A stretch of DNA of 64,000 bases, taken from contig OZ237745.1 of assembly GCA_965178125.1 (NCBI GenBank), positions 1 through 64,000 of the forward strand, given 5' to 3'. Of the stretch, positions 1-64,000 are shown piece after piece. The DNA is from Bilabrum cf. latius (Eukaryota). The position numbers were made by a program, and so were the translations under genes. The notes under the pieces are model-generated. The model searched no databases. It worked only from the letters and a program-made list of their open reading frames with translations, and had not been told where the DNA came from. Positions within the stretch are counted from its first letter, which is position 1. The number at the start of each line of letters is the position of its first letter.

Positions 1-3000
1 CCACCCTTATGGTATCCGGCACTCCGCCCAGCGGGAGCGACCCTAGCCTGAACCGTCCGTCGTCATCCTAGCCGGTAAGACACAGCGCTAGCGGAAATGG
101 CACACCAGGGGTGTTCACCGGAATCGCCGTCCCATGCGGAAACTTCTCGTTCTTGCCTCCTCTCACCATGGCCGCAAATGCACCAATTGCCGCCAAGGGA
201 ACGTCCTCGTACGCCTTCTGGAGCGCGGAGACCATGTCCTCGAGCGTTACTCCCAGGTTTCTCATGGTCTCGTGCATCAGCGAGGCTGGAGCTCCCAGTA
301 AGGTGGCCGCTTTGGCCTGCTGCTCAATGCTCTGCGTCAGAGCCACGGTATTCTCGAGCTGCATGACCACCTCGGACGCAAGCCTCCCTGGGCTGATTCG
401 CACTACAGCAGTCAGTAGAGGGCCTGGTGCGTTGATCAGCACGGCAGACACCAAGGCCGGGTGCAGCATTCGACCAATGACCCGGCCGAGCTCCACGCAG
501 GGATCGTCACTGCCGCTCTGCAGGAACGACCTCAGATCCAGCAAGGCGCAGTCCTTGGGAGACTCAGTCCCAGCGGCGAATCCGACAACGTGGCGCCGGC
601 TGTCAGCCCGTGTTACCGCGAGTGGTCGCTACCCCGTGCAGGCAATGAGCGAGGCCGACTGCACACCCACCACGATGAGTGACGCTACGCCGTGCAGCAG
701 CTTCGGAAGCACCTCTGGAGAGCGGGCCTCCGGATCCGTGATCTCCCTCACCCCGCCCCTGGTCACAACCTGAAGCACCATAGCCAGAGTTGCCTGGGCT
801 ACGCGGCACTGGCCGTTCCAGTTGCGTGGATCCTTCTCCACCGTTCGCCGTCGGTCCGCAATGGTGCCATCCGCCACATGCCAGATGGCCTGCCGCAGTC
901 TGGCCTCGGGACGCGGAAGGACGGACTCCATGATGGACCGGGTCATGGCTTGCCCAGTCTGGGTGGGGGCCACCATCTGCGACACATCCAGCGCAAGCAT
1001 GCGCAGCTCCCCTGCGACTGCCTGCTGAACAGCTAAACCGTCCGACACCTGCTCAGCCGCCATAGCCTTTATCTCGATACTGGCCGCCGTAGCCATGGCC
1101 CCTCGGACCGCCTCCTCCAAGTCCCGCGTGACGGCATGCGCCACCTCCCGCTGCACCATGGCAGCAACTGTGTCAAAGAAGGGCGCTCGAACTGTCGACG
1201 TTCCTTCCGCCAGGGCATCCACGAGACTGGCGTGTCCGTCCTCAAGTCCCAGCGCCATTGCTAGTCCCATCAGAAGACCGGGCCCTGCCATGCTGAATTC
1301 GACGCGAAGCGATGCTCGAGCGTCACCTATAGCCTGCAACCTGCGACACGCGATCTCGGTGGCCTCGTCGTGCGCAACCCTTGCCATGGTGGCCGCAGCA
1401 GCCCGCCCCACCTTTGGAACCTGCTGCCTGCATCGCTCCAGCTCACCATACAGCCGAGACCCAAGCCGTTGGTGACTGTCGCCGCTGAGCCTCGTGGAGC
1501 GGAACGCCTGCTCGACGTACATCTGCACCCCGTGAGATACGCTCAGCATCGCGGGCAAGAGCTTACGAACAAACTCGTCGTCCCGCTCGCGGGTGGCCTG
1601 CGATACCAGCTCAGCCACGTGCTGAAAGTCATGCTTAGTCATGGCAGCTTGCGTATCGCCTCTGGCACGAGCCCTGAACTGCACACTGCCCAGAGATGGG
1701 CTCATGAGCAGGCAGTTCACGTTCTCTTCATCCACTTGCATTGGGAAGACGAACTAGCTCCCCACCTGTCCGAAGCCCGGTACGGAGGAGATGTCGGCCA
1801 CGGCATCACCCGCAAGTGCCATGGCATGACGCAGGCCCAGCACGCTCGGAAACGCAGCGTGCATGTCGCCGCCACCTGCCATGAAGCCCAGGTCCATGGA
1901 GAGCAACACGGGGTCCTGGCACTGGATCTCTGGTCGATGTTGCCCGAGCTCCGTCGCCATGCGGATGGCGTCCCTCCCGGCGGCAAGAGGGTCGACAAAC
2001 ACTACAGGGTGCCCGCCGTGGTCCGGAGGGTCCTCCTCAGGCTCACCAGCGGCCGGAGCCTGTCGCAGCATCAGGGATCGCATCACAGCAACCGCCGCCT
2101 GGTTCTGGCCCCCGACGACCAGGATTCGGTAGATCGAGCACGCCAGGACCCCTTGGATCTTCAGTCCGTCAGGATATCTCAGCCTGTGGGGCAGATGGCT
2201 GACCTGGGTGGGATGCAGGGCCGCGTCCTCGCTCAGAACCCGGAGCACTTCGCACAGGAAGTACCCGGGCCTGATGCGATGCCCGCCATCAGGCTCAGCA
2301 GTCCCACGCACGCCCATGTGACGGTCTCCAGGACTCAAAGTCTCGGTGTGGGTGCTTCCGCGAGAGACACCGACGGGCGAGTCGGTTGCTACAATCGCGT
2401 ACGATGCGGAGAGTCCCTGCGCCGTCGTGGCAGTCCTCGGGGTCGACTGCACCATGAACTCGGGCCCGCGGTACCCCTCCTTCTCTCTCACGTAGTTGAT
2501 GGCACCTGCGATGCCAATCAGGAGCGACTGCACGGCCTGGTCGAACGGCGTTCCAACGAGGCGCATTCCCTCCAGTCGCCGGATGTTCCAGCGCCTCGCG
2601 AGTGTGCGCAAGGAGGCCTGCTCTTCCTCAGACCCTGCGTGAGCAACGCCAAACACCCGAGCCACACCGCCCTCCGGTAGCACGACTCGCACCTCAGCCG
2701 CCCCCGCCAGGAGGACAGAGACCGAGACGTCGCCAGATCCGACCCCGCGCTGTTTGGGCATCATCGTGAGGTACTTGCGGAGCGTGGCACGTGCGGATTT
2801 CACGGCCCTGGCATTGCCTCGCACTGTGCCGGTGCTTCCCTCCAGGATCGCTTCAGCTTCCTCTAGCACCCCAACCTCCTCGCTGCTCTGGTGGAAGCGA
2901 CGAGCTGCACTTCGAACGTCCGATGTCAGGGATTGGACGGTCACGTGGTCCCCTGCTGGTGCAGGGAGAGCGTGATGGATGCGGTGCAGCCGCAGCGGCT

Positions 3001-5320
3001 CCGAATCCACACCCATGTTCTGGATCCCCATCGGTCCAAGGTACGCGACGTCGATGCGGGGTGAGTAGTACGCGCCGTGACTCCTCGGCGTGCCGGGATT
3101 GTCCCGCTCCTACGTGGGGATGTGCCGGTTGAAGACGATGCTGTAGCCGAGCCGGGGCCTGGATGAGCCGCTCGTGTCCACCTCGGTGCGCTGGTGCTGC
3201 TGCGTGGCCGACTGCACCCTGATCTGCCCCCCGTCCCTCTGCAGACCCCTGCGCCCGCAGAGGACCCCATCCTGCGTCGCCGAGTCGGCTCCAATCAGCA
3301 CGTCGATGAGGCCGTAGGCTTGGTCCAGCGGCTCGTCCAGCAGGAGCCGTGACACCGGCCCCCCAAGCGCCAGCATGAACGGGCTGGTCTGCACCTCCTG
3401 GGAGGCTCCGGCGCCGGATAGGATCCCGACCACCTCCATGGCGTCGACATCGGAGAGCTCAGAGCGGACCGCCACGGGGGCCGCCATGCCGTCTGGTGGG
3501 TTCCGCAGCACATCCGGGGCGGCCTCCTGCTCCTCTTCAGGCTCGCCTTCCAGCTCGGCATCCGCAGCTCCGAAAGCCTCCGCGGCAGGATCTCCACCAT
3601 CCGCTTCCTCGTCGCCACCTTGGTCTCCGTCCGAGTCCCACTGGCCTTCCCCACCCCACTCGCCTTCCCCAGCCTCATACCCGGCATCTTCGTCGCCCTC
3701 TGCATGCTCCTCCGCCCCAGCCGGCTGCGCCGCCGGCCCCTCCTCCATCTCGTCCTCGTCCTCGTCCTCGTACATGAACGCTGGAGGCTGCTCGGAGAGC
3801 CCGACCGCGTCAAAGACCGTCTCGTCCACGCGGTTGTACTCGATGTAGTGATCCCACTCCGTGCGGAGCGGAGAGAGCTTGTGGCTGTGCAGCCCGGGCT
3901 CCGCCAGCATCGGAGACGGCCAGAAGCTGACCGCCACCGAAGCCAGCTTGCTCCGAATGAAGGCAGCCCCTTCCTCGTTCAGGTCTTCGCTCTCCAGCAT
4001 CTTGGTGATGTCAGTCCAGCCAACGAGCTGCACGAGAAAGCGGCCGCGCCTCTGCGCGCGCTGCTCCACGCCGGCAGCATCAGTCTCGGCATGCAGGAGG
4101 CTGTCCACGACGACAACGGCGCGCCTCTGGTACGCCCACCAGCGCCGCATGCCTTGCATGGTCACCGTCTCCATCACTGGAGGTGCGAGCGCCCTCCACA
4201 CCTCGGGAGGCAGCTCCTGCCTGCCAACGCAGGTCAGCAGGCCCTGCAGGGCCTGCACCGCCTCGTCGTCCACCTCCCATATGTGGTAGGCCAGCATGGG
4301 GTGCTGCGCGAGGTCGTCTGTCGCCTCGTGCATGCCGAACCGGTACTCGGGCGGGAGGTTGACGGCCAGGGCCTCCTCTCCCTGCGCTCCCCCAGGGTCG
4401 CCGACGACCAGGTTCCATGCCTGCACGGGTGGTGCACCGACCTCCCCTCCGGCGTCTGGGCCTGCGCCACCGCCTTGGGCGCCGGCTGCCTCTGCACCGG
4501 CAGCGAACACGACTCCAGGGACGGGCAGCTCGGGCGCTCCTCCCTCTGCCCCGAAGAGCGGCTGCTGGCCCTGAGCATCCCAGACCATGGCCTGCCGAGC
4601 TGCCAGGGTGGCCGCGTGGGCGGCTTGGCGCCCGAGGAAGATGGCCTGGACCGCTTCTGGGGGCTCGTCGTTGCCCATCGCGTCCTCCCCTGCGCCGACC
4701 CCGGCCAGGACGGGCACCTCGGCGAGAGGCACGGGCCCAGGGACGAGTTGGTGCTGGGCAGCCTGGGCAGCTGGCTGCTGCTCGGCTGCTGGAGGGGCCG
4801 GACCGACGCCGGCTGGCCCACCTGCAGGCTCCTGCTGGGGCTCCGGGATCGGGAGGAAGGCGTCGGCCTCGCCAGCTGGCGGCTCGGGCTGCAGGCCTCC
4901 TGGGACCGGCAGGTTGGCACCCGGACCAGCCGGGTGCTGGGGCGGGGCGGCGGGCATCGCCTGCTGGCCAGCAGCAAGAGCTGCACCCGGTGGTGGTTGT
5001 TGGACGCCCTCTTGCTGCTGGAGCTGGTGCTCCGGAGCATGCTCGCCAATGGCTGGGACGGGGGCCGGCAGGCCTGCCGCATCGCCCCCCCCGGCTTCAT
5101 GACCGCCTGGCGCTGGCACCACCTGGGCCGGGATCTGGGCTTGCACCTCGCCGGCCGGCGGGCCAGGCAGGGCGTCACCTCCTGGTTGAAGTGGCCCTGG
5201 TACTCCGATGCGCACGCGATGCGGGTTCTGAGCGTAGCCCTTCGCGCGGCGGTCCAGGAAGGCCCGGAGGTAGTCCAAAGCCTTCATGTGCTTGGTGGCG
5301 TCGTACGTCGACTGCGCCAT
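1..5320 (-). CDS. Large unrecognised protein, >1,770 aa, running off the left edge; intronless; P/A/Q/G-rich and acidic N-terminal half
   Basis: Track ORFs 3110-5320, 1754-3031, 629-1741 and 68-544 share one frame and are separated only by TAG (3110, 1754, 629, 68). The frame stays open to position 1 with no TAA/TGA. No domain recognised. Confidence 0.75.
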
Positions 5321-5935
5321 GACCAGACTGCGGACAGAGATGCCACAAGGATATATAATATAGTTGGGATGTGATTAGTATGATGGTACGATGCGTTATT
5401 CCCTGGTGGCGCACTCGTCACGGCGGTGCCGCGCATCAGGTTCCGCACATGCTCCCGTCCACCAGAATTATTGTCGGAGTACTCCGCAATCAAGCAAAGT
5501 GAGCATTCGGCGCGCAGCCTACGCATCGCCGGGTAATTGTTTGCAGTATGTTATGATATTTGATAATATGCGCGAGATTAGTTCCAACGATTGCTAGCCG
5601 TCGCGCAATTGAGGAAAACGTCTGCAGCACGTTGTGGCAAGCGCATCGCGCATCGCACTCCCCAGGCATACCCCATCGATTTGACTCACGTTTGCTTCAG
5701 GTTTGTATGCACAATATGCTATAGTAGCTATATGCCAAGTATGCGCCTCTGCAATTAAATACAAGGAGCGCAAAATGAGTGATTCTAATTCAGCGCTGCT
5801 GGTTGGGTGAATGAGCAGATTTCGGGATGACGAGTACAAGTTGTGTGCACCTACGTGTCTCGCGCCTGTGATCCCTGCCGCGTTCAAACGCCTGTTTGTG
5901 GCTTAATCCGTGTTCCCTTGGCACCACAGAGTACT
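5321..5935. promoter_or_regulatory. Putative bidirectional promoter of the distal gene pair
   Basis: AT-richer gap between two divergent start codons; no specific motif identified. Confidence 0.35.
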
Positions 5936-6567
5936 ATGGCCGCCGCAAAGAGCTACAGTGTCAAGCACACCAGCAAGTCTCGCCCCGTCGTGGCCGCCCT
6001 GGCTTCAGGTGTCGCCACGTCCGCGGCCAAGCAGGTCCTGCTGATCTCCCTCGTGGGCCTCCACCAAGACTGTGGGCTGCTCTGCGGGTCTACGGAACAC
6101 TACGAAGGGACCAAAAAGGCGGGCATCAAGGCCTGTGTGGATGCCATCCTGGCGCTGGATGAGTTTGAGGTGCCTTTTGGTGTGCTCACGGCGCTGAGCA
6201 GCCACCTGTGCCCAGACGCATCAGGCAGCAGCTCCGACTGGCCAGGTTTCAGGAAGATGAAGCAGCTACTTACGGGCCTCCGCGACAGCGGCTATTCCGC
6301 CACGATTAACCCGTGGTTTAAGGCAGGCATGGATGGCCTGCAGAGACGCCACAAGGCCGTGCTCAAGTTCGTGTCCGACTACGGAGCTAAAAAAGGCTCT
6401 GTACGTGCGTGCGGAGGCATGGAGGCTGTGTTCATAGAGATGTTCGACATGGCAGTCAAGGACTCTGCCGTGGCTTCAGCAGGAGATCAAGGTGGTTCTT
6501 CGGGAGCCGCTGCTACCTCGATGAGTGGGGCACCCCGTGCTCGAAAAGACAAACGGAGTGCCATGGA

Positions 6568-6601
<34 letters not shown>

Positions 6602-7498
6602 GACGAGGACGAGGACGACCCTGACAACAATGTGAGGGGCTAGAGGGCCTACAAGGCCCGGAGAGCCCGGGGCGGGCCAGAGTCAGACGGCTCAGAGTCC
6701 AGCGACTCATTGACCGAGCGACTGAACAACGAGCTTCTAAGAGCCAAGCGGAAAGAGGAGGCCAAGAGAAAGGAAAAGGCAAAGGCCAAACTCAAGGCCA
6801 GGACCAAGGCCGCGGGCAAGTCGACGGGCAAGGTGCAGGGCAAGGTGAGGGCCAGGGATGCGCACCTGGCAGAACCGTAGAGCAAGAAGGCGGCTGACGC
6901 CGCGCCTCGGGCACAGAGGCAACCCAAGCGATCGACCGTCTTCCAAGCAGGCTATGGCAAGGGAGGTCGCCGCACTGTTGAACAAGAGAAGAGGGGAGCA
7001 AGTGGCGCAAGGAGTGGAGCAGCAGCATCATTGCCTCGCCAGGACACTGACGAGGATGAAGAGGAGATCGGTGGTCGGTACCGCGCAGAAGCAGCCGGAG
7101 ATCTGGACGAGGATGAGGCTCCAATGGGGCTTATGCAGCAGGACGAGGAGGATGAGGAGCAGCTGGACGAGGAAGAAGAGAACGAGGGCCACAACCAGCA
7201 GGACGACTCTGACCACAACGGTGGAATGGAGGACACCGGCTTCACCCCCTAGCAGCGGAACCTGATGAACCGCATCCTCGCTGCCTGCGATGACACCGCG
7301 TTGGACTGCAGCCAGACTGTCGAAGAGATGGTCGAGAACGTGCAAGAAGGCATTGAAAAGAGGGACCACGGGTTGGGCACGCTCGCAGACCTGATGACGG
7401 CCCTCGAGAAGACGGTGGAAGGAGATTTCAATGCGGAAGACGTCGACGCTGTGGAGGCGCTCCTGGCAGCTGTCGGAGCGGGATCCGATGATGGGTAA
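5936..7498 (+). CDS. Unrecognised ~520-aa protein with poly-Asp, Lys/Arg-rich and Glu/Asp-rich tracts
   Basis: ATG 5936; one frame with TAG at 6641, 6878 and 7250; ends TAA 7496-7498. A (GAC)n run encodes the poly-Asp. Divergent from the large ORF across an AT-richer gap. Confidence 0.7.
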
Positions 7499-7739
7499 GA
7501 AGCAGCTAGCGGGATGGCAATGGAGGTCAGTAGCAGCTAGACCAGCTTGTGAGAGGAGTTTGCCAATGTGCCGGCTAGTGACCTGTTAGGACGCAATAGT
7601 AGGAACCAACGGCCATTCTACCATAACAAGCCTAATATCAAGGCACTCCATCACGCAAGGGAATAAACACTTACACGTAAGTAACTGAAAAGAGCCATGT
7701 AATTGAATATCGGTCGTATCCCGCTGAAATCTCAACACC

Positions 7740-10700
7740 TTTGTACGATCCCCATGTAGCTTTGCTAGACCCCCATGTAGCATGCCATACCTCCATGTAG
7801 CCATGCACACACCCATACACATTTGCACGACCTCCATGTAGACATGCACACACCCCATGTAGCCATGCACACACCCCATGTAGCATGCCATTCCGCCCAT
7901 GTAGCCATGCACATACCCCCATACACATTTGCACGATCTACATGTAGCCATGCACACACCCAATGTAGCCATGCACACACCCCATGTAGCCATGCACACA
8001 CCCCATGTAGGATGCCATTCCGCCCATGTAGCCATGCACATACCCCCATACACATCTGCAAGATCCTCATGTAGCCATGCACACACCCCATGTAGCTTTG
8101 CACACACCCCATGTAAGTTTGCACGATCCCCATGTAGCATGCCATACCGCCCATGTAGCCATGCACATACCCCCATACACATTTGCACGATCTCCATGTA
8201 GCCATGCACACACCCAATGTAGCCATGCACACACCCAATGTAGCTTTGCACACACCCCATGTAAGTTTGCACGATCCCCATGTAGCATGCCATACCGCCC
8301 ATGTAGCCATGCACATACCCCCATACACATTTGCACGATCTACATGTAGCCATGCACACACCCAATGTAGCCATGCACACACCCCATGTAGCCATGCACA
8401 CACCCCATGTAGGATGCCATTCCGCCCATGTAGCCATGCACATACCCCCATACACATCTGCAAGATCCTCATGTAGCCATGCACACACCCCATGTAGCTT
8501 TGCACACACCCCATGTAAGTTTGCACGATCCCCATGTAGCATGCCATACCGCCCATGTAGCCATGCACATACCCCCATACACATTTGCACGATCTCCATG
8601 TAGCCATGCACACACCCCATGTAGCCATGCACACACCCATACACATTTGCACGACCTCCATGTAGACATGCACACACCCCATGTAGCCATGCACACACCC
8701 CATGTAGCATGCCATACCGCCCATGTAGCCATGCACATACCCCCATACACATTTGCACGATCTACATGTAGCCATGCACACACCCAATGTAGCCATGCAC
8801 ACACCCCATGTAGCCATGCACACACCCCATGTAGCATGCCATACCGCCCATGTAGCCATGCACATACCCCCATACACATTTGCACGATCTACATGTAGCC
8901 ATGCACACACCCAATGTAGCCATGCACACACCCCATGTAGCCATGCACACACCCCATGTAGGATGCCATTCCGCCCATGTAGCCATGCACATAGCCCCAT
9001 ACACATTTGCACGATCCTCATGTACCCATGCACACACCCCATGTAGCCATGCACACACCCCACACACATTTGCAAGATCTCCATGTAGCCATGCACAGAC
9101 CCCATGTAGCATGCCATACCTCCATTGTAGCCATGCACACACCCCATGTAGCCATGCACACACCCCATGTAGCCATGCACATACCCCCATACACATTTGC
9201 ACGATCTCCATGTAGCCATGCACACACACCATGTAGCCATGCACACACCCCATGTAGCATGACATACCGCCCATGTAGCCATGCACATACCCCCATACAC
9301 ATTTGCAAGATCTCCATGTAGCCATGCACACACACCATGTAGCATGCCATACCTCCATTGTAGCCATGCACACACCCCATGTAGCATGACATACCGCCCA
9401 TGTAGCCATACACACACCTCACATACACATTTGCACGATCTCCATGTAGCCATGCACACACACCATGTAGCCATGCACACACCCCATGTAGCATGACATA
9501 CCGCCCATGTAGCCATGCACATACCCCCATACACATTTGCAAGATCTCCATGTAGCCATGCACACACACCATGTAGCATGCCATACCTCCATTGTAGCCA
9601 TGCACACACCCCATGTAGCATGACATACCGCCCATGTAGCCATACACACACCTCACATACACATTTGCACGATCTCCATGTAGCCATGCACACACCCAAT
9701 GTAGCCATACACAGACACCATGTAGCATGCCATACCTCCATTGTAGCCATGCACACACCCCATGTAGCCATGCACACACCCCATGTAGCCATGCACATAC
9801 CCCCATACACATTTGCACGATCTCCATGTAGCCATGCACACACACCATGTAGCCATGCACACACCCCATGTAGCATGACATACCGCCCATGTAGCCATGC
9901 ACATACCCCCATACACATTTGCAAGATCTCCATGTAGCCATGCACACACACCATGTAGCATGCCATACCTCCATTGTAGCCATGCACACACCCCATGTAG
10001 CATGACATACCGCCCATGTAGCCATACACACACCTCACATACACATTTGCACGATCTCCATGTAGCGATGCACACACACCATGTAGCCATACACAGACCC
10101 CATGTAGCATGATATACCGCTCATGTAGCCATGCACATACCCCCATACACATTTGCAAGACCTCCATGTAGCCATGCACACACCCCATGTAGCATGCCAT
10201 ACCGCCCATGTAGCCATACACACACCTCACATACACATTTGCACGATCTCCATGTAGCCATGCACACACACCATGTAGCCATACACAGACCCCATGTAGC
10301 ATGATATACCGCTCATGTAGCCATGCACATACCCCCATACACATTTGCAAGACCTCCATGTAGACATGCACACACCCCATGTAGCATGCCATTCCGCTCA
10401 TGTAGCCATGCACATACCCCCATACACATTTGCAAGATCTCCATGTAGCCATGCACACACACCATGTAGCATGCCATACCTCCATTGTAGCCATGCACAC
10501 ACCCCATGTAGCATGACATACCGCCCATGTAGCCATGCACATACCCCCATACACATTTGCAAGATCTCCATGTAGCCATGCACACACACCATGTAGCATG
10601 CCATACCTCCATTGTAGCCATGCACACACCCCATGTAGCATGACATACCGCCCATGTAGCCATACACACACCTCACATACACATTTGCACGATCTCCATG

Positions 10701-11735
10701 TAGCGATGCACACACACCATGTAGCCATACACAGACCCCATGTAGCATGATATACCGCTCATGTAGCCATGCACATACCCCCATACACATTTGCAAGACC
10801 TCCATGTAGCCATGCACACACCCCATGTAGCATGCCATACCGCCCATGTAGCCATACACACACCTCACATACACATTTGCACGATCTCCATGTAGCCATG
10901 CACACACACCATGTAGCCATACACAGACCCCATGTAGCATGATATACCGCTCATGTAGCCATGCACATACCCCCATACACAATTGCAAGACCTCCATGTA
11001 GCCATGCACAGACCCCATGTAGCATGCCATTCCGCTCATGTAGCCATGCACATACCCCCATACACATTTGCAAGACCTCCATGTAGCCATGCACACACCC
11101 CATGTAGCATGACATACCTCCATTGTAGCCATGCACATACCCCCATACACATTTGCAAGATCTCCATGTAGCCATGCACAGACCCCATGTAGGATGCCAT
11201 TCCGCTCATGTAGCCATGCACATACCCCCATACACATTTGCAAGATCTCCATGTAGCCATGCACACACACCATGTAGCATGCCATACCTCCATTGTAGCC
11301 ATGCACACACCCCATGTAGCATGACATACCGCCCATGTAGCCATGCACATACCCCCATACACATTTACAAGATCTCCATGTAGCCATGCACACACCCCAT
11401 GTAGCATGCCATACCGCCCATGTAGCCATACACACTCCTCACATACACATTTGCACGATCTCCATGTAGCCATGCACACACCCCATGTAGCCATACACAG
11501 ACCCCATGTAGCATGCCATACCGCCCATGTAGCCATGCACATACCCCCATACACATTTGCACGATCTCCATGTAGCCATGCACACACCCAATGTAGCCAT
11601 ACACAGACCCCATGTAGCATGACATACCGCCCATGTAGGCATGCACATACCCCCATACACATTTGCAAGATCCTCATGTAGCCATGCACAAACTCAATGT
11701 TACCATGCTAAAACCCCAAGCAGCATGACATTCCG
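7740..11735. repeat. ~4-kb complex minisatellite built on a CATGTAGC core (~21- and ~43-bp subunits, higher-order periods)
   Basis: Recurring subunits CATGTAGCCATGCACACACCC, CATGTAGCATGCCATACCGCC and CATGTAGCCATGCACATACCCCCATACACATTTGCACGATCTC. Identical ORF-track translations recur at offsets of 127, 234, 402 and 638 bp. Confidence 0.95.
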
Positions 11736-13089
11736 CATCGTATAGCACGCACATCCTGTCTGTGGGCCGAGAAATCGGCGTTCTCCGTATAGCTAGGGTT
11801 ACGAAAGTGGCATATTTGGGTGTTTAATGGTCCATATCTCAGCCGATACTGGTCGTTGATGGCTGCGGCTTCGTCATAGCCGGGTCACGACTGCTTTCGC
11901 GTCGGTTACTTTTCGAACTCGGAGTCGAATTTCACACCCCTTCCTGCCCTCACTGTGCCCTCGGACTGTATCATGGAGGTGCTCCAGACCCACAGGCATG
12001 TGCTGCGACGCAGTTTGACCACCAGCATGCGTCACGGCGAATGGTAGAGTCAGAGACCTGAGATCTATGTGTTCCAGGATATGTGATCTCGGATTGCCGA
12101 AGTAGCCCGGCGTGGCATTTTTATAGAATGCATATTCAAACGCACCCATGCCGCATCTGGGTGCTGAGCTATCGCGGCTTGCGCAAATGTTTGGGCTAGC
12201 CCGAATCTTTGATCCATGTTTTCTCAGCCCGGAAATATGTCCAATGCCTTACACCTTCCACATGATGTCTACGCACCTCTGTTCCCTGGAATTACTCGGA
12301 GTTTCATAATTTTCAACCAAGTCTCACTCTTACCGGTCTGTGACATGCACCCTATTCCTAGCCTTGCCCCTTTGTGGGGGAGTTGCAAATTCGATTTGCT
12401 GATTCATGAGTTTGTATTATTGCACTGTATCATTTACGGTACTTGGTTTTCTGACATGATTAAAAAATCCACCCAATTTTCGGGGCCAAGCTCCTCTCGC
12501 CGGTATATGACATACACCCTATTCCTAGCCTTGCCCCTCTGTGGGGGAGTTGCAAATTCGATTTGCTGATTCATGAGTTTGCATTATTGCACTGTATCAT
12601 TTACGGTACTTGGTTTTCTGACATGATTAAAAAATCCACCCAATTTTCGGGGCCAAGCTCCTCTCGCCGGTATATGACATACACCCTATTCCTAGCCTTG
12701 CCCCTCTGTGGGGGAGTTGCAAATTCGATTTGCTGATTCATGAGTTTGTATTATTGCACTGTATCATTTACGGTACTTGGTTTTCTGACATTAATGAAGA
12801 TCGCCAGTCACCCAGTCACTGTGGGCGTGGCGCCGACCAGATGAGCACTTACTTGTATTGCTCGATTGCTCGAGAGCTGTGTGCCAGCCATTCTCCAAAC
12901 TTCGCACACATGACACATGATGATGACTCAAAGTGCGAATGAACGGCTGAAATCAAGAAATCTCATTTACAGCTAATGAACGCCCCTTAGGAAAACCTCT
13001 TACCTAACCCGAACCCATGTACGTATGCAAACCCAACCATGTAGGTGTGCAAACCCCATACTTGCAATGCTTGATGTAATAGAATCACG
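11733..13089. repeat. Block B, copy 1, containing ~2.7 copies of a 167-bp tandem unit (~12345-12790)
   Basis: Near-identical to 15144-16500 (offset 3411). The unit starting CACCCTATTCCTAGCCTTGCCCC recurs every 167 bp. Confidence 0.92.
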
Positions 13090-13966
13090 GGGAATATTTG
13101 CCCCCAGTTGTGGTCCCCGGCCGTCCCGATGCAGTTTGAACGGTCTTCATATCTCATCTGGTTGCCGAGATCGCCGCGCGCATTTTTTCTGCCTGACAAT
13201 CTTCGTCCAGCCATATTGTCGCCGCGCGGTATAAACGGAACCTGGGGAACATTTGCCCCCAGTTGTGGTCCCAGGCCGTCCCAATGCAGTATGAACGGTC
13301 TTCATATCTCATCTGGTTGCCGAGATCGCCGCGCGCATTTTCTCTGCCTGAAAATCTTCATCCCCCCATACTGTCGCCGCGCGGTCAAAACGGAACCTGG
13401 GGAACATTTGCCCCCTGTTGTGGTCCCAGGCCGTCCCAATGCAGTTTGAACGGTCTTCATATCTCATCTGGTTGCCGAGATCGCCGCGCGCATTTTTTCT
13501 GCCTGAAAATCTTCGTCCCACCATATTGTCGCCGCGCGGTCAAAATGGAACCTGGGGAACATTTGCCCCCAGTTGTGGTCCCCGGCCGTCCCAATGCAGT
13601 ATGAACGGTCTTCATATCTCATCTGGTTGCCGAGATCGCCGCGCGCATTTTTTCTGCCTGAAAATCTTCGTCCCCCCATACTGTCGCCGCGCGGTCAAAA
13701 CGGAACCTGGGGAACATTTGCCCCCTGTTGTGGTCCCAGGCCGTCCCGATGCAGTATGAACGGTCTTCATATCTCATCTGGTTGCCGAGATCGTCGCGCG
13801 CATTTTTTCTGCATGACAATCTTCGTCCCACCATATTATCGCCGCGCGGTCAAAACGGAACCTGGGGAACATTTGCCCCCTGTTGTGGTCCCAGGCCGTC
13901 CCGATGCAGTTTGAACGGTCTTCATATCTCATCTGGTTGCCGAGATCGCCGCGCGCATTTTTTCTG
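13090..13966. repeat. 155-bp tandem satellite, ~5.7 copies
   Basis: Unit GGGGAACATTTGCCCCCAGTTGTGGTCCCAGG... with 155-bp period (track ORFs at 13108, 13263, 13418, 13573, 13728). Confidence 0.95.
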
Positions 13967-15196
13967 CGTATAGCTAGGGTTACGAAAGTGGCATATTTGG
14001 GTGTTTAATGGTCCATATCTCAGCCGATACTGGTCGTTGATGGCTGCGGCTTCGTCATAGCCGGGTCACGACTGCTTTCGCGTCGGCTACTTTTCGAACT
14101 CGGAGTCGAATTTCACACCCCTTCCTGCCCTCACTGTGCCCTCGGACTGTATCATGGAGGTGCTCCAGACCCACAGGCATGTGCTGCGACGCAGTTTGAC
14201 CACCAGCATGCATCACGGCGAATGGTAGAGCCGAACCAGTTTACCTGCTCCTATCTGATTCCGGATTGCAAGCGAACATGTGCCCGCGTCGTCTCGACTA
14301 GTTCCGACTCCGGCCTATCTAACCCGCATCGTATAGCACGCACATCCTGTCTGTGGGCCGAGAAATCGGCGTTCTCCGTATAGCTAGGGTTACGAAAGTG
14401 GCATATTTGGGTGTTTAATGGTCCATATCTCAGCCGATACTGGTCGTTGATGGCTGCGGCTTCGTCATAGCCGGGTCACGACTGCTTTCGCGTCGGTTAC
14501 TTTTCGAACTCGGAGTCGAATTTCACACCCCTTCCTGCCCTCACTGTGCCCTCGGACTGTATCATGGAGGTGCTCCAGACCCACAGGCATGTGCTGCGAC
14601 GCAGTTTGGCCACCAGCATGCATCACGGCGAATGGTAGAGCCGAACCAGTTTACCTGCTCCTATCTGATTCCGGATTGCAAGCGAACATGTGCCCGCGTC
14701 GTCTCGACTAGTTCCGACTCCGGCCTATCTAACCCGCATCGTATAGCACGCACATCCTGTCTGTGGGCCGAGAAATCGGCGTTCTCCGTATAGCTAGGGT
14801 TACGAAAGTGGCATATTTGGGTGTTTAATGGTCCATATCTCAGCCGATACTGGTCGTTGATGGCTGCGGCTTCGTCATAGCCGGGTCACGACTGCTTTCG
14901 CGTCGATTACTTTTCGAACTCGGAGTCGAATTTCACACCCCTTCCTGCCCTCACTGTGCCCTCGGACTGTATCATGGAGGTGCTCCAGACCCACAGGCAT
15001 GTGCTGCGACGCAGTTTGACCACCAGCATGCATCACGGCGAATGGTAGAGCCGAACCAGTTTACCTGCTCCTATCTGATTCCGGATTGCAAGCGAACATG
15101 TGCCCGCGTCGTCTCGACTAGTTCTGACTCCGGCCTATCTAACCCGCATCGTATAGCACGCACATCCTGTCTGTGGGCCGAGAAATCGGCGTTCTC
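13967..15196. repeat. 410-bp tandem repeat, 3 copies, sharing sequence with the start of block B
   Basis: CGTATAGCTAGGGTTACGAAAG at 13967, 14377, 14787 and 15197, and also at 11786. Confidence 0.93.
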
Positions 15197-16500
15197 CGTA
15201 TAGCTAGGGTTACGAAAGTGGCATATTTGGGTGTTTAATGGTCCATATCTCAGCCGATACTGGTCGTTGATGGCTGCGGCTTCGTCATAGCCGGGTCACG
15301 ACTGCTTTCGCGTCGGTTACTTTTCGAACTCGGAGTCGAATTTCACACCCCTTCCTGCCCTCACTGTGCCCTCGGACTGTATCATGGAGGTGCTCCAGAC
15401 CCACAGGCATGTGCTGCGACGCAGTTTGACCACCAGCATGCATCACGGCGAATGGTAGAGTCAGAGCCATGAAATCCATGTGTTCCAGGATATGTGATCT
15501 CGGATTGCCGAAGTAGCCCGGCGTGGCATTTTTATAGAATGCATATTCAAACGCACTCATGCCGCATCTGGTTGCTGAGCTATCGGGACTTGCGCAAATG
15601 TTTGGGCTAGCCCGAATCTTTGATCCATGTTTTCTCAGCCCGGAAATATGTCCAATGCCTTACACCTTCCACATGATGTCTACGCACCTCTGTTCCCTGG
15701 AATTACTCGGAGTTTCATAATTTTCAACCAAGTCTCACTCTTACCGGTCTGTGACATGCACCCTATTCCTAGCCTTGCCCCTTTGTGGGGGAGTTGCAAA
15801 TTCGATTTGCTGATTCATGAGTTTGCATTATTGCACTGTATCATTTACGGTACTTGGTTTTCTGACATGATTAAAAAATCCACCCAATTTTCGGGGCCAA
15901 CCTCCTCTCGCCGGTATATGACATACACCCTATTCCTAGCCTTGCCCCTTTGTGGGGGAGTTGCAAATTTGATTTGCTGATTCATGAGTTTGCATTATTG
16001 CACTGTATCATTTACGGTACTTGGTTTTCTGACATGATTAAAAAATCCACCCAATTTTCGGGGCCAACCTCCTCTCGCCGGTATATGACATACACCCTAT
16101 TCCTAGCCTTGCCCCTTTGTGGGGGAGTTGCAAATTCGATTTGCTGATTCATGAGTTTGCATTATTGCACTGTATCATTTACGGTACTTGGTTTTCTGAC
16201 ATTAATGAAGATCGCCAGTCACCCAGTCACTGTGGGCGTGGCGCCGACCAGATGAGCACTTACTTGTATTGCTCGATTGCTCGAGAGCTGTGTGCCAGCC
16301 ATTCTCCAAACTTCGCACACATGACACATGATGATGACTCAAAGTGCGAATGAACGGCTGAAATCAAGAAATCTCATTTACAGCTAATGAACGCCCCTAA
16401 GGAAAACCTCTTACCTAACCCGAACCCATGTACGTATGCAAACCCAACCATGTAGGTGTGCAAACCCCATACTTGCAATGCTTGATGTAATAGAATCACG
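15144..16500. repeat. Block B, copy 2, with 167-bp tandem units
   Basis: Matches 11733-13089 with only scattered substitutions. Confidence 0.92.
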
Positions 16501-17996
16501 GGGAACATTTGCCCCCAGTTGTGGTCCCAGGCCGTCCCGATGCAGTTTGAACGGTCTTCATATCTCATCTGGTTGCCGAGATCGCCGCGCGCATTTTTTC
16601 TGCATGACAATCTTCGTCCCACCATACTGTCGCCGCGCGGTATAAACGGAACCTGGGGAACATTTGCCCCCTGTTGTGGTCCCAGGCCGTCCCGATGCAG
16701 TTTGAACGGTCTTCATATCTCCTGTGGTTGCCGAGATCGCCGCGCGCATTTTTTCTGCCTGAAAATCTTCGTCCCCCCATACTGTCGCCGCGCGGTCAAA
16801 ACGGAATCTGGGGAACATTTGCCCCACATTGTACCCCCAGGCCGTCCCGATGCAGTATGAACGGTCTTCATATCTCATCTGGTTGCCGAGATCGTCGCGC
16901 GCATTTTTTCTGCATGACAATCTTCGTCCAGCCATATTGTCGCCGCGCGGAATAAACGGAACCTGGGGAACATTTGCCCCCAGTTGTGGTCCCAGGCCGT
17001 CCCGATGCAGTTTGAACGGTCTTCATATCTCCTGTGGTTGCCGAGATCGCCGCGCGCATTTTTTCTGCATGACAATCTTCGTCCAGCCATATTGTCGCCG
17101 CGCGGTATAAACGGAACCTGGGGAACATTTGCCCCCAGTTGTGGTCCCAGGCCGTCCCGATGCAGTTTGAACGGTCTTCATATCTCATCTGGTTGCCGAG
17201 ATCGCCGCGCGCATTTTTTCTGCCTGAAAATCTTCGTCCCCCCATACTGTCGCCGCGCGGTCAAAACGGAATCTGGGGAACATTTGCCCCACATTGTACC
17301 CCCAGGCCGTCCCGATGCAGTATGAACGGTCTTCATATCTCATCTGGTTGCCGAGATCGTCGCGCGCATTTTTTCTGCATGACAATCTTCGTCCAGCCAT
17401 ATTGTCGCCGCGCGGTATAAACGGAACCTGGGGAACATTTGCCCCCAGTTGTGGTCCCAGGCCGTCCCGATGCAGTTTGAACGGTCTTCATATCTCATCT
17501 GGTTGCCGAGATCGCCGCGCGCATTTTTTCTGCATGACAATCTTCGTCCAGCCATATTGTCGCCGCGCGGTATAAACGGAACCTGGGGAACATTTGCCCC
17601 CAGTTGTGGTCCCAGGCCGTCCCGATGCAGTTTGAACGGTCTTCATATCTCATCTGGTTGCCGAGATCGTCGCGCGCATTTTTTCTGCATGACAATCTTC
17701 GTCCAGCCATATTGTCGCCGCGCGGTATAAACGGAACCTGGGGAACATTTGCCTAACATTGTACCCCCAGGCCGTCCCGATGCAGTTTGAACGGTCTTCA
17801 TATCTCATCTGGTTGCCGAGATCGTTGCGCGCATTTTTTCTGCATGACAATCTTCGTCCAGCCATATTGTCGCCGCGCGGTCAAAACGGAACCTGGGGAA
17901 CATTTGCCCCACATTGTACCCCCAGGCCGTCCCGATGCAGTTTGAACGGTCCTCATATCTCATCTGGTTGCCGAGATCGTCGCGCGCATTTTTTCG
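16501..17996. repeat. 155-bp tandem satellite, ~9.7 copies
   Basis: Same unit as 13090-13966 with a 155-bp period. Confidence 0.95.
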
Positions 17997-18056
17997 ACAA
18001 AAAGTGAAGATGAAAATTTTTTTTCCCCGACCCTGTCCCTGACTTTATATTAGATA

Positions 18057-18412
18057 CCCTAACCCTAACCCTAACCCTAACCCTAACCCTAACCCTAACC
18101 CTAACCCTAACCCTAACCCTAACCCTAACCCTAACCCTAACCCTAACCCTAACCCTAACCCTAACCCTAACCCTAACCCTAACCCTAACCCTAACCCTAA
18201 CCCTAACCCTAACCCTAACCCTAACCCTAACCCTAACCCTAACCCTAACCCTAACCCTAACCCTAACCCTAACCCTAACCCTAACCCTAACCCTAACCCT
18301 AACCCTAACCCTAACCCTAACCCTAACCCTAACCCTAACCCTAACCCTAACCCTAACCCTAACCCTAACCCTAACCCTAACCCTAACCCTAACCCTAACC
18401 CTAACCCTAACC

Positions 18413-18447
<35 letters not shown>
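18057..18447 (+). repeat. Telomeric tract (CCCTAA)n, ~65 units, internal to the window
   Basis: Perfect CCCTAA array with a single CCCTAAA variant near the right end. C-rich on the + strand, which is left-end orientation. Confidence 0.98.
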
Positions 18448-18451
18448 AAAA

Positions 18452-18737
18452 ATGGGCCGGTGACTGGGTGGTGCCGCGGATGGACCAGGAGGCAGGTAGT
18501 GGGCAGATGGGCCGGTGACTGGGTGGTGCCGCGGATGGACCAGGAGGCAGGTAGTGGGCAGATGGGCCGGTGACTGGGTGGTGCCGCGGATGGACCAGGA
18601 GGCAGGTAGTGGGCAGGTGGGCCGGTGACTGGGTGGTGCCGCGGATGGACCAGGAGGCAGGTAGTGGGCAGATGGGCCAGTGACTGGGTGGTGCCGCGGA
18701 TGGACCAGGAGGCAGGTAGTGGGCAGATGGGCCAGTG
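18452..18737. repeat. Subtelomeric 55-bp G-rich tandem repeat, ~5.2 copies
   Basis: ATGGGCCGGTGACTGGGTGGTGCCGCGGATGGACCAGGAGGCAGGTAGTGGGCAG starting at 18452, 18507, 18562, 18617 and 18672, with a partial copy at 18727. Confidence 0.93.
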
Positions 18738-19235
18738 CCAGCGGCGTGATGAGCTTTATGGTTCTTTGTGAGCACTCGGGGTGGAGACAAATTCACTAAC
18801 GTAATCTGGGATACTCCGTCCTCGAGCTTCACCCCCTTTCCAATGCCATGACCCGCCGTGTCTTCTCAGTCCGTCTCCACGCAGATGCATGCCGGCAATG
18901 TGGCCAAGTAGCTATATTCTTCCCGCCCTGCCCAATAGTACGCATGGCATCCTAAATAGACCCACCCTAGGCCGCCGACACCACCACTTTCCTCGGTGTC
19001 CCATGCATCGTGCCGCACGCCGACGCCCCGCTCACCTCCCAGCCCACGAATGGCAGGTGATGATCAACGCGTTCGCATTTCCTAGTAGCGCCCTGCCCTG
19101 GGGACTGATGGGGCCCAGGCGCGCGCGGCTGGCGGCCCCTGCCCCAGCCAAGAACCCCCCTGCCAGCCCAAGCACCCCTCTCGGCCCGCATGATGCAGCG
19201 TCGGTGCCGCCAGCCCATGCAAGGAAGAAGGGAAG

Positions 19236-20189
19236 TTACAGCTCCTCTAGATTCCGTGTGGACCCTCTATCCCCCTCCTATTGGCCCCCATCCGCGGCAT
19301 CTGCCGCGGATGGTCCCGCCTGCCGCACCTGCCCATCTTTCTACTCCCCCGAATGCTCAAGGTGCTGCTGCTTGACGGCGTGCCCCAGCACGTGAGGCCG
19401 CAGTAAAAAGGGTACCCCGGGCATGCTCATTCGCCGCACGTTTGCCCTCCACTGCTCCCTGTTCATGATGGTGTGGCCTGTCTCCCGCGTGAGGGTGCAC
19501 CCGTCCCCCAGCAGCGTCCATAGGCCCAGCGCCTGCACCCCCCGCTGCACTGCCTGCAGCCACTCGCCCTCGCCCTCGCCCTCTTTCGCCGCCAGGACAT
19601 GCTCCAGGAACACAAAAATGCCACCCGGCCGGAGCACCCGGTGTATTTCATTCAGCGCCGCATCCACGCTGGGCACGGAGCACAGCACCAGCGTGGACAC
19701 GACGACATCCACGGACGCATCTTGAACGGAATCGAGGGCCTGCGCGCCCTCTGCTATCAGCATCACGTCGGTCCCTCTCGCCCGCAGCGAGTGGTTCGCA
19801 ATCTGGTCCTCAAGGTCATCATGCATCCACTCGTTGGGCTCAGCCAGTATGAGCTTGCGCGGCGGCGGGAGCAGGGCGTATACAGGGAGGTTGGCTCCAA
19901 GCCCAGGACCGATCTCAAGCACCGTGGCGCCCCCCAATTGGTCACTGTGAGGACTAAGCAGGTTCTGACGTATATCGAGAGATGCCCTCGCGCTTGGAGG
20001 GCCGATGAGCTGCCAGAACTTGTAAAAGGACAGCTGCTGGGCGCCGGGAATCCAAGCAATCGAAGCCACGGCGAGGACTAGGGCAATTGTTATTGCCCCG
20101 AGGAGTCCCGCGCCGTAGCAGGCGCAGCAACGTAAAGAAAAGCAGCGCTTCGAGGGTGTATCCTGCGTTCGGCTCCCAGATTGCGGCAT
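19236..20189 (-). CDS. Class I SAM-dependent methyltransferase, METTL7-like, with N-terminal hydrophobic anchor
   Basis: Motifs VLEIGPGLGAN, SVDVVVSTLVLCSV and EIHRVLRPGG..FLEHV. Reading through TAG at 19341 and 19278 ends the protein ...NLEEL at TAA 19236. Confidence 0.85.
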
Positions 20190-20372
20190 GCTCGCTTGCT
20201 TTCCACCTTCTCCACGAAGATGGCAGGCCCACCGGCTTAAGTCTTCTGCTCAAGAGAAAAGCTCGCTGCCAGTGCAAAGGCAGTCTGGCGCGTGTTGTGG
20301 CATCCGGAATGACATTGCAAAATCGCAAGATCCGTAGATCCAGCCAAAAAGTATCTGAGATCCAACGCTACG

Positions 20373-22064
20373 ATGCGATCATGCACAGTTTGTATGATCA
20401 TAAGCGCACTATCATGCTAGGTAGCCTTCGGGGAAGATGTGAAGCTTGCTATTCCGAACATTTGGGGTTCTCATCAAGTGGTTTAGGCTGGTGCTCCATC
20501 GCAACTCTGGGGTGCCGCGACACCGGGAAGCAGCATTGTAATTACAGCTGAAGATGTATCGGTCAAACTTGAAGCGACTTCCAATTCAACTGGTCAATGG
20601 CAGGTAGAATGGCCCTCACTGCCGTTCCGTCGCACAGCTTTTGCGATATCGATCAAAGCTACTTATCCCAGCGGTGGATCAGATCAGATCATACTCAGAG
20701 ACATGTTGATCGGAGATGTCATTGTGTGCTCTGGGCAGTCCAACATGCAATTTCCGTTGGAGCTGGCCCTCAATGCGTCAGCCGCGATTCAGACAGCCAC
20801 GCTTCCGCTGCTTCGAATCCTACAGGTTGCCACTCTTCCAGAGTATGTGAACGCCAGCAAGCCCCAAAGTAATGCCACGATGTCTATACGATGGTCTGTC
20901 GCCACTCCAGACAACGTTCCCAGTTTTTCAGGTGTGTGCTTCTTTGCTGGTCGCGACATGATGCTTGCCGTGCCCGAGCCGGATCGGCGCCCGCTCGGGC
21001 TGATCGAGTCTTGCCTCGGCGGGAGCTACATTGAGAGCTGGATGAGCGGCCGAGCGCTCGCGAAGTGCCCTGGTTCAACCGATCAGCCTCACTTCCCTCC
21101 AGCACAGACGACGGCCCTATGGTACAGCAAGATCTGGCCCTTGCTGCCGCTGAGCATCCGCGCCGTGCTGTGGGACCAGGGAGAGAGCAACATCTTCCAG
21201 CCAGACCTGTACCAGTGCGAGCTGCCCACCATGGTGCAGGACTGGCGCACCTGGTGGCGTTCCAAGGCCCGCCCCCACGGCCCGGCCCTCCCCGCCCTGG
21301 ACCAGTTCCCCTTCGCGTACCGACAGCTGCACGCCTATCCCTCGGGGGGCGCACACGGCCCTATGCGGATTGGCATGGCAGCGGTGGAGCACGCCGCCCC
21401 GCACATGGGGTACTATCCCACGTACGACATCGGGAACATGACGAGTCCGTGGGGCAACATCCACTTCCCCGACAAGCAGGAGGCGGGCAGGAGGGCGGCG
21501 CTGCTGGTGCGGGGGCTCTGGCAGCAGCAGGGCAACGGCAGTGGCATCCTTTCGAGTGGGGATCGCGAGGAGGCTGCACGCCTGCGAGGTACTGGTCCCG
21601 GCACTGAGGGGCTGCAGCCGATCCCCGCCAGCTCCTTCTTGGGCCCTGAGCTGGCCAATGTGACCGTGGTTAGCTACGGCAATCCACAGATCACGCACAA
21701 CAAGCGGTTCTTCGCAGTGGACCTGACCTTCTCCAACGCAGGGCCGGGGAATCCCCTGCGACTGCCGCTCGGGGGACAGCCCCCCTACAGCGGTGTGGAG
21801 CTTTTGCTGGGTACGGGGTTCGGCGTGTACAACGACTCGTGCGACGGGCTGTGGGTGCCCACTCTGGCCAGCCTGGTGGGTCCCGCCACTCTGCGGCTGA
21901 ATGCCTCGCTGGATCTCGGGAGCGCGGTGGTGCCTCTGCAGGTTAGATACGGCGTTATGGACTGGCCCATCGCCGGGCTGAGGGGCACCGCCGAGGACCA
22001 GCCAGCCAGGCCGTTCCAGGCTGCCATCCCGCCGGAGCCTGCGGTTCGCAGGGAGGAGCTCTGA
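20373..22064 (+). CDS. SIAE: Secreted sialate O-acetylesterase (SASA family)
   Basis: ATG 20373, signal-peptide-like start, then PNIWGSHQVV*AG..LWG, GDVIVCSGQSNM, GGSYIESW, WDQGESN and IHFPDKQ. In-frame TAG at 20418 and 20484; ends REEL-TGA. Confidence 0.88.
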
Positions 22065-22296
22065 GGACAACAGAAGGTGGGGGATCTGTGCATGGGCTAG
22101 TATGCCACGAGAGAAAAGCATCGGTTGGTGGCTCCCGCTGCCTCACCGTGGACCTCGAGTGACTCAAGAGACTCGACTACTAGAAGCTCCACAATGAACT
22201 AGTCTAGAACGAGTGTGTGAGGCGAGAATATGTCGATTGATTTGGCGACAGGCTGCTTTTGCATCCCATCATGTCCTATCATCGCATCGAATCCAT

Positions 22297-24204
22297 TCAG
22301 TACACCTGATGCTCATCATCTGAGCTGTCTCCGTACTCGCCCTCCCTATGCACAGCGCTCGATACCCCCACCCCTTCCTCTTGACCCTCACCACTGGCAG
22401 CCTGCCCCAACACGGTGGCTCTTCTAGGCTGGATCCCCACAGAAGTGGTCACGCTGGCTCGGTGAGAAGCGCCCACCTGCGAGCCATCCTGCCCGCCGCC
22501 TATGCCCAGGCTGGCGCTGCCGGCCACACTGGCCGCTGACTGCACCGGCAGAGGCACGTCTTGCCTGCCTCCCTGCCTCTGCCCATCCCCCTGCATGCCA
22601 GACGATCGCCCGCCGCCTACCTCCCCATCGCCATGCCGCCCATCCACCCCGTCGGGCAGGGTCACCGTCAGCCTCCTGTCCGCTGTCTGGGCCGCATCAA
22701 AGAAGTGCATGCTCTCCTCTGCAGTGAATCCAGAGCTGCGGTGGGACGACTGCCGGTCCCCGCCGGTCATACGCACGCCTGCACCGGCCAGATGGACCCC
22801 CCGACCCTGCCGCTGCCCCTGTCCCGAAGCTAGTCCCCTATCTGAGACAGAAGAACCCAACGGTGCAAGGAGCCTTGCGCCCCGCCCCTATCCCCTGGAC
22901 GACGTCTCCGCCCGCAGCCGACTCTGCCTGCGAGGCTCCTGCCTGCTCGTCGCTCGCCCGATCCGCCATGCCCCAGCCCCCCCAGCCCCCCCAGCCCCCC
23001 CAGCCCCCCTGGCCCCTGCCTGCTCGCTGCCGTCCCCCAGTCCCGCAGACCTCTCGGACCCCAGCCCGCTGCCAATCTGAGAGGGTGGCCTGGAACCACC
23101 CTCACTGGTCCCGCCTGCAGTCGCCTAGCTCCTGCTGCCCAGCTCAAGGGCCTGCAGGGTGCTGTCCTGAGGGCCCGCGCGATGGAGGGCATGCAGGGGA
23201 GCTGTAGCGCCCATACGCTGAGTCGCCATGCCACCGTCTCGTCGAACTGGAGCCCGCGCGCTGTGAGGTGCCGGCAGCAGCAGCTAGTCCTCCGAGTCGG
23301 CTCCTGGCCCGAGCCCAAGCTCCCGGTGCGACCTCCCACTGGCGTGTGGCCGGCGGCCTCCCGCGCTGCTGTCCCGCCTGAAGTCGCTGCCCGCGCCGCT
23401 GGGAGCCTCACTGAATCGGCGCCGCTGCTCAATCCCCAGAGCTCCACTCGCCGAATCAGCTGTGCTGCCCAGGTCGCTGCGTGGGCCAGCAGGAGGCAGC
23501 TTCCCGCTGGCCTCTTGGTATGTGTAAAAGGTAGTGTCCGACCTGCTTGTCATGCCAGTCATGCCCGTCTACTCCCGGCGCGCTCGACCAGGCAGCATGC
23601 TAAACGAATGATCCGTAGCCCTAGCTGGTCTCAACTTCCCCGCTTGATGGGGCTCGCTTGTGCCAGGCAGCTGAGCATTGCCACGGCCCGGATCGAACTC
23701 CTGAAGTGTTGACGACATGTCCCCAGCCATCAGATTTTCACCAACCACTCCGACAAATCGCTACTGCTTCTACCACTCCATAACGCTGCTAAGGTTGCTC
23801 TACATACGCGTTCGACGCCCAAAGTCTAGCTCTGACTACCGACGATACTCGGCGCCAGCCTCACGAGGAAGGAAAAGGGAAGCCTCTGTCTATCGCCGCT
23901 CTGAATTTCCGTCATTTTTGCCATCATGGTCATAACCGTAGTCTTCGTGAATGCCTGCATGAAATCCAGCATCATTGACGGCAGCATCATCTACGCCGAC
24001 GTCCACGGGTTCACCGCTCAGCAGCTTCTCATCGAGCCCGCGACTTCGCCTTCGTCGACGCTTGCGAGACTTACTTCGTCTGCAACATTGCAACTGGCAG
24101 TATCGAGCCAGCAAGCACGATAGCAGAACTCCAGCTACGCTGATCACTCCAATCAGAACACCAGATGCGCCGCAGCTCAAGTTTGACACTGTAAAGCATG
24201 TCAT
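22297..24204 (-). CDS. ~635-aa protein with one N-terminal TM helix and a long low-complexity tail
   Basis: Track ORFs 23890-24231, 23284-23562 and 22297-22860 share one frame with 9 TAGs and no TAA/TGA until TGA 22297. TM segment VLIGVISVAGVLLSCLL is followed by a basic cluster. Confidence 0.65.
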
Positions 24205-24512
24205 GATTGCAGGTGCTCTTTCCAGACCCACGGGGTGTATGCTTGAAGCGTAAAAAATCAGCAGATCATGGACTCAAATCAAATCACCGATAAGATACCA
24301 AGATACTATAGATGCGGCAAGAATCTATGGCAGCGATTCCGGTTTGATATCCGGTGTAGGCGCATGACGACTTCTAGTGGAATTGCAGGTTGTGCTGTGG
24401 AAATTCATTGCAGTGTATGTTTAAAGGGTTCTCTTCTGTGTCTCCAGCCGTGCTCGCATCATATGAATCGGGCAACAGCGGGATCCAGCCCTGATACACT
24501 GCCAATGGAAGT

Positions 24513-25240
24513 TCACTCCTCCTTCAGGTACTGGCGGCTGCACTTACCGCAGTAGTAGCGGTCCCTGTGCTCGGCCATGAAAACGCCGACACCGCACATG
24601 GGGTGGGGGCACTCCTGGCGCACCTTCTCCACCTTGCCGTCCTCCTTCACGTTGTAGTACTTGAGGGTAGCCAGGGGGGTGTTCTTATACTTGGCCTTCA
24701 CCTTCTTGGGAGTGGTGTACGTCTTCTTCTTGCGCTTCTTGCCGCCGCCGAGCAGCCCCAGGAAGATACTGAGGGTGGCCTCCTCCTCCACCAGCTCAGA
24801 CACGCGGGCCTCGCCATCGAGGACCAGGCCGCCCATGGACAGGCGAGCCTCGGGCAGGCCCTCAGCCTCTGCCACGCGCATGGCCACATCCTTGACAGTG
24901 GTAGTCTCAGTCACATCGCACGCATGCGTGCTCACTCCCTGCTATTGGAAACATGACAGGAGCAAGTAGAAATTGTGATCGGCCAGCCGAAAAAGGCAAA
25001 CATGTGACACTAGCCGTACGCAGATCAAGGAAAATTCATTAGAATACAGCTAGAAAAAAGCTAGAGCGGCTGTAGGTGCCAATTCACACGGTGAAGTCAA
25101 CCAGAAAAATAGGACAGATGCAACTCGCACGATGCATGGAACCACAGCTTATCTTCGCCTGACCGGACTCGAGGTCAGATTCAAATGCATATTCAATACA
25201 AAGATAGATACAATGCTCTCACCTTCACGAAAATCTGCAT
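24513..25240 (-). CDS. RPS27A: 40S ribosomal protein eS31/S27a fused to a divergent ubiquitin-like domain; intron 24939-25222
   Basis: Exon 1 MQIFVK followed by GTGAG donor. Exon 2 contains ..[18 protein letters not shown] and the zinc finger [25 protein letters not shown]; ends TGA. Confidence 0.95.
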
Positions 25241-25372
25241 CCTGTGCGTCCTCTCTTCGCGAACGGGGTTAGTGGCTCGCAGGTGATCCGAGCCTCTAAT
25301 TGTACCGTGCGCATTAGAAAACGATTTTCACTCTATTGGGGCATCTCGTTCATCTCAAGGCTACTTTGCGTC

Positions 25373-25854
25373 ATGCAGAGACTGGTGACAGCGGCAGCTA
25401 GGTCCAGCAGGGTAGTGGGTGCTCGTAGCAGTGCAGTGGCTCGCTCCATTGGTATGCAGCAGCGCTCATACAGTGGCAGAGGTCCCAGCAATGCGCTCGA
25501 GACTGCTTATCACGTTTTGGCAAAGCGCAACCCCACATACATCACTTTCATCCTTGTGGGAGCTGTGACATTGGAGACTATTTACGGAGGCATTACAGAC
25601 TCAATTTGGGCCGCTGCGAACAACGGAGTGAGGCCATCAAGTGCCGTTGTCTGCTTCGGGCCGCTCCGGAGCCTCACCGATACAATCCTCTTATCAGTGT
25701 GCTTATGCACCTCCCATAGCTTTTCTTGGTATGTATAAGCTTGACTTTCGTTTGCCTTTTTCTTCGCTCGCAGAAGACTTTCGAAACTGCGGACTGGTCG
25801 AAGTTCAGCAGCCCGCTGGACGATGAGGATGAGGACGATGAAGACGACGAGTGA
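25373..25854 (+). CDS. QCR9: Complex III subunit QCR9/UQCR10-like; intron 25628-25773
   Basis: AYHVLAKRNPTYITFILVGAVTLETIYGGITDSIWAAANNG|KTFETADWSKF, Arg/Ser/Ala-rich presequence, acidic tail, TGA. Confidence 0.85.
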
Positions 25855-26048
25855 AGCTTTTTGTGCTTTAGCAAAGATGTGGTTGATTCTTTGCTACGTC
25901 TTCGCCATTGTATAGTACTGAATCTATCTTGTCCATTCATTCGACATTTGAGTTTGGCTATCCTATCCTTACCCTGGCACTGGATGCACGCGCTGTCACA
26001 AGATTCTCCCTTTGGCATCAATCATTGTGGAATGTCCCAAGTTCGGCA

Positions 26049-27176
26049 TCAGGATCCCTTAGGCTGCAACGGCGCCTCTCCGGCATCTGCATCCCTTGCA
26101 TCCTCGTCATCTGGTTCGTACTTGCGGAGCCTGGCCTTGAGATCGATGACTTGCTTGTTCTTGCGAGCGAGCATGTCTTTGAGCATGCGGAACTGCTTCG
26201 TCTATGTCACGCGGGATGCTGGCAGCGCACCAGCAGCACCCTCGCTGGCCGCTACCGGGCCTTTGGCACCGGCCGCCTCCCCACCAGTGGCCTTGGCGTC
26301 CTCGAGCTCAGTCTCCAGCTAGCCCACACGGGCTCGCAACTATTCCAGCTCGGCGCGCGCGTGTTCGGGCACTACTTCACTTGCCTATGCAGCTACAGCA
26401 GATGCAGACCCTGCCGCTGCCTTGGCGCTGCGAGGAAGGGGGCCTGGGGAGGATGTGGTGGGCAGTGGAAGCTGCATAGCGACTGTGCGTGTCTTCTAAA
26501 CGACTGCACGGTGCACCTCACCTTTCAACTTCTCGCGAGAGGGCCTCAGATCTCCTGGTGAGCTCCCCCACCTGCCGGGCGAGGCGGTCTTTCTCTGCAT
26601 TGGCTTTCTGAGTTTCCGCCTCGAGGGCTGCGTGCTATTCGAGCAGTTTGCGATGCTCGTCTCCTAGCTTGTCCAGCTCTTCTTTTCCCGCCCTTTCTGC
26701 CTAACCTAGTAAAGCAGCATCCAGCATTTTCATCTTGCCAACCTCCACAAGGGAGGCCTCGTCCTCCGTTTTGGAAAGATCGATGCTGACGGCGACACCA
26801 GCCACAGCAGCTGACATGAACACTTGTTCAAGAACCAATGCGCCCATCTGTGCATGCTTATCTAACTCTCTGGTTGCAGAGTCACGTAGTGCGTCTGAAG
26901 CCTCGTCCAATATCGACTAGACCTCCTCTTGTGAAAACACGGTCTCGCTCAGTCGAGCATCACGTACATCCTTGATAACCGCACTGATTTCGCCCAAGAA
27001 GGCATCTCTCTTTGTAGAAAAGAACCGAAGGTACTCCTAAATCTGCAAACATTGAAAACGGTGGTAGACTTGGGCATATGCCTGTTTTCGGTACACTGTT
27101 CGTGGAGCTGACCGCAGTTGTGCTACCTCACCTATTCTCTTAGCGGGACAGCCGCTGCGCCTGACGCACCAGCCAT
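26049..27176 (-). CDS. LZTFL1: LZTFL1/BBS17-like ciliary coiled-coil protein; introns 27043-27131 and 26428-26521
   Basis: EYLRFFSTKR..DARLSETVFSQEEV..LEQVF and C-terminal FRMLKDMLARKNKQVIDLKARLRKYEPD resemble LZTFL1. 9 in-frame TAGs, GT-AG introns, TGA. Confidence 0.85.
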
Positions 27177-27333
27177 GGCTCAAACTTGTAGGAGCGAATG
27201 ACTGGATAGCTGCACCTATTGCTGTGCGGTGACCAAGTCGCGGTCGGCTACGCGGCGCCGCGCAATCACGTCGTTTGCGGAACCGAAATTCAACTGCCAC
27301 CTGTGGCGGCGCTCCTAGCACACGAAGTAGGAC

Positions 27334-27675
27334 ATGGTAAGCCATTAATCTTTGTCCTCATTTCTTTTTGATGTTGTGGCTGAGGTATGTTAGACTTTTG
27401 AGCGCCAACACCTCTTCATTTTTGCGCAGGCGGGTGTTGCAGACATCGAAAAGAGTGGGGCCAGTGGAGAGGACTTGACAAAGTTTGTCAACGAGATTTT
27501 GACAGAAATGCAAAGCAAGTTCTCCGACATGAGCAAGGAAATCGTTGGAAAGATTGACAAGATGGGCGACCGTATCGATGAGCTTGAGAAACAGATCAAC
27601 GATCTCATGGATCAGGCTGGAGAAGGCGGAGCTGGCGCGGACCGAGCAGCAGCAGCAGCTGGTGATGGCAAGTGA
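27334..27675 (+). CDS. HSBP1: Heat shock factor-binding protein 1; ATG-only first exon, intron 27337-27429
   Basis: DLTKFVNEILTEMQSKFSDMSKEIVGKIDKMGDRIDELEKQINDLM; ATG|GTAAG donor and CGCAG acceptor; TGA. Confidence 0.9.
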
Positions 27676-27760
27676 TCATTATTACGCAAGAGTATTTGAC
27701 GATAGACTGAGCATCCCCCAGACTGTAGAGACAAGCAGCCACACCAGGATATTTTGAATC

Positions 27761-30292
27761 TTATTGCTGGCTGTCGGCACCGTTAGCGCTCGCCTGTGCG
27801 CTGCCAGCCCCTATCCCTCTGCCCGCTCCAGCTGACACCATGGCTAGCTCTGCCTGCTTCCACCTCTCCTGCACCAGTCGCTCCAATTCCGCCACGCGAG
27901 CCTCCCTCCTCCTCACAGCCGCTAGCGAGGCCCGGGCCTCTGCAAGCACAGCCCTCGCCGCCTCGTTGTCCACGGCCTCGCTAGGCCCGGCCTGAGGTTT
28001 GCCAAATGAAGAGAGCGACCCAGCAGCGGATCCCGCTCGAGAACCTTGCCCTGCCGCCAGAAGCCCCAGCGCCACAGCTCCATCGACAGCCTTGCCCGCG
28101 CTGTAGGGCAGCGAGGGCAAGGCAGCCTCCTCAGCAGCGGCAGACAGAGCCCCCATGGCGCGCTCTGCCGCCTCCCGTGCGGCTCGCACAACACTCGGCG
28201 GTGCTGCTGCTGTCAGTGCCGCAATGGCGCCTAGCGCAGACCCGTGGGCCTGCCCCGCTTCACCACCCGTTTCAGGCCGTACGCTCGCTGGTGCCCCACC
28301 CAGCGCCAGGAACCTGCCTAGACAGGCCTGCCCGGTCCTAGACCCTTCTGCCCCTGCCCCAGGGGGGCACTCCTTCAGGAGTTGCCTGGATACTGCCTCC
28401 CAGTCCACAGAGGCAGCATCGTTGTCACCCCCTGCCTTACCATCCCCAGCAGAGCGCACGTCGCCAGCACCGCCCCCGCTGACCTGCGCCCCCACCGCCT
28501 CAAGGAGTGCACGGTCCTGCTCCGCAGTCCACAGCCCCCCCATGGACCCGCGCAGAGCATCGCGCACACCGTCCCCACTGGAGGCCCCGGGCGGTGCTTC
28601 CCCTAGCACAGACACGATGCCGACCCTTCTCTCTGCCCCTGCCTGCCCCCGCAAGTGTCCGGGGGCTTGCTGCGACACTCGCGCCTCTGCTGCTGCGAGC
28701 AGTCTGTGCATCTCCCAGGCCCCTCGAGAAGGCCCGCTGTCTCCCGCTACCCCTTGAAGCAGCGCTCCCTGCTGCAGCACCACGGGCGCTATCCTCACGG
28801 TGCTGCCAGCATCGCCGACCTCTTGCACGGACAGCTGCCGAGCCCTGCCCACCTCAATCCGTTGCAAGCTGACAGAGCTGTTGGACTGCCCACTCGTGTC
28901 GGCACCATCGCCATTGCTGCTGCTGCTGCTGCTGCCGCCACCACTGGTTGAGCTCGCGGACTTGCTAGAACCAGAGGCAAATGCCACGGGCCCACCTGCC
29001 ACTCCCTCGCTCTGCACCCCCAGCCCGGCGTCCAGTGATGTGCCGGGCAGCGGCGCGATCACTCGCACCGGCCAGTGGGTAGCCGGGGGATGTCCCCCTG
29101 GCACGGGCCTCGACTGCGGAACCACGTTGTAGTTGATCACGCCCCACCTCTCGAGGAAGCGGTGCAGCCGGATCACGAAAGCCGCGTCTGCTACAAGCGC
29201 CCTGCGAGCCGAGGTGGCCGTCAGATACCTGCCCGGGTGCTGTCTGTAGGCCGACACCATCCAGTCGCGGCAAGCCACGTATTTTTCCGGCGTGCGGCTG
29301 GCGCTGGATGAGTCGAACCACCGAGGGAAGGTTCGTCGCTCCATGCCGTGAATTCCCCTGGGCCGGTACCAGGCCGCGCAGGCAGGCATGCTGGCGGGGT
29401 GTGACGAGGGCATGGCAGCAGCTGCGCCTGCCGTGGGACCCCCTCGGCTGCTGGGAGTGGGAGCTGCGCCGGATGCCCCCGGCTGTGCGAGCAGGTTAGA
29501 GGCCCGGGCCAGGGCTGCCAGGTCGGGCGCTACGAGCACGCTGGCCTGCTGTGCGACCGCTGCCTTGGCATGGGCCATCACGTGCAGGCTCTGCGTGTCC
29601 AATCGAGCCCGCTGCTGCGCCTGGTCCGTCTGAAGACGCCCCACCTCTTCTGCCGCCCGCGCCACGCTAGTGGCCTGGTCAGTGGCCAGGCGAGCCGCCT
29701 CGATGGCCGCCAGGGCCTGCTCCGCGCTGGGGTTGGCGTGCGGCAGGGCTGCCGCGATATCCTTGGCTGCATCTGCTTGCTCCCCTTCGAGCTCTCGCTT
29801 TGCCACTTCTAAGGCGCGCTGCCGCTCCTTCTCCCGCTTCGTCTGCTTCTTGCCACCGCCGGCACCCTGGGCGTTTGCGCCTGCACCTGCACCGTTCGAG
29901 CCAGCAGATTTCCCCTTTCCTTGACCCCCCCCTTTCTTCCCGCCAATGGTGGATCCTTTCGGATTCGGTGAGGTTTTCCGTTTCAGCTGTGATGCCCCCC
30001 CGGTACCTCCCGCGCTACGCCCACGCTTCTTGGCTTGTGCCTAGCTCGGCTGCATCTCATGCTAGTCTTGCGAGCGGGGCCTCTTCAATCCGGCATGAGT
30101 CGTTGTCTATGGAGCATGTTGCTGCTAAATGTACGGACCAGTACTAAATTTGACTCGCATAGGTTGCGCAGGGCCAGCAGACTGGCCAGATGAATCTGCC
30201 CTTGAGGCCATTGGTGCACTGCTCCCGCCAAATGTAATCTTGATCCGTGGCACCCCCTAATTCCCATTAGAACCACTATTTCCTTGCGCCAT
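27761..30292 (-). CDS. SWI3/SMARCC-like SWIRM + SANT chromatin-remodelling subunit, ~843 aa
   Basis: SWIRM (WYRPRGIHGMERRTFPRWF..TPEKYVACRD..YLTATSARR..RLHRFLERWGVINY) and SANT (WTAEQDRALLEAV..WEAVS..RTGQACLGRF). The N-terminus extends through 5 TAGs to ATG 30292; ends TAA. Confidence 0.85.
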
Positions 30293-30614
30293 CCGTCCAC
30301 TCGATCAGTTTGACTTGACAGCGGGTCACTCTACAGGGCGGATCAAGAACCGCGGCAACCACAGCCGCACGTAGGCTACCGGTGTACTCTCGCTGCAAGG
30401 CTGCGCTGGGAACAGCAAGAAGCAGTCCAAAATGGACCAATATTAAAATATCTAATATACTCAAAGCTTTGTCGCCGTGTCGGAGCCGTTGTTTCCCTCC
30501 GAGAGCTTGCTTCAAACCAAACAAGATTTTGTGCGACGGGGAGTTGCGTGTACATAGTAGCAAACAAAATATGGTGGGCTACTATTAGCTAGAGCTCACC
30601 GCGAATCCCTTCTA

Positions 30615-32204
30615 ATGCCTGGATCGAAGAGAAAGCGAGATGAAATCAATAGATAGAGGAATATGATTGGTGATGGGGCCGCAGAAACTGAGAAGGCGCT
30701 CGCTGCTGAGCTATTTGGATTGGCCGCTACTGCAACCGGTGCAAGTGTACCACAGAAGCGTCGCAAAACTGAGCCTCGAATGAGTCACGACAACGAAGAA
30801 TCGTAGGAAGACGCTAGGGATGCTTGGACAGACGCTGCTGACGATGCTGCTGTTGTAGACCTTGCTCGTACTGCCCGCACCCGCAAGTTGCGGTCTAGAG
30901 ATGAAGAAACTACAGTTAGCAAGGCGCATTTCGAAAAGAAGCTGAGAGAATTTCACGTGAAGAGTGTAAGCAGCAGCAATGACTGGGCTAAAGTGGACGA
31001 GGAGGGAACTGCGCGGGTTGGCGAGGAGGAGGGGGATGCTTGGGGCTCCGAGGCAGACCAGGCAGATTCAGCTGCATTCGGCGGCGTAAAATCAACTGCC
31101 AGCCAGCTCAAAGATGCTGCGAGTACTGGTGTCGATAAAGCATCGAAGTTGCGTGCAACTCGGCTGAAAGACGCGAATGCTAGCGATTACCACCGGAGCG
31201 TTGTCTCCTCCATTGGATTTCACTCAAGCGGGCGTTTGCTGCTGTCGAGCGGCTTGGATTGCTCTCTCAAGTTCTTCAAGGTGGAGGGCTCTGCCTGCGA
31301 GAAGGCTCACTCGGTATCTATTCCGGGCTTCCCAGTCTCGAGAGCTCAGTTCATCGCGGGGGACAAGGTGCTGGCCTTTGGGCGCAGGCCTTTCTTCTAT
31401 GCATACGACGTACCCAGCGGGCGATCCACGAGGATGACGCTGCACGGTCGTCACGAACGCAGCTGGACCCGCGCAGCAGTAGCATCCGGCGCCTCGTCCC
31501 CCTTCGCGGCCGCCCTCCTAGGGGACGCGGGGTCGGTGCTTCTGCTGGACAGCCGCACACACCGGGTGGCGCACGAGCTCAAGGTCGACGGGGACGCGTG
31601 GTGCGCAGACTTTGACCCAACAGGCACCAGCCTTGTGGTGGGCAGCTCTTTGGGGCAGCTGTCTCTCTACGATGTGAGGACTTTGCGCACTGTGGCAGCG
31701 CACAGGGACGAGGGCAGCGCTGGAGTCACGTGCGTGGCGTGCTCGGGGTCAGGGTACGCAGCAGGGGCGGCTTCTGGGGTGGCCAACTTCTACGAGGCAC
31801 CGTCGAGTGCAGCCGGACCCTCTCTCACCGCGACAGCTGCCAGCTCCTCCTCCAAGGTGAGCGCGGCGGCTTCCTCTTCGTCCTCTGCATCTTCTTCTTC
31901 TTCTTCGTTCTTTGCTCCCCGGGCGGGGGATGCCGTTGCTTCACCCGCGTACACGACCATGAATCTGACTACGAGGCTGGAGGGAATTAGCTACAGCGCA
32001 GCCGGGAGCATGGCTGCTGTATGGTCCAAAGAGCAAAAGGACCAGTTGCGGGTGGTGAGCCTGCAGGCCCGAGCAGTGTACGCTAATTGGCCCACGTCCA
32101 GGACACCGCTGTCGCACGTGCAGTGCGCTGCATTTTCCCCCGACGACAGCATGGTGGCGATTGGGAATGATAAGGGAAGGGTGTTGCTGTATGCGTTGGA
32201 TTGA
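30615..32204 (+). CDS. UTP18: U3 snoRNP-associated WD40 protein UTP18
   Basis: AWTDAADD..VDL..RTRKLR, TRLKDAN, GRRPFFYAYD, VYANWPTSRTPL..FSP..IGNDKGRVLLY. Two N-terminal TAGs; TGA. Confidence 0.92.
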
Positions 32205-32236
32205 AATTCTTCTAGATTGCCACTCGTCAGATCTCC

Positions 32237-34800
32237 TCACGCACGCATGGGGGTGAGCTGTGCCATGGTTGCCTCTGCTTGCTCCGGCAGGACAGTCCTA
32301 TTCCGGTCGTTCATAGGCACGTGTGAAGTCCCCGATATCTTGTCGGCTGGGTGTCTCTGCAACGAGGAGTTTACCTCGCCATCTGCCCTACCCAGACCAC
32401 CGCCGCCGCTAAGTACCGTGCTGCGGAAGCCCCCGTCTCCATGCATGACCCTGCGCCCCGCCCGTCCCATGGGCGTCCCAGGAGCCCCCAGGCCGTGCAA
32501 GGTGCCACCCCTCTCCTCGATAGCAGGAACGGGCGGCTGTCTCAGCGCCACGGAGGCTTGCTCCATCCACCGATCCAGCGCGTCCCTGGACACCGGGCCC
32601 ACCTGCTTGCGGCTGGCGAGGAGACCGGAGACCCCTTGGAGCGAGGACTGGCTGCCCACCCTCGATGAGGACTCGCTGCCTCCCAGTCCACTGGTGGCCA
32701 AGGGCTGGGTGTCTGGCGGAGGCAGCTGTCCCGTGCTCTCCAGCTGCTGCACCATGGAGAGCGTCTATGCGAGAGCGGCCGGGTTCTCTGAAAGGTCAGG
32801 GAGCGATGGCAAGTTTGGCAACGAGCCGCTCATCACAGACGCCATGCTTTCCTGCAGGCTGGTGCTCTGATCGACTGGCAGCTCGCTCTCGTCCATCCAC
32901 TCGTGCCCTTCCTCGCCCCCCACTGCACTCGTGAGAGATCCCTGGCCCAGCTAGCGCTCTTCAAGATTCGCACGAGCCGATTTCCTCGAGTCTCGGCCGA
33001 CATCCGCCTGTTCCAGTCCAGCGGCTGGCCCCCTGCGGTACATCTGCAGCGCACTAGATATGATGGTCTCGTCGACACTTGAGTCTGGAGGCCCCTCAGG
33101 GAGTGCGTATCGCAGCACAGAGACGGTCTTGCTGCGGACATGGGGCTGCAGCAGCAACACAGCAGCGCGTTCAATCGCACGAGAAGCAGATGTTTCCGCC
33201 ATGCCGACCAGCTGCTGCGCATAGCTGGCAGATACGGAGTCGCTGCCCCTCGCTCGCCCCTCGCTGGGCTCAGAGTTTTCGTCTTCTGCAGGCTGGTCTT
33301 CGCCGAGATCTCCATCTAAGCCAGCGTCCGCTACGCTCACTGGTGACATTGCCCTGGGAGCATCGCTCAGGTGGCTCGCAGCTTCATCGTGGTCCATGCT
33401 GTTGCTTCGATCCTTGTCCAGTCGCGAGTCGTGGAGCTAGCTCTGGCGCTCGCCGCTGAGGAATGGACGATGGCCTACAGCATGAGAGGAGCCTCGCAGC
33501 CTTTGCTTTGAGCTGTACCCTGTTTTGTCCTTTCGGGGCGGAGCAAGGGCCTTGGAAACGTGCTTGAAGACCGCCATTTGCTAGCTGTCCGGTCGAGTCC
33601 GCAGCAACAGCCTGTGCAGCATTTCAGTCGCTTGCCCCAGCTGCAGCTTCGAATTTCTGATCTCCTTGTGTGCAAGCCTGCACATGACATCATTGTGCAT
33701 CAATTCGGTCTGTCCAGCAGCAGCTGCTTGCTGTGCTGCGCGGGTGCGCCTGCGTTTCTCTTGCACCGTTGCGTCGTACAGCTGCAGCGCCTCTCGGATT
33801 TCCTACTCTACGTTCTTTTGCTCGTCTCCACACCGCTGAATACACCTTGCTTGTTCTAAGCGATCGTCCTCCGAGGCCTGGAACATGCGGATGAGCTCAT
33901 CGTGGGACCTTACGTTGGCCCGGACCGCCATGCGATCCAAGATGTCAGACAGCTGCTCCCGCTGCTGGCGCAGGCTCTCGCTGGTCTCAGCGCACGTGTT
34001 CTTCTCACCTTCTAGGTTTTTGATGTCATCTTGCAGTTGGTGGATACGCTGCAGCTGCTCCTTGTACTCTTTGGCCTGCTCTGCATGCTCTGCTTGCATA
34101 GTCTTGCCTGCCTTCTCTCGCTGCTGCTTGGTGCCCACTCTCGCCAACCGCTGTAGCCGCCTCGCCCGCTTTAAGCGAGCTTCCAGCTTCATTAATGTAG
34201 CTTCATCTTCCATCATCGCCTTGAGTTCTGAAGCCTCGAACACGTCTCGCTAATCTTCCAGCCGGAGAGTGGCAGCTGTTGCGTTTTCACTTTTCGTAAG
34301 CTCGCGTTGCAGCTCTGCCTGTGCCGCCTGCAAGTCGGCACGAGTCTGGAGAAACAAAGACCTGGTACTCTAGTGTTTTGTTCTCTGTTCGTTGATTTCA
34401 TCGACTAGTGCCTGGTTCTCCTTGTCAAGGCCGTCCTCAAGCCTGCGGATGCGTTCGAGCTCCACTTCAGACAGATAAATTCTCTTTCTGTCTCTCTAAA
34501 CCAGGTCAAGATCTGCTCGAATCCCACCAAATTGGGCTTTATCCTTCTTGTACTTTCCTAGTTCATCTTTCAGGCGAGAAAGAGTGTCGCAGAGCTGTTG
34601 CAGAGAGTCGTTGAGCCTGGCTTGTTCATCCAGCAGCCCCTCGTGCAGCATAGAGGTTCTCTGGAAATGTCGGCGCAACTGCTTATCGCGCTTACCCGAA
34701 GTTTGCTGCATTGCTTTGATTCGCTGCTTTATATTTTGGAGCTATCTGGCAGGAAGGAGACGAGCGTGTCTCCTATGAACGGAACTTCTAACCTCGTCAT
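32237..34800 (-). CDS. Long coiled-coil protein, possibly outer dynein arm docking complex (ODA-DC2/CCDC114)-like; probable 47-nt intron 34746-34792
   Basis: Five track ORFs in one frame joined by 9 TAGs; heptad-rich. HDELIRMFQASEDDR weakly resembles the DC2 motif. Ends TGA 32237. Confidence 0.6.
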
Positions 34801-34887
34801 GCGCGGCGCCAGCCCCGACTCCGCCAACGACCACTTTGCAAGGTTGGTACCGGACTTGCTCTGAGCTCCGTTCCTGGTATCACACTT

Positions 34888-36265
34888 ATGTCAGGCACAA
34901 CGGAGCAGTGGCAGTCAGCGCAAGAAGAAGCTGCTGAGAAATTGCGGGTTCGCAGAGAGTACCTGGAGCTGCAACTTGCTGCTGTCGCTTCGCAAAGACT
35001 TGAAAAAGAACGTGAGTGCAAGTCAAGTAAAAAAATAAATCGTTAGTATGACACTGTTCATTGTCGCAAGACCATTGGTGTGCTCCTTTCAACAACAACA
35101 CGATTGCGCAGGTGAGCTGCAGCGCTTGTCCGTGCTCGATTAGTCCAGGCAGCAGTTGTTGCAAACCACCCGAGTAGGGACTGGAGGATCAAGGAGCTAG
35201 TCGCACAGCACTGAGCCTGGTAGCCCCTCCGATGCTGCCAGACAACCGATGTCCCTGGCGGCACAGACCGCAATGCAAGCAGCGCAGCGAGGCCCTGATC
35301 CGATAGAGCGAGCCCTCACGTTGCTGGAAAGAGCCCAGGCAGCCGCCTCACACCAACGAACGTAGATCGCCGCTACTCAGGCGCTTGAGAGACGAAGACA
35401 GACCGCTGCCGAGCAGTACGAGCAGATGCGAACGAGTGGCGAGCAGAAGGTGGAGGAGGCCAAGCGAGAGCTGGACCAGGCTCAGGATGAGCTGAAGCGC
35501 ACGGCTGGCGCGCTGGCAGAGGCGCAGAAGGTTCTCTCGGCGCGATCGAGTCGCTTGAGCGCCGCTCGCTCCAAGCTGGGAGTGCTGATGAGCACCACCA
35601 GAGACTTGCTGCAGCTGGTGCAGCCAGTGGCAGATATGCAGGCCGCGGCAGAGGGCGCCGAAGCGCAGGCCACGCATGAACTGAGCACCGCGCTACAGGC
35701 TTCTAGCGAACAAGCAGGTGCAGTCGGCAGCCCAGCCGTGGGTGGTTCTCCTACCCCGCGTGCAGGCAGCCAGGGCCGGGGCCAGTCCTCGGACTCTCCC
35801 ATTGCCAGGCTGGATGCATCGATTCGGGCACGCATGCGGGACTTGAATGGTCTGTTGGGCGAGGACGAGGAGGTAGGGCAGGAGCAAATGGACAGCAGCC
35901 CCACACCCGCAGCACGTGTGCAAGCAGTCTCCCCCGCAGTTGCAGTTGCAGTTGCAGGCGCATCAGAGCAACGTGCGAGCCCTGCCAACCGCAGCACAGG
36001 TGCAGCGGGGCCCAGAAGTACGGCTGCTTCCCCGGCGAAGGGGGCAGCCGGCGATCCTCCCGCCGGTAGTAGCCCTGTCGGACACCCCCCAGCGGGCGTA
36101 TCGGCGGGGTCACCACCGGTTGCAGGCAGGATAGCTCCTGGGTCTGCAGTTGCTGCTGGGGCGGCTGACGCTGGGGTAGGTGTTCCGCCTGACGCTGAGC
36201 CGCACCACCGGCTCGTGTCCGAGGTAGAGGCCCGACTGGCGCAGTTCGAAGAGACTCTGCCGTGA
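34888..36265 (+). CDS. Coiled-coil hypothetical protein; intron 35012-35111
   Basis: ATG 34888, GTGAG donor and CGCAG acceptor in matching phase, 3 TAGs, continues into track ORF 35426-36265; TGA. Confidence 0.65.
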
Positions 36266-36382
36266 GGAAGCGACGGCTGTGCTGACCTTGTTGTGATATT
36301 GAATACAGTTTCAAACTTTCGATGCTGTGAATGCAACTGTCGCTGCTAGTGTTATCGCCGCCGCTTGCTGCTTGGATCCGGG

Positions 36383-36484
36383 TGGTCACCTGCCATCTGC
36401 GTTGATGGTCACCTGCCATCTGCGTTGATGGTCACCTGCCATCTGCGTTGATGGTCACCTGCCATCTGCGTTGATGGTCACCTG
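36383..36484. repeat. 23-bp tandem repeat, ~4.4 copies, overlapping the sialidase stop codon
   Basis: TGGTCACCTGCCATCTGCGTTGA at 36383, 36406, 36429 and 36452, with a partial copy at 36475. Confidence 0.9.
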
Positions 36485-37639
36485 GTCGCACACGATGGCT
36501 GCAACACCCCCGGAAGCAGCCATCTGCTCCGAAGCCACTGCAAAGGTCAGCTTGCCTGACGTGTAGGCCGGCAACTCTGCCAGCGCCGAGTATCCGAACG
36601 ACGTGGAGGCGCTGTTTACCTATGCGGCGAAGCTCCAGGAGCCGCTGGATCCGTCATCGCTCGTGTAAAGTGTTCCGTTGGACCGCGAAGTGGCGCTACT
36701 GGCGTGAGACAGCACCAGCGAACCGTCTGACGCTGCGACCATGTCCCCATCGCAGGCTGGATCCACCAGCTCCTGGGCCTGCGACAGGGGCCCGAAGGTC
36801 TTCCCGTCATCGCTCGAGCTGGCCGTGAGCCTGACCCTGGGCTTGCCCTCGTTCCGCATGTTGAGGACAAGGTCACCCGTCTCGCTGTAGGCCGCCGTGC
36901 ACTCGTTGGGGACGGCCCCGCCCGAGGGAGGCACTTTGCCACCGAAGGACCACGAGGACCCTGCGTCCGAAGAGAGAAGCACGGTGCTCCCCAGCACGCC
37001 CTGGCTGTCCTTGTACCACCCCGGGACTGCGACCGCGTTGGTGGACAGCGACTGCGTGCCCCCGCTCGGGCCAGGGGCGAACAGCGAGAGACCCGCTGCG
37101 CCGAGAGCCTAGGACAGATTCGTTGGCGAGCTCCAGGTGTTGCCCATGTCGGTGGACGACGTGTACCAAAGGGGGCTGGTCTTGCATTTGTGGGCACAGG
37201 TGACGAAATGAACTCCGATCGTCTCGCCGTCGTTGATGACTGTGGCTGCGCCCAGGTTCAACCCATCGTACGAAGGATCAGTGGTGGAATCGTTGAACAC
37301 CACCTGGGTCGGAGACCAAGTGGATCCGCCGTCACTGGATTTCTTCAAAACAAGGGCCTTGGGTCCGCTGTCGGCGCAACTGTGCAGTCTAGCTTCAGCG
37401 AATAGAAGCAGCTGGTTTGGCTCAGGAGATACCATTACAGGTATTCTATAGCACTGCGAAGGAGCGTTCAAAGTAACTGCATGCGATGATTGTCAAAGAC
37501 ATAGGCCTAGATCCGTGGGCTACAGTCCGATGGCCTACCCCGTACTCACGGAATATCCCGCCTCTCCAGCGGTAAACACAGTAACTGATGCATCTACTAA
37601 ATATACAAGTGCAGAGAGGGCCAGTAATGCAACTGCCAT
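36455..37639 (-). CDS. Secreted sialidase (GH33-like, Asp-box propeller); intron 37454-37549
   Basis: Signal peptide, VFTAGEAGYS|CYRIP, FAEAR, Asp-boxes SSDGGSTW, STDMGNTW, SSDAGSSW and SDDGKTF, plus PNEC and GYS. TAG at 37109 and 36620; TGA 36455. Confidence 0.9.
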
Positions 37640-37757
37640 CTAAACACGCACACCGTCGATGCGCAGTTGCCGCAAAAGAGGCGCCGCGCAGTAATGCTGC
37701 GGAACCAGCAACGGCTAGACTAGTCCAAGTCCACGTGACGTCGTCTAATTAGTCCTG

Positions 37758-38627
37758 ATGGAAGGGCACCGACTTACCGAAACTATATATGCTCCCGGTG
37801 GTGCTGCACAAAGTGTCTTACATGCGCCTCCTGCTAGGTCTCACGTGACTAGGCATGAACCGGTTGCCCGGAGCACGGAGGGTGGAATGGTTGGCTCCAT
37901 GCAAGAGCTGAGGCTCCAGACCGTAGCGAAGAACAAGAATTTTGCAGACCGTTGCACAGCTATCGAGTAGCGAAGGGTGGTGGTGGAAGGGCGATTGCAG
38001 GATGAGGTTAAGGCCAGGGACGAGCAGCTCGATAGCATTCGGCAGGACATTGAAGCCGAAGTCTCAAAATTACGCGCCGAGCTGATGCCAGCCATAGAAG
38101 TCGAATTCCATCGTCGCGAGAAGAACGAGCTTGTACGGGAAGGCAAAAGGTTGGATGTTGCACTCGCAGCGGAGCAGCACGCATATCAGCAGGAGGTGCC
38201 GGACTTGCAGTAGCACATATCGGGCGAGGCAGTCGCACGCATGCAAAGGGAGAGATAGAGCTTTGATTTGGATAACACCAAAGCACGGGCTCGCGAAAAG
38301 GTGCTGGATGAGCGCTTCCAGCGCTGGCTGGGCCAGACGAGGCAGCGCAGCTCCGACGAGCGCGAGGACCGCCTGCGGCTGGTGGCAGACGTGACGGAGA
38401 GCCATGGCCAGGCACTGCGGACCGAGTCCAGATCTCTGGAAGACATCGAAGTGGCGTGCACCCGGGAGATAGCGGAGATTGCCACCCGGGCCGTGCTGGT
38501 GTCCCGTGCCCGCGCCAAGGGAGACGGCGTGCTGGCCGAGGACCTCGAGACGGTGATGCGGAGGCTGCAGGCACAGGTCATCGAGTCGTTCGGAGGCAGC
38601 GATGAAGACGAGGACGAGGAGGGGTGA
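37758..38627 (+). CDS. SF-assemblin/beta-giardin-like coiled-coil protein, ~289 aa
   Basis: Three track ORFs in one frame joined by TAG at 37968 and 38211. Size and the C-terminal R...D..LAEDLETVMRRLQ pattern fit the family; TGA. Confidence 0.6.
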
Positions 38628-38668
38628 GGCTGGGAAGGACGTGTACACTATAATAATCCATGTGACTC

Positions 38669-40411
38669 TTAACGGGGCTGACTCCCGGGGGATGCACCAG
38701 CAGCCCTACCTGGCGGTAGCGAGGCTGCTACCTTCTGGCTGTAGATCTAGGACCTGCCAGTGCCCGGGCTGCTGCCACCATCCTGCGGGGCTCTGGTTTT
38801 GCCTGGCTGCGACGCAGCACTCGCAGGTGTGGGCCGTCTGGCAGCAAGCACGGACCTTCTCGCCGTCCTGTCTGCCCTTGCCCTCGCGGTGCAGCACCCG
38901 CACGGCCCTGCCCCGCTCTGTTGCGGGCTCATGGAGCCCGAGCCATCCGAGGAGCCCTCTGTCGGCACATTGGCCTATTCGTTCTCCAGGGAACAAGACA
39001 GGTCCAGGGCCACGAACTTGCACCACCTGGCCATCGATCGAGCCGCCGACCCCTCCGGCTCCGCAGGTATCTGGTCATGCCCGGGCCCGGGGCAAGGGCA
39101 AGCGCATGCCCCGCACGCCTCCCTGCCATAGCACCAGAGGAAGCAGCAGCAGCATAGCCAGCACTGTCTGGGCGCAGGGGGGATGCGGGCGGGTGGCAGC
39201 CCCGCCCTCAGGTCATGGCTCCCGTCGAACTGCCAGAGGTCGTCCGCTGGACCCCCGGCCCGACTGATGGAGGAGGCACCCTTTACCTCCACCTCGAAGC
39301 GAGCCAGCTGCTGCAGGAACCCCGTGTTGGGCTTGATCACGTACCGGCGCTGCCTCACGAACCGGATCGCGTCCCTGAGCCACATGCGCTCCCTGCACAC
39401 GAGGTAGGCCAGCACCAGAGTGGCCGATCTCGAGACTCCCGCCACACAATGCACGAGCACCCGCCCCCCAGTGCTGCGGGCGTGGTCGATGGTGGCGAAG
39501 GCCTGCTCGAACACTGGCCGGATGTCCTGCTTGCGGGAGTCCTCTAGCTTCAGCTTGAGGTAGTGCATGTGCTGGGGAAAGCTGTTGGGCAGCTGCCTCG
39601 CCGCATTGATCACGTGTGTCACCCCCCTCTACAAGAGCATGTCGAGGTCGGCCGCGTCCTCCCGGTCACCCAGCAGCAGCCAGTCCGTGATGCAAGAGGG
39701 ACGCTCGAAGCCGTCCATCCACTCCTGAAAGGATTGAGACAGCCACGAGCAGCAGGAGGGCTGCGGCCGGATCCGCCGCCTCTGCTTGCCGCCAGTGGGT
39801 GCCTCCAGGCCGGGGGGCCAGGCTCCCGGGGCCAGCGGGGGCAGGCGCACTGGTGCGATCCTGCTGCCCGCGCTTGCGCCTGGGTTTGGGGATGTGGAGC
39901 GGGCGGGGCTGAATCTGTCCTGCGGGCGGATCCTTGGCGCCAACGCTTGGGCCTGTACCTGTGCTTGTCCCAGTACCGGACCCTGTCCCAGCCCAGAGGC
40001 AGGGGTGTCCTCCTGGTTGCGCCTCGCTTGCATCTAGCTGAGGACCCGGCGCACCTGGGCGGAACTCATAGACTATGAACGGTCAATGCTGCTCTGGTGC
40101 GGGACCTGTAATTTTCTTTCAGATCGACTTGCGAACCCGTCCCTCGTGGCCATATGCTAGTAGGCAGCCGCGTGCCACCCCTTTGCAGGCATATTTGGAC
40201 GGGAAGCTGCGGACCCTGTCGCCAACAGCAGCGAGCCACTCTTTGATTGTGAAGACCCTGGTCCGATTCCAATAGGACTTGGATTTCGATTCCCACTCGG
40301 CAACAGGATCAGCGATCCAGTGCGGTGTACTCCGACACTTACAGACCTGGTGTGTGGGTTGCCATCGGGGGCTTGCCCGCTAGCACTACCGAACAAGTCA
40401 CGCTTTTGCAT
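38669..40411 (-). CDS. Dual-specificity protein phosphatase, ~580 aa
   Basis: PSCITDWLLLG..L*RGVTHVINAA..LED..VLVHCVAGVSRSAT..PNTGFLQQL. TAG 39629 lies inside the catalytic domain; 6 TAGs in total; ends TAA 38669. Confidence 0.9.
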
Positions 40412-40788
40412 TTATATGCCCATAAAATTTCTTGTGAATGCGTGAACAGACAAGAAAAACGCCCACTTGCTCCGCAGTAGGCCTATCCAGCTATACTAGG
40501 GGGTCAATAATAAATGCGTTCGTGTCGTATCGTACAGATTCCAAGCTGTCTATCACAATTTCAGCAAACAGTGCATTGGCAAGCGCACTCGCATGTCTGT
40601 ACTTTTGTCGCGGCGACCATCTTCTTCACCGCAGCTGGGCTGTGGAGTGCAGGATGCGTTTTGGTGGTGAGCTCGTCGGCGCCGCGCACCATGTGACCCC
40701 GCAGGCAGCGGAACATCTTGCCGGCTGCCGGTGGATTGGAAACTTCGCATATTTACGGCTCGTGCATGACTGAGAGTAGCGATTTAGC

Positions 40789-43700
40789 ATGTCTGTTGTA
40801 TTTGAGCTACGCAGAAGAGCTAGTCGAGGTCAATCGATACCCACGGCCAACAGAGCACGCCTGTTTGAGACCGCTTGTGCTGCAGGCCACCCGTCTTTAG
40901 ACAAGTCTGGCCGCGAGCGGGCGGGAAAGGCAGCACAAAGAGTACTATGGGCGATGCAACATATAGATTAGCTGATTTGTGGGGGTAGTCGCTCCCGGGC
41001 TGTACTCAGGGTCTTGAAATCCAGTACGTTCGCCACGTATCCATCCGGAGACCCTGATCAAAGAGGTCCAAGCCCCGAAGCTGTGGCTATGGGGAAATCA
41101 ATTGGCGTCTCTCGGATGGGTGCATGCTTAAATAAACTGGCTGATTTGATTGATTTGCAATTGGTGCCTTTTGGTGCGAGTGGTGCCCAATACAACTCAA
41201 GCGCAATCTCGCCTCTCGGCGAGTGGTTGGGCGTTGCTGCCCCCCCTGGACGAATAAACGCCGGTGCGCCAGTTTCCATGCTTTAGCCGCCTTTAGTTCC
41301 CATTGAGTTGGGGGGCGGATCGCGTGAAGCAGCTGCAACAAGGGTACAAGACTTACGAAAGCGAATCGGAGCTCGCCGCGCCATTGGGCGGCTGTGCTCC
41401 GCCGCGTCGGCTATCCTCACCCTTGTGCGGGAGGGCGCTCTAGCCACCGGCATCCCCGCTAGCATGGTAGATTCCCAGCTGGTCCAGGCCACTCTCCGTC
41501 TGTCCCGCTGGCCGGCCGTACGACCCATCGCCTCCTTGGTGCTAGACACGTGCGTCGCGACCGTGTCCAGCAGCCCGGCACTGCCGCTCAAGCACCTAGC
41601 AGCTGCCATGGCATCTCGGAGGCACGCGCGGTTAGACCAACCAACCAACCAGTGGAGCTCCGCCGGGACCAGAGAACATGCAGCCGTCGGTGCTGCCAGC
41701 GGGCGCGCACGAGCAGGCCCAGGCACGGGGGACCTATCACCACTGGTGCAGGTCCTTCTAGAGGCAGAGACCCGGGGATCATGCGCTGCTGCTGCCGGAC
41801 ACTCGTTGCGGAAGTCGCTAGTGGCGGGCGCGGTCAACGATGGGCTGTGCAGGGCCGATGCTCTCCTACTGGTGGGAGCGGCCAGCTCGCTGTCTCTGGG
41901 CCTGGATAGCCACTCCCACTCTCGCGGAAAAGAGGGCGGCAGCGACGAAGATGAAGACGATAGCACTGGCGAGCGGGCAGCGGATGGAAGACCGGCATCC
42001 GCACTCAGCGGTGCGGACGTGAGCGCCTCGTCCGGGAATCCTCGCGGGGGGCATGCCTCCAGAAACACCATCCGGTCGGCTTACAGCAGCCTCTGGGGCA
42101 GTGGACCCATGATGGCCCGCCTGCTCATGCAGCTGCTGGTAACCTCCCGCGACTGGGACGGGCAGGCGCAGGACTCTGGGTGGGTGCAGCGAAGGGACGG
42201 GTGCTGGCAGGCGCTTGGGGGGGAGGCGCTGCTGGAGCATGTGAGAGACGTGCAGGCAGCGCGAGAGCGCCACAATGCCCCCGATGCAGACCTGGACACG
42301 GAGGACGAGCCAGGAGAAGGCGTAGACCAACATGGCGGGAGGGACGGGCCGAGCTCAGGAGCTGGGCTGGGGGCGGGCGCGGCGCGGGATCGTTTTTCGC
42401 TGCCTGCTGCTCTGAGCGCCGCAGAGGCGGAAACGAACCGCGCCGTTACAATGGGTAGGATAGGGCACGCTGCAAGCGTTAGTAAGGGCGAAGACGATGA
42501 TACGATCACTTCGAGCGCTCACCGTCCAGTCCTCAGCTGCATCGAAGAAAGCGCAAAGTTGGCCCATCCTGAGCGCTCGGACGGACTGGCGGTGCAGGTG
42601 GAGCCATGGAGGTACCCAGATAGGGCTGCGGGGATTTCTGGCAAGGCAGCCCCCCGCCCTAGAGCCTGCGCGCTGCCTGGTGTTCTCTGGCCCCTGGCCG
42701 GTTTCAGTGCGCTGCGACACGAGGACCCCAATGCAGCACTGGCTGAAGTGCTGCGCCGGAGGGGCACTTGGATGCAGGACGGCGTGGCTTGGAAGGCCTC
42801 GGGCCCTGGGCTGGCTCGGCGCATCCGACAGTGCATGGTTGCTATGAACCATTTCTGCCATCGGGAGTTTTAGCAGAACGGGGTGACGCTTGCTGCCAGT
42901 GTAGACATGCTGCGAGGCACCATGCATCGCAACATGAGCGCGTTGACGGAGACGGACCAGAGCCGGTTAGAGAGCATGATGGAAGAGGACGACTTGGAGG
43001 CAACTCGCAGGCGGAGGCGTGCTGACGGTGGGGCAACCGGGCTAGGGGACTGGATGGGCCTCTCAAGCGCAGAGGCCGACTCGGACGATTCTTGCTATGA
43101 GGATGCTGTGCCCTCCCAGCCAATGGGCACTCACGAGCGCGACGACGAGATCGATGCATTGGTACAGGAAGATACAATCGGGCCTGCAGATGGAACTGAG
43201 CCTATATCATCGGGCAAACCTGCCGGAAAGAGCACCAAAGGTACGGCAAAGCAGGTATCGTCTGAACCCGGTGCTATTGGTCACGACGGGGTTCCACCGA
43301 TTGGAGCATAGATTGAGGCAGTATCAAGCCGGCAGCTCGCCAGCATGACGCGCAGGCTCCGGCGAGAGGCAAGCCGTGCACGCCGCGAGATTGTCACGGA
43401 GTCTCTGCAGAGAATGGGCTTCGAGATGGATGCAGCCATGGGGATTAGTGCCCCGTGGCTGCTGGACCAGTACCTCACTGCGTGCGTGGTGTCAACCAAT
43501 GCAGCACGCATGGTGTCATCCGCGCTGGCCTTTGCAGGGGAGGGGGCGCGCAGTCTGGTCATCCGGCGATGGAACCCTTCGGGCAGGCCCTCTGCGAGTT
43601 CAGCAACGGACGGCGCAGGCAATGTTGATGGTAGATCGCCTGAACAGCACGGTGCAGCCTACGACTCAGTTTCTATCAGGCGCTCAGCAAGCTCGTGGCT

Positions 43701-46700
43701 GGTACGGCTCAGCCGCCAGCCTCAATGGGAACGTCGATTGACGGGACGCCTGCATGCCCGTATGTGTGCCAAGTAGGCCGTATCCGGTCCCGTGGCGCAT
43801 CTCGCTGCGGCCGGCGCAGACTCCGATTTTGGCGAAGGCTTCATCCGTGCGCGACTGGAGCCGCTCGGGGACGCCGTTTTTGCGACTGCCTCGGTGCACG
43901 AGCCAGCCAGCGAGCCGCAGTAGCATGACCAGACGCCAGACGGCGAGTCTGCCGAAGGGATAGGCAGTCGGCCGGGTAGGTCAAGAGTTGGTCTTCTGCA
44001 TGCGATTTGCCCTGGCATGCGCCCGTCATGTGCCCGTGTGCAGACGCGAGAGAACGTACAAGCAGTGCGGCTACTCGCTCAAGTAGGGGCAGAGGCAGCA
44101 GGAGGAACTGCCCGCGGCAATATGGCTCTGAACGCGTCATTCTGCGAGTCGCTTGGTGTGACCACGCCCCAGGTTGCTGAGCAGCTCTTTGGCCTGGCTC
44201 GGTCAACGGCCACTGAGGACGCAGAAGGGCAAGCATGGGATCGCATGCCTGCACCAGCTGAAGTTCTCGAGCACATGGCACAAGTCTGCGAGCAGGTGGG
44301 CGCGGCCGGCGTCGTGCGCATGGCGCTAGCTTCTCACATCCGCGTTGCACCTTCAAACGAGACTGTGGCGCTCCAAGACCAAGAGGTCCGCGATGCGGTG
44401 CAGCAGGTGCTGGCATCCTCAGCTGCTGGTCGAGTATTTGACAAGAAAGCTGAGGGTATCACTGGCAGCTGCCCACCGGTTGCAACGTCCAGTCAGGAGG
44501 AGTATGAAGACTTGTCCAGGCCGGAGCGCGTCTTGATCGATCGCCTCGACTACGACAATGCGTCCGACACTGCGGCCATTGGGAGCGGCATGTTTGTCGC
44601 AGATACAGTTGGCCAACGCGGCCTGGGCATGCACACATCCTAGCTGTGCCACCCGCTCGCTCGCCACCTGCAAGATCTCGCTGGCGGCGACCCCACATGT
44701 GGAGGCCTGCCTGCAGACATGGACGGGGAGGAGAGCCCAGAGCAGATGCTGGAGCGATCCAATCAGATATTGGGCACCACACACGAGCTCGTGTCAGCAT
44801 ACGCAGATATCGGAGCGGGCCCGGCCATGTTTGCGGAGAGTGTGGTCCCTGGGATGGAGGGCAGCCCAGCCGCCACCCGGCGAGTGAGAGCGGCGATGAT
44901 GCAGGTGGGCAACACGGCAGCCCTGCATTTGGGCTCTATGCAGAGGAATAGCGTGCTGCTGAACTCGTTCCAATCATCGTCCTCCCTCCTGAGCCAGCTC
45001 CTCGGATGTGACGCTGGAACTACCGTGCGAGAGCAGTTCATTCGTTCTGGCGGTCTTGCGATTCTGAGGGCCAGGATGCTGTCCACTGTGTGGGTGCACG
45101 CAGCCCCGCTTCGCTTCTCGCGCTTGCACGGAGGAGGATGCACCTGCACGCCGGGCTCCTCGAATCGAATCGGACTGCTACGGGTACTGCTGGCCGCCAT
45201 CGGTAGAGATGAGCCGCTCTCCGGGTGGATCGGCTGGCGGTGCAGGGCGGCGGGCTGCAGCAGGCTGGAGCTGGCTGGGATGGCCTGGATGGAGCGAAGG
45301 GCAGTTGAGAGCGGGCTGCAAGGTGAGCTGCAGGGCGCACGTGTCGAATCAGCTGGAGCCGCTACGAGTGGCACATCCGAGCAGGCGGACTTTGCATCGG
45401 AGCCTGACGACATCCTGTGGTCTGTCTAGTCACAGATGTCTCCACTGCCGCTGGCGTGCGGACCTGGGTCCAACTACCCGCCTTCGGTGCTACCCACTCG
45501 CATGGAGCTACACGCAGCACGATCAGCTATCGGCGAGGGGAGTGCCAGGCGGGCCCACGTGGTGTCGACACCGACCATCCTCGCAGCCGAGGCCACCCGT
45601 CAGGTCAAGCTGCATGGAGACAAGGGTCACGAGTCGGCGTCCGGTGGCAGTTCCTGGACACAAGCAGCCGAAACCGTGGAGTCCGCAGTCAGGAAGCTTG
45701 CCCCCGGAGCTCGCATGCTGCCCACAACGGCAGAGCTGAGCGGTGTAGTCCCCGTCCGAGAGCAGCCTGACCTGCCTGGACTCGCGCTCAAAGCGGTGCG
45801 AGCTGAAGGCGCCCGCTGGTGGGACGCCTAGAGCGACGAGACTTTTGCCGCCCCCGCAGAAGGCAACCTGCTCGACGCGGTCTCTCTGCGCAGGCCTTAG
45901 TAGGAGGGTGCTGGCGGCGAGGATGCGCGCCCCGCTTCTGGAGCCGTGCACCGTGACTACGCCACCGTGAATGCAGTGGCACTGTCAGAGCCTGTACTTC
46001 ATGAGCCCATGAGCGATTCCGTGGCTGCTTGTGTGGGTCTGCTACACGCTGCAGTACAGGACAGGAGCGCAGACAGCGCGGCGGCCTTGCTGGATTTACT
46101 GCAACCGTGGTCTGGGCCTGCAGTACGCACCGCAGACACCGCATCGTTTGCTGCCAAGTTCATTTCACACACAGCAGGAGTAGATGACAGCTCGCAAGGG
46201 GCCATAGGGAGCATCGCTGGATCAGTTGCCACTGCTGATACTCTTGATGACTCGGGCTCATTGAATGAAGCTATGGATGTCCTGTTGGCTGAGGCATGGC
46301 TTCCTGATGCTGCCTTTGTGCCCCGTCGCGTGAATGGCGTGATGGGCACCCCGTTGTTTGATCCCGCCCTTACGAAGCTTACTAAGCGGCACGGCAAATC
46401 ATATCCAAAGCCACTCGAGCAAAGCAGCCTGCGGGACTCGGCAGACTTTGCACGAGCTCGCAGGATGGGTCGACGGGCGCTGATGCACCTCGCAACGGCA
46501 GACAGGGTGCACCCGAGGACCGGTTCAGTGAGGACTGAGAGGGACTGGCTCGTGTCGCGGGTCGGTCTTGCGGAGATCGTCTCCGGTCCAATGCACACTG
46601 CAGGCGAGGATGACGCCCCTCGGGAATACGACGTGCGGCGGGACATAGTGCTTCGGATGGAGGGTGACGATCTCGGATGGGAAGAGCTGCGTGGGAGTGG

Positions 46701-48663
46701 AGACTTCTCGCTGTGTCGCGCTGTAGCAGCTGCTGCTAGGAAGCTTGGGCGCGAGTCTGAGGGTGGGGCGGCCACTGGATCGATCCCAACCCCAAGCACC
46801 GTGCAAGAGCTGCCACTTGAAGGCGAGGCGCACGTGCTGGCGGTAACGACAGGGCTGCCTGCTTGGGACGTGGCATCTCCGTGGATGCGTCCCCCCACGC
46901 CGTGCTTTGTGCATACCGCAAGCAAGCTCGCGAAATCAGCGAGTGCTGACAGCGCTGACTCGCTGGAAGCCAGGCTCCCGATATCGGCCTAGTGGTAGGA
47001 GGAGGCCGGGTATCTGCCTGCACATGCTGGCACAGGGCTGTGCCGAGCTGTGGTGGAGATGTATATGCATTGCAACCGTGGCAGCAGATACGGTTCGTGG
47101 GCCGCGAGCTCCCTCATGGCCACGGTGAGGGGGTCCCCATGGAGCTTCAGAGTCATGTGCATCCGGGCGGGGCTGGTCGGGCAGCTGGTGGGGGACATCC
47201 TCGAAATCGGCCTGTGGGATGCAGCTCACTCGTACCAGCTGCACAAGTACGAGGGCGGGGCTGCGGGTGGTACCTTGCCCGATGCGACTGCCAGGGCGGA
47301 CCCCGGGTCAAGCGAACAGGGCGGCTCTACTACGGAAGGGGAGGGGCTACGAGCAGCCGCCCCTGAGCCCAGCGTGCTCACGCCAGGACTGCCGCTGTAG
47401 ACATGGGGCATGGTCGTGCATCCCGCTGTCCTTGTGCCCCAGCCACCCCGCCTACCCCGCCGGTGCCGCCCTGTGATGCCTTTGCAGGTGACCATGGACT
47501 CTCTGGCAGCTCTGGTGGACTAGAACCCGCTAGGGCTCGCATGCCTGGGGCACCCCGCCTTCTTGCCCAGGCCCCGCCTCCGTGCCCTGCTGAGAATCGC
47601 GCTAGCCAAGCCAGTGGACTCGAACAAGGTCTTGCGAAACTTGTGGAAGTGCGCGTGGGACGCGCACTGCGATCAGGTGCAGCGGGGAAGTGCGCCGGGC
47701 GGTGAGCGGTGCATGGCTGTGTGGCGTTTGCCAGCCGTGCGGATGATGTCATCACGGTGGCTGGAGGTATTCGTGAGGCTGGTGTACTCCATCCCCGTGC
47801 CCCGCCAACTGGACACCTTCTCGGTGTCGTGCTTCAACTCTGCGCTCATGATGGCCGGCGCGGCTCTGCACGACCTGAGCGACGAGACTGCGGGCAGCAG
47901 GGAGGCGGGCTCGTGGGTGCGAGGAGAGGCTTGGAAGCACGGGAACGTGTCGATGGTCAGGCGGTTCGTCCGGTGTCTGGCGCAGTGGGATTTGCCTGCC
48001 GCGGAGAGGGTCTCGGTCGGGCAAGGGCAAGGGGAAGAGGGCGAGGACAAGCCCGTGGCAGATTGGATCAAGGAGACCCTGCGGACCGAGGACGTGGAGG
48101 CCAGGCGATAGAGGGGCAAGGACAGGCCACAGCAGGGAAGCAGCGGTCCCGCCCCCGCGCTAGACTCCCGCACCCCGGAGGACTGGGAGAGTCGCCAGGA
48201 GCACTGGAGCTTCTTCTCCATGTGTCCCAGCGGGGAGGAGGTAGACAGCAAGACCAGGTTCCCCTTCAAAGGACACGTCAACTGCATGTCGGTCCGCCCT
48301 ATCTCCGATACCGAGTGGCAAGAACATCCGGTCGGACCGCCTTGGAGGCACCTGCAGGAGCCCTCGCCCGAGAGTAGGTGGTCCGTGGGATGTGGCCGGC
48401 CTGTGCCCCTTGGAGCGCGGGCCTTGGCTCACCTGTGCCGGCTGTCGAACGCATGGCTCAAGTTCTATACCATGCGAGTGAGCATGCGGCAGGACATGGC
48501 CCAGTCGTGCGGGGTGGGTTTCGGCCACATGCGGTGCATCCTGGATGCCTTGCTGGCTCTGGGCAGGGAGTCGCTCGAGGACATGGGCCTGGGCGGCTGG
48601 ATGGACGCGAGGCACGGCGAGGAGGCGGGTCCTGCGAGTGCAGGCGCCGAGGCAGGAAAGTGA
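40789..48663 (+). CDS. Giant unrecognised protein of ~2,600 aa; possible upstream exon 40593-40666 with intron 40667-40787
   Basis: Twelve track ORFs share one frame. 16 TAGs, including TAG TAG at 45898-45903, and no TAA/TGA over ~7.9 kb; ends TGA 48661. Confidence 0.8.
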
Positions 48664-48837
48664 TAGGGTAACCAGTCCTCGGATTCAGATCGATTGGGTC
48701 GACTCGATTGAAACGACGAAACGTCACAACGCTGGTGCAAGGAATCCATACACTCATCACACACACAATACACACCACATTCGCGAATTCGGTTCCTCGG
48801 AGCAGCCAAAAGTGCACCCGGGTCGCCTCCCAGTCGT

Positions 48838-51800
48838 TCACGACCCGCCGCCCGACGCCGCCGCCTTCTTAGCAGCCGCAGCCCTCCGCTTGGCCTTGAT
48901 GTCGTCCAGCTTGCTGGGGTCTGCCAGCTCCCACATCTCAAGCATGACCTCCACCTTCTGCGCCGCAGTCTTGTAGATATGCTGGAAGGCCGGCTTGCTC
49001 AACGCGATGATAGCCATCCGGCTCATGGCCTCGATGAACGCGGGCTCAGGCAGCCGCCGCTTCTTATCGCCCTCGTCACCGCCAGAGGACCCCAGGTGCA
49101 AGTTGGCAGCCGCGTTGAATGCCACGCGCACCTCCCTGGACTTGGTGAAAGTGGGCACCACGTGGAAGTCCTTCATCATGCGGGCGAACTGCTGCAGGCT
49201 CACCCCGCCCTTGCCCGCCGAGTAGTACTCGAACAGCCCGTGCACTGCTTCTCCATGCTTCTCGAAGAGCGCCATCACCGCTGGGTCGAACACCCCCGTG
49301 GCCTGGCCCTCAGAGGCCTCCAGCGCCCTCTCCGCGTTCTCGCCCGCCTGTGCCGCGCTCCTGGCCTCGTTGTCCGTGTACACGCTCTTGGAGCCCTTGC
49401 CCCCGCCCGCGCCTGCGTGCGGCACCCCCACCACCGTGGCAGGCCGGCCCCCTTTGCTCGGCCCCGCCCCCGTGCGGTCGTGGTCCTTGAGCGCCTCCTG
49501 GCTCAGCCCCCCGCCCGCGGCCTGCTGCGCATCCGCCTGCAGGGAGGCGATGCGCCTGTGAGTATCATCCGGCAGCCCGGGCACGTGCGCGCCGGCCTCG
49601 GCGAGCGCCTTCCGCTGGGCATCCAGAGTCTTGGCCATCTGCGCGATGGTGGTGGACTCCTCCTCCAGGTGTCTCCCCAGCTGCCGCACCCGCTCAAACT
49701 GCTCCTGCAGCTCCTTGCGCTCACGGGCCAGCTCGGCGCGGTCCGCCTCAAGCTGCTCCCGCTCGGCGCTCAGCTGTTCCCTGTCCTCCTGCACCTTGGC
49801 CTGCAGCCGCATGGCCTCCTCACGCAGCGCAGACGCGTCGTCCCTGTCCTGCCGGGCAGCCTGGGCGTCTGCGCGCGCAGCCTCGGCCTCCGCCTCGGGC
49901 CCGGGTCCTGAGGGTGCAGTCCCCTCGCCCGCCCTGGGCGGGCCTTTGCCCATATCGGCGCCCCCACTGGACGGTGGGGCGGGCGGCGGCGGCGGGCGCT
50001 GCTTGGGCAGCCCCGGGGCGGCCGGCCCTGCCTGCACCTGCCTCTGCTACCTCGAGTACCCCGAGTCCTGGATGAACTTCTGCAGGGCCTCAGGGCCCCC
50101 AGTGCTCAGTGCCTGCGAGAGCTCCTGCAGCTGCCCGCAGGTGAGGCTGCTCCTGGACCAGACGGAGCCCCCCGGTCCTCCCTGGTCGAGCGTGATGATG
50201 GGCTCGAAGGGTGACCCCAACAGTGGGCGGCCGTAGGGGCGCTGCTCGTCGATCGAGATGTGCGCGTACCTCGGGTCGATGAGGTTCACGTGCAGCTCCA
50301 GCCGAGGGATGGTCTCTGCCTCGGCCCGGGAGAGTTCCTCATGCTGCAGGTCCACCTCGTACTTGACCTCGTAGGTCCCGTCCCCCAGGTCCACCACCGG
50401 GTAGGCCCTCCCAGGGCCGTGCACCTCCAGCTCCCAGCGGTCCCCCCCCGTGCCGTAGAGCTCGTCGAACTGATTGCGGGCCGTGATGCGGAAAGTGTTG
50501 ACCTTACCCACGCATGCCAGCCGCGTGCCCGCTCCCTCCACGAGGCAGTGCAGCGGGGCGGTGGGGGCGGGGTTCACCGTCACCAGGAAGGGGCTCCCCT
50601 GGATGTGTCGCTTGTAGGCCTTGATGTGCAGCTCGTACTCTCCCTCCCTAGACGGAGTGTACTGCCCCATGAAGGACCCGTTGCCCAGGTACTCCAGCGG
50701 CACCGGCAGCTGCAGCTCATCGCTGTCCAGGAAGGCCTCCATCACCTCGGGGTCGGCACTGCTCGGGTCGGGGATCCCGCGGTCGTCTCGCACCTCCACC
50801 GTGAACTCCGTCTCCACGCCCCGCTCCGCCTCCGAAATGCCCTGCCCGTAGGCCACGTGCTGCAGGGCCAGGGTGGTTGCAACCGCATCCATGTCCAGCT
50901 GGCCCCCGTCCTCGCCCTGCATCCCCTCACCGTGCTCCCCGCCCTCGCCCTCCCCTTCTATCGGCAGCTTGCCCCCGCTGTCGATGATGGCCTACTCCAC
51001 GCGGCGCCTCTCATCCTCCACCTGCCCCCACCTGCGATGCACGTCCTGCATGCGCTCCACCACCATGTTGATGGCCTACACCCACACGTCCGCGCCTGCA
51101 TCCGTGTCAGTCGCCAGCTGCACCTCGTCGTGGCCATTCTCGTCGATGACGGTGAAGATAGACTTGATGCGGGCGTCCGAGTGTCTCCCCAATTCCTCCA
51201 CGCGCGCGCTGTGGGCGTGCGTCAGATGGATCCGGAGCAGCTCCTAGCCCATGCGCTCCGCCGAAGGGACCAGCACGAGCTCGCACGCGCTCTCGGAAAA
51301 GGCGAGCGCGCGCTCCTCCCAACGGCGAAACGTCATGAAGCCGCCGCCAGAATTTTCTTTTCGAAGGACTGCTCCGATCTAAATAGGCAGCGTGTCCATG
51401 TCAATCTCCGGCTGCCTCGGGCCATCCTTGTCCCCGTACGGATTGGTCGGCAAGGCCTGCCCTGCACCGCCGCCCCCTGCCTGCTCGCCGAACGCACCAG
51501 CTCGCTATTCCAATTCTTCTTGTTGCTTGTCGAATCGATCCGCAGTGTCATGCACCGCAAAATTCATCTGGTCTAGCATATTGCGCAAGTGGCGGATGTT
51601 GTCGGCTTTCCGCATGTCCTTGATGGGGATGCCACGCTTATCGAGCACAGGCCGCCTACCACCAATCACCTGGCCATATCCAGATCCATCCATAGGCCCG
51701 CTTCCGTCCATGCCTCCGCCGTAGCCCTGTCCTGGGGCAGGAGATCCATCGTAGCCTGCCCCGTACTGGCCGCCACCGTACCCACCGCCCCTTGGCGGGG

Positions 51801-51873
51801 GACTTCCCATATCGGGATCTTGCCCAGGTGGTTGCACATCGCTATACCCAGACATATCGCTCTAGTAGGCCAT
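48838..51873 (-). CDS. PH + two filamin/Ig-like repeats + coiled-coil + degenerate EF-hand-like protein, ~1,010 aa
   Basis: PH-like VLRKE..RRWEER..DVWV*AINMV; filamin-like YLGNGSF..YTP..GEY..IQGSPFLVTV and DLGDGTYEVKY; C-terminal SLQQFARMMKDF..FIEAMSRMA. 7 TAGs; TGA. Confidence 0.8.
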
Positions 51874-52171
51874 TGTTGTATCTATGCTGAAGCCAAATAC
51901 CTGCACAGCAAGTTAGCTCTTGTCGGCAAGCGTGTGTGCTTGGCTATCAGTTTTCTGTCCCTATTCCTTCCTAAACGAGAGCAGAGAACTATCGTTGAAT
52001 TAACCCCGTAGTTGACAGGGATGTCGATGTCGATGGCTAGGTTGGATGCTGCTGTTTTGCGCAACACTCTGAGAGTCGCGCCAGAATTTCCGTTCAGATT
52101 AAATCAGCACCTTACAAAATATGGCCGTGAAAGCGTTCAAATTGGGCTGCGTAGCATCATTGAGCCAAAAA

Positions 52172-53022
52172 ATGGCAGATCTATGGAAGTACATTCCTTT
52201 TATTGGATCATAGGAAGAGGATGAACTGAAAGATGTGCCAAAGGTAGATGTGAATGACCCGGCAGCATCAAAGCGAGCTATTGACGAGGCTATTGTCGCA
52301 GTGAGGTGCCCATTTCCCGCTTGCAGGTAAACAAATATCGCTTTTTCATTAAGTTGCTGCGGGAACGATCTATCTGATTTGGCACCAATGGCTTGTCTGC
52401 GTGGGTGAATGCGATGGATATCTGTGAATCTCGACAGTCACCGCAGATCATGACCAACGCATTTGGCCTCAAGGAAAACCACACGGTATTCTATGGTAGA
52501 TTAGCAATTATGGGCGCTGCAACGGTATGCGGCTTGGCTGGGCAATTTTGGCCGGATGCAACGTGGCAGCCGATGGCACCGGTGACTGACAATAGCGTGC
52601 GCTTCGCTGTCATCTGTTGTGTTGCAGCTTATTATGTCGTTTCTGGACTATTGCAGCTATATGCTTGGTTTGTGGAAGGCAATTTGATCGCTGATTTCGG
52701 CCAGCTTGATGTACCGGCGGTGGCGGCCGGCGAGCACTCGGTTGTAGTGCCTGCCGTTCGCGTAGACAGCGCTTGGAAGGACAGGCTAGATCCAGAGCTG
52801 CAGATTGCAGTGAAGTGGCTCGGTACAGGTAGTAAGGATGGCAGAGGTCCGCAGTCTAGGGAGTGGAAGGGTCACTACTCTCAGTTCCTGACCAAGGACG
52901 GCATCGTCGTGGTCTCGGCCCTGCGAGGCACCCTGGAGACTCTCTTCGAGGACGTGCCGGGAATGGAAGAGGCAGCCAAGGCGGTGGAGGATGGGCGTAT
53001 CGAAATCGAGCAGGATGATTGA
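52172..53022 (+). CDS. SPCS2: Signal peptidase complex subunit 2; intron 52301-52446
   Basis: KVDVND..KRAIDEA|..KENH..GRL, two TM segments, CVAAYYVVSGLLQLY..EGN and FLTKDG. One TAG; TGA. Confidence 0.8.
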
Positions 53023-53193
53023 TTGGGTGATTGATTGACGGCGAAGGCAGTACCTGCACGACTGGCACAATGTGGAATAATAGCTCAGCATGGTAGTGGC
53101 ACGGCATGGCATGGCATGGCATGTCCTGCAAATCGAACCAGCCAGAATCACCGACCCAAGCTCGCTCCCCGACCCAAGCTCGCTCCTCGTTGC

Positions 53194-55681
53194 TCACGCC
53201 TGCACGTCCATCGTCCCCTTGATTCGGATGTCACCCGAGGATGCTCCCACGAGCACCCCGAACGAGCCCCCGATGAGCTTCCACTGGCCCGCACCAGTGT
53301 CCCAGATGCTGCAGTCGCGGGCCGCGATGCTCACGGTCACCGTGGTGGACTCGCCCGCTCCCAGGTACACCTTGTCGAATCCACGCATGACCTTGGGCGG
53401 CTCGCCAGCAGACGAGGGGAAGGCCAGGTACACCTGGGGGGCGTCCCCCCCTGCACGCGACCCCGTGTTGGAGACATCGAAGCTGATCTGCGCCGTGCCG
53501 CTGGCCGACACCTGCCCCTTCACCTCGAGCTTCGAGTAGGAGAAGGTCGTGTAGGACAGGCCGTGTCCGAACGGGAACAGGGGCTTGATGTTCTTCGCAT
53601 CGAACCAGCGGTACCCCATCTCCAGCTCCTCGGTGTACACCTGCTGGATGGCCTGGTTCCCTGGGTACTGCGCAGTAGACTGGATCCACGTGTCCGTCTC
53701 CTTGACCGGAAAGGACAGCGGCAGGCGAGCCCCTCCGTTCACGTCCCCGAACAGCACGTCGGCCAGTGCGTTGCCCGCCTCCTGCCCGGGCATGAAGCTG
53801 GCGATGATGTTCTTGGCATCGTCGGCCCAGGGCATGAGCACCGCCCCCGGGGACCGCACCACCACCACGGTCTTGGCGGCGGCCGACTGCAGCACCATCT
53901 GCACCAGGGCGTCCTGTCCACCGGGCAGGGAGAGGTTCGGCCTGTCTGAACCCTCCGAGGACGTCACTGCCACCACCACCACGGCCACGTCAGCGGCTGC
54001 TGCGGCTGCAGCTGCGGCTGACGGGTCCTTCCCGTCGTAGTAGGTCACGTTCACTGCCTCGTCGTAGGGTGCGCACGTGCCGCTGGTGAGGCCCTGGTGG
54101 GCCTGCCTGCCGCTGTTGTCGGGCTTGATCCAGCACGTGGAGGGCGGCTGGAAGGTGAAGGCGTTGCAGTCCGGGCGGGCCGTGCACTGGGCGCAGCAGT
54201 CCGCGGGCCCCGTCGACTGCACGGAGGGATTGCCCGGCTGGAAGAAGTCCGTGTTGTTCACAAAGGTGCAGTTCAGAGGGCGGGGGCCGTTGGCGCGCGC
54301 CGCAATTCCGTCCGCTGGTGTGACGATGTAAGGTGTGCGCACCCCCCCGGACCCCCCGCCGTGCACAGAGTTCTGGTCCCCGATGACGGCGATGGACTTG
54401 ATGCCCTGGGCCTTGACGTCCAGCGGCAACAGGGAGGAATCCACCTTGAGAAGCACGTGCGAGTTGGCGCTGAGGTTCCTGGCGAGCTGGCTGTGCTCCT
54501 TTGACATCACGTTGGAGCTCAGGTTGCCGGTGGGCACGTCCGTGAACAGGTTGTACACGAGCATGGGGGTCAGGATCCGCTCGATCATGTCGTCCAAGCG
54601 GCTCTCGGGCACCTGCCCAGACTGCACCGCGCTCTTCAGCTTGTCTCCGAAGAAAGAATCGTCAGGCATCTGCTGGTCGAGGCCGTTGATCGCGGCCTGC
54701 ACCGTGCTGTGCGTGGCGCCCCAGTCGCTCTGCACATAGCCCTCGAAGCCGAGGCCACCGCTCGACTCGGGCGTCTTGAGGTGGGGCAGGGTGATGTTGT
54801 TCTCGCACGCGTACTCGCCCGTGACCATCTAGAAGGGCTGCTCTTTCTGCACGGACACGCGGTTGTACGAGCACATCACCACGCCGGACCCGGCGTCTAT
54901 GCCGCCGCGGAAAGCCCAGTAGTACAGCTCGTGCATGGCGCGCTCAGAGACGATCTCGGTGACCTGGTGCCGCTGGAACTCCCCGTTATTCGCCACCCAG
55001 TGCTTGGTGCACGCGAGGATGTTGTTGCTCTGGATGCCCTCCACTTCGGCGTACATCATGCCGTAGCAAAGCACGGGGTCCTCGCCGCAGCTCTCGAAGG
55101 ACCTGCCGTCCTGTGGGACCCGGGCCATGTTCACCATGGGACCCAGCCTGCGCAAAGCACGGATACAGACAAACAAAGAAACAATGCAAATTTCAAATTA
55201 CTTTCGTATACAAATAACTTGAAGCACACCATGACACCACTTGCGTTTTAGACATCACTGACGCAACGGACCTAACTTACATCACATTCGTGCCTTTCCC
55301 ACGCTGCTCCTTGCCCATGGCCTGGCCGTAGGTTTTCATCATTTCAGGATCAAACGTGGACACCACCGTCATGGCGCTCGGCCAGGCCGTGACATCAGAA
55401 ACGCCGTCCGCGACGCCTTGTGGCCCGTCCTCATAGCTCAGTCGGGGGATATTTAGGCGAGAAATGGGCGGAACACCACCGACATAGCCATCATAGCCCT
55501 TCAGCGCATCTGATTCTTCGTCCTATTGCTATGGCCAGCCGTGAACAAGCTGGATTTTCTCGTCGACAGTCATCTCGGCAAGTAGATCTTTCGCTTTTTG
55601 CTTCGCACTAGCGGGCCATGACGATCCAGCGAAAGCAGAAGCAGCAAGAATAGCAGGGATGATAGCAAGGATGGATTTCAT
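53194..55681 (-). CDS. Secreted GH3 beta-glucosidase with an inserted PAN/Apple-like module and C-terminal Fn3-like domain; intron 55148-55280
   Basis: Signal peptide, MTVDEKI, DGPQGV, GRSFESCGEDP, KHW, MCSYNRV, VQSDWGATHST, PGQEAGNALADVLFG and PLFPFGHGLSYTTF. TAG at 55529, 55523 and 54829; TGA. Confidence 0.95.
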
Positions 55682-55923
55682 CTCGAGCAATGTCTGTGTG
55701 TGTCGTACAAGCAAAGGAGTACTTCCCAGCTGCGCGTCATCACGGTCGAACTCCGGTTGGCGTGGTTCGTACTGCAACTGCACCGGAGCTCTGTGGCTTC
55801 AGGATACTTCGATTTAATCAGGCCGATGAATGATTGAGCTTATAGTAAAGTCTTTACACTGGCGTAAGCAAACGCATGGGTCGGTGCAATTCACCCACCC
55901 CATTCCATCCCTGTGCCGCGGAA

Positions 55924-56782
55924 TCAGGCATGTGTGAGATCGTCGTCGAAGTACAAGTGGATGGTCGGCAGGTGATCTGGAGCCTCCGGATCCATCCCAA
56001 GCGCCGCCATTTCCTCTGCGTCATCCTCTAGCCCGTTCCCGTGCAGGGTCTTGGAGAGGTCCAGTGGCCTGAACTCGAGCCTGTCCTCCGAGGGGGCGCC
56101 CGAAGCGGCGTCCCCTGCGCGACCCGGCGCACCCCCTTGCCTCGATTCATCGGGGACAGGGAGCAGCGCCTTCCACGTGTAGCTCTTGGCGTGCGCGTTC
56201 CACTCCACGAACCTGTCCCTGAGCGCACCGACTGTCTCCTCGCTCGCACTCTCCACGATGTGCCTGTCCCCTGTCAACGTGTTCACGATCAGTATCTTGC
56301 GCGTGCGGCGACTCACCCTTCCCACGACCCTAGATTCGTCTTTCCACCACGGCTGTCCGAAGTCAGTCCGCCACGAGCTGAGCGGCAGCGTCGGCGGCAC
56401 GTGCACGAACCTTCCCTCCGGCAAGTAGTACCCGGGCAGGGCCGTAGCCGGGTCCACGCGAGACCTTAAATCCTTAGTATCGGTGTCGAACCAATGAGAA
56501 ACGTCGTCTCCGGCCCTTGCTAGCATGGGCTCAGCGAGGGACCCTGCAGATTCACCAACAAGGTCAGTCACGTTCACAACCCTGCCAAACAGGACGAGCC
56601 AACAGTCCTGCGATCATTGACATTGGAAGACACTTATTGTAGCACGGATTCCGCGCCGATCGATAGCCGATTCACGCCACCATTTTGAGGAACCTCACGT
56701 TTTGCTGATTGTGCTGGGCTACTTCCTCGAACGTATAGAACCTGCTAGCTGCATCTCCACCACTAGGGTCAGCAGAAGCCAT
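55924..56782 (-). CDS. CYB5D1: Cytochrome b5 domain-containing protein 1 (flagellar); intron 56608-56698
   Basis: RFYTFEEVAQHNQQN|DCWL, AGDDVSHWFD, PEGRFVHVPP, PWWKD, WNAHAKSYTWK and PTIHLYFDDDLT; TGA. Confidence 0.9.
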
Positions 56783-56946
56783 AACAGATTAAATTTACTA
56801 ACCAGACGTATCCCGAAAGTTGCGGCAAGCAGCTGGAACCGTGTAATTCTAAAGAAGCTCCTGTCCGTTGTGCAAGGTTGCAACCGGCGGAACCCACGGC
56901 CACTGGCATCATCATTTGCTCGCACTATCGTTGGCTTCGTGCGACT

Positions 56947-57279
56947 ATGGCTGCATCAGTTAGTGTAGAAATGGTTGTGGCAGGGGACGGGGCTCGATAT
57001 CCCGCGGAATCGAACGTTGTGCACATTCATTACGTTGCGGCACGTGAAGATGGCGAATCGTTTGATAGCACCCGTGACCGTGGCAGGCCATTCAGTTTTC
57101 GAATAGGGGAGGAGCAAGTGATTACAGGCCTGGAAGAAGCGGTCAAGCAGATGTCTCTTGGCGAGCGCGTATCAGCAACCATTCCTGCGTCTCTAGCGTA
57201 CGGCTCTCGCGGCTTTCCAGGAAAGGTTCCGCCGAATATGGGTCTAGTATTTGACATAGAGCTTTTGTCAATCCAGTAA
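56947..57279 (+). CDS. FKBP12: FKBP12-type peptidyl-prolyl isomerase, 110 aa
   Basis: VHIHY..FDSTRDRGRPFSF.IG..QVITGLEE..MSLGER..LAYG.RG.PG.VPPN..LVFDIELLSIQ, then TAA at the expected family C-terminus. Confidence 0.95.
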   Translation: MAASVSVEMVVAGDGARYPAESNVVHIHYVAAREDGESFDSTRDRGRPFSFRIGEEQVITGLEEAVKQMSLGERVSATIPASLAYGSRGFPGKVPPNMGLVFDIELLSIQ

Positions 57280-58052
57280 AGTAAATTGGGAGTCAAACTC
57301 ATCAAGGCTCTCGGCCGAGGCTGTTGCGTAGACATTATGGCAACTTGAAGGTCCGTCCGTACCTTTCTCTGCAGAGCCGAGAGCCTGTTGTGTGTGGGGT
57401 GAGGTGTGGGGGGGGCGGAGTGGTGAGAGCGCCGCGAGGTCGTTCAGGTGCACCACTCTAGGTTCATCGTGATGGAAATCTGATGCTCAATGTTGTATCA
57501 CATGCGCACTTGTACGCAAAGGATACAAAGGGAATTCCCTGTAACGTGCGGTTCAAGCTGTGCTAGGGCTACCGCCGGCGAGGTGTGATGCACTACAAAC
57601 AGGGGAAGCTCTGGGAATGTGCGTCGGTGCGATGCAGTTGCCGGGCTTCATTTTGCGACGTGGGGGGGGGCATTCAGCTAGATATGTATACTAGTAGACA
57701 CTGGGTACGGGATTGGTGGGTAATCTGCGAAGTCTGCCTCAGGTCTGCAAGTCATGCACTACACCGTATGCAAGGGCCTTTATAGGATCCGAAACATAGC
57801 ATGGACGTGAGAGGATGCAAGCTGCAGGTAATTTTCGCTCACTTGCTGGCCAGCACTCGTCCAGTCACCCACCAGCAGCGCGGCGGTGCTGGAGCAAACG
57901 GAAAGATGAAGATCAATCTAGGCGGTAGAATCGCCCAAAACGGAAGGTGTGTTTGTATCGAACGATTCACCGGGTGGCTTTCTAAATAAAATCATATTAT
58001 TGCGACTGAATCAACCAGCCGTACACACGAATCACAGTCATTTCGGCATCTA

Positions 58053-60764
58053 ATGTCCGAATACCCAGGTGATGCTGACGCTTGGGGCGAAGACACAGAG
58101 CAACCGAGCAGTACAGCAGGAGTTGGTATCGCGGGTGCTTCTCTAGGACGCGTTTCTCTTCAGCTTGGAGCACCAACCAGGTTGGGTGCGCGTGGGCAGC
58201 TTGGTATGGGAGACCGGCCTCCAAGGTCTGGCCCGCCGCCGGACGATTTTTCTGCGCCGCCGCCGCAGGTAGACAGCAGTCGCTACGGTTCACGATCAAG
58301 CGAATAGTTGCTGTCTTAGAGGGCTGCGCGGCCGCTGTACGGCTCGGCTCCCCCAGTGGATGCGGCGGCGCAATACTCGAGTGTCGGGCGAGACGTTGCT
58401 GCAAGCGGAGCCGGGGCTGGCATTCCAGCAGCTCCTCCCCAGGCTCCTGAAGTGAGCTTAAGTTAGACAGGATCGTTCATGGTGGGCGGCTTGCGAATTC
58501 CTCGAACTGGTATGGTGAACGAGAAGAAGCGCGCCCAGGTCGGCACAGCAACTGCCACTCGATCCGCTGGCCTGGCAGCCATGGCGCGACAGGCAGCGGC
58601 ATCTAGCGCAGCTAGCAAAGGACCAAGGAGTGTTGGTATTGACCCAGCCGACACGAGCGCCGCAGCAGCAGCTGCAGCCGCAGCCGACCCCGGGGTGGTG
58701 CTCGAGGACGAGGAGGACGACGGAGCCATGGCCCGCACGCAGCTCCCCTTCGCGGCGGTGGCGCAGGCCGCCGAGGGGGCGAGGGAACAAAAGCGATTCG
58801 ACTTCAGGAGAGAGGCGGTGCGCATCGACCTGCTGGGCCAGGGGGCGAGCGCCACCGTGTTCCGCATGGTGCACGTGCCCTCGCTCACCGTGGTGGCCGC
58901 CAAGATGGTGCCCGTCTTTAACGCCGAGAAGAGGCACGCGCTGGCCGAGGAACTCAAGGCGCTGTATGCAAATGCGACGCCCTTCGAGCGATCGGCCAGC
59001 ACGCGGGTGCAGCGGGCCGCCCTCCGCGAGATGGCAGCCCAGGCCCAGGCCCAGTTGGCAGGGGCTGGTGCAGGCAGCTCTGCCGGCTCGTTGCCTCCCT
59101 CGCCTGCACACGGGGACAGGGACCAGGAAGCAGCCGAGGCGGCAGAAGCGGCACTGTCGGCCTCCATCGCAGCGACTGAGGCGGCCTCTCGCTCCCTCTC
59201 CACGCAGCAGCTCAAGGACCACGCGAGGAGGGCGGCGGGGAGGGGGTGCGCGGGGGCTGCGGGGGAGGCGGGGGTCGCTGCTTCTTCCTCCGCTACCACT
59301 GGGTCTGTCTCTCCCTCGCTGTCGCTAACTGCCTCCATGGCAACGCAGGCGGCCGCGGGGTCTCCGTGCCCGTACGTGGTCTCCTTCTTCGATGCATTCG
59401 CGGATAGCGAGAGCGGGACTGTGACCATGGTGCTGGAGTACATGAACGCTGGCTCGCTCGAGGAGCTGTGCGTCCCCGGGGCTTGTCCTGGAGACGCAGT
59501 GCTGCAGTCGGTGACGTGGCAGGCGCTCATGGGCCTGGCCTGGCTGCACGGAAACAGGCGGGTGCACCGAGACATCAAGCCGTCGAACATTCTGCTGAAC
59601 CAGGACGGCGACGTGAAGATCGCTGACTTCGGCGTGGCCAAGGAGTTCGAGGAGGTGGCGGGGAGGAGGAAACAGGAGGCGGGCGAAGCGAAGGGGAAGG
59701 GGGCCGCGGGGACTGGCTTGGACTCGGAGGGCATGCGAATGGGGGAAGGGGGGGAAGGCGAAGATGAAGAGTACGGCATGGGCAGCGGGGGTGCGTCAGA
59801 TCCCATGTCGCAGACCTGGGTGGGCACGATGAACTTCATGTCCCCGGAGCGGGCAGTGGGGAAGCCCTACTCGTACAACACGGACATCTGGTCCCTGGGC
59901 CTCAGCGTGCTCGCTTTCGCGCAGGGCAAGCTGCCTTACTCGGATGTCCGGGGGTACTTCGATCTGCTAGAGGCACACGCCGAGAGGCCGCCCCCGGCAT
60001 TGGACGCGTCCGACTCCAGGTTTGGCCCGGATGCCCGTGACTTCATCGCGCAGTGCCTCAAAAAGGACCCCGAGGAGAGGCCCTCGGCGGCCGCCTTGCT
60101 GCAGCACCCGTTCCTGCAGGGGGCTGGCGAGCGGGTGCTGGCCCTCAAAGCAGCCAGGGCACAGGCAATCGTGGATGGCACCCTGCCGCCGCCACCCGCC
60201 AGCGAGTCGGCCCGCTCGCAGGTGAACGAGGTGGTGGACAAGGTACAGAGGTACAGATACAAGGCTGCCTACTAGGCCAAAGTGCCCGGGGGGGTGAAGC
60301 AGTACCGCGGCTCGCGCATCCGGTGGCTCGCCAGGCAGCTGAACGTGTCGGAGGGGCTGGTGCAGCGCAGGCTGGAGCGCACGCTCAAGAAGCTCAACGC
60401 TCAGCTGGAGGCCAAGTTCGGAGGACGGGGCGCCTCTTTGGGTGCAGGGGCAGGGGGGAGTGTGCGAGGTCTAGCAGCGGGGAATTTCCCGATGCCGTCT
60501 GGCGCAGGAAGCGGGGCAGCAGCACGGGCTGGAACTGATGCAGGGGCGGCAGGGGGTCTGCGCGCCGGGGCTGGCATGCAGCGCCCGCAGGTCCACACAG
60601 AGATGACGCACACATGCGAGTCCACGCGGGAGGCGAGCGGTCCCATTGGTCGACCAGGGCGAGGGCCTCCACCCGGTGGTCTGCAGGGCGGGCTAAGTCT
60701 GGATGTGGCGGGGCTGGGCGCGCCTGGCATGTATGGTGGGGGGTCTGAGGGCAGCGTGTTTTGA
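58053..60764 (+). CDS. MAP kinase kinase (STE7 family), ~900 aa, with large insertions
   Basis: SLS*TGSFMVGGLRI, LGQGAS..V..AAK, VVSFFDAF, LEYMNAGSL, HRDIKPSN, KIADFGV, TWVGTMNFMSPER and DIWSLG. TAG at 58305, 58317, 58464 and 60273; TGA. Confidence 0.9.
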
Positions 60765-60852
60765 CCTTGAGTGTGATTTGTAGGCGCAGCAGATTCATCG
60801 CATCCCTGGATTATAGAGTGGCACATTCTCAGCAAGCATGCTAGTAGAGTCT

Positions 60853-61895
60853 TCACTTGCCCTCCCCCTCTCTCTCCCCCTCCCCCTCCTTATTGGCGCT
60901 GAGGGCCCCGAGCCCCTTGCCCACTGCCTCGATGGCCTGGCAGCGCTCCACCCACTTGGGCAGGTTCTTGAAGGCGCTGATCCCGAACATCGTCTCGGCC
61001 ATCTCTGCCCGCTCGGGCTTCAGGGCGCCCGCGACCCATGGCAAGATGGCGCACTCTGCCAGCGAGAAGCTGGACCCGTTCAGCCACTCCGACTCGCCCA
61101 CCCGCTTGTCCAGGATGCCGAGCAGCCGCTTGGACTCGTCCGTGTAGCGCTCGAACGCGTACTCTACCTTTGGCTTCTTGAACATGAAGTGGAATGCCTG
61201 GCCCATCATCGGCCCCAGTCCGCCCATCTGCCAGTGCAGCCACCCGCGCGTCGCGCTGCGGGCGGGCTCCTCCTTGGGCAGCAGCTTGGCGCCGCCCTCG
61301 GGAAACGCCTCGGCAATGTACTCGAGGATCGCGCCGGACTCAAACACGTCGACGTCTTCTCCCTTGGGCCCCGCACCATGATGGCGGATGGCTGGAATAC
61401 GCCCGTTTGGGTTGATCTTCAGGTACCAGTCGGCCTTCTGCGAGTGGGACTCACACCGGGTGTTGGATGGCAATTGGTTCGAAATATTCCACAAGTAACT
61501 CAATCAACTGCAAGTAAGCCGAATCGTTGGAAAGGAGCGCCCGCACGAGTTTACAGACTCAAGGATCGGCTGACACGTCGCCAGCGGAGGGTCGGGGAAA
61601 ATCGTGGTTCCGGTACGGGTACGCCCACTAAAACACAATCTCACCTGCTCATTCTCCTTAAGATTGATCATTTTAAGCTGATACGGGGCTCCAGCAACCT
61701 CAAGTGCCACCGGAATCTGCATATCGGTATGAGAAGCGGTTAAATCCACGGGAGGATCGAGACGTGTAACTCCGCCCTAAGCGCGCTCCATAGCAACGCG
61801 TATTGTCCCACCTTGATCCCGTTGGGGGTCTCCGCTGCGTACAAAGTAAAAGAGCCTTTAGCGGCATCGCCTGATTCTCCTGCAGCACCTGCCAT
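60853..61895 (-). CDS. Glutathione S-transferase, Ure2p/YfcG-like; introns 61717-61811 and 61438-61644
   Basis: TLYAAETPNGIK|IPVALE..NEQ|KADWYLKINPNGRIPAI..FESGAILEY..WLHWQMGGLGPMMGQ..RYTDE; TGA. Confidence 0.92.
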
Positions 61896-62019
61896 TGCTT
61901 CTGTATTATAGCTTGATGTGTATGGCAACTGCACCGTGGCGTTTGCCCGATTATTGATTCCGAGTGTTCTTGCGAGGTTCCGGTTTTCAACCTGCAGATA
62001 GGCCCAGGCCAGGTCGAAC

Positions 62020-64000
62020 TCAGCTGCTCGGCGCACAGAGGGCACGCTCGTTTCCAATGGGCCACAAGAAGCTCTCCAGACTGGCGGCCGGGCCCAGCCC
62101 GTCTAGCACAGCAGCGAGCACGTGCTGCTCCTGCACTGCTCCCCCACTCGCAGCTGCAGCCGCCCGTGCCCCTGCAGCGGCGGCCCGCAGCACCCGCCGA
62201 GCCATCGAATCGCTCCTGGCCCGCAGCTCTAGCAGCCACTCCTCTGCCGGTGCACCACCATGCGATGCACCGCACCGCAGCAGCCACTCCCCCACGGGCC
62301 CCCGCCGGTACCCATCGGAGCGGGCCCATGCCACCAACTGGGCCCTGCGGCCAAGGCCAGCGACCGACGTGGCTGCGTGCCAAGTCTGTCCCGGGTGCAC
62401 TGCAATGCCGTGCTTCGGCAGCACGATGCACTGGTCTACTCCGTCACCAATCGAAGGACCCCCTGCCGCACCTTCGCCTTGACCAAACTATGTGTATCCC
62501 GCGGGGTCGGCCTGCGCAACATCTTGGAGGGGTCGAGAGGACGCGTGTTCCCTGGTTCCGGAGAACACCAGAGTACCCGGAGGCGGGCCCACGCCTCTGG
62601 CAGACCTCCAGCCCTCGACCTCCCTCTCCTCTCCTTGGCTTTGGCCTTCCCCTGGCCCGCCCTGCCTCTCGAGACATGCGTTCAAAGTGATCTCGCTCTC
62701 GTCCATGTGTCGGGAGAGAGAAGAGACGCCGTCCGGCTCGGGCCCGTCCCACAGCCTGGGACTGAGCATGGGTCCGGGGGAGCGGACCCCACCGTCGGAC
62801 AATATGTCCGTTGAGTTACCGTCCTCCCAGGCGCGCCGCTGCTTACGGTAGGCCACGGTGAACACATGCCAGTCGTCCACCGCACCGCCATCCCACTCGG
62901 GCAACGAAAGCCCGAAGGACAGCCTCCAGCGGCCTCTGACCATAGCTTGCGCCCACTGCCGCAGCCCGATCTCTGCGAGCACGACGCCCTGGCGATTCAT
63001 CGAGTTCGGCCGCGTGAGATTGAGCCCCACTGAAGCGACGTCCAGCTCCGTCTCCTCAGGCGACCCATGTACGTCTGTCTGCAGCAATGCACCCCGGACC
63101 GCTGGTCCGACTGCGCGGAGCGCGAGGCAGACCCCCCGCATGGTTCCGCTCTTTGGCGCCGCGCACTCGTCACGCAGGATGCCATTAAGGTCCCTGGCTG
63201 CCTACGCAGCACCATGCAGTGCATCCAGCTCGAGCGGGTCCAGCAGCTGCGATGCAGGCAGGACAGGTGCCCTCATTCCACTCCCCGGCCGCGAGCTGTC
63301 CGTGGTACCTTCGCCGGCAGGTACTGCATCGCTCGCTTGGATGGATAGTGTTGGTTTGCACGGGACCTGCACTGGACGGCGCGCACTGTCGCGCTCGTGC
63401 TCACCCTGCTGCAGGTGCTCAATGGCGCCGGCTCTGCTCCGTCTCCAGTCGTCGGGACTCATCGCACTGCCAGGGAGGACTGCCTCTGCCTCTTCCGGAA
63501 GAATTGGGGGGAGATCACTGAACTCACTGCTGCTTTTGTGCCGCTCTGAGTTTCTTTCTGATCGTTCTCCTTGTTCGGCTGCTTGCAGCATGGCGAGGGT
63601 CTGCAGTCCCGTTGCAAGCGAGCACGCTGCCGCTCTCGCTGGTGATCGGTTCTAGTCTCTGCAACCGGGGCTCTCTGCCAATCGATGAGGTACACCACTT
63701 GTGTTGGCAGTGGTGCCTGCGGTGGTGCTGCACCCGCACTCCTCGGACAGCTGAAGGCCCACGGCAGAGCGGACTGCAATGGGGAGCTAGCGCGATAACA
63801 AACCAAAGCGCCACTCAAGCTCTCGCTCTGCGATGCTTCTAGCTTGTGCTATTGATGAGTGCGTGCTCTCAACTGATCTAATGCTTGCAAGCGATTGCAC
63901 TTCATCAGCAAGCGTTGCTGTTGACTGCAGTCCTGCAGTTGCATGAGGCTGTTCGCAGGATTGAACTACCTGCAAATGCGCCTCAACCTAGTCTTCACAT
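62020..64000 (-). CDS. Hypothetical protein, 3' part only; the start lies beyond the window
   Basis: Four track ORFs in one frame, with 5 TAGs (63988, 63787, 63652, 63202, 62488); open to the window edge; ends TGA 62020. Confidence 0.65.

What the first reader, a model, noticed from the sequence alone, without database searches (positions are those of the whole stretch)
1..64000. Non-standard nuclear genetic code: TAG read as a sense codon, most likely Gln
Seen: about 19 genes are split only by in-frame TAG (roughly 90 by hand count). Some fall inside catalytic domains (DSP 39629, sialidase 37109, GH3 54829), and one 7.9-kb frame has 16 TAGs with no TAA/TGA. Identity comes from recalled family motifs: SASA HQVV*AG (20484) aligns to the conserved MVLQR; MAP2K SLS*TGSF (58464) to the LTQSGTF motif of plant MKK1/2; LZTFL1 VT*TKQF (26202) to FQQTAAY; PH helix WV*AI (51076) fits WxQAI. 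Known: UAG-only reassignment is very rare in nuclear genomes (reported for Iotanema, a rhizarian and some phyllopharyngean ciliates). Inference: in a GC-rich, apparently non-ciliate flagellate this may be an independent origin. I cannot tell whether this organism's code is already published.
Basis: partly seen in the sequence, partly recalled or inferred. Interest (0 to 1): 0.95.

Follow-up and report, generated by a model that had tools for sequence, protein, structure and literature searches.

The report
TAG read as glutamine codon
This GC-rich protist genome reads the stop codon TAG as an amino acid, most likely glutamine, and still ends its genes with TAA and TGA, which is a rare kind of genetic-code change.

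Summary
In 20 coding frames of about 18 genes I count 96 in-frame TAG codons. No TAA or TGA interrupts any Pfam- or homologue-supported region. TAGs lie inside the aligned sialidase, dual-specificity phosphatase, GH3 and SASA esterase domains.

The TAGs are not introns or edited sites. Contigs from three public runs splice out three GT..AG introns yet match the DNA exactly across TAG sites.

A related organism, a 4.5-kb metagenome contig with the same five genes in the same order, also has in-frame TAGs. Two sit at the same LZTFL1 codons.

Glutamine is the best-supported meaning:
- The SASA TAG (20484) sits where 113 of 116 aligned homologues have Q, including a 94%-identical relative.
- Both TAGs in the relative's HSBP1 align with Q of human HSBP1.
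- Among 14 window-versus-relative pairs the partner is Q 5 times and S 4 times. Likelihood favours Q over S by 5-7 natural-log units.

Frames end at TGA (17) or TAA (6). No tRNA or eRF1 gene lies in the window, so the mechanism is inferred.

The nearest named homologue is from Cafeteria, a bicosoecid stramenopile. Seven searches of the held library found no report of such a code in that group. The code type is known (NCBI table 15). This looks like a new, probably independent, instance.

The parts
20313..22064 (+). SASA-type sialate O-acetylesterase gene, ends at TGA. TAGs at 20418 (signal-peptide region) and 20484. The second is the most informative site for the meaning of TAG.
   Evidence: Pfam SASA. 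PDB esterases have Q at the site in 3 of 3 that cover it. Q in 113 of 116 aligned homologues, including the 94%-identical P0152.
36455..37651 (-). Sialidase (BNR_2) gene: exon 36455-37453, intron 37454-37549, upstream exon from 37550. TAGs at 37109 and 36620 lie inside the domain. Ends at TGA.
   Evidence: Pfam BNR_2 residues 48-306. PDB Sialidase-1 alignment runs through both TAGs. Spliced contigs of X5 and X7 cover both TAGs with 0 differences.
38669..40411 (-). Dual-specificity phosphatase gene with 6 in-frame TAGs (40157, 40073, 40034, 39629, 38975, 38747). 39629 lies inside the DSPc domain. Ends at TAA.
   Evidence: Pfam DSPc 7.7e-34, residues 247-373. DUSP4/DUSP10 alignments run through the TAG.
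40774..48663 (+). 2629-codon frame with 17 TAGs and no TAA/TGA, ending at TGA. No Pfam family and no homologue of similar length found.
   Evidence: An X5 contig covers 44195-48660 with 0 differences.
48838..51912 (-). Filamin-repeat protein gene with 7 TAGs (51862, 51505, 51379, 51244, 51076, 50992, 50047). Ends at TGA. High depth in the RNA-type runs.
   Evidence: Pfam Filamin. Depth about 100 in X5 against about 12 in flanking genes, and all 7 TAGs lie in contigs with 0 differences.
53194..55798 (-). GH3 glycosidase gene with a PAN domain: exon 53194-55146, intron 55147-55279, exon 55280 onwards. TAGs at 54829, 55523 and 55529. Ends at TGA.
   Evidence: Pfam Glyco_hydro_3, _3_C, Fn3-like and PAN. 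The spliced contig of X7 (53102-55146 + 55280-55686) covers all 3 TAGs. The spliced piece listed for X5 (53075-55146) covers 54829 only.
26052..27093 (-). LZTFL1 (Pfam Leu_zip) gene in two exons, with a predicted intron at about 26428-26524. It has 8 TAGs (27037, 26917, 26701, 26635, 26385, 26340, 26319, 26202). 27037 and 26202 are TAG in the relative L001 as well.
   Evidence: The intron is predicted from GT..AG and the frame change; it was not covered by the read laying.
27764..30304 (-). SWIRM-domain protein gene with 5 TAGs, ending at TAA. Its C-terminal part is conserved in L001, which has 4 TAGs of its own there.
30456..32204 (+). WD40 protein gene with 4 TAGs in the N-terminal part, ending at TGA.
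32237..34879 (-). 880-codon coiled-coil frame with 9 TAGs, ending at TGA. No Pfam family.
57990..60764 (+). Protein kinase gene with 4 TAGs, all outside the kinase domain. Ends at TGA.
24516..25148 (-). Ubiquitin-like/ribosomal S27a fusion gene with no TAG in the coding part, ending at TGA. Together with FKBP 56785-57276, HSBP1 27349-27672 and SPC25 52378-53019, it is one of the short, conserved genes whose coding parts hold no TAG.

Best explanation
The window is nuclear DNA of a GC-rich, intron-poor eukaryote in which UAG is an ordinary, fairly rare sense codon. Its most likely meaning is glutamine, and it makes up about 11% of presumed Gln codons. UAA and UGA terminate translation, which is the pattern of NCBI table 15.

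Shown here: reading frames and protein homology continue through TAG. TAG is kept unspliced and unedited in transcript-derived contigs. The trait is shared with related organisms. At the only TAG site in a near-invariant column, that column is Q.

Inferred from established knowledge, not shown: a tRNA-Gln with anticodon CUA, one base away from the standard CUG, reads UAG but not UAA. The release factor eRF1 has lost efficient recognition of UAG while keeping UAA and UGA.
For: 1) Frames: 96 in-frame TAGs in 20 frames. Pfam and PDB alignments are continuous across the TAGs in sialidase, DSPc, GH3 and SASA.

2) Transcripts: runs X5, X6 and X7 carry three GT..AG splice joints (37453/37550, 52300/52447, 55146/55280). 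These are absent from the DNA run X1. 31 of 38 in-frame TAGs in 36001-56000 lie in their listed contig pieces with 0 differing letters, and 5 of those lie in contigs that are themselves spliced.

3) Relatives: metagenome contig L001 (GC 52%) holds the same five genes in the same order. It has 10 in-frame TAGs, 2 of them at the same LZTFL1 codons, and its frames end at TAA or TGA. Fragments P0002 (97% identical) and P0001 begin or end where the window or L001 has TAG.

4) Amino acid:
- At the SASA TAG (20484), Q occurs in 113 of 116 aligned homologues and S in 0. The 94%-identical P0152 has Q there.
- Q occurs in 3 of 3 PDB esterases covering the site.
- Both HSBP1 TAGs of L001 align to Q of human HSBP1 3ci9.
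- The 14 TAG-versus-sense pairs between window and L001 give Q 5, S 4, and P, E, R, A, K 1 each. Log-likelihood is best for Q, ahead of S by 7.3 natural-log units with the empirical table and 5.4 with BLOSUM62.

5) Terminators of 23 frames: TGA 17, TAA 6.
Against: - No tRNA gene lies in the window or in L001. There is no eRF1 gene and no genome is held, so the mechanism is untested.
- Ser is the partner at 4 of 14 pairs, against about 1.3 expected under Q from the empirical table. At the second HSBP1 site the window itself has Ser.
- Most TAGs sit in variable columns. The ten LZTFL1 family columns give Q a log-odds near 0, with E or R scoring higher. Sialidase and DSP sites align to V/H and A/R. 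At 26701 two relatives have Ala.
- The RNA nature of X5-X7 is the tool's guess, and X5 is flagged 'probably DNA'. I infer RNA from the splice joints and the uneven depth.
- Contigs drop rare variants, so partial editing cannot be excluded.
Confidence: 0.85

Rival explanations
1. UAG is a sense codon but stands for serine, as reported for the green alga Scotinosphaera, or for another residue such as Glu, Lys, Leu or Tyr.
For: Ser is the second most frequent partner of TAG between window and L001 (4 of 14). Three of those sites have highly conserved flanks, and the Ser codons are AGT, TCC, TCT and TCG. At one HSBP1 site the window has Ser where L001 has TAG. A UAG-to-Ser nuclear code exists in print (PMC8271138, passages read).
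Against: - At the near-invariant SASA column, S occurs in 0 of 116 homologues and Q in 113. The closest relative has Q.
- Likelihood on the 14 pairs favours Q over S by 5.4-7.3 natural-log units, and over R, E and K by more.
- Leu never pairs with a coding TAG.
- The organism groups with a stramenopile in the LZTFL1 tree. No homologue there is known to be from a green alga, and all but one are unnamed.
Confidence: 0.07
2. UAG has two meanings: sense inside genes and stop at some gene ends. This would be context-dependent, as in Condylostoma or Blastocrithidia for other codons.
For: My frames were extended through every TAG by construction, so a terminal TAG would be missed. The methyltransferase (19239-20249) and DSP frames have TAGs in unconserved C-terminal tails, 17-40 codons before the assumed stop.
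Against: In the genes where homology reaches close to the end, the first stop after the homologous part is TGA or TAA and never TAG. These are S27a, FKBP, LZTFL1, GH3, sialidase, HSBP1 and SPC25. The same holds in L001. With so few genes this is weak: about a 1 in 6 chance under ordinary TAG use.
Confidence: 0.1
3. The TAGs are not translated. They would lie in introns, be edited to CAG in the mRNA, mark pseudogenes, or be assembly errors.
For: The genome does have short GT..AG introns. One TAG does lie in the predicted LZTFL1 intron.
Against: - Transcript-type contigs that remove the true introns keep the TAGs letter for letter, and no joint skips a TAG.
- Only 1 differing letter was reported in 20 kb across 4 runs, and it is not at an in-frame TAG (40323).
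- Homology is continuous across TAGs, and flanks are conserved in a relative at 65% identity.
- Up to 17 TAGs occur in a single expressed frame.
- Independent DNA assemblies (X1 and L001) show the same pattern.
Confidence: 0.02

Closest known systems
UAG-only reassignment to glutamine (NCBI table 15 pattern): Iotanema spirale (Fornicata), Protocruzia tuzeti, some phyllopharyngean ciliates
   Same: UAG is sense and best fits Gln. UAA and UGA are kept as terminators. Reassigned codons sit mostly at variable positions. A tRNA-Gln(CUA) is the predicted decoder. (PMC5304391 and PMC11687900, passages read.)
   Different: The host lineage differs: the nearest named homologue is from Cafeteria, a stramenopile. 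The genome is about 60% GC and intron-poor. At least two further related lineages share the trait. Neither tRNA nor eRF1 could be examined here.
Scotinosphaera (Ulvophyceae): UAG to Ser, UAA and UGA as stops
   Same: Only UAG is reassigned, and TAA and TGA terminate. (PMC8271138, passages read.)
   Different: The amino acid differs. The invariant-column test gives Q 113 and S 0 of 116. Nothing points to a green alga.
Rhizarian exLh: UAG to Leu
   Same: Only UAG is reassigned, and UAA and UGA are stops (PMC5304391).
   Different: Leu is never the partner of a coding TAG here (0 of 14).
UAR to Gln codes (table 6) of many ciliates, ulvophytes, hexamitid diplomonads, Streblomastix and Amoeboaphelidium
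   Same: A stop codon is read as Gln, presumably by mutated tRNA-Gln.
   Different: Here TAA ends 6 of 23 frames in the window and 3 of 5 gene ends in L001. It never interrupts a supported frame.

Membership tests
UAG-to-Gln nuclear code (table 15 pattern) | In-frame UAG inside conserved protein-coding genes, retained in mRNA | tested here: met
   (homology across TAG). (TAG kept in spliced transcript-type contigs).
UAG-to-Gln nuclear code (table 15 pattern) | UAG positions correspond to Gln in homologues | tested here: met
   SASA site: Q 113 of 116. HSBP1 of L001: 2 of 2 sites align to Q of 3ci9. Pairwise partners: Q 5 of 14, best likelihood. Most other sites fall in variable columns and are uninformative.
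UAG-to-Gln nuclear code (table 15 pattern) | UAA and UGA still terminate and are absent from inside genes | tested here: met
   Frames end at TGA (17) or TAA (6). No TAA or TGA lies inside any Pfam- or PDB-aligned stretch.
UAG-to-Gln nuclear code (table 15 pattern) | UAG no longer used as a terminator | tested here: inconclusive
   0 of 7 genes with homology up to the C-terminus end at TAG. That is too few to exclude dual use.
UAG-to-Gln nuclear code (table 15 pattern) | tRNA-Gln with anticodon CUA | not testable with these tools
   0 tRNA genes in the window and in L001. No genome is held.
UAG-to-Gln nuclear code (table 15 pattern) | eRF1 with altered stop-codon recognition | not testable with these tools
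   No eRF1 gene lies in the window.
UAG-to-Ser code (Scotinosphaera type) | UAG at positions where homologues have conserved Ser | tested here: not met
   S occurs in 0 of 116 homologues at the one invariant column. S is 4 of 14 in the pairwise comparison but has a lower likelihood than Q.
Ambiguous all-stop codes (Condylostoma, Blastocrithidia type) | UAA and/or UGA also in frame inside genes | tested here: not met
   None lies inside supported coding stretches.

The most novel reading that the evidence does not exclude
This would be the first stop-codon reassignment found in a stramenopile nuclear genome. It would be an independent origin of UAG-to-Gln, with UAA and UGA kept as stops, in a bicosoecid-related clade of GC-rich heterotrophic flagellates. 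The clade holds at least three lineages: the window, a 94-97% identical relative, and a relative about 65% identical that is known only from a metagenome. That would make a small natural clade, with public DNA and RNA data, in which to date the change and to find how eRF1 tells UAG from UAA.
Probability: 0.45. Interest if true: 0.85.

Novelty: new member of a known kind. Interest (0 to 1): 0.8.

Why it matters
UAA and UAG almost always change meaning together. Only a handful of nuclear lineages have separated them. The ones named in PMC11687900 are a rhizarian, Iotanema, Scotinosphaera, Protocruzia and some phyllopharyngean ciliates.

A further independent case would add a data point on how eRF1 can lose UAG while keeping UAA. 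This one is outside the ciliates, in a GC-rich compact genome, and has relatives at several distances that share the trait.

There is also a practical consequence. Standard-code annotation of this genome and its relatives breaks genes at every TAG. The database fragments P0001, P0002 and P0152 show this, so the gene catalogues for this clade are fragmented.

Tried and rejected
- ORF length as evidence was rejected. Reading through TGA gives even more long ORFs in this GC-rich DNA.
- A family-wide column analysis of LZTFL1 (99 full-length homologues, 10 TAG columns) was uninformative.
- Neighbour-residue context of the 96 TAG sites does not discriminate. The top scorers were R, M and T with small margins.
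- The search for full-length homologues of the 2629-aa protein found none of 1445-4601 aa. Shorter or fused forms were not searched.
- The first LZTFL1 word search gave only 1 hit.
- Rfam found 0 families in the window.
- tRNA scans found 0 genes in the window and in L001.
- No RNA holder is listed on record for the runs. RNA status was inferred from the splice joints.
- Looking up names for 20 homologues gave names for only two taxa: Cafeteria for LZTFL1 and Ploeotia for SASA.
- Seven literature searches found no report of a nuclear UAG reassignment in stramenopiles or bicosoecids in the held library. Subscription journals and supplements were not visible.
Full report
WHAT THE WINDOW IS. The window is 64 kb of about 60% GC DNA. 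It holds densely packed eukaryotic genes on both strands, few short introns, and a block of non-coding tandem repeats at 7.7-18.7 kb. No whole genome is held for it. It has no tRNA gene and no Rfam family.

Pfam identifies the following:
- a methyltransferase;
- a SASA esterase;
- a SWIRM protein;
- a WD40 protein;
- a BNR_2 sialidase;
- a DSPc phosphatase;
- a filamin-repeat protein;
- a GH3 glycosidase with a PAN domain;
- a protein kinase;
- LZTFL1 (Leu_zip);
- HSBP1;
- QCR9;
- a ubiquitin-like/S27a fusion;
- SPC25;
- an FKBP.

OBSERVATION. Seventeen long frames (13,761 codons) hold 86 in-frame TAG. With the LZTFL1 exons and GH3 exon 1 the count is 96 TAG in 20 frames. Because I defined the frames as free of TAA and TGA, their absence is by construction. 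ORF length is no argument either, since reading through TGA gives even more long ORFs in this GC-rich DNA.

What counts is that homology runs across TAG:
- BNR_2 spans residues 48-306 over the TAGs at 37109 and 36620.
- DSPc spans 247-373 over 39629.
- Glyco_hydro_3 spans 18-210 over 54829.
- Alignments to solved structures pass through these codons without a break.

The 7.9-kb frame has 17 TAGs, 16 of them after the first Met. No TAA or TGA interrupts any supported stretch.

NOT INTRONS, EDITING OR PSEUDOGENES. I laid the contigs of four public runs on 36001-56000. Run X1 behaves as DNA, with one contig covering 36455-56000 and no joints at the three intron sites named below.

Runs X5, X6 and X7 carry three joints with canonical intron ends:
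- 37453/37550 (96 nt, minus strand; in X5 and X7);
- 52300/52447 (146 nt, plus strand; in all three runs);
- 55146/55280 (133 nt, minus strand; in all three runs).

Their depth also varies by gene, from about 6 to 160. I therefore treat them as transcript-derived. The tool only guesses 'RNA?' and flags X5 as probably DNA.

Of 38 in-frame TAGs in this stretch, 31 lie inside the listed contig pieces with zero differing letters. The other 7 are simply not in the rows shown. Five of the 31 lie in contigs that are themselves spliced: sialidase 2 and GH3 3. Only one differing letter was reported in the 20 kb (40323), and it is not at an in-frame TAG. Contigs can hide rare variants, so partial editing is not excluded.

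RELATIVES SHARE THE TRAIT. A word search with LZTFL1 found one fragment, P0001 (68% identity). A metagenome scan with that alignment found contig L001 (4475 bp, GC 52%).

L001 holds the C-terminus of the SWIRM protein, HSBP1, LZTFL1, QCR9 and the Ub-like/S27a gene. Their order and relative orientation match window 24.5-28.6 kb. Identity is 41-84% per protein.

L001 has 10 in-frame TAGs of its own. Two are at exactly the window's LZTFL1 codons 27037 and 26202, within conserved flanks. Its genes end at TAA or TGA.

P0002 (97% identical to the window, 91 aa) starts just after the window's TAG at 26917 and ends just before the one at 26635. P0001 starts after a TAG of L001. Both patterns are what a standard-code gene caller would produce. 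The reassignment therefore predates the split of these lineages.

WHICH AMINO ACID. Most TAGs lie in variable columns:
- Sialidase sites align to V or H, and the DSP site to A or R.
- Ten LZTFL1 columns over 99 homologues give Q a log-odds near zero.
- Residue context around the 96 sites is uninformative.

Three lines of evidence are informative.

(a) The SASA TAG at 20484 lies in the N-terminal motif that reads MVLQ in most homologues. Of 120 homologues, 116 align over the site. Of those, 113 have Q, 2 have R (a one-column slip in the alignment) and 1 has M. None has S. The 94%-identical relative P0152 has Q exactly there. Three of three bacterial esterase structures covering the site have Q.

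(b) Both TAGs in the HSBP1 of L001 lie inside the Pfam domain and align with Q of human HSBP1, 3ci9. I recall, but did not test, that these two Q are conserved in plants and animals. At the first site the window has Q. At the second it has S.

(c) At the 14 aligned positions where one of window and L001 has TAG and the other a sense codon, the partners are Q 5 (CAG 3, CAA 2), S 4, and P, E, R, A, K once each. I built a substitution table from the 829 other aligned pairs of the same genes. With it, Q has the best log-likelihood (-33.2) and S is second (-40.6). With BLOSUM62 the values are -32.1 and -37.5.

The excess of Ser is real: 4 observed against about 1.3 expected under Q. It is the main evidence against Q. 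It matters because a UAG-to-Ser nuclear code is in print for Scotinosphaera (PMC8271138). Taken together with (a), I put Gln at about 0.88 and Ser at about 0.07. Leu, the meaning in the rhizarian code, never appears as a partner.

TERMINATORS. Of 23 frames, 17 end at TGA and 6 at TAA. In seven genes homology reaches near the C-terminus: S27a, FKBP, LZTFL1, GH3, sialidase, HSBP1 and SPC25. In all seven the first stop after the homologous part is TGA or TAA. Seven genes are too few to exclude UAG still acting as a stop in some contexts.

TAG would make up about 11% of Gln codons: 86 TAG against 525 CAG and 151 CAA. It is absent from the coding parts of the short conserved genes S27a, FKBP, HSBP1 and SPC25.

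WHO IT IS. Of 150 LZTFL1 homologues from the representative library, the best full-length one is P0003 (47% identity, E 6e-33; the next is 9e-22). It is a Cafeteria protein by its NCBI and UniRef names. In a quick maximum-likelihood tree of 54 rows, window plus L001 are sister to it with SH-aLRT 98. The other neighbours are unnamed.

Cafeteria's LZTFL1 is uninterrupted. This is one short gene, so I give a bicosoecid-related stramenopile about 0.65. The best named eukaryotic SASA homologue is from the euglenid Ploeotia at 35% identity, and the rest are mostly bacterial. That says more about the history of that gene than about the organism.

LITERATURE. The discussion of PMC11687900 (passages read) lists the nuclear cases where UAG and UAA differ:
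- a rhizarian (Leu);
- Iotanema (Gln);
- Scotinosphaera (Ser);
- an oligohymenophorean ciliate (UAA Lys, UAG Glu);
- Protocruzia and phyllopharyngeans (Gln, Leu).

Seven full-text searches gave no report for stramenopiles or bicosoecids. The library lacks most subscription journals, and supplements were closed, so prior publication cannot be ruled out.

MECHANISM (INFERRED). As argued in PMC5304391 (passages read), reading UAG while ignoring UAA requires the anticodon CUA. This is one mutation from tRNA-Gln(CUG). It must be accepted by glutaminyl-tRNA synthetase, and eRF1 must have weakened recognition of the third-position G. None of these components lies in the window.

With up to 17 UAG in one expressed frame, leaky readthrough without a dedicated tRNA cannot account for the data.

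VERDICT. The finding is real. The code type is known, but the lineage appears new.

Noticed in passing
window 18056-18447: An interstitial telomere-like array, (ACCCTA)65, which is TTAGGG on the other strand. It is followed by a 55-bp tandem repeat (18452-18737) and preceded by subtelomere-like tandem repeats. It could mark an old chromosome-end fusion or an assembly join.
   Followed up: partly
window 7750-11700: About 4 kb of a degenerate 21-bp minisatellite (about 184 copies, strong C over G skew). It creates long spurious ORFs on both strands and many non-coding TAGs.
   Followed up: partly
window 12317-17995: Nested tandem repeats with periods 167, 155 and 410 bp, each 93-99% identical between copies. 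The block 12.3-14 kb is repeated at 15.7-18 kb.
   Followed up: no
window 24516-25148 (minus) and L001 3806-4267: The ribosomal S27a gene is fused to a strongly diverged ubiquitin-like domain (Pfam ubiquitin only 20 bits, below the cut-off). The domain is conserved between window and relative (84% identity overall). In most eukaryotes, as far as I recall, this ubiquitin is nearly invariant.
   Followed up: no
window 20313-22064, 36455-37651, 53194-55798: A sialate O-acetylesterase, a sialidase and a GH3/PAN glycosidase lie within 35 kb. The esterase's homologues are mostly bacterial, and the best named eukaryotic one is a euglenid at 35% identity. This hints at acquired glycan-degrading genes.
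   Followed up: partly
window 26701 (LZTFL1): Here the window has TAG, while both the 97%-identical fragment P0002 and L001 (GCG) have Ala. The neighbouring Leu/Ile also differs. This is a two-base codon change in a very close relative, unexplained by a simple CAG-to-TAG step.
   Followed up: partly
P0152 against window 20475-20490: The 94%-identical SASA fragment starts only two codons before the Q that matches the window's TAG. This suggests the relative has a stop-like codon (perhaps its own TAG) at or near the adjacent window Gln codon. No DNA was available to check.
   Followed up: no
window 40774-48663 and 2-5374 (minus): Two very large frames (2629 and at least 1791 codons) have no Pfam family. 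For the first, no homologue of similar length was found in 5.8 billion proteins.
   Followed up: partly
window 55927-56613 (minus): A 229-codon frame without TAG that I took for a cytochrome-b5-domain ciliary protein from memory. Pfam gave no hit, so the name is unconfirmed.
   Followed up: partly

Follow-up and report, generated by a model that had tools for sequence, protein, structure and literature searches.

The window, the whole stretch of 64,000 nucleotides analysed, makes up the first 64 kb of contig C11. Its DNA block distal to the telomere tract belongs to a set of hundreds of telomere-resident units, stacked and truncated on the distal side, that fall into four families. That these units form a stacked, polarised architecture is near certain. 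We consider it close to an even chance that the unit is a selfish DNA element living at telomeres, which a telomere 3' end copies outward on a DNA template, starting at the unit's fixed end. The element is neither a giant virus nor a mis-join.

Positions 1 to 18056 of the window hold a single copy of the repeated unit, composed of two divergently oriented genes, ORF-A and ORF-B, followed by satellites and a fixed end (Table 1). In the repeat listing of the window, tandem arrays of 21, 167, 155 and 410 bp occupy most of 7750-17995, a 65-copy CCCTAA hexamer tract lies at about 18056-18447, and there is no TTAGGG-oriented tract. The initial annotation had described a gene-bearing block outside a left-end (CCCTAA)n tract, with unrecognised genes, about 10 kb of satellites and no inverted TTAGGG tract; the block is real and this description stands. 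The interstitial tract represents an earlier chromosome end that received the unit, and the methyltransferase gene marks where the chromosome body begins. Repeats of 43-77 bp similar to the 55-bp subtelomeric repeat follow the innermost tract at other ends, element-bearing or not. The composite satellite module is present in five copies at C8L, and its 155-bp repeat is found, polarised, at many contig ends.

Table 1. Features of the unit and of the adjoining chromosome in the window.
Feature	Position	Strand	Basis
ORF-A, large orphan protein of 2328 aa, of which the contig start leaves the first 1773	1..5320	-	ORF list and whole copies elsewhere
Block of ~100 aa in ORF-A (approx. aa 852-960), candidate functional core	2441..2767	-	hhalign; common to family 2 and 4 large ORFs
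Spacer separating the two divergent start codons; putative bidirectional promoter	5321..5935		~89% identity in other subfamilies
ORF-B, 520 aa	5936..7498	+	Open frame, 3 TAG read as sense
21-bp satellite with higher-order periods, subfamily-specific	7750..11708		Matching array at C8L and C33R
Composite module, twice: 410-bp unit(s), spacer, 167-bp array, spacer, 155-bp array	11733..17995		Repeat listing
167-bp arrays of composite module	12317-12791, 15744-16202		Repeat listing
155-bp arrays of composite module	13089-13967, 16500-17995		Repeat listing
Fixed unit end, closing ...CCCTGACTTTATATTAGATA immediately before first CCCTAA	17996..18056	+	232 genome matches of last 34 nt
Interstitial telomere tract (CCCTAA)n, left-end orientation	18057..18447	+	Repeats perfect at element edge, irregular at inner edge
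55-bp subtelomeric repeat	18452..18737		Repeat listing
First ordinary host gene, methyltransferase domain	19236..20189	-	Pfam Methyltransf_11, E 5.5e-14

The fixed end of the unit reads ...TTAGATA/(CCCTAA)n, the slash marking the junction, and the junction 34-mer has 232 matches in the genome compared with 0 for its reversed control. Among the matches listed for the fixed end, 99 of 100 lie near contig ends and all have a single polarity. In the fetched stretches, 160 of the 176 non-terminal tracts begin at one of four exact fixed ends (123, 18, 6 and 13), the 123 being those preceded by the end of this unit's family (family 1); the telomere-repeat phase at insertion is thus fixed and the orientation single. 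The remaining 16 tracts have other junctions, some leading into bacterial-like genes. The centromere-facing junction is GATA/CCCTAA or TGTAA/CCCTAA, no oligo(A) or poly(A) was found there, and the motif CCGA.CCT...TGAC...GATA is conserved at the exact junction across families 1-3. The subfamily of the window recurs at C8L with 100% identity over 7750 bp, and at C8L and C33R it joins tracts through an identical fixed end with different inner flanks. The terminal 26-mer had 0 matches in metagenome contigs.

Units are arranged head-to-tail with telomere tracts between them, and on the distal side they have been cut at many positions and healed with telomere repeats. The 106 family-1 units lying between tracts have 56 different distal starts and measure from 41 to 14,395 bp; the longest copies (12-14.4 kb between tracts) consist of the two genes and satellites, and a copy on C8 exceeds 31.7 kb solely through satellite expansion. 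Thirteen cut sites mapped on one copy have no common motif, and at most of them stuttered telomere repeats follow. The telomere repeat is perfect for 36 nt in 98 of 101 distinct tracts at the fixed-end edge, compared with 60 of 101 at the other edge. At C36R a 12.2-kb block of four units with their tracts is present three times, and C12R and C38R have four consecutive units in common, with identical cut sites; the tracts measure 630/636, 277/277 and 1350/1355 bp. Whole multi-unit arrays are therefore duplicated as DNA, in tandem and between chromosomes, and spread between ends by DNA recombination is seen directly. Distally, the assembled copies at C23L and C25R run out at the contig edge within an 839-bp repeat, and the C36R copy is capped within that repeat. 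One copy carries a 22-bp satellite inverted on its two arms (90% identity), whereas the distal repeat of other copies is direct. Four of six chromosome ends picked blind lack any unit. A separate AT-rich Polinton-like insert is the only clearly virus-like piece within the arrays. Combined, the recurrence of the junction at many chromosome ends, the further telomere tracts distal to other copies and the stacked, polarised units bear out the telomere-associated, mobile-type element proposed by the initial annotation, which had suggested looking for just such junctions and outer tracts.

Both ORFs are open only with TAG read as sense, as the initial annotation had anticipated. In the window ORF-A carries 4 TAG and continues past the contig start; it is whole at C23L, C25L, C25R and C36R, that is in only 4 of the 22 copies with a start. 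It comprises a Pro/Ala/Gln-rich N-terminus, an acidic stretch and a long globular remainder, and its 14 matches are 95-100% identical, all 14 copies found by protein search lying near contig ends. ORF-B has a conserved N-terminal domain of approx. 170 aa followed by acidic and basic low-complexity tracts, and all 26 copies whose start is intact are open for 509-526 aa (9 variants). Judged by dN/dS (0.17-0.37 in 6 pairs for ORF-A, 0.26-0.51 for ORF-B), both genes are under purifying selection, and the frames tested stay open. As a working reading we take TAG to encode Gln: TAG stands opposite CAA/CAG, its commonest partner, in 15 of 41 differing positions between families 4a and 4b, and in only 3 of 20 for ORF-B. 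To the right of the tract, host genes likewise form long uninterrupted frames that contain in-frame TAG (for example 40789-48663, 2624 aa, 16 TAG), so that being intronless, by which the block had been set apart, does not distinguish it. The block ORFs have a GC content of 0.61-0.66 and a GC3 of 0.71-0.75, within the range of seven host ORFs (0.58-0.67 and 0.61-0.83). The block is a repeated unit and does not run into single-copy intron-containing genes, the outcome named beforehand as refuting a mobile element.

ORF-A and ORF-B have no Pfam match. None of four unit proteins matched PHROGs, two profiles gave 0 matches among PDB sequences, phage genomes held no match to unit proteins, and 0 of 34 candidates in viral contigs were confirmed as relatives. 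Large protein collections were queried with ORF-A. Word-indexed protein searches, which reached a ceiling of about 8000 candidates, returned at least 6 matches, all 97-100% pieces of one 12.8-kb contig; among 1280-4074-aa proteins there was no match within that ceiling, and the core profile gave at least 2. An exhaustive search with ORF-A aa 620-1819 returned 5 matches, those same pieces, and no outside relative among 1.8 billion protein representatives. Profile searches of the unit ORFs gave no match to HUH, DDE, tyrosine-recombinase or helicase domains, Pfam in particular none to HUH Rep/PIF1 or a superfamily-2 helicase, and there was no sequence match to RT, Rep, PolB, capsid or terminase with profiles that are not mirusvirus-specific. 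The HMM searches that the initial annotation had recommended thus came back empty, and its 'giant' element, in the sense of a gene-rich or viral one, shrinks to two genes and satellites. Two structure models of ORF-A had a mean pLDDT of 35 each, and the best fold-search Z was 4.2, with none at 5 or above. A likeness of the ORF-A core to the gyrase-B S5 fold found no support and was dropped.

Three further families have the same telomere-stacking habit, and the four are linked by homologous, very divergent proteins. Families 1-3 have the ...TGAC...GATA end in common, and the end of family 4 is different. The large ORFs are homologous across families 1, 2 and 4 (ORF-A core against family 2 and 4 large ORFs, hhalign probability 67%, E 5.4e-5; family 2 against family 4, 29% over 112 aa, E 9e-5), with BLAST alone giving E 0.06 for ORF-A against the family-4 ORF. 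ORF-B is homologous to the small ORFs of families 2 and 3 (hhalign 87%, E 3.8e-6), its domains being just 17-19% identical between families; the family-4 small ORF was rejected as a homologue (probability 0.1%). The large ORF lies on the G strand in families 1-2 and on the C strand in family 4, in which the gene pair is mirrored. Protein search placed 8 of 8 copies of the family-4 ORF near contig ends, and long family-4 copies begin with subtelomeric-type 53/54-bp repeats. Family 2-4 ORFs have no Pfam match below E 0.07. An internal match to the family-2 ORF (C12:187858, E 0.003) sits in an unrelated long frame and was rejected.

The host TERT frame is open over 1131 codons, which indicates that the host has telomerase. 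The genome contains 88 RVT_1 matches, and by position none of them is inside the terminal arrays; the one nearest an end (C37:10593) is 9 kb inside the telomere in its own 1172-aa frame. Four of five further RT loci inspected are presumably LINE-type frames, going by their motifs, and none of the loci inspected, the weak C43 and C51 matches being left out, has telomere repeats.

We favour DNA-templated copying, as follows. The fixed end always abuts (CCCTAA)n, so the element continues the telomere 3' end on the G strand. A telomere 3' overhang may pair with the tract beside a fixed end, in another array or in an excised circle, and copy outward in the manner of break-induced replication (BIR), first through the satellites and then through ORF-B and ORF-A. 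Copying would halt, or the end break, anywhere; at the junctions seen, host telomerase would heal the end, and the new tract would be the landing site of the next unit, giving polarised head-to-tail stacks. Array duplication as DNA is seen directly. The two selected proteins would promote copying, ORF-A through recognition of the conserved terminal motif or of the satellites, and ORF-B possibly as a charged protein that binds nucleic acid or chromatin. Comparable growth by BIR is described for MoTeR (10.1101/845669) and Y' arrays (PMC13177704). The Y' elements of Saccharomyces cerevisiae are likewise gene-bearing units with internal tandem repeats, tandem at some ends, with telomere tracts between units and spread by recombination/BIR. 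However, Y' encodes a helicase, has discrete length classes and was not found cut by telomere addition despite its spread by recombination (PMC13177704), whereas here most units are telomere-capped fragments (56 distal starts in 106 units) with no helicase detected. Several points count against the DNA route: neither ORF shows a helicase or recombinase motif, and assembled copies stop within the 839-bp repeat, short of the true distal end. Polarity and short-biased distal truncation would be equally expected from reverse transcription. In MoTeR arrays BIR acts on top of retrotransposition (10.1101/845669), so copied arrays are silent on how units were first added. Passive recombination is countered by the exact junction motif, which is kept across very divergent families and therefore resembles an enzyme's signal.

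An RNA-templated telomere retroelement is somewhat unlikely. In this reading a C-strand RNA with the fixed end and CCCUAA at its terminus would anneal to the G overhang and serve as template for reverse transcription. The RT could act in trans (LINE RT or TERT), lie unrecognised in ORF-A or be encoded by an unassembled distal gene, and ORF-B would take the role of the HeT-A Gag. The genome has both the RVT_1 matches and TERT, ORF-B reads in the sense direction toward the fixed end and is followed by a long non-coding 3' arm, the conserved end is nucleotide-exact and many units are short. Polarity, head-to-tail stacking and telomere-capped truncation are as described for Terminons and MoTeR. 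Terminons/Athena are long multi-ORF units in several families, with a fixed end carrying reverse-complement telomere repeats and most copies telomere-truncated in head-to-tail arrays (PMC6431247). MoTeR1/2 of Magnaporthe are embedded in TTAGGG tracts with one polarity, in tandem arrays with interstitial tracts, distal truncations healed by new telomeres, BIR extension, copying between ends and secondary insertions into elements (10.1101/845669). HeT-A of Drosophila is an RT-less unit that lacks pol and borrows its RT; its ORF is conserved, its long non-coding arm faces the centromere, and its terminal arrays are polarised and head-to-tail (PMC5537684). Against this route, no unit contains an RT: Pfam and RVT_1 positions revealed neither the RT and site-specific endonuclease of MoTeR1 and SART/TRAS-type elements (10.1101/845669) nor, in assembled units of any family, a Penelope-type RT. 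Unlike Terminons, the units have no hammerhead ribozyme or listed accessory enzymes (PMC6431247); Rfam gave 0 matches in 5300-18800 up to E 5, hammerhead included, and the 16 termini, folded on both strands, have no stable terminal fold (z -1.1 to +1.4 relative to shuffles). The template would need a length of up to 30 kb, 10-24 kb of it satellite, and would run antisense through ORF-A; in two families, unlike in Terminons, the large gene lies antisense to such an RNA, and the family-4 gene pair is mirrored. Unlike HeT-A, the arrays have no poly(A) junction, Gag match or RT-bearing partner, and the host has retained telomerase, with telomere repeats still separating the units (PMC5537684). Compared with MoTeR (10.1101/845669), the units also differ in having two divergent orphan genes, satellites of up to 24 kb, and interstitial tracts that are often hundreds of bases long.

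Unlikely, too, is a class of eukaryotic mobile element not described before, which would attach to telomere 3' ends with its own machinery and would already have split into four families that live alongside telomerase. A protein of 2,100-2,300 aa without detectable relative would read ...TGAC...GATA/CCCTAA and polymerise or join DNA onto the G overhang, by a chemistry of neither a known RT nor a known transposase. Distinctly improbable is a new DNA transposon class, in which ORF-A would nick the conserved terminus, peel or copy the G strand and join the element 5' end to the free 3'-OH of the telomere; such one-ended, rolling-circle-like transfer would have no terminator and therefore variable distal ends. 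The exact end motif of families 1-3, the homologous large ORFs under purifying selection, the free gene orientation, as in DNA elements, and the copy with inverted 22-bp satellites fit this reading. However, HUH, DDE, tyrosine-recombinase and helicase matches are absent from the unit ORFs, the only two Helitron_like_N matches in the genome are internal, the conserved block has no obvious catalytic set in a 4-sequence alignment, the family-4 end differs, and the distal repeat is direct in other copies.

A useful, non-selfish host subtelomeric gene family carried by ordinary telomere recombination would account for the host-like GC and TAG use, the purifying selection and the 53/54-bp repeats of family 4. 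It is very improbable, since the genes lie distal to telomere tracts and most copies are cut, protein searches with ORF-A and the family-4 ORF found copies near contig ends only, and most of the blind-picked ends have no unit. Even less probable is a telomere-integrated virus of which only the end was kept. HHV-6 is a virus integrated among telomeric repeats, and the orphan-rich block had been likened to it; large orphan intron-free genes beside terminal repeats, and a distal end beyond the assembled sequence, agree with that likeness. The mirusvirus integrant LE-Chr15 of Aurantiochytrium is also an orphan-rich block outside or between telomeric/subtelomeric repeats, but it is a single 269-kb insertion with 152 proteins, among them capsid, terminase and PolB (10.1101/2023.06.15.545109), whereas here hundreds of stacked two-gene units lack hallmark genes, have no PHROG, Pfam, PDB-sequence, phage-genome or viral-contig relative and are host-like in composition, the Polinton-like insert being a separate piece. 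A mis-join at the telomere tract, although foreign-looking DNA lies beyond tracts at several ends (the 16 other junctions), has a negligible likelihood given that the window junction is the exact end of a family present 232 times, that C8L and C33R repeat it with other inner flanks and that contigs of a separate study also cover window positions 1-994 and 1072-4987; it could at most exchange which copy sits on C11.

The element works like MoTeR, Terminon, HeT-A and Y' elements yet falls outside each of these groups, and we found no description of it in the literature, searched mostly without subscription papers and bioRxiv supplements. To our knowledge, all builders of telomere stacks described so far encode an RT, rely on an RT partner that is known, or encode a helicase. 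In this genome, stacking occurs in four related families in which neither RT nor helicase was detected, and host telomerase is intact. The arrays display telomerase healing at dozens of sites, and chromosome ends in this genome differ by tens of kilobases. Should ORF-A prove to be the mobilising enzyme, it would represent a telomere-acting enzyme of a new kind; otherwise the units would be a clear natural example of genes that stay intact and spread through telomere recombination only.

The assembly comprises 48.6 Mb in 111 contigs, and the window was taken from the left end of contig C11. The initial annotation had described an 18-kb gene-bearing block outside a left-end telomere tract as a candidate giant mobile or viral element; the tract, the satellites distal to it and the absence of an inverted telomere tract were all confirmed. 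The block carries two divergent genes, ORF-A and ORF-B, and ORF-A was recovered whole (2328 aa) in four copies.

Features of the left end of the window
Feature	Position	Strand	Reading frame
Telomere tract	18057-18447		
Satellites	7750-17995		
ORF-A	5320 to contig edge	minus	open with TAG as sense
ORF-B	5936-7498	plus	open with TAG as sense

Throughout the window, the nuclear code uses TAG as a sense codon while TAA and TGA terminate frames (e.g. 40789-48663, 48838-51906 and 32237-34834). Glutamine is our best guess for the residue, the identity of which was tested weakly. Nuclear codes that split UAG from UAA are rare, according to PMC5304391. The host frame at 40789-48663 encodes 2624 aa and could not be named by eye. 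The initial annotation had counted the lack of introns among the features that set the block apart; this did not hold, as host genes to the right of the tract are likewise long unbroken frames with in-frame TAG and have GC and GC3 values similar to those of the block genes. Because of these shared properties, neither the code nor the missing introns is a sign of foreign origin.

The junction between the block and the tract recurs at other chromosome ends, as the initial annotation had proposed to check: the 34 nt that immediately precede the tract had 232 matches in the genome (99 forward and 133 reverse; control, 0). Among the 100 matches listed, 99 lie at most 32 kb from a contig end (the lengths of C16 and C19 being bounded by size rank), with forward matches at left ends and reverse matches at right ends. 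The single internal match among those listed is on C14, beside an N gap. At approximately 699,600-704,300 of C14 (stretch L058:3600-8300), a stack of the left-end type is found in mid-contig, consisting of family 1, a tract, family 2, a tract and the subtelomeric repeat; it reflects either a fusion or the joining of two chromosomes during scaffolding. In a survey of 52 contig ends, mostly selected for having matches, 47 carried a unit by motif and the left end of C7 carried one by ORF-B and a 155-bp array. When ends were picked blind, two of six had a unit and four had the usual subtelomeric repeat after a plain telomere. The left ends of C21, C27 and C29 are among those with a plain telomere. 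From the tip inward, the structure is a telomere tract, a truncated unit, the exact terminus preceding the first CCCTAA (the fixed end) and another telomere tract, and this order is repeated. The subfamily of the window, defined by a 21-bp satellite and a 410/167/155 module, was found again at the left end of C8, identical to the window over 7750 bp, and at the right end of C33; in both copies the same fixed end is joined to tracts with different inner flanks. The elements also occur outside the assembly: study P2 has contigs spanning window positions 1-994 and 1072-4987, studies P3 and P4 gave short pieces, and another contig holds a family-2 protein piece. Contigs of 6.8 kb and 12.8 kb are among the sources of homologues.

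The two edges of a unit differ. Of 176 non-terminal tracts, 160 start at one of four exact ends and 16 at other junctions. On the other side, 106 family-1 units between tracts began at 56 different positions and measured 41 to 14,395 bp; 13 distal cut sites mapped on one copy had no common motif, and after most of them the repeats stutter and contain C or A runs. Tracts were perfect for 36 nt in 98/101 cases at the fixed-end edge compared to 60/101 at the other edge. This pattern would be the expected product of de novo healing by telomerase. The genome has a TERT frame with an RNA-binding domain and RT motifs, open across the 1131 codons read; a long (Ala-Gly)n insert precedes the RNA-binding domain (L021:370-660). 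One unit at the right end of C14 has a 102-bp telomere tract inside the ORF-A/ORF-B spacer (4304-4405 of the flipped end, L078), with no fixed end before it. Beyond ORF-A, three ends (C23 left, C25 right, C36 right) carry an 839-bp repeat that resembles the arm of the window in direct orientation, and the left end of C25 carries a 22-bp satellite inverted with respect to the proximal arm.

There are four families, the block of the window belonging to family 1. The fixed end reads ...TGACCCCC(A/T)GATA in families 2 and 3 (34 junctions, 19 forward and 15 reverse) and ...GATGGTACTGTAA in family 4; CCGA.CCT...TGAC...GATA is common to the junctions of families 1-3. The divergent gene pair of family 1 is present in family 2 as well, where the large ORF gives a 24% match to ORF-A across 649 aa (E 2e-17). 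ORF-B has counterparts in the small ORFs of both family 2 and family 3 (hhalign 87%). The large ORF of family 4 (2082-2142 aa) shares a 100-aa block with ORF-A, a moderate result (hhalign 67%, E 5.4e-5). The family-4 gene pair has the mirror-image arrangement with respect to the fixed end, and the small ORF of this family shows no relationship to ORF-B. Every ORF-B copy that retains a start (26 in all) was open. dN/dS was 0.26-0.51 for ORF-B, 0.17-0.37 for ORF-A and 0.18 between family-4 subtypes, at a dS of 1.39. In both subtypes (L062:9261-9392, L064:105-236) the folded end has the same long-range stem closing just before the telomere repeats, but with z of only -0.6 to -1.1.

The element proteins had no match in Pfam, PHROGs, PDB sequences, phage genomes or viral contigs, and an exhaustive search with ORF-A aa 620-1819 against 1.84 billion representatives returned near-identical pieces only. 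None of the 88 RVT_1 matches of the genome and neither of its 2 Helitron matches lay inside element arrays; the fixed end had no Rfam match and no stable fold. RT frames on C37 (L040:224-3742) and C4 (L105:628-3000), which by their motifs look like CRE/SLACS-type site-specific LINEs, are possible trans donors. The element behaves like MoTeR arrays (10.1101/845669) and Terminons (PMC6431247), resembles HeT-A in having no RT (PMC5537684) and Y' in spreading through recombination (PMC13177704), but lacks what defines these systems: RT, hammerhead, oligo(A) and helicase. The mirusvirus integrant described in Aurantiochytrium differs from it (10.1101/2023.06.15.545109). The literature searched held no description of the element.

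Other DNA was also seen at chromosome ends. An AT-rich Polinton-like cassette on C28 (15107-20990; L067:1107-6990), with PolB_2, a DUF5906 helicase and an rve integrase with chromodomain, reads TAG as sense, has its insertion site immediately 5' of a family-3 ORF-B, and is cut within the polymerase and capped with telomere repeats. Bacterial-looking genes, presumably photolyase, Obg GTPase, ECF sigma factor and outer-membrane proteins, are found on the far side of telomere tracts or arrays at distal C20R, C15L, C40L, C14L and C30L and on C82 (L043/L044, L049, L051, L065, L101, L090-L091; L and R, left and right ends). They have no conserved junction and the same polarity as the elements; these stretches are probably chimeric contig ends.

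Whole arrays are copied as DNA: a 12.2-kb block of four units is present three times at the right end of C36, and the right ends of C12 and C38 have four consecutive units in common, with matching cuts and tract lengths. Units have a polarity, a fixed end and free distal cuts with telomere caps. The leading account of their spread, put at somewhat under an even chance, is DNA-templated copying from the fixed end outward. A telomere 3' end would pair beside a fixed end and copy outward, telomerase would cap the point where copying stops, and the cap may serve as the landing place for the next unit. A DNA template is preferred because DNA copying alone leaves direct traces, no RT was found and gene orientation is free. 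The main fact against it is that the terminal motif is kept across families at <20% protein identity, for which recombination alone offers no reason. An RNA template, which fits the polarity equally well and for which RTs exist in trans, is a weaker, rather unlikely candidate. A dedicated strand-transfer enzyme best explains the conserved end motif and is improbable overall. A host gene family is very unlikely, a virus slightly more so, and a mis-join the least credible of all. Combined, the stacked units are a telomere-resident element, real, repeated, under selection and without explanation by known enzymes, and there is a minor but appreciable chance that they constitute a new class acting through chemistry of its own.

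What the first reader, a model, noticed from the sequence alone, without database searches (positions are those of the whole stretch)
56947..57279. UAA remains a stop, so UAA and UAG are decoupled
Seen: FKBP12 ends FDIELLSIQ-TAA at the normal family length of 110 aa. TAA also ends the genes at 7498, 19236, 27761 and 38669. I found no in-frame TAA in any reconstructed exon. The other 19 genes end in TGA, and none needs TAG as its stop. Known: most nuclear Gln reassignments (table 6) change UAA and UAG together. Inference: this requires a CUA-specific tRNA and an eRF1 that reads UAA and UGA but rejects UAG.
Basis: partly seen in the sequence, partly recalled or inferred. Interest (0 to 1): 0.85.

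Follow-up and report, generated by a model that had tools for sequence, protein, structure and literature searches.

The report
UAA stops, UAG codes: split code
In this stretch of a GC-rich protist genome the codon TAG is read as an amino acid while TAA and TGA still end genes, a rare but already described kind of genetic code, apparently in an organism where it has not been reported.

Summary
The FKBP12 gene (56947-57279) ends at TAA exactly where solved FKBP12 chains end. Four other reading frames end at TAA at the stated coordinates. In 20 frames (13,896 codons) I counted 83 in-frame TAG, 0 TAA and 0 TGA. About 23 internal TAA would be expected if TAA followed TAG as CAA follows CAG. Of the 23 genes I could delimit, 18 end in TGA, 5 in TAA and none needs TAG.

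Contigs from RNA-like runs that lack three introns carry the TAG codons unchanged, so neither editing nor splicing removes them.

The code here is therefore UAG = sense, UAA and UGA = stop. Glutamine is the best candidate for UAG, but the support is thin: two informative alignment columns.

The tRNA and eRF1 inference could not be tested. No genome is held and the window has no tRNA gene.

The split is not new. It has been described for Iotanema, a rhizarian, Scotinosphaera and several ciliates. This organism is GC-rich, ends most genes in TGA and carries TTAGGG-type repeats, which fits none of them well. I rate it a probable new member of a known kind.

The parts
56947..57279 (+). FKBP12-type peptidyl-prolyl isomerase gene, 110 codons plus a TAA stop at 57277-57279
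   Evidence: Translation. Pfam FKBP_C E 2e-28. End-to-end match to 107-residue FKBP12 chains, nothing matched after the TAA.
5936..7498 (+). 520-codon frame of unknown family with 3 in-frame TAG, ending at TAA 7496-7498
   Evidence: Codon-usage score 0.37 before the TAA and -0.2 after it; next in-frame TGA is 17 codons on.
19236..20189 (-). Class I methyltransferase gene (317 codons, 2 TAG in the tail) ending at TAA 19236-19238
   Evidence: Pfam Methyltransf_11 E 6e-14. Stop checked. Coding signal beyond the TAA is ambiguous.
27761..30292 (-). SWIRM-domain (SWI3-like) gene, 843 codons, 5 TAG, ending at TAA 27761-27763
   Evidence: Pfam SWIRM E 3e-19. 1518 library proteins match with E up to 0.001; all 150 listed best stretches fall within query residues 65-600, mostly about 290-420. 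Score 0.40 before the TAA and -0.28 after it.
38669..40411 (-). Dual-specificity phosphatase gene, 580 codons, 6 TAG (one inside the catalytic domain), ending at TAA 38669-38671
   Evidence: Pfam DSPc E 3e-34. Stop checked. It converges on a TGA-ended gene with 41 bases between the two stops.
40789..48663 (+). 2624-codon frame with 16 in-frame TAG, no TAA or TGA, ending at TGA
   Evidence: A frame this long cannot stay open by chance: TAA plus TGA make up about 1.8% of off-frame codons.
48838..51873 (-). PH-like/filamin-repeat gene, 1011 codons, 7 in-frame TAG (first bases 51864, 51507, 51381, 51246, 51078, 50994, 50049), ending at TGA
   Evidence: Pfam Filamin. Relatives P0002-P0004. Contigs of runs X6 and X7 cover 6 of the 7 TAG with no differing letter, and X5 covers all 7.
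53194..55681 (-). GH3 beta-glucosidase gene with one intron (55147-55279) and 3 in-frame TAG (55531, 55525 and one in exon 2), ending at TGA
   Evidence: PDB and Pfam matches. Spliced contigs in X5, X6 and X7. Spliced reading.
55924..56782 (-). CYB5D1-like gene with one intron (56607-56697), ending at TGA
   Evidence: Atlas nearest clusters score 0.95-0.96. Spliced contigs in X6 and X7. Reading.
52172..53022 (+). Small, highly covered gene with one GT..AG intron (52301-52446), one TAG at 52211-52213, ending at TGA
   Evidence: Spliced contigs in X5, X6 and X7. Reading.

Best explanation
The window is nuclear DNA of a GC-rich, gene-dense eukaryote whose cytoplasmic translation reads UAG as an amino acid and still ends at UAA and UGA.

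Shown here: UAG stands in frame in nearly all longer genes and is kept in the mRNA. UAA and UGA never stand in frame. UAA closes 5 of 23 genes, one of them exactly at the end of a conserved family.

Inferred, not shown: UAG is decoded by a tRNA with anticodon CUA, which pairs with UAG but not UAA, most likely a glutamine tRNA derived from tRNA-Gln(CUG). Also inferred is that release by eRF1 at UAG is weakened or outcompeted, while recognition of UAA and UGA is retained.

My odds: UAA = stop and UAG = sense, about 0.9. Gln as the meaning of UAG, about 0.7.
For: - Codon counts in 13,896 codons of 20 frames: TAG 83, TAA 0, TGA 0. Shifted frames hold TAA 25 and 35.
- 22.8 internal TAA are expected if TAA:TAG followed CAA:CAG, P = 1.3e-10. 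The upper 95% bound for in-frame TAA is 3.6% of the TAG rate.
- FKBP12 ends at TAA at the family end.
- All five TAA lie in the last 3-22% of their TGA-bounded frames, product 1.3e-5. Coding score falls after 4 of 5.
- TAG is spread along genes: 27, 18, 11, 12 and 11 per fifth of gene length, n = 79. None lies within 13 codons of a gene end.
- Contigs of runs X5-X7 lack three GT..AG introns that the DNA run X1 keeps. They carry the TAG codons with no differing letter.
- For Gln: the N-terminal motif MAY-X-S/G-D has Q in both relatives that cover it. The TAG column in the phosphatase domain reads Q 8, R 7, K 5, E 2 and five singletons in 27 homologues. Summed BLOSUM62 over 8 columns gives Q 6.9, E 3.5, S 2.9.
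- The CUA-tRNA logic and its precedents are set out in PMC5304391 (passages read).
Against: - The frames were delimited by TAA and TGA, so the zero counts are partly built in.
- Only 64 kb was seen; rare or context-dependent sense UAA elsewhere cannot be excluded.
- For one TAA gene (methyltransferase, 19236) the coding score does not fall clearly after the TAA.
- No orthologue end could be compared for four of the five TAA genes. Searches returned only domain-level matches.
- Gln is weakly supported. In the closest relative (74% identity) the 7 TAG sites read Q, L, K, D, A, E, P. That is 1 of 7 Q, against 20 of 32 for ordinary Gln codons.
- A neighbourhood-composition test gave no signal for Gln.
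- No tRNA, eRF1, peptide or ribosome-footprint evidence was available.
Confidence: 0.85

Rival explanations
1. The split is real, but UAG encodes an amino acid other than glutamine (Glu, Ser, Lys or Leu), as in the rhizarian exLh (Leu), Scotinosphaera (Ser) or the ciliate PL0344 (Glu).
For: In the closest relative, 6 of 7 TAG sites are not Q. E and S rank second and third in the summed column scores. UAG-only reassignment to Leu and Ser is in print.
Against: The only two informative columns both favour Q. Leu scores -12. No residue other than Q recurs across columns.
Confidence: 0.2
2. UAA has a dual, context-dependent meaning: mostly stop and rarely sense, as reported for UAA in Blastocrithidia and for all three stops in Condylostoma. 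The window is too small to show the sense use.
For: Only 13,896 codons were examined. Codes of this kind exist (abstracts listed).
Against: 0 in-frame TAA against 83 TAG and 22.8 expected. TGA is also never in frame, unlike those codes. The five TAA all sit at frame ends.
Confidence: 0.05
3. UAG has no dedicated tRNA. It is read through by near-cognate tRNAs because eRF1 recognises it poorly, which gives a mixed residue at TAG sites.
For: TAG sites are unusually poorly conserved: 1 of 7 identical against 20 of 32 for CAR Gln, P = 0.013. In the relative, 4 of the 7 residues (Q, L, K, E) have codons one base away from TAG.
Against: One protein and n = 7. TAG makes up 0.6% of codons, reaches 16 in a single frame and occurs inside a catalytic domain. 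That load would be costly without efficient decoding. Every documented UAG reassignment I read about is attributed to a cognate tRNA.
Confidence: 0.05
4. Artefact: the TAG-bearing frames are pseudogenes or assembly errors, or the TAG is removed by RNA editing or splicing, so the code is standard.
For: None found.
Against: Frames of up to 2624 codons with Pfam domains remain open apart from TAG. Contigs from three further runs of two further coded studies agree letter for letter. The spliced contigs keep the TAG codons.
Confidence: 0.01

Closest known systems
Iotanema spirale (Fornicata): UAG = Gln, UAA and UGA = stop (Panek et al. 2017, PMC5304391; passages read)
   Same: Same code table if UAG is Gln here. 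UAG never terminates, and there is no in-frame UAA or UGA. In both cases close relatives appear to lack the change: E. mutabile for Iotanema (PMC9161772), and here P0002-P0004 and L001, which have no in-frame TAG.
   Different: Iotanema ends genes with UAA 104 and UGA 15. This window has TAA 5 and TGA 18 (Fisher P = 7e-10). The window is about 60% GC. The eRF1 change reported for Iotanema (T32G in the GTS motif) could not be checked here.
Rhizarian exLh (Sainouroidea): UAG = Leu, UAA and UGA = stop (PMC5304391)
   Same: UAG-only reassignment with UAA retained as a stop.
   Different: Leu fits the columns here badly (score -12). exLh stops are UAA 56 and UGA 15, against 5 and 18 here (P = 1e-6).
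Scotinosphaera sp. (Ulvophyceae): TAG = Ser, TAA and TGA = stop (Li et al. 2021, PMC8271138; passages read)
   Same: UAG-only reassignment outside the ciliates, with TAA and TGA both used as stops.
   Different: Ser ranks third here and is seen in 1 of 27 sequences at the phosphatase column. The window carries a (CCCTAA)n array. That green algae use other telomere repeat units is my recollection, not a tool result. No recurrent TGTAA motif follows the stops.
Ciliates with UAG-only reassignment: Protocruzia tuzeti and phyllopharyngean lineages (McGowan et al. 2024, PMC11687900; passages read)
   Same: UAG to Gln (or Leu) with UAA kept as a stop. The explanation is the same: a CUA anticodon does not read UAA.
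   Different: That ciliates are AT-rich with nanochromosome or macronuclear architecture is my recollection. This window is about 60% GC, a contig of at least 212 kb holds it in run X1, and it has 91-146-base GT..AG introns.
UAR = Gln codes (NCBI table 6: many ciliates, Dasycladales and other ulvophytes, hexamitin diplomonads, an oxymonad, Amoeboaphelidium; listed in PMC11687900)
   Same: UAG read as (probably) Gln, and TGA the main stop.
   Different: Here TAA is never in frame and closes 5 genes.

Membership tests
UAG-only stop-to-sense nuclear code (UAA and UGA retained as stops) | In-frame UAG inside bona fide coding sequences | tested here: met
   83 TAG in 13,896 codons of 20 frames, several with Pfam domains. 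One lies inside the DSPc domain. TAG is present in spliced RNA-run contigs.
UAG-only stop-to-sense nuclear code (UAA and UGA retained as stops) | UAA marks bona fide coding-sequence ends, judged by conservation with homologues | tested here: met
   Shown by conservation for 1 of 5 genes (FKBP12). For the other four only by position and loss of coding score, clear in 3 and ambiguous in 1.
UAG-only stop-to-sense nuclear code (UAA and UGA retained as stops) | No in-frame UAA or UGA | tested here: met
   0 and 0 in 13,896 codons, and none in three RNA-defined first exons. This covers the window only.
UAG-only stop-to-sense nuclear code (UAA and UGA retained as stops) | UAG never serves as a terminator | tested here: inconclusive
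   None of 23 genes needs TAG as its stop, and the last TAG is at least 14 codons from each end. A terminating TAG followed by a short open tail cannot be excluded without orthologue ends or footprints.
UAG-only stop-to-sense nuclear code (UAA and UGA retained as stops) | A tRNA with anticodon CUA, and none with UUA | not testable with these tools
   No tRNA gene and no Rfam match in the window. No genome is held.
UAG-only stop-to-sense nuclear code (UAA and UGA retained as stops) | eRF1 N-domain altered at positions that read the third stop-codon base | not testable with these tools
   eRF1 is not in the window. The rest of the assembly could not be searched.
UAG = Gln variant (the code once listed as NCBI table 15) | TAG aligned to conserved Gln in homologues | tested here: inconclusive
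   Q in 2 of 2 relatives at one conserved site. Q is the commonest residue (8 of 27) at a second. The other six filamin-gene sites are variable, and two sialidase-domain sites were uninformative.
UAR = Gln code (NCBI table 6) | In-frame TAA as well as TAG, with TGA the only stop | tested here: not met
   0 in-frame TAA against 22.8 expected, and 5 genes end in TAA.
Codes with no dedicated stop (Condylostoma or Blastocrithidia type) | In-frame TGA (Trp) and in-frame TAA, with termination set by context | tested here: not met
   In-frame TGA 0 (TGG 168) and TAA 0.

The most novel reading that the evidence does not exclude
This is an independent and evolutionarily recent origin of a UAG-only code in a GC-rich, non-ciliate protist that ends most genes in TGA. 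A relative with 74% protein identity shows no in-frame stop in 629 codons of a gene where this organism has 7 TAG. TAG still sits mainly at poorly constrained sites. The pair would then catch a stop-codon capture close to its start, in a genome where GC pressure rather than AT pressure shaped stop-codon use.
Probability: 0.35. Interest if true: 0.65.

Novelty: new member of a known kind. Interest (0 to 1): 0.45.

Why it matters
Practical side: any annotation of this genome with the standard code or with table 6 will be wrong. The standard code cuts genes at TAG. Table 6 reads through the TAA that ends about a fifth of the genes delimited here (5 of 23).

Scientific side: nuclear codes in which UAG and UAA differ are few. 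In the papers I read they are a fornicate, a rhizarian, a green alga and some ciliates. Each further lineage tests whether a CUA-anticodon tRNA plus a subtle eRF1 change is the general route. A GC-rich case in which TGA is the main stop differs from Iotanema and exLh, the two lineages for which I saw stop-codon counts, both of which end genes mainly in UAA. Relatives that seem to lack the change could help date the event.

Tried and rejected
Access to the genome and RNA genes
- Whole genome: not held, so the tRNA and eRF1 checks were impossible.
- No tRNA gene and no Rfam family in the window.
- An exact 40-base search and a protein-pattern scan of genome contigs found nothing.
- The metagenome scan gave one distant locus (L001, 33% identity). 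Its homologous frame is open for 1149 codons under the standard code.

Searches for relatives
- 2624-codon frame: no hit at near lengths.
- Phosphatase: domain-level hits only.
- SWIRM protein: domain-level hits only, plus one 176-residue fragment at 71% identity. The orthologue ends of the TAA genes could therefore not be compared.
- PDB: no hit for two coiled-coil proteins. The two sialidase-domain TAG columns were uninformative. The GH3 and kinase TAG lie outside aligned blocks.
- A neighbourhood-composition test for the identity of TAG showed only that TAG sits in locally AT-richer coding sequence.

Lineage
- The Atlas gave CYB5D1 clusters, commonest phylum Chordata, which says nothing about this organism's lineage.
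- Cluster look-ups carried no organism names.
- No recurrent TGTAA motif follows the stops.

Sequencing runs
- No RNA holder is listed on record. X5-X7 are treated as RNA-like only because their contigs lack three introns.
- The contigs over the FKBP12 stop were not among the pieces listed, so its 3' end was not seen.

Earlier findings of this scan
- Nothing for this genome or its look-alikes. The word search returned only phage cases.

Literature
- Three full-text searches found no report of a GC-rich non-ciliate organism with this code. Supplements were not seen and subscription journals are not covered.

Full report
WHAT THE WINDOW IS

The 64 kb are about 51-66% GC in 4-kb steps. They hold closely packed long reading frames on both strands. 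Under the standard code the frames are short. If TAG alone is read as sense, frames of 300 codons or more rise from 29 (13,211 codons) to 55 (29,831 codons). Reading TAA as sense adds almost nothing: 33 frames, 15,058 codons.

Pfam recognises these families: a methyltransferase, a SASA esterase, a SWIRM protein, a WD40 protein, a BNR sialidase, a dual-specificity phosphatase, a filamin-repeat protein, a GH3 glucosidase with a PAN insert, a protein kinase, an LZTFL1-type leucine zipper and FKBP. A CYB5D1-like protein was recognised by the Atlas.

No whole genome is held. The window has no tRNA gene and no Rfam match.

THE OBSERVATION

The FKBP12 frame runs from ATG 56947 to TAA 57277-57279, 110 residues. 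Against PDB sequences, residues 5-109 align to residues 2-106 of 107-residue FKBP12 chains. When I read the TAA through as X, the 22 following codons up to the next TGA matched nothing native. The TAA therefore sits at the family's end.

I could delimit 23 genes: 18 end in TGA, 5 in TAA and none needs TAG.

IS TAA A STOP RATHER THAN A RARE SENSE CODON?

In 13,896 codons of 20 frames, counted from the first ATG, frame 0 holds TAG 83, TAA 0 and TGA 0. The shifted frames hold TAA 25 and 35 and TGA 231 and 247. So TAG is as common in frame as out of frame, while TAA and TGA are excluded.

Gln codons are CAA 144 and CAG 524. If TAA tracked TAG as CAA tracks CAG, 22.8 internal TAA would be expected. 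Poisson P for none is 1.3e-10, and the upper 95% bound is 3.6% of the TAG rate.

These zeros are partly built in, because I delimited frames by TAA and TGA. Three further checks matter.
1. The frames are far too long to be chance: 2624, 1011, 903, 843 and 824 codons from the first ATG, plus a 1791-codon frame that runs off the window's start. Off-frame TAA plus TGA occur at about 1.8% of codons.
2. If only TGA is taken as stop, each of the five TAA falls in the last 3-22% of its frame. The product of these fractions is 1.3e-5. No two high-scoring frames are joined through a TAA.
3. The codon-usage score falls after the TAA in 4 of 5 genes. The methyltransferase at 19236 is ambiguous, 0.17 before and 0.12 after.

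Upstream of frames bounded by TAA, the sequence holds clusters of TAA and looks non-coding.

IS TAG REALLY IN THE MESSAGE?

I laid contigs of four coded runs on 38600-58599. X1 holds the whole stretch in one piece and may be the source DNA.

X5, X6 and X7 come from two other coded studies. They are identical in sequence but lack three short GT..AG introns: 52301-52446 on the + strand, and 55147-55279 and 56607-56697 on the - strand. I therefore treat them as RNA-derived. The runs are not on record as RNA, and X5 is flagged as probably DNA.

The spliced GH3 contigs carry all three of its in-frame TAG. Contigs of X6 and X7 cover 6 of the 7 TAG of the filamin-repeat gene, and X5 covers all 7. All show no differing letter. 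Editing or splicing out of TAG is thus excluded for these genes.

TAG is spread along genes: 27, 18, 11, 12 and 11 per fifth, n = 79. The excess in the first fifth may partly reflect start codons placed too far upstream.

WHAT DOES TAG ENCODE?

This is the weak point.

The filamin-repeat protein has a relative at 74% identity (P0002, 629 residues) and two at 32-43% identity in the alignment. At the 7 TAG sites P0002 reads Q, L, K, D, A, E, P. Only the N-terminal motif MAY-X-S/G-D is conserved, and there both relatives that cover it have Q.

The one TAG inside the phosphatase domain aligns to Q 8, R 7, K 5, E 2 and five singletons in 27 homologues.

Summed BLOSUM62 scores over these 8 columns rank Q 6.9, E 3.5, S 2.9, A 1.8, K 1.6 and L -12.

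Two sialidase columns and a neighbourhood-composition test were uninformative.

I put Gln at about 0.7. Leu is unlikely.

Ordinary Gln codons are conserved in P0002 at 20 of 32 sites, against 1 of 7 for TAG sites (P = 0.013). So TAG sits at poorly constrained positions, at least in this protein.

RELATIVES

P0002 (629 residues), P0003 (872), P0004 (1041) and the metagenome locus L001 (a frame open for 1149 codons) show no in-frame stop under the standard code. This organism has 7 TAG in the stretch aligned to P0002. At equal density, the chance of none is 9e-4.

The change may therefore be confined to this lineage, as it is for Iotanema among caviomonads (PMC9161772, passages read).

P0002 stops about 380 residues short of its homologues inside a 3483-base contig. 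I could not see why.

MECHANISM

Shown: UAG is sense, UAA and UGA are stops, and UAG persists in the mRNA.

Inferred from established knowledge (PMC5304391, passages read): only a CUA anticodon reads UAG without reading UAA. Such a tRNA is one base away from tRNA-Gln(CUG). eRF1 must lose, or lose the competition for, UAG.

The same paper found a T32G change in the GTS motif of Iotanema eRF1. In the rhizarian exLh it found only an L69A-type change outside the conserved motifs. An overt eRF1 signature is therefore likely but not obligatory. None of this could be tested here.

COMPARISON WITH WHAT IS KNOWN

Decoupled UAG/UAA nuclear codes are in print for:
- exLh (Leu) and Iotanema (Gln) (PMC5304391);
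- Scotinosphaera (Ser) (PMC8271138, passages read);
- Protocruzia and phyllopharyngean ciliates (Gln, Leu), and a ciliate with UAA = Lys and UAG = Glu (PMC11687900, passages read; PMC10553269, search listing and the start of the abstract only).

The present case differs from Iotanema and exLh in stop usage. It has TAA 5 and TGA 18, against 104 and 15 for Iotanema and 56 and 15 for exLh (Fisher P = 7e-10 and 1e-6).

It differs from ciliates in its GC content and in lying on a contig of at least 212 kb in run X1. The ciliate side of that comparison is recalled, not tested. It differs from the Ser code in the column evidence. An interstitial (CCCTAA)65 array also points away from green algae and ciliates; the telomere units of those groups are my recollection, not a tool result.

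Three full-text searches found no report that fits this organism. Supplements and subscription journals were not covered. I could not name the organism.

VERDICT

It is a known kind of code, probably in a new lineage.

Noticed in passing
window 18056-18447: An interstitial array of about 65 copies of ACCCTA, the TTAGGG-type telomere unit read on the other strand, at 99% match. It may mark an ancestral chromosome-end fusion or an assembly join of two chromosome ends.
   Followed up: partly
window 12317-17995: Subtelomere-like tandem arrays with units of 167, 155 and 410 bases, 93-99% matches. The 167- and 155-base arrays each occur twice, on either side of the 410-base array.
   Followed up: no
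window 7750-11700: A 4-kb satellite with a unit of about 21 bases (higher-order periods 85, 106 and 127) and strong strand asymmetry: GC skew is -0.415 in the 8-12 kb step. It produces long spurious open frames on both strands.
   Followed up: partly
window 48838-51873 (7 TAG sites), against P0002: TAG sites are much less conserved than ordinary Gln codons: 1 of 7 against 20 of 32 identical in a relative at 74% identity (P = 0.013). Four of the seven relative residues (Q, L, K, E) have codons one base away from TAG.
   Followed up: partly
P0002, relative of the gene at 48838-51873: The closest relative's predicted protein stops at 629 residues inside a 3483-base contig, about 380 residues short of its homologues. 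The cause could be an in-frame TAG, an intron or a frameshift. Its DNA could not be fetched.
   Followed up: no
window 36390-36460: A 23-base unit that includes the last codons and the TGA stop of the sialidase-like gene is repeated about four times in tandem just after the stop. The read-through frame ends again with the same last eight residues and TGA.
   Followed up: no
window 32204/32237 and 38627/38669: Convergent gene pairs have only 32 and 41 bases between their stop codons, so their 3' untranslated regions must overlap. The 3' ends of RNA-like contigs lie 7-119 bases past the stops of three other genes.
   Followed up: no
window 53194-55681: The GH3 beta-glucosidase carries a PAN/Apple-type insert of about 60 residues between its two catalytic domains (weak Pfam PAN_4 and PAN_1 hits, below the curated cut-off for PAN_4).
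   Followed up: no
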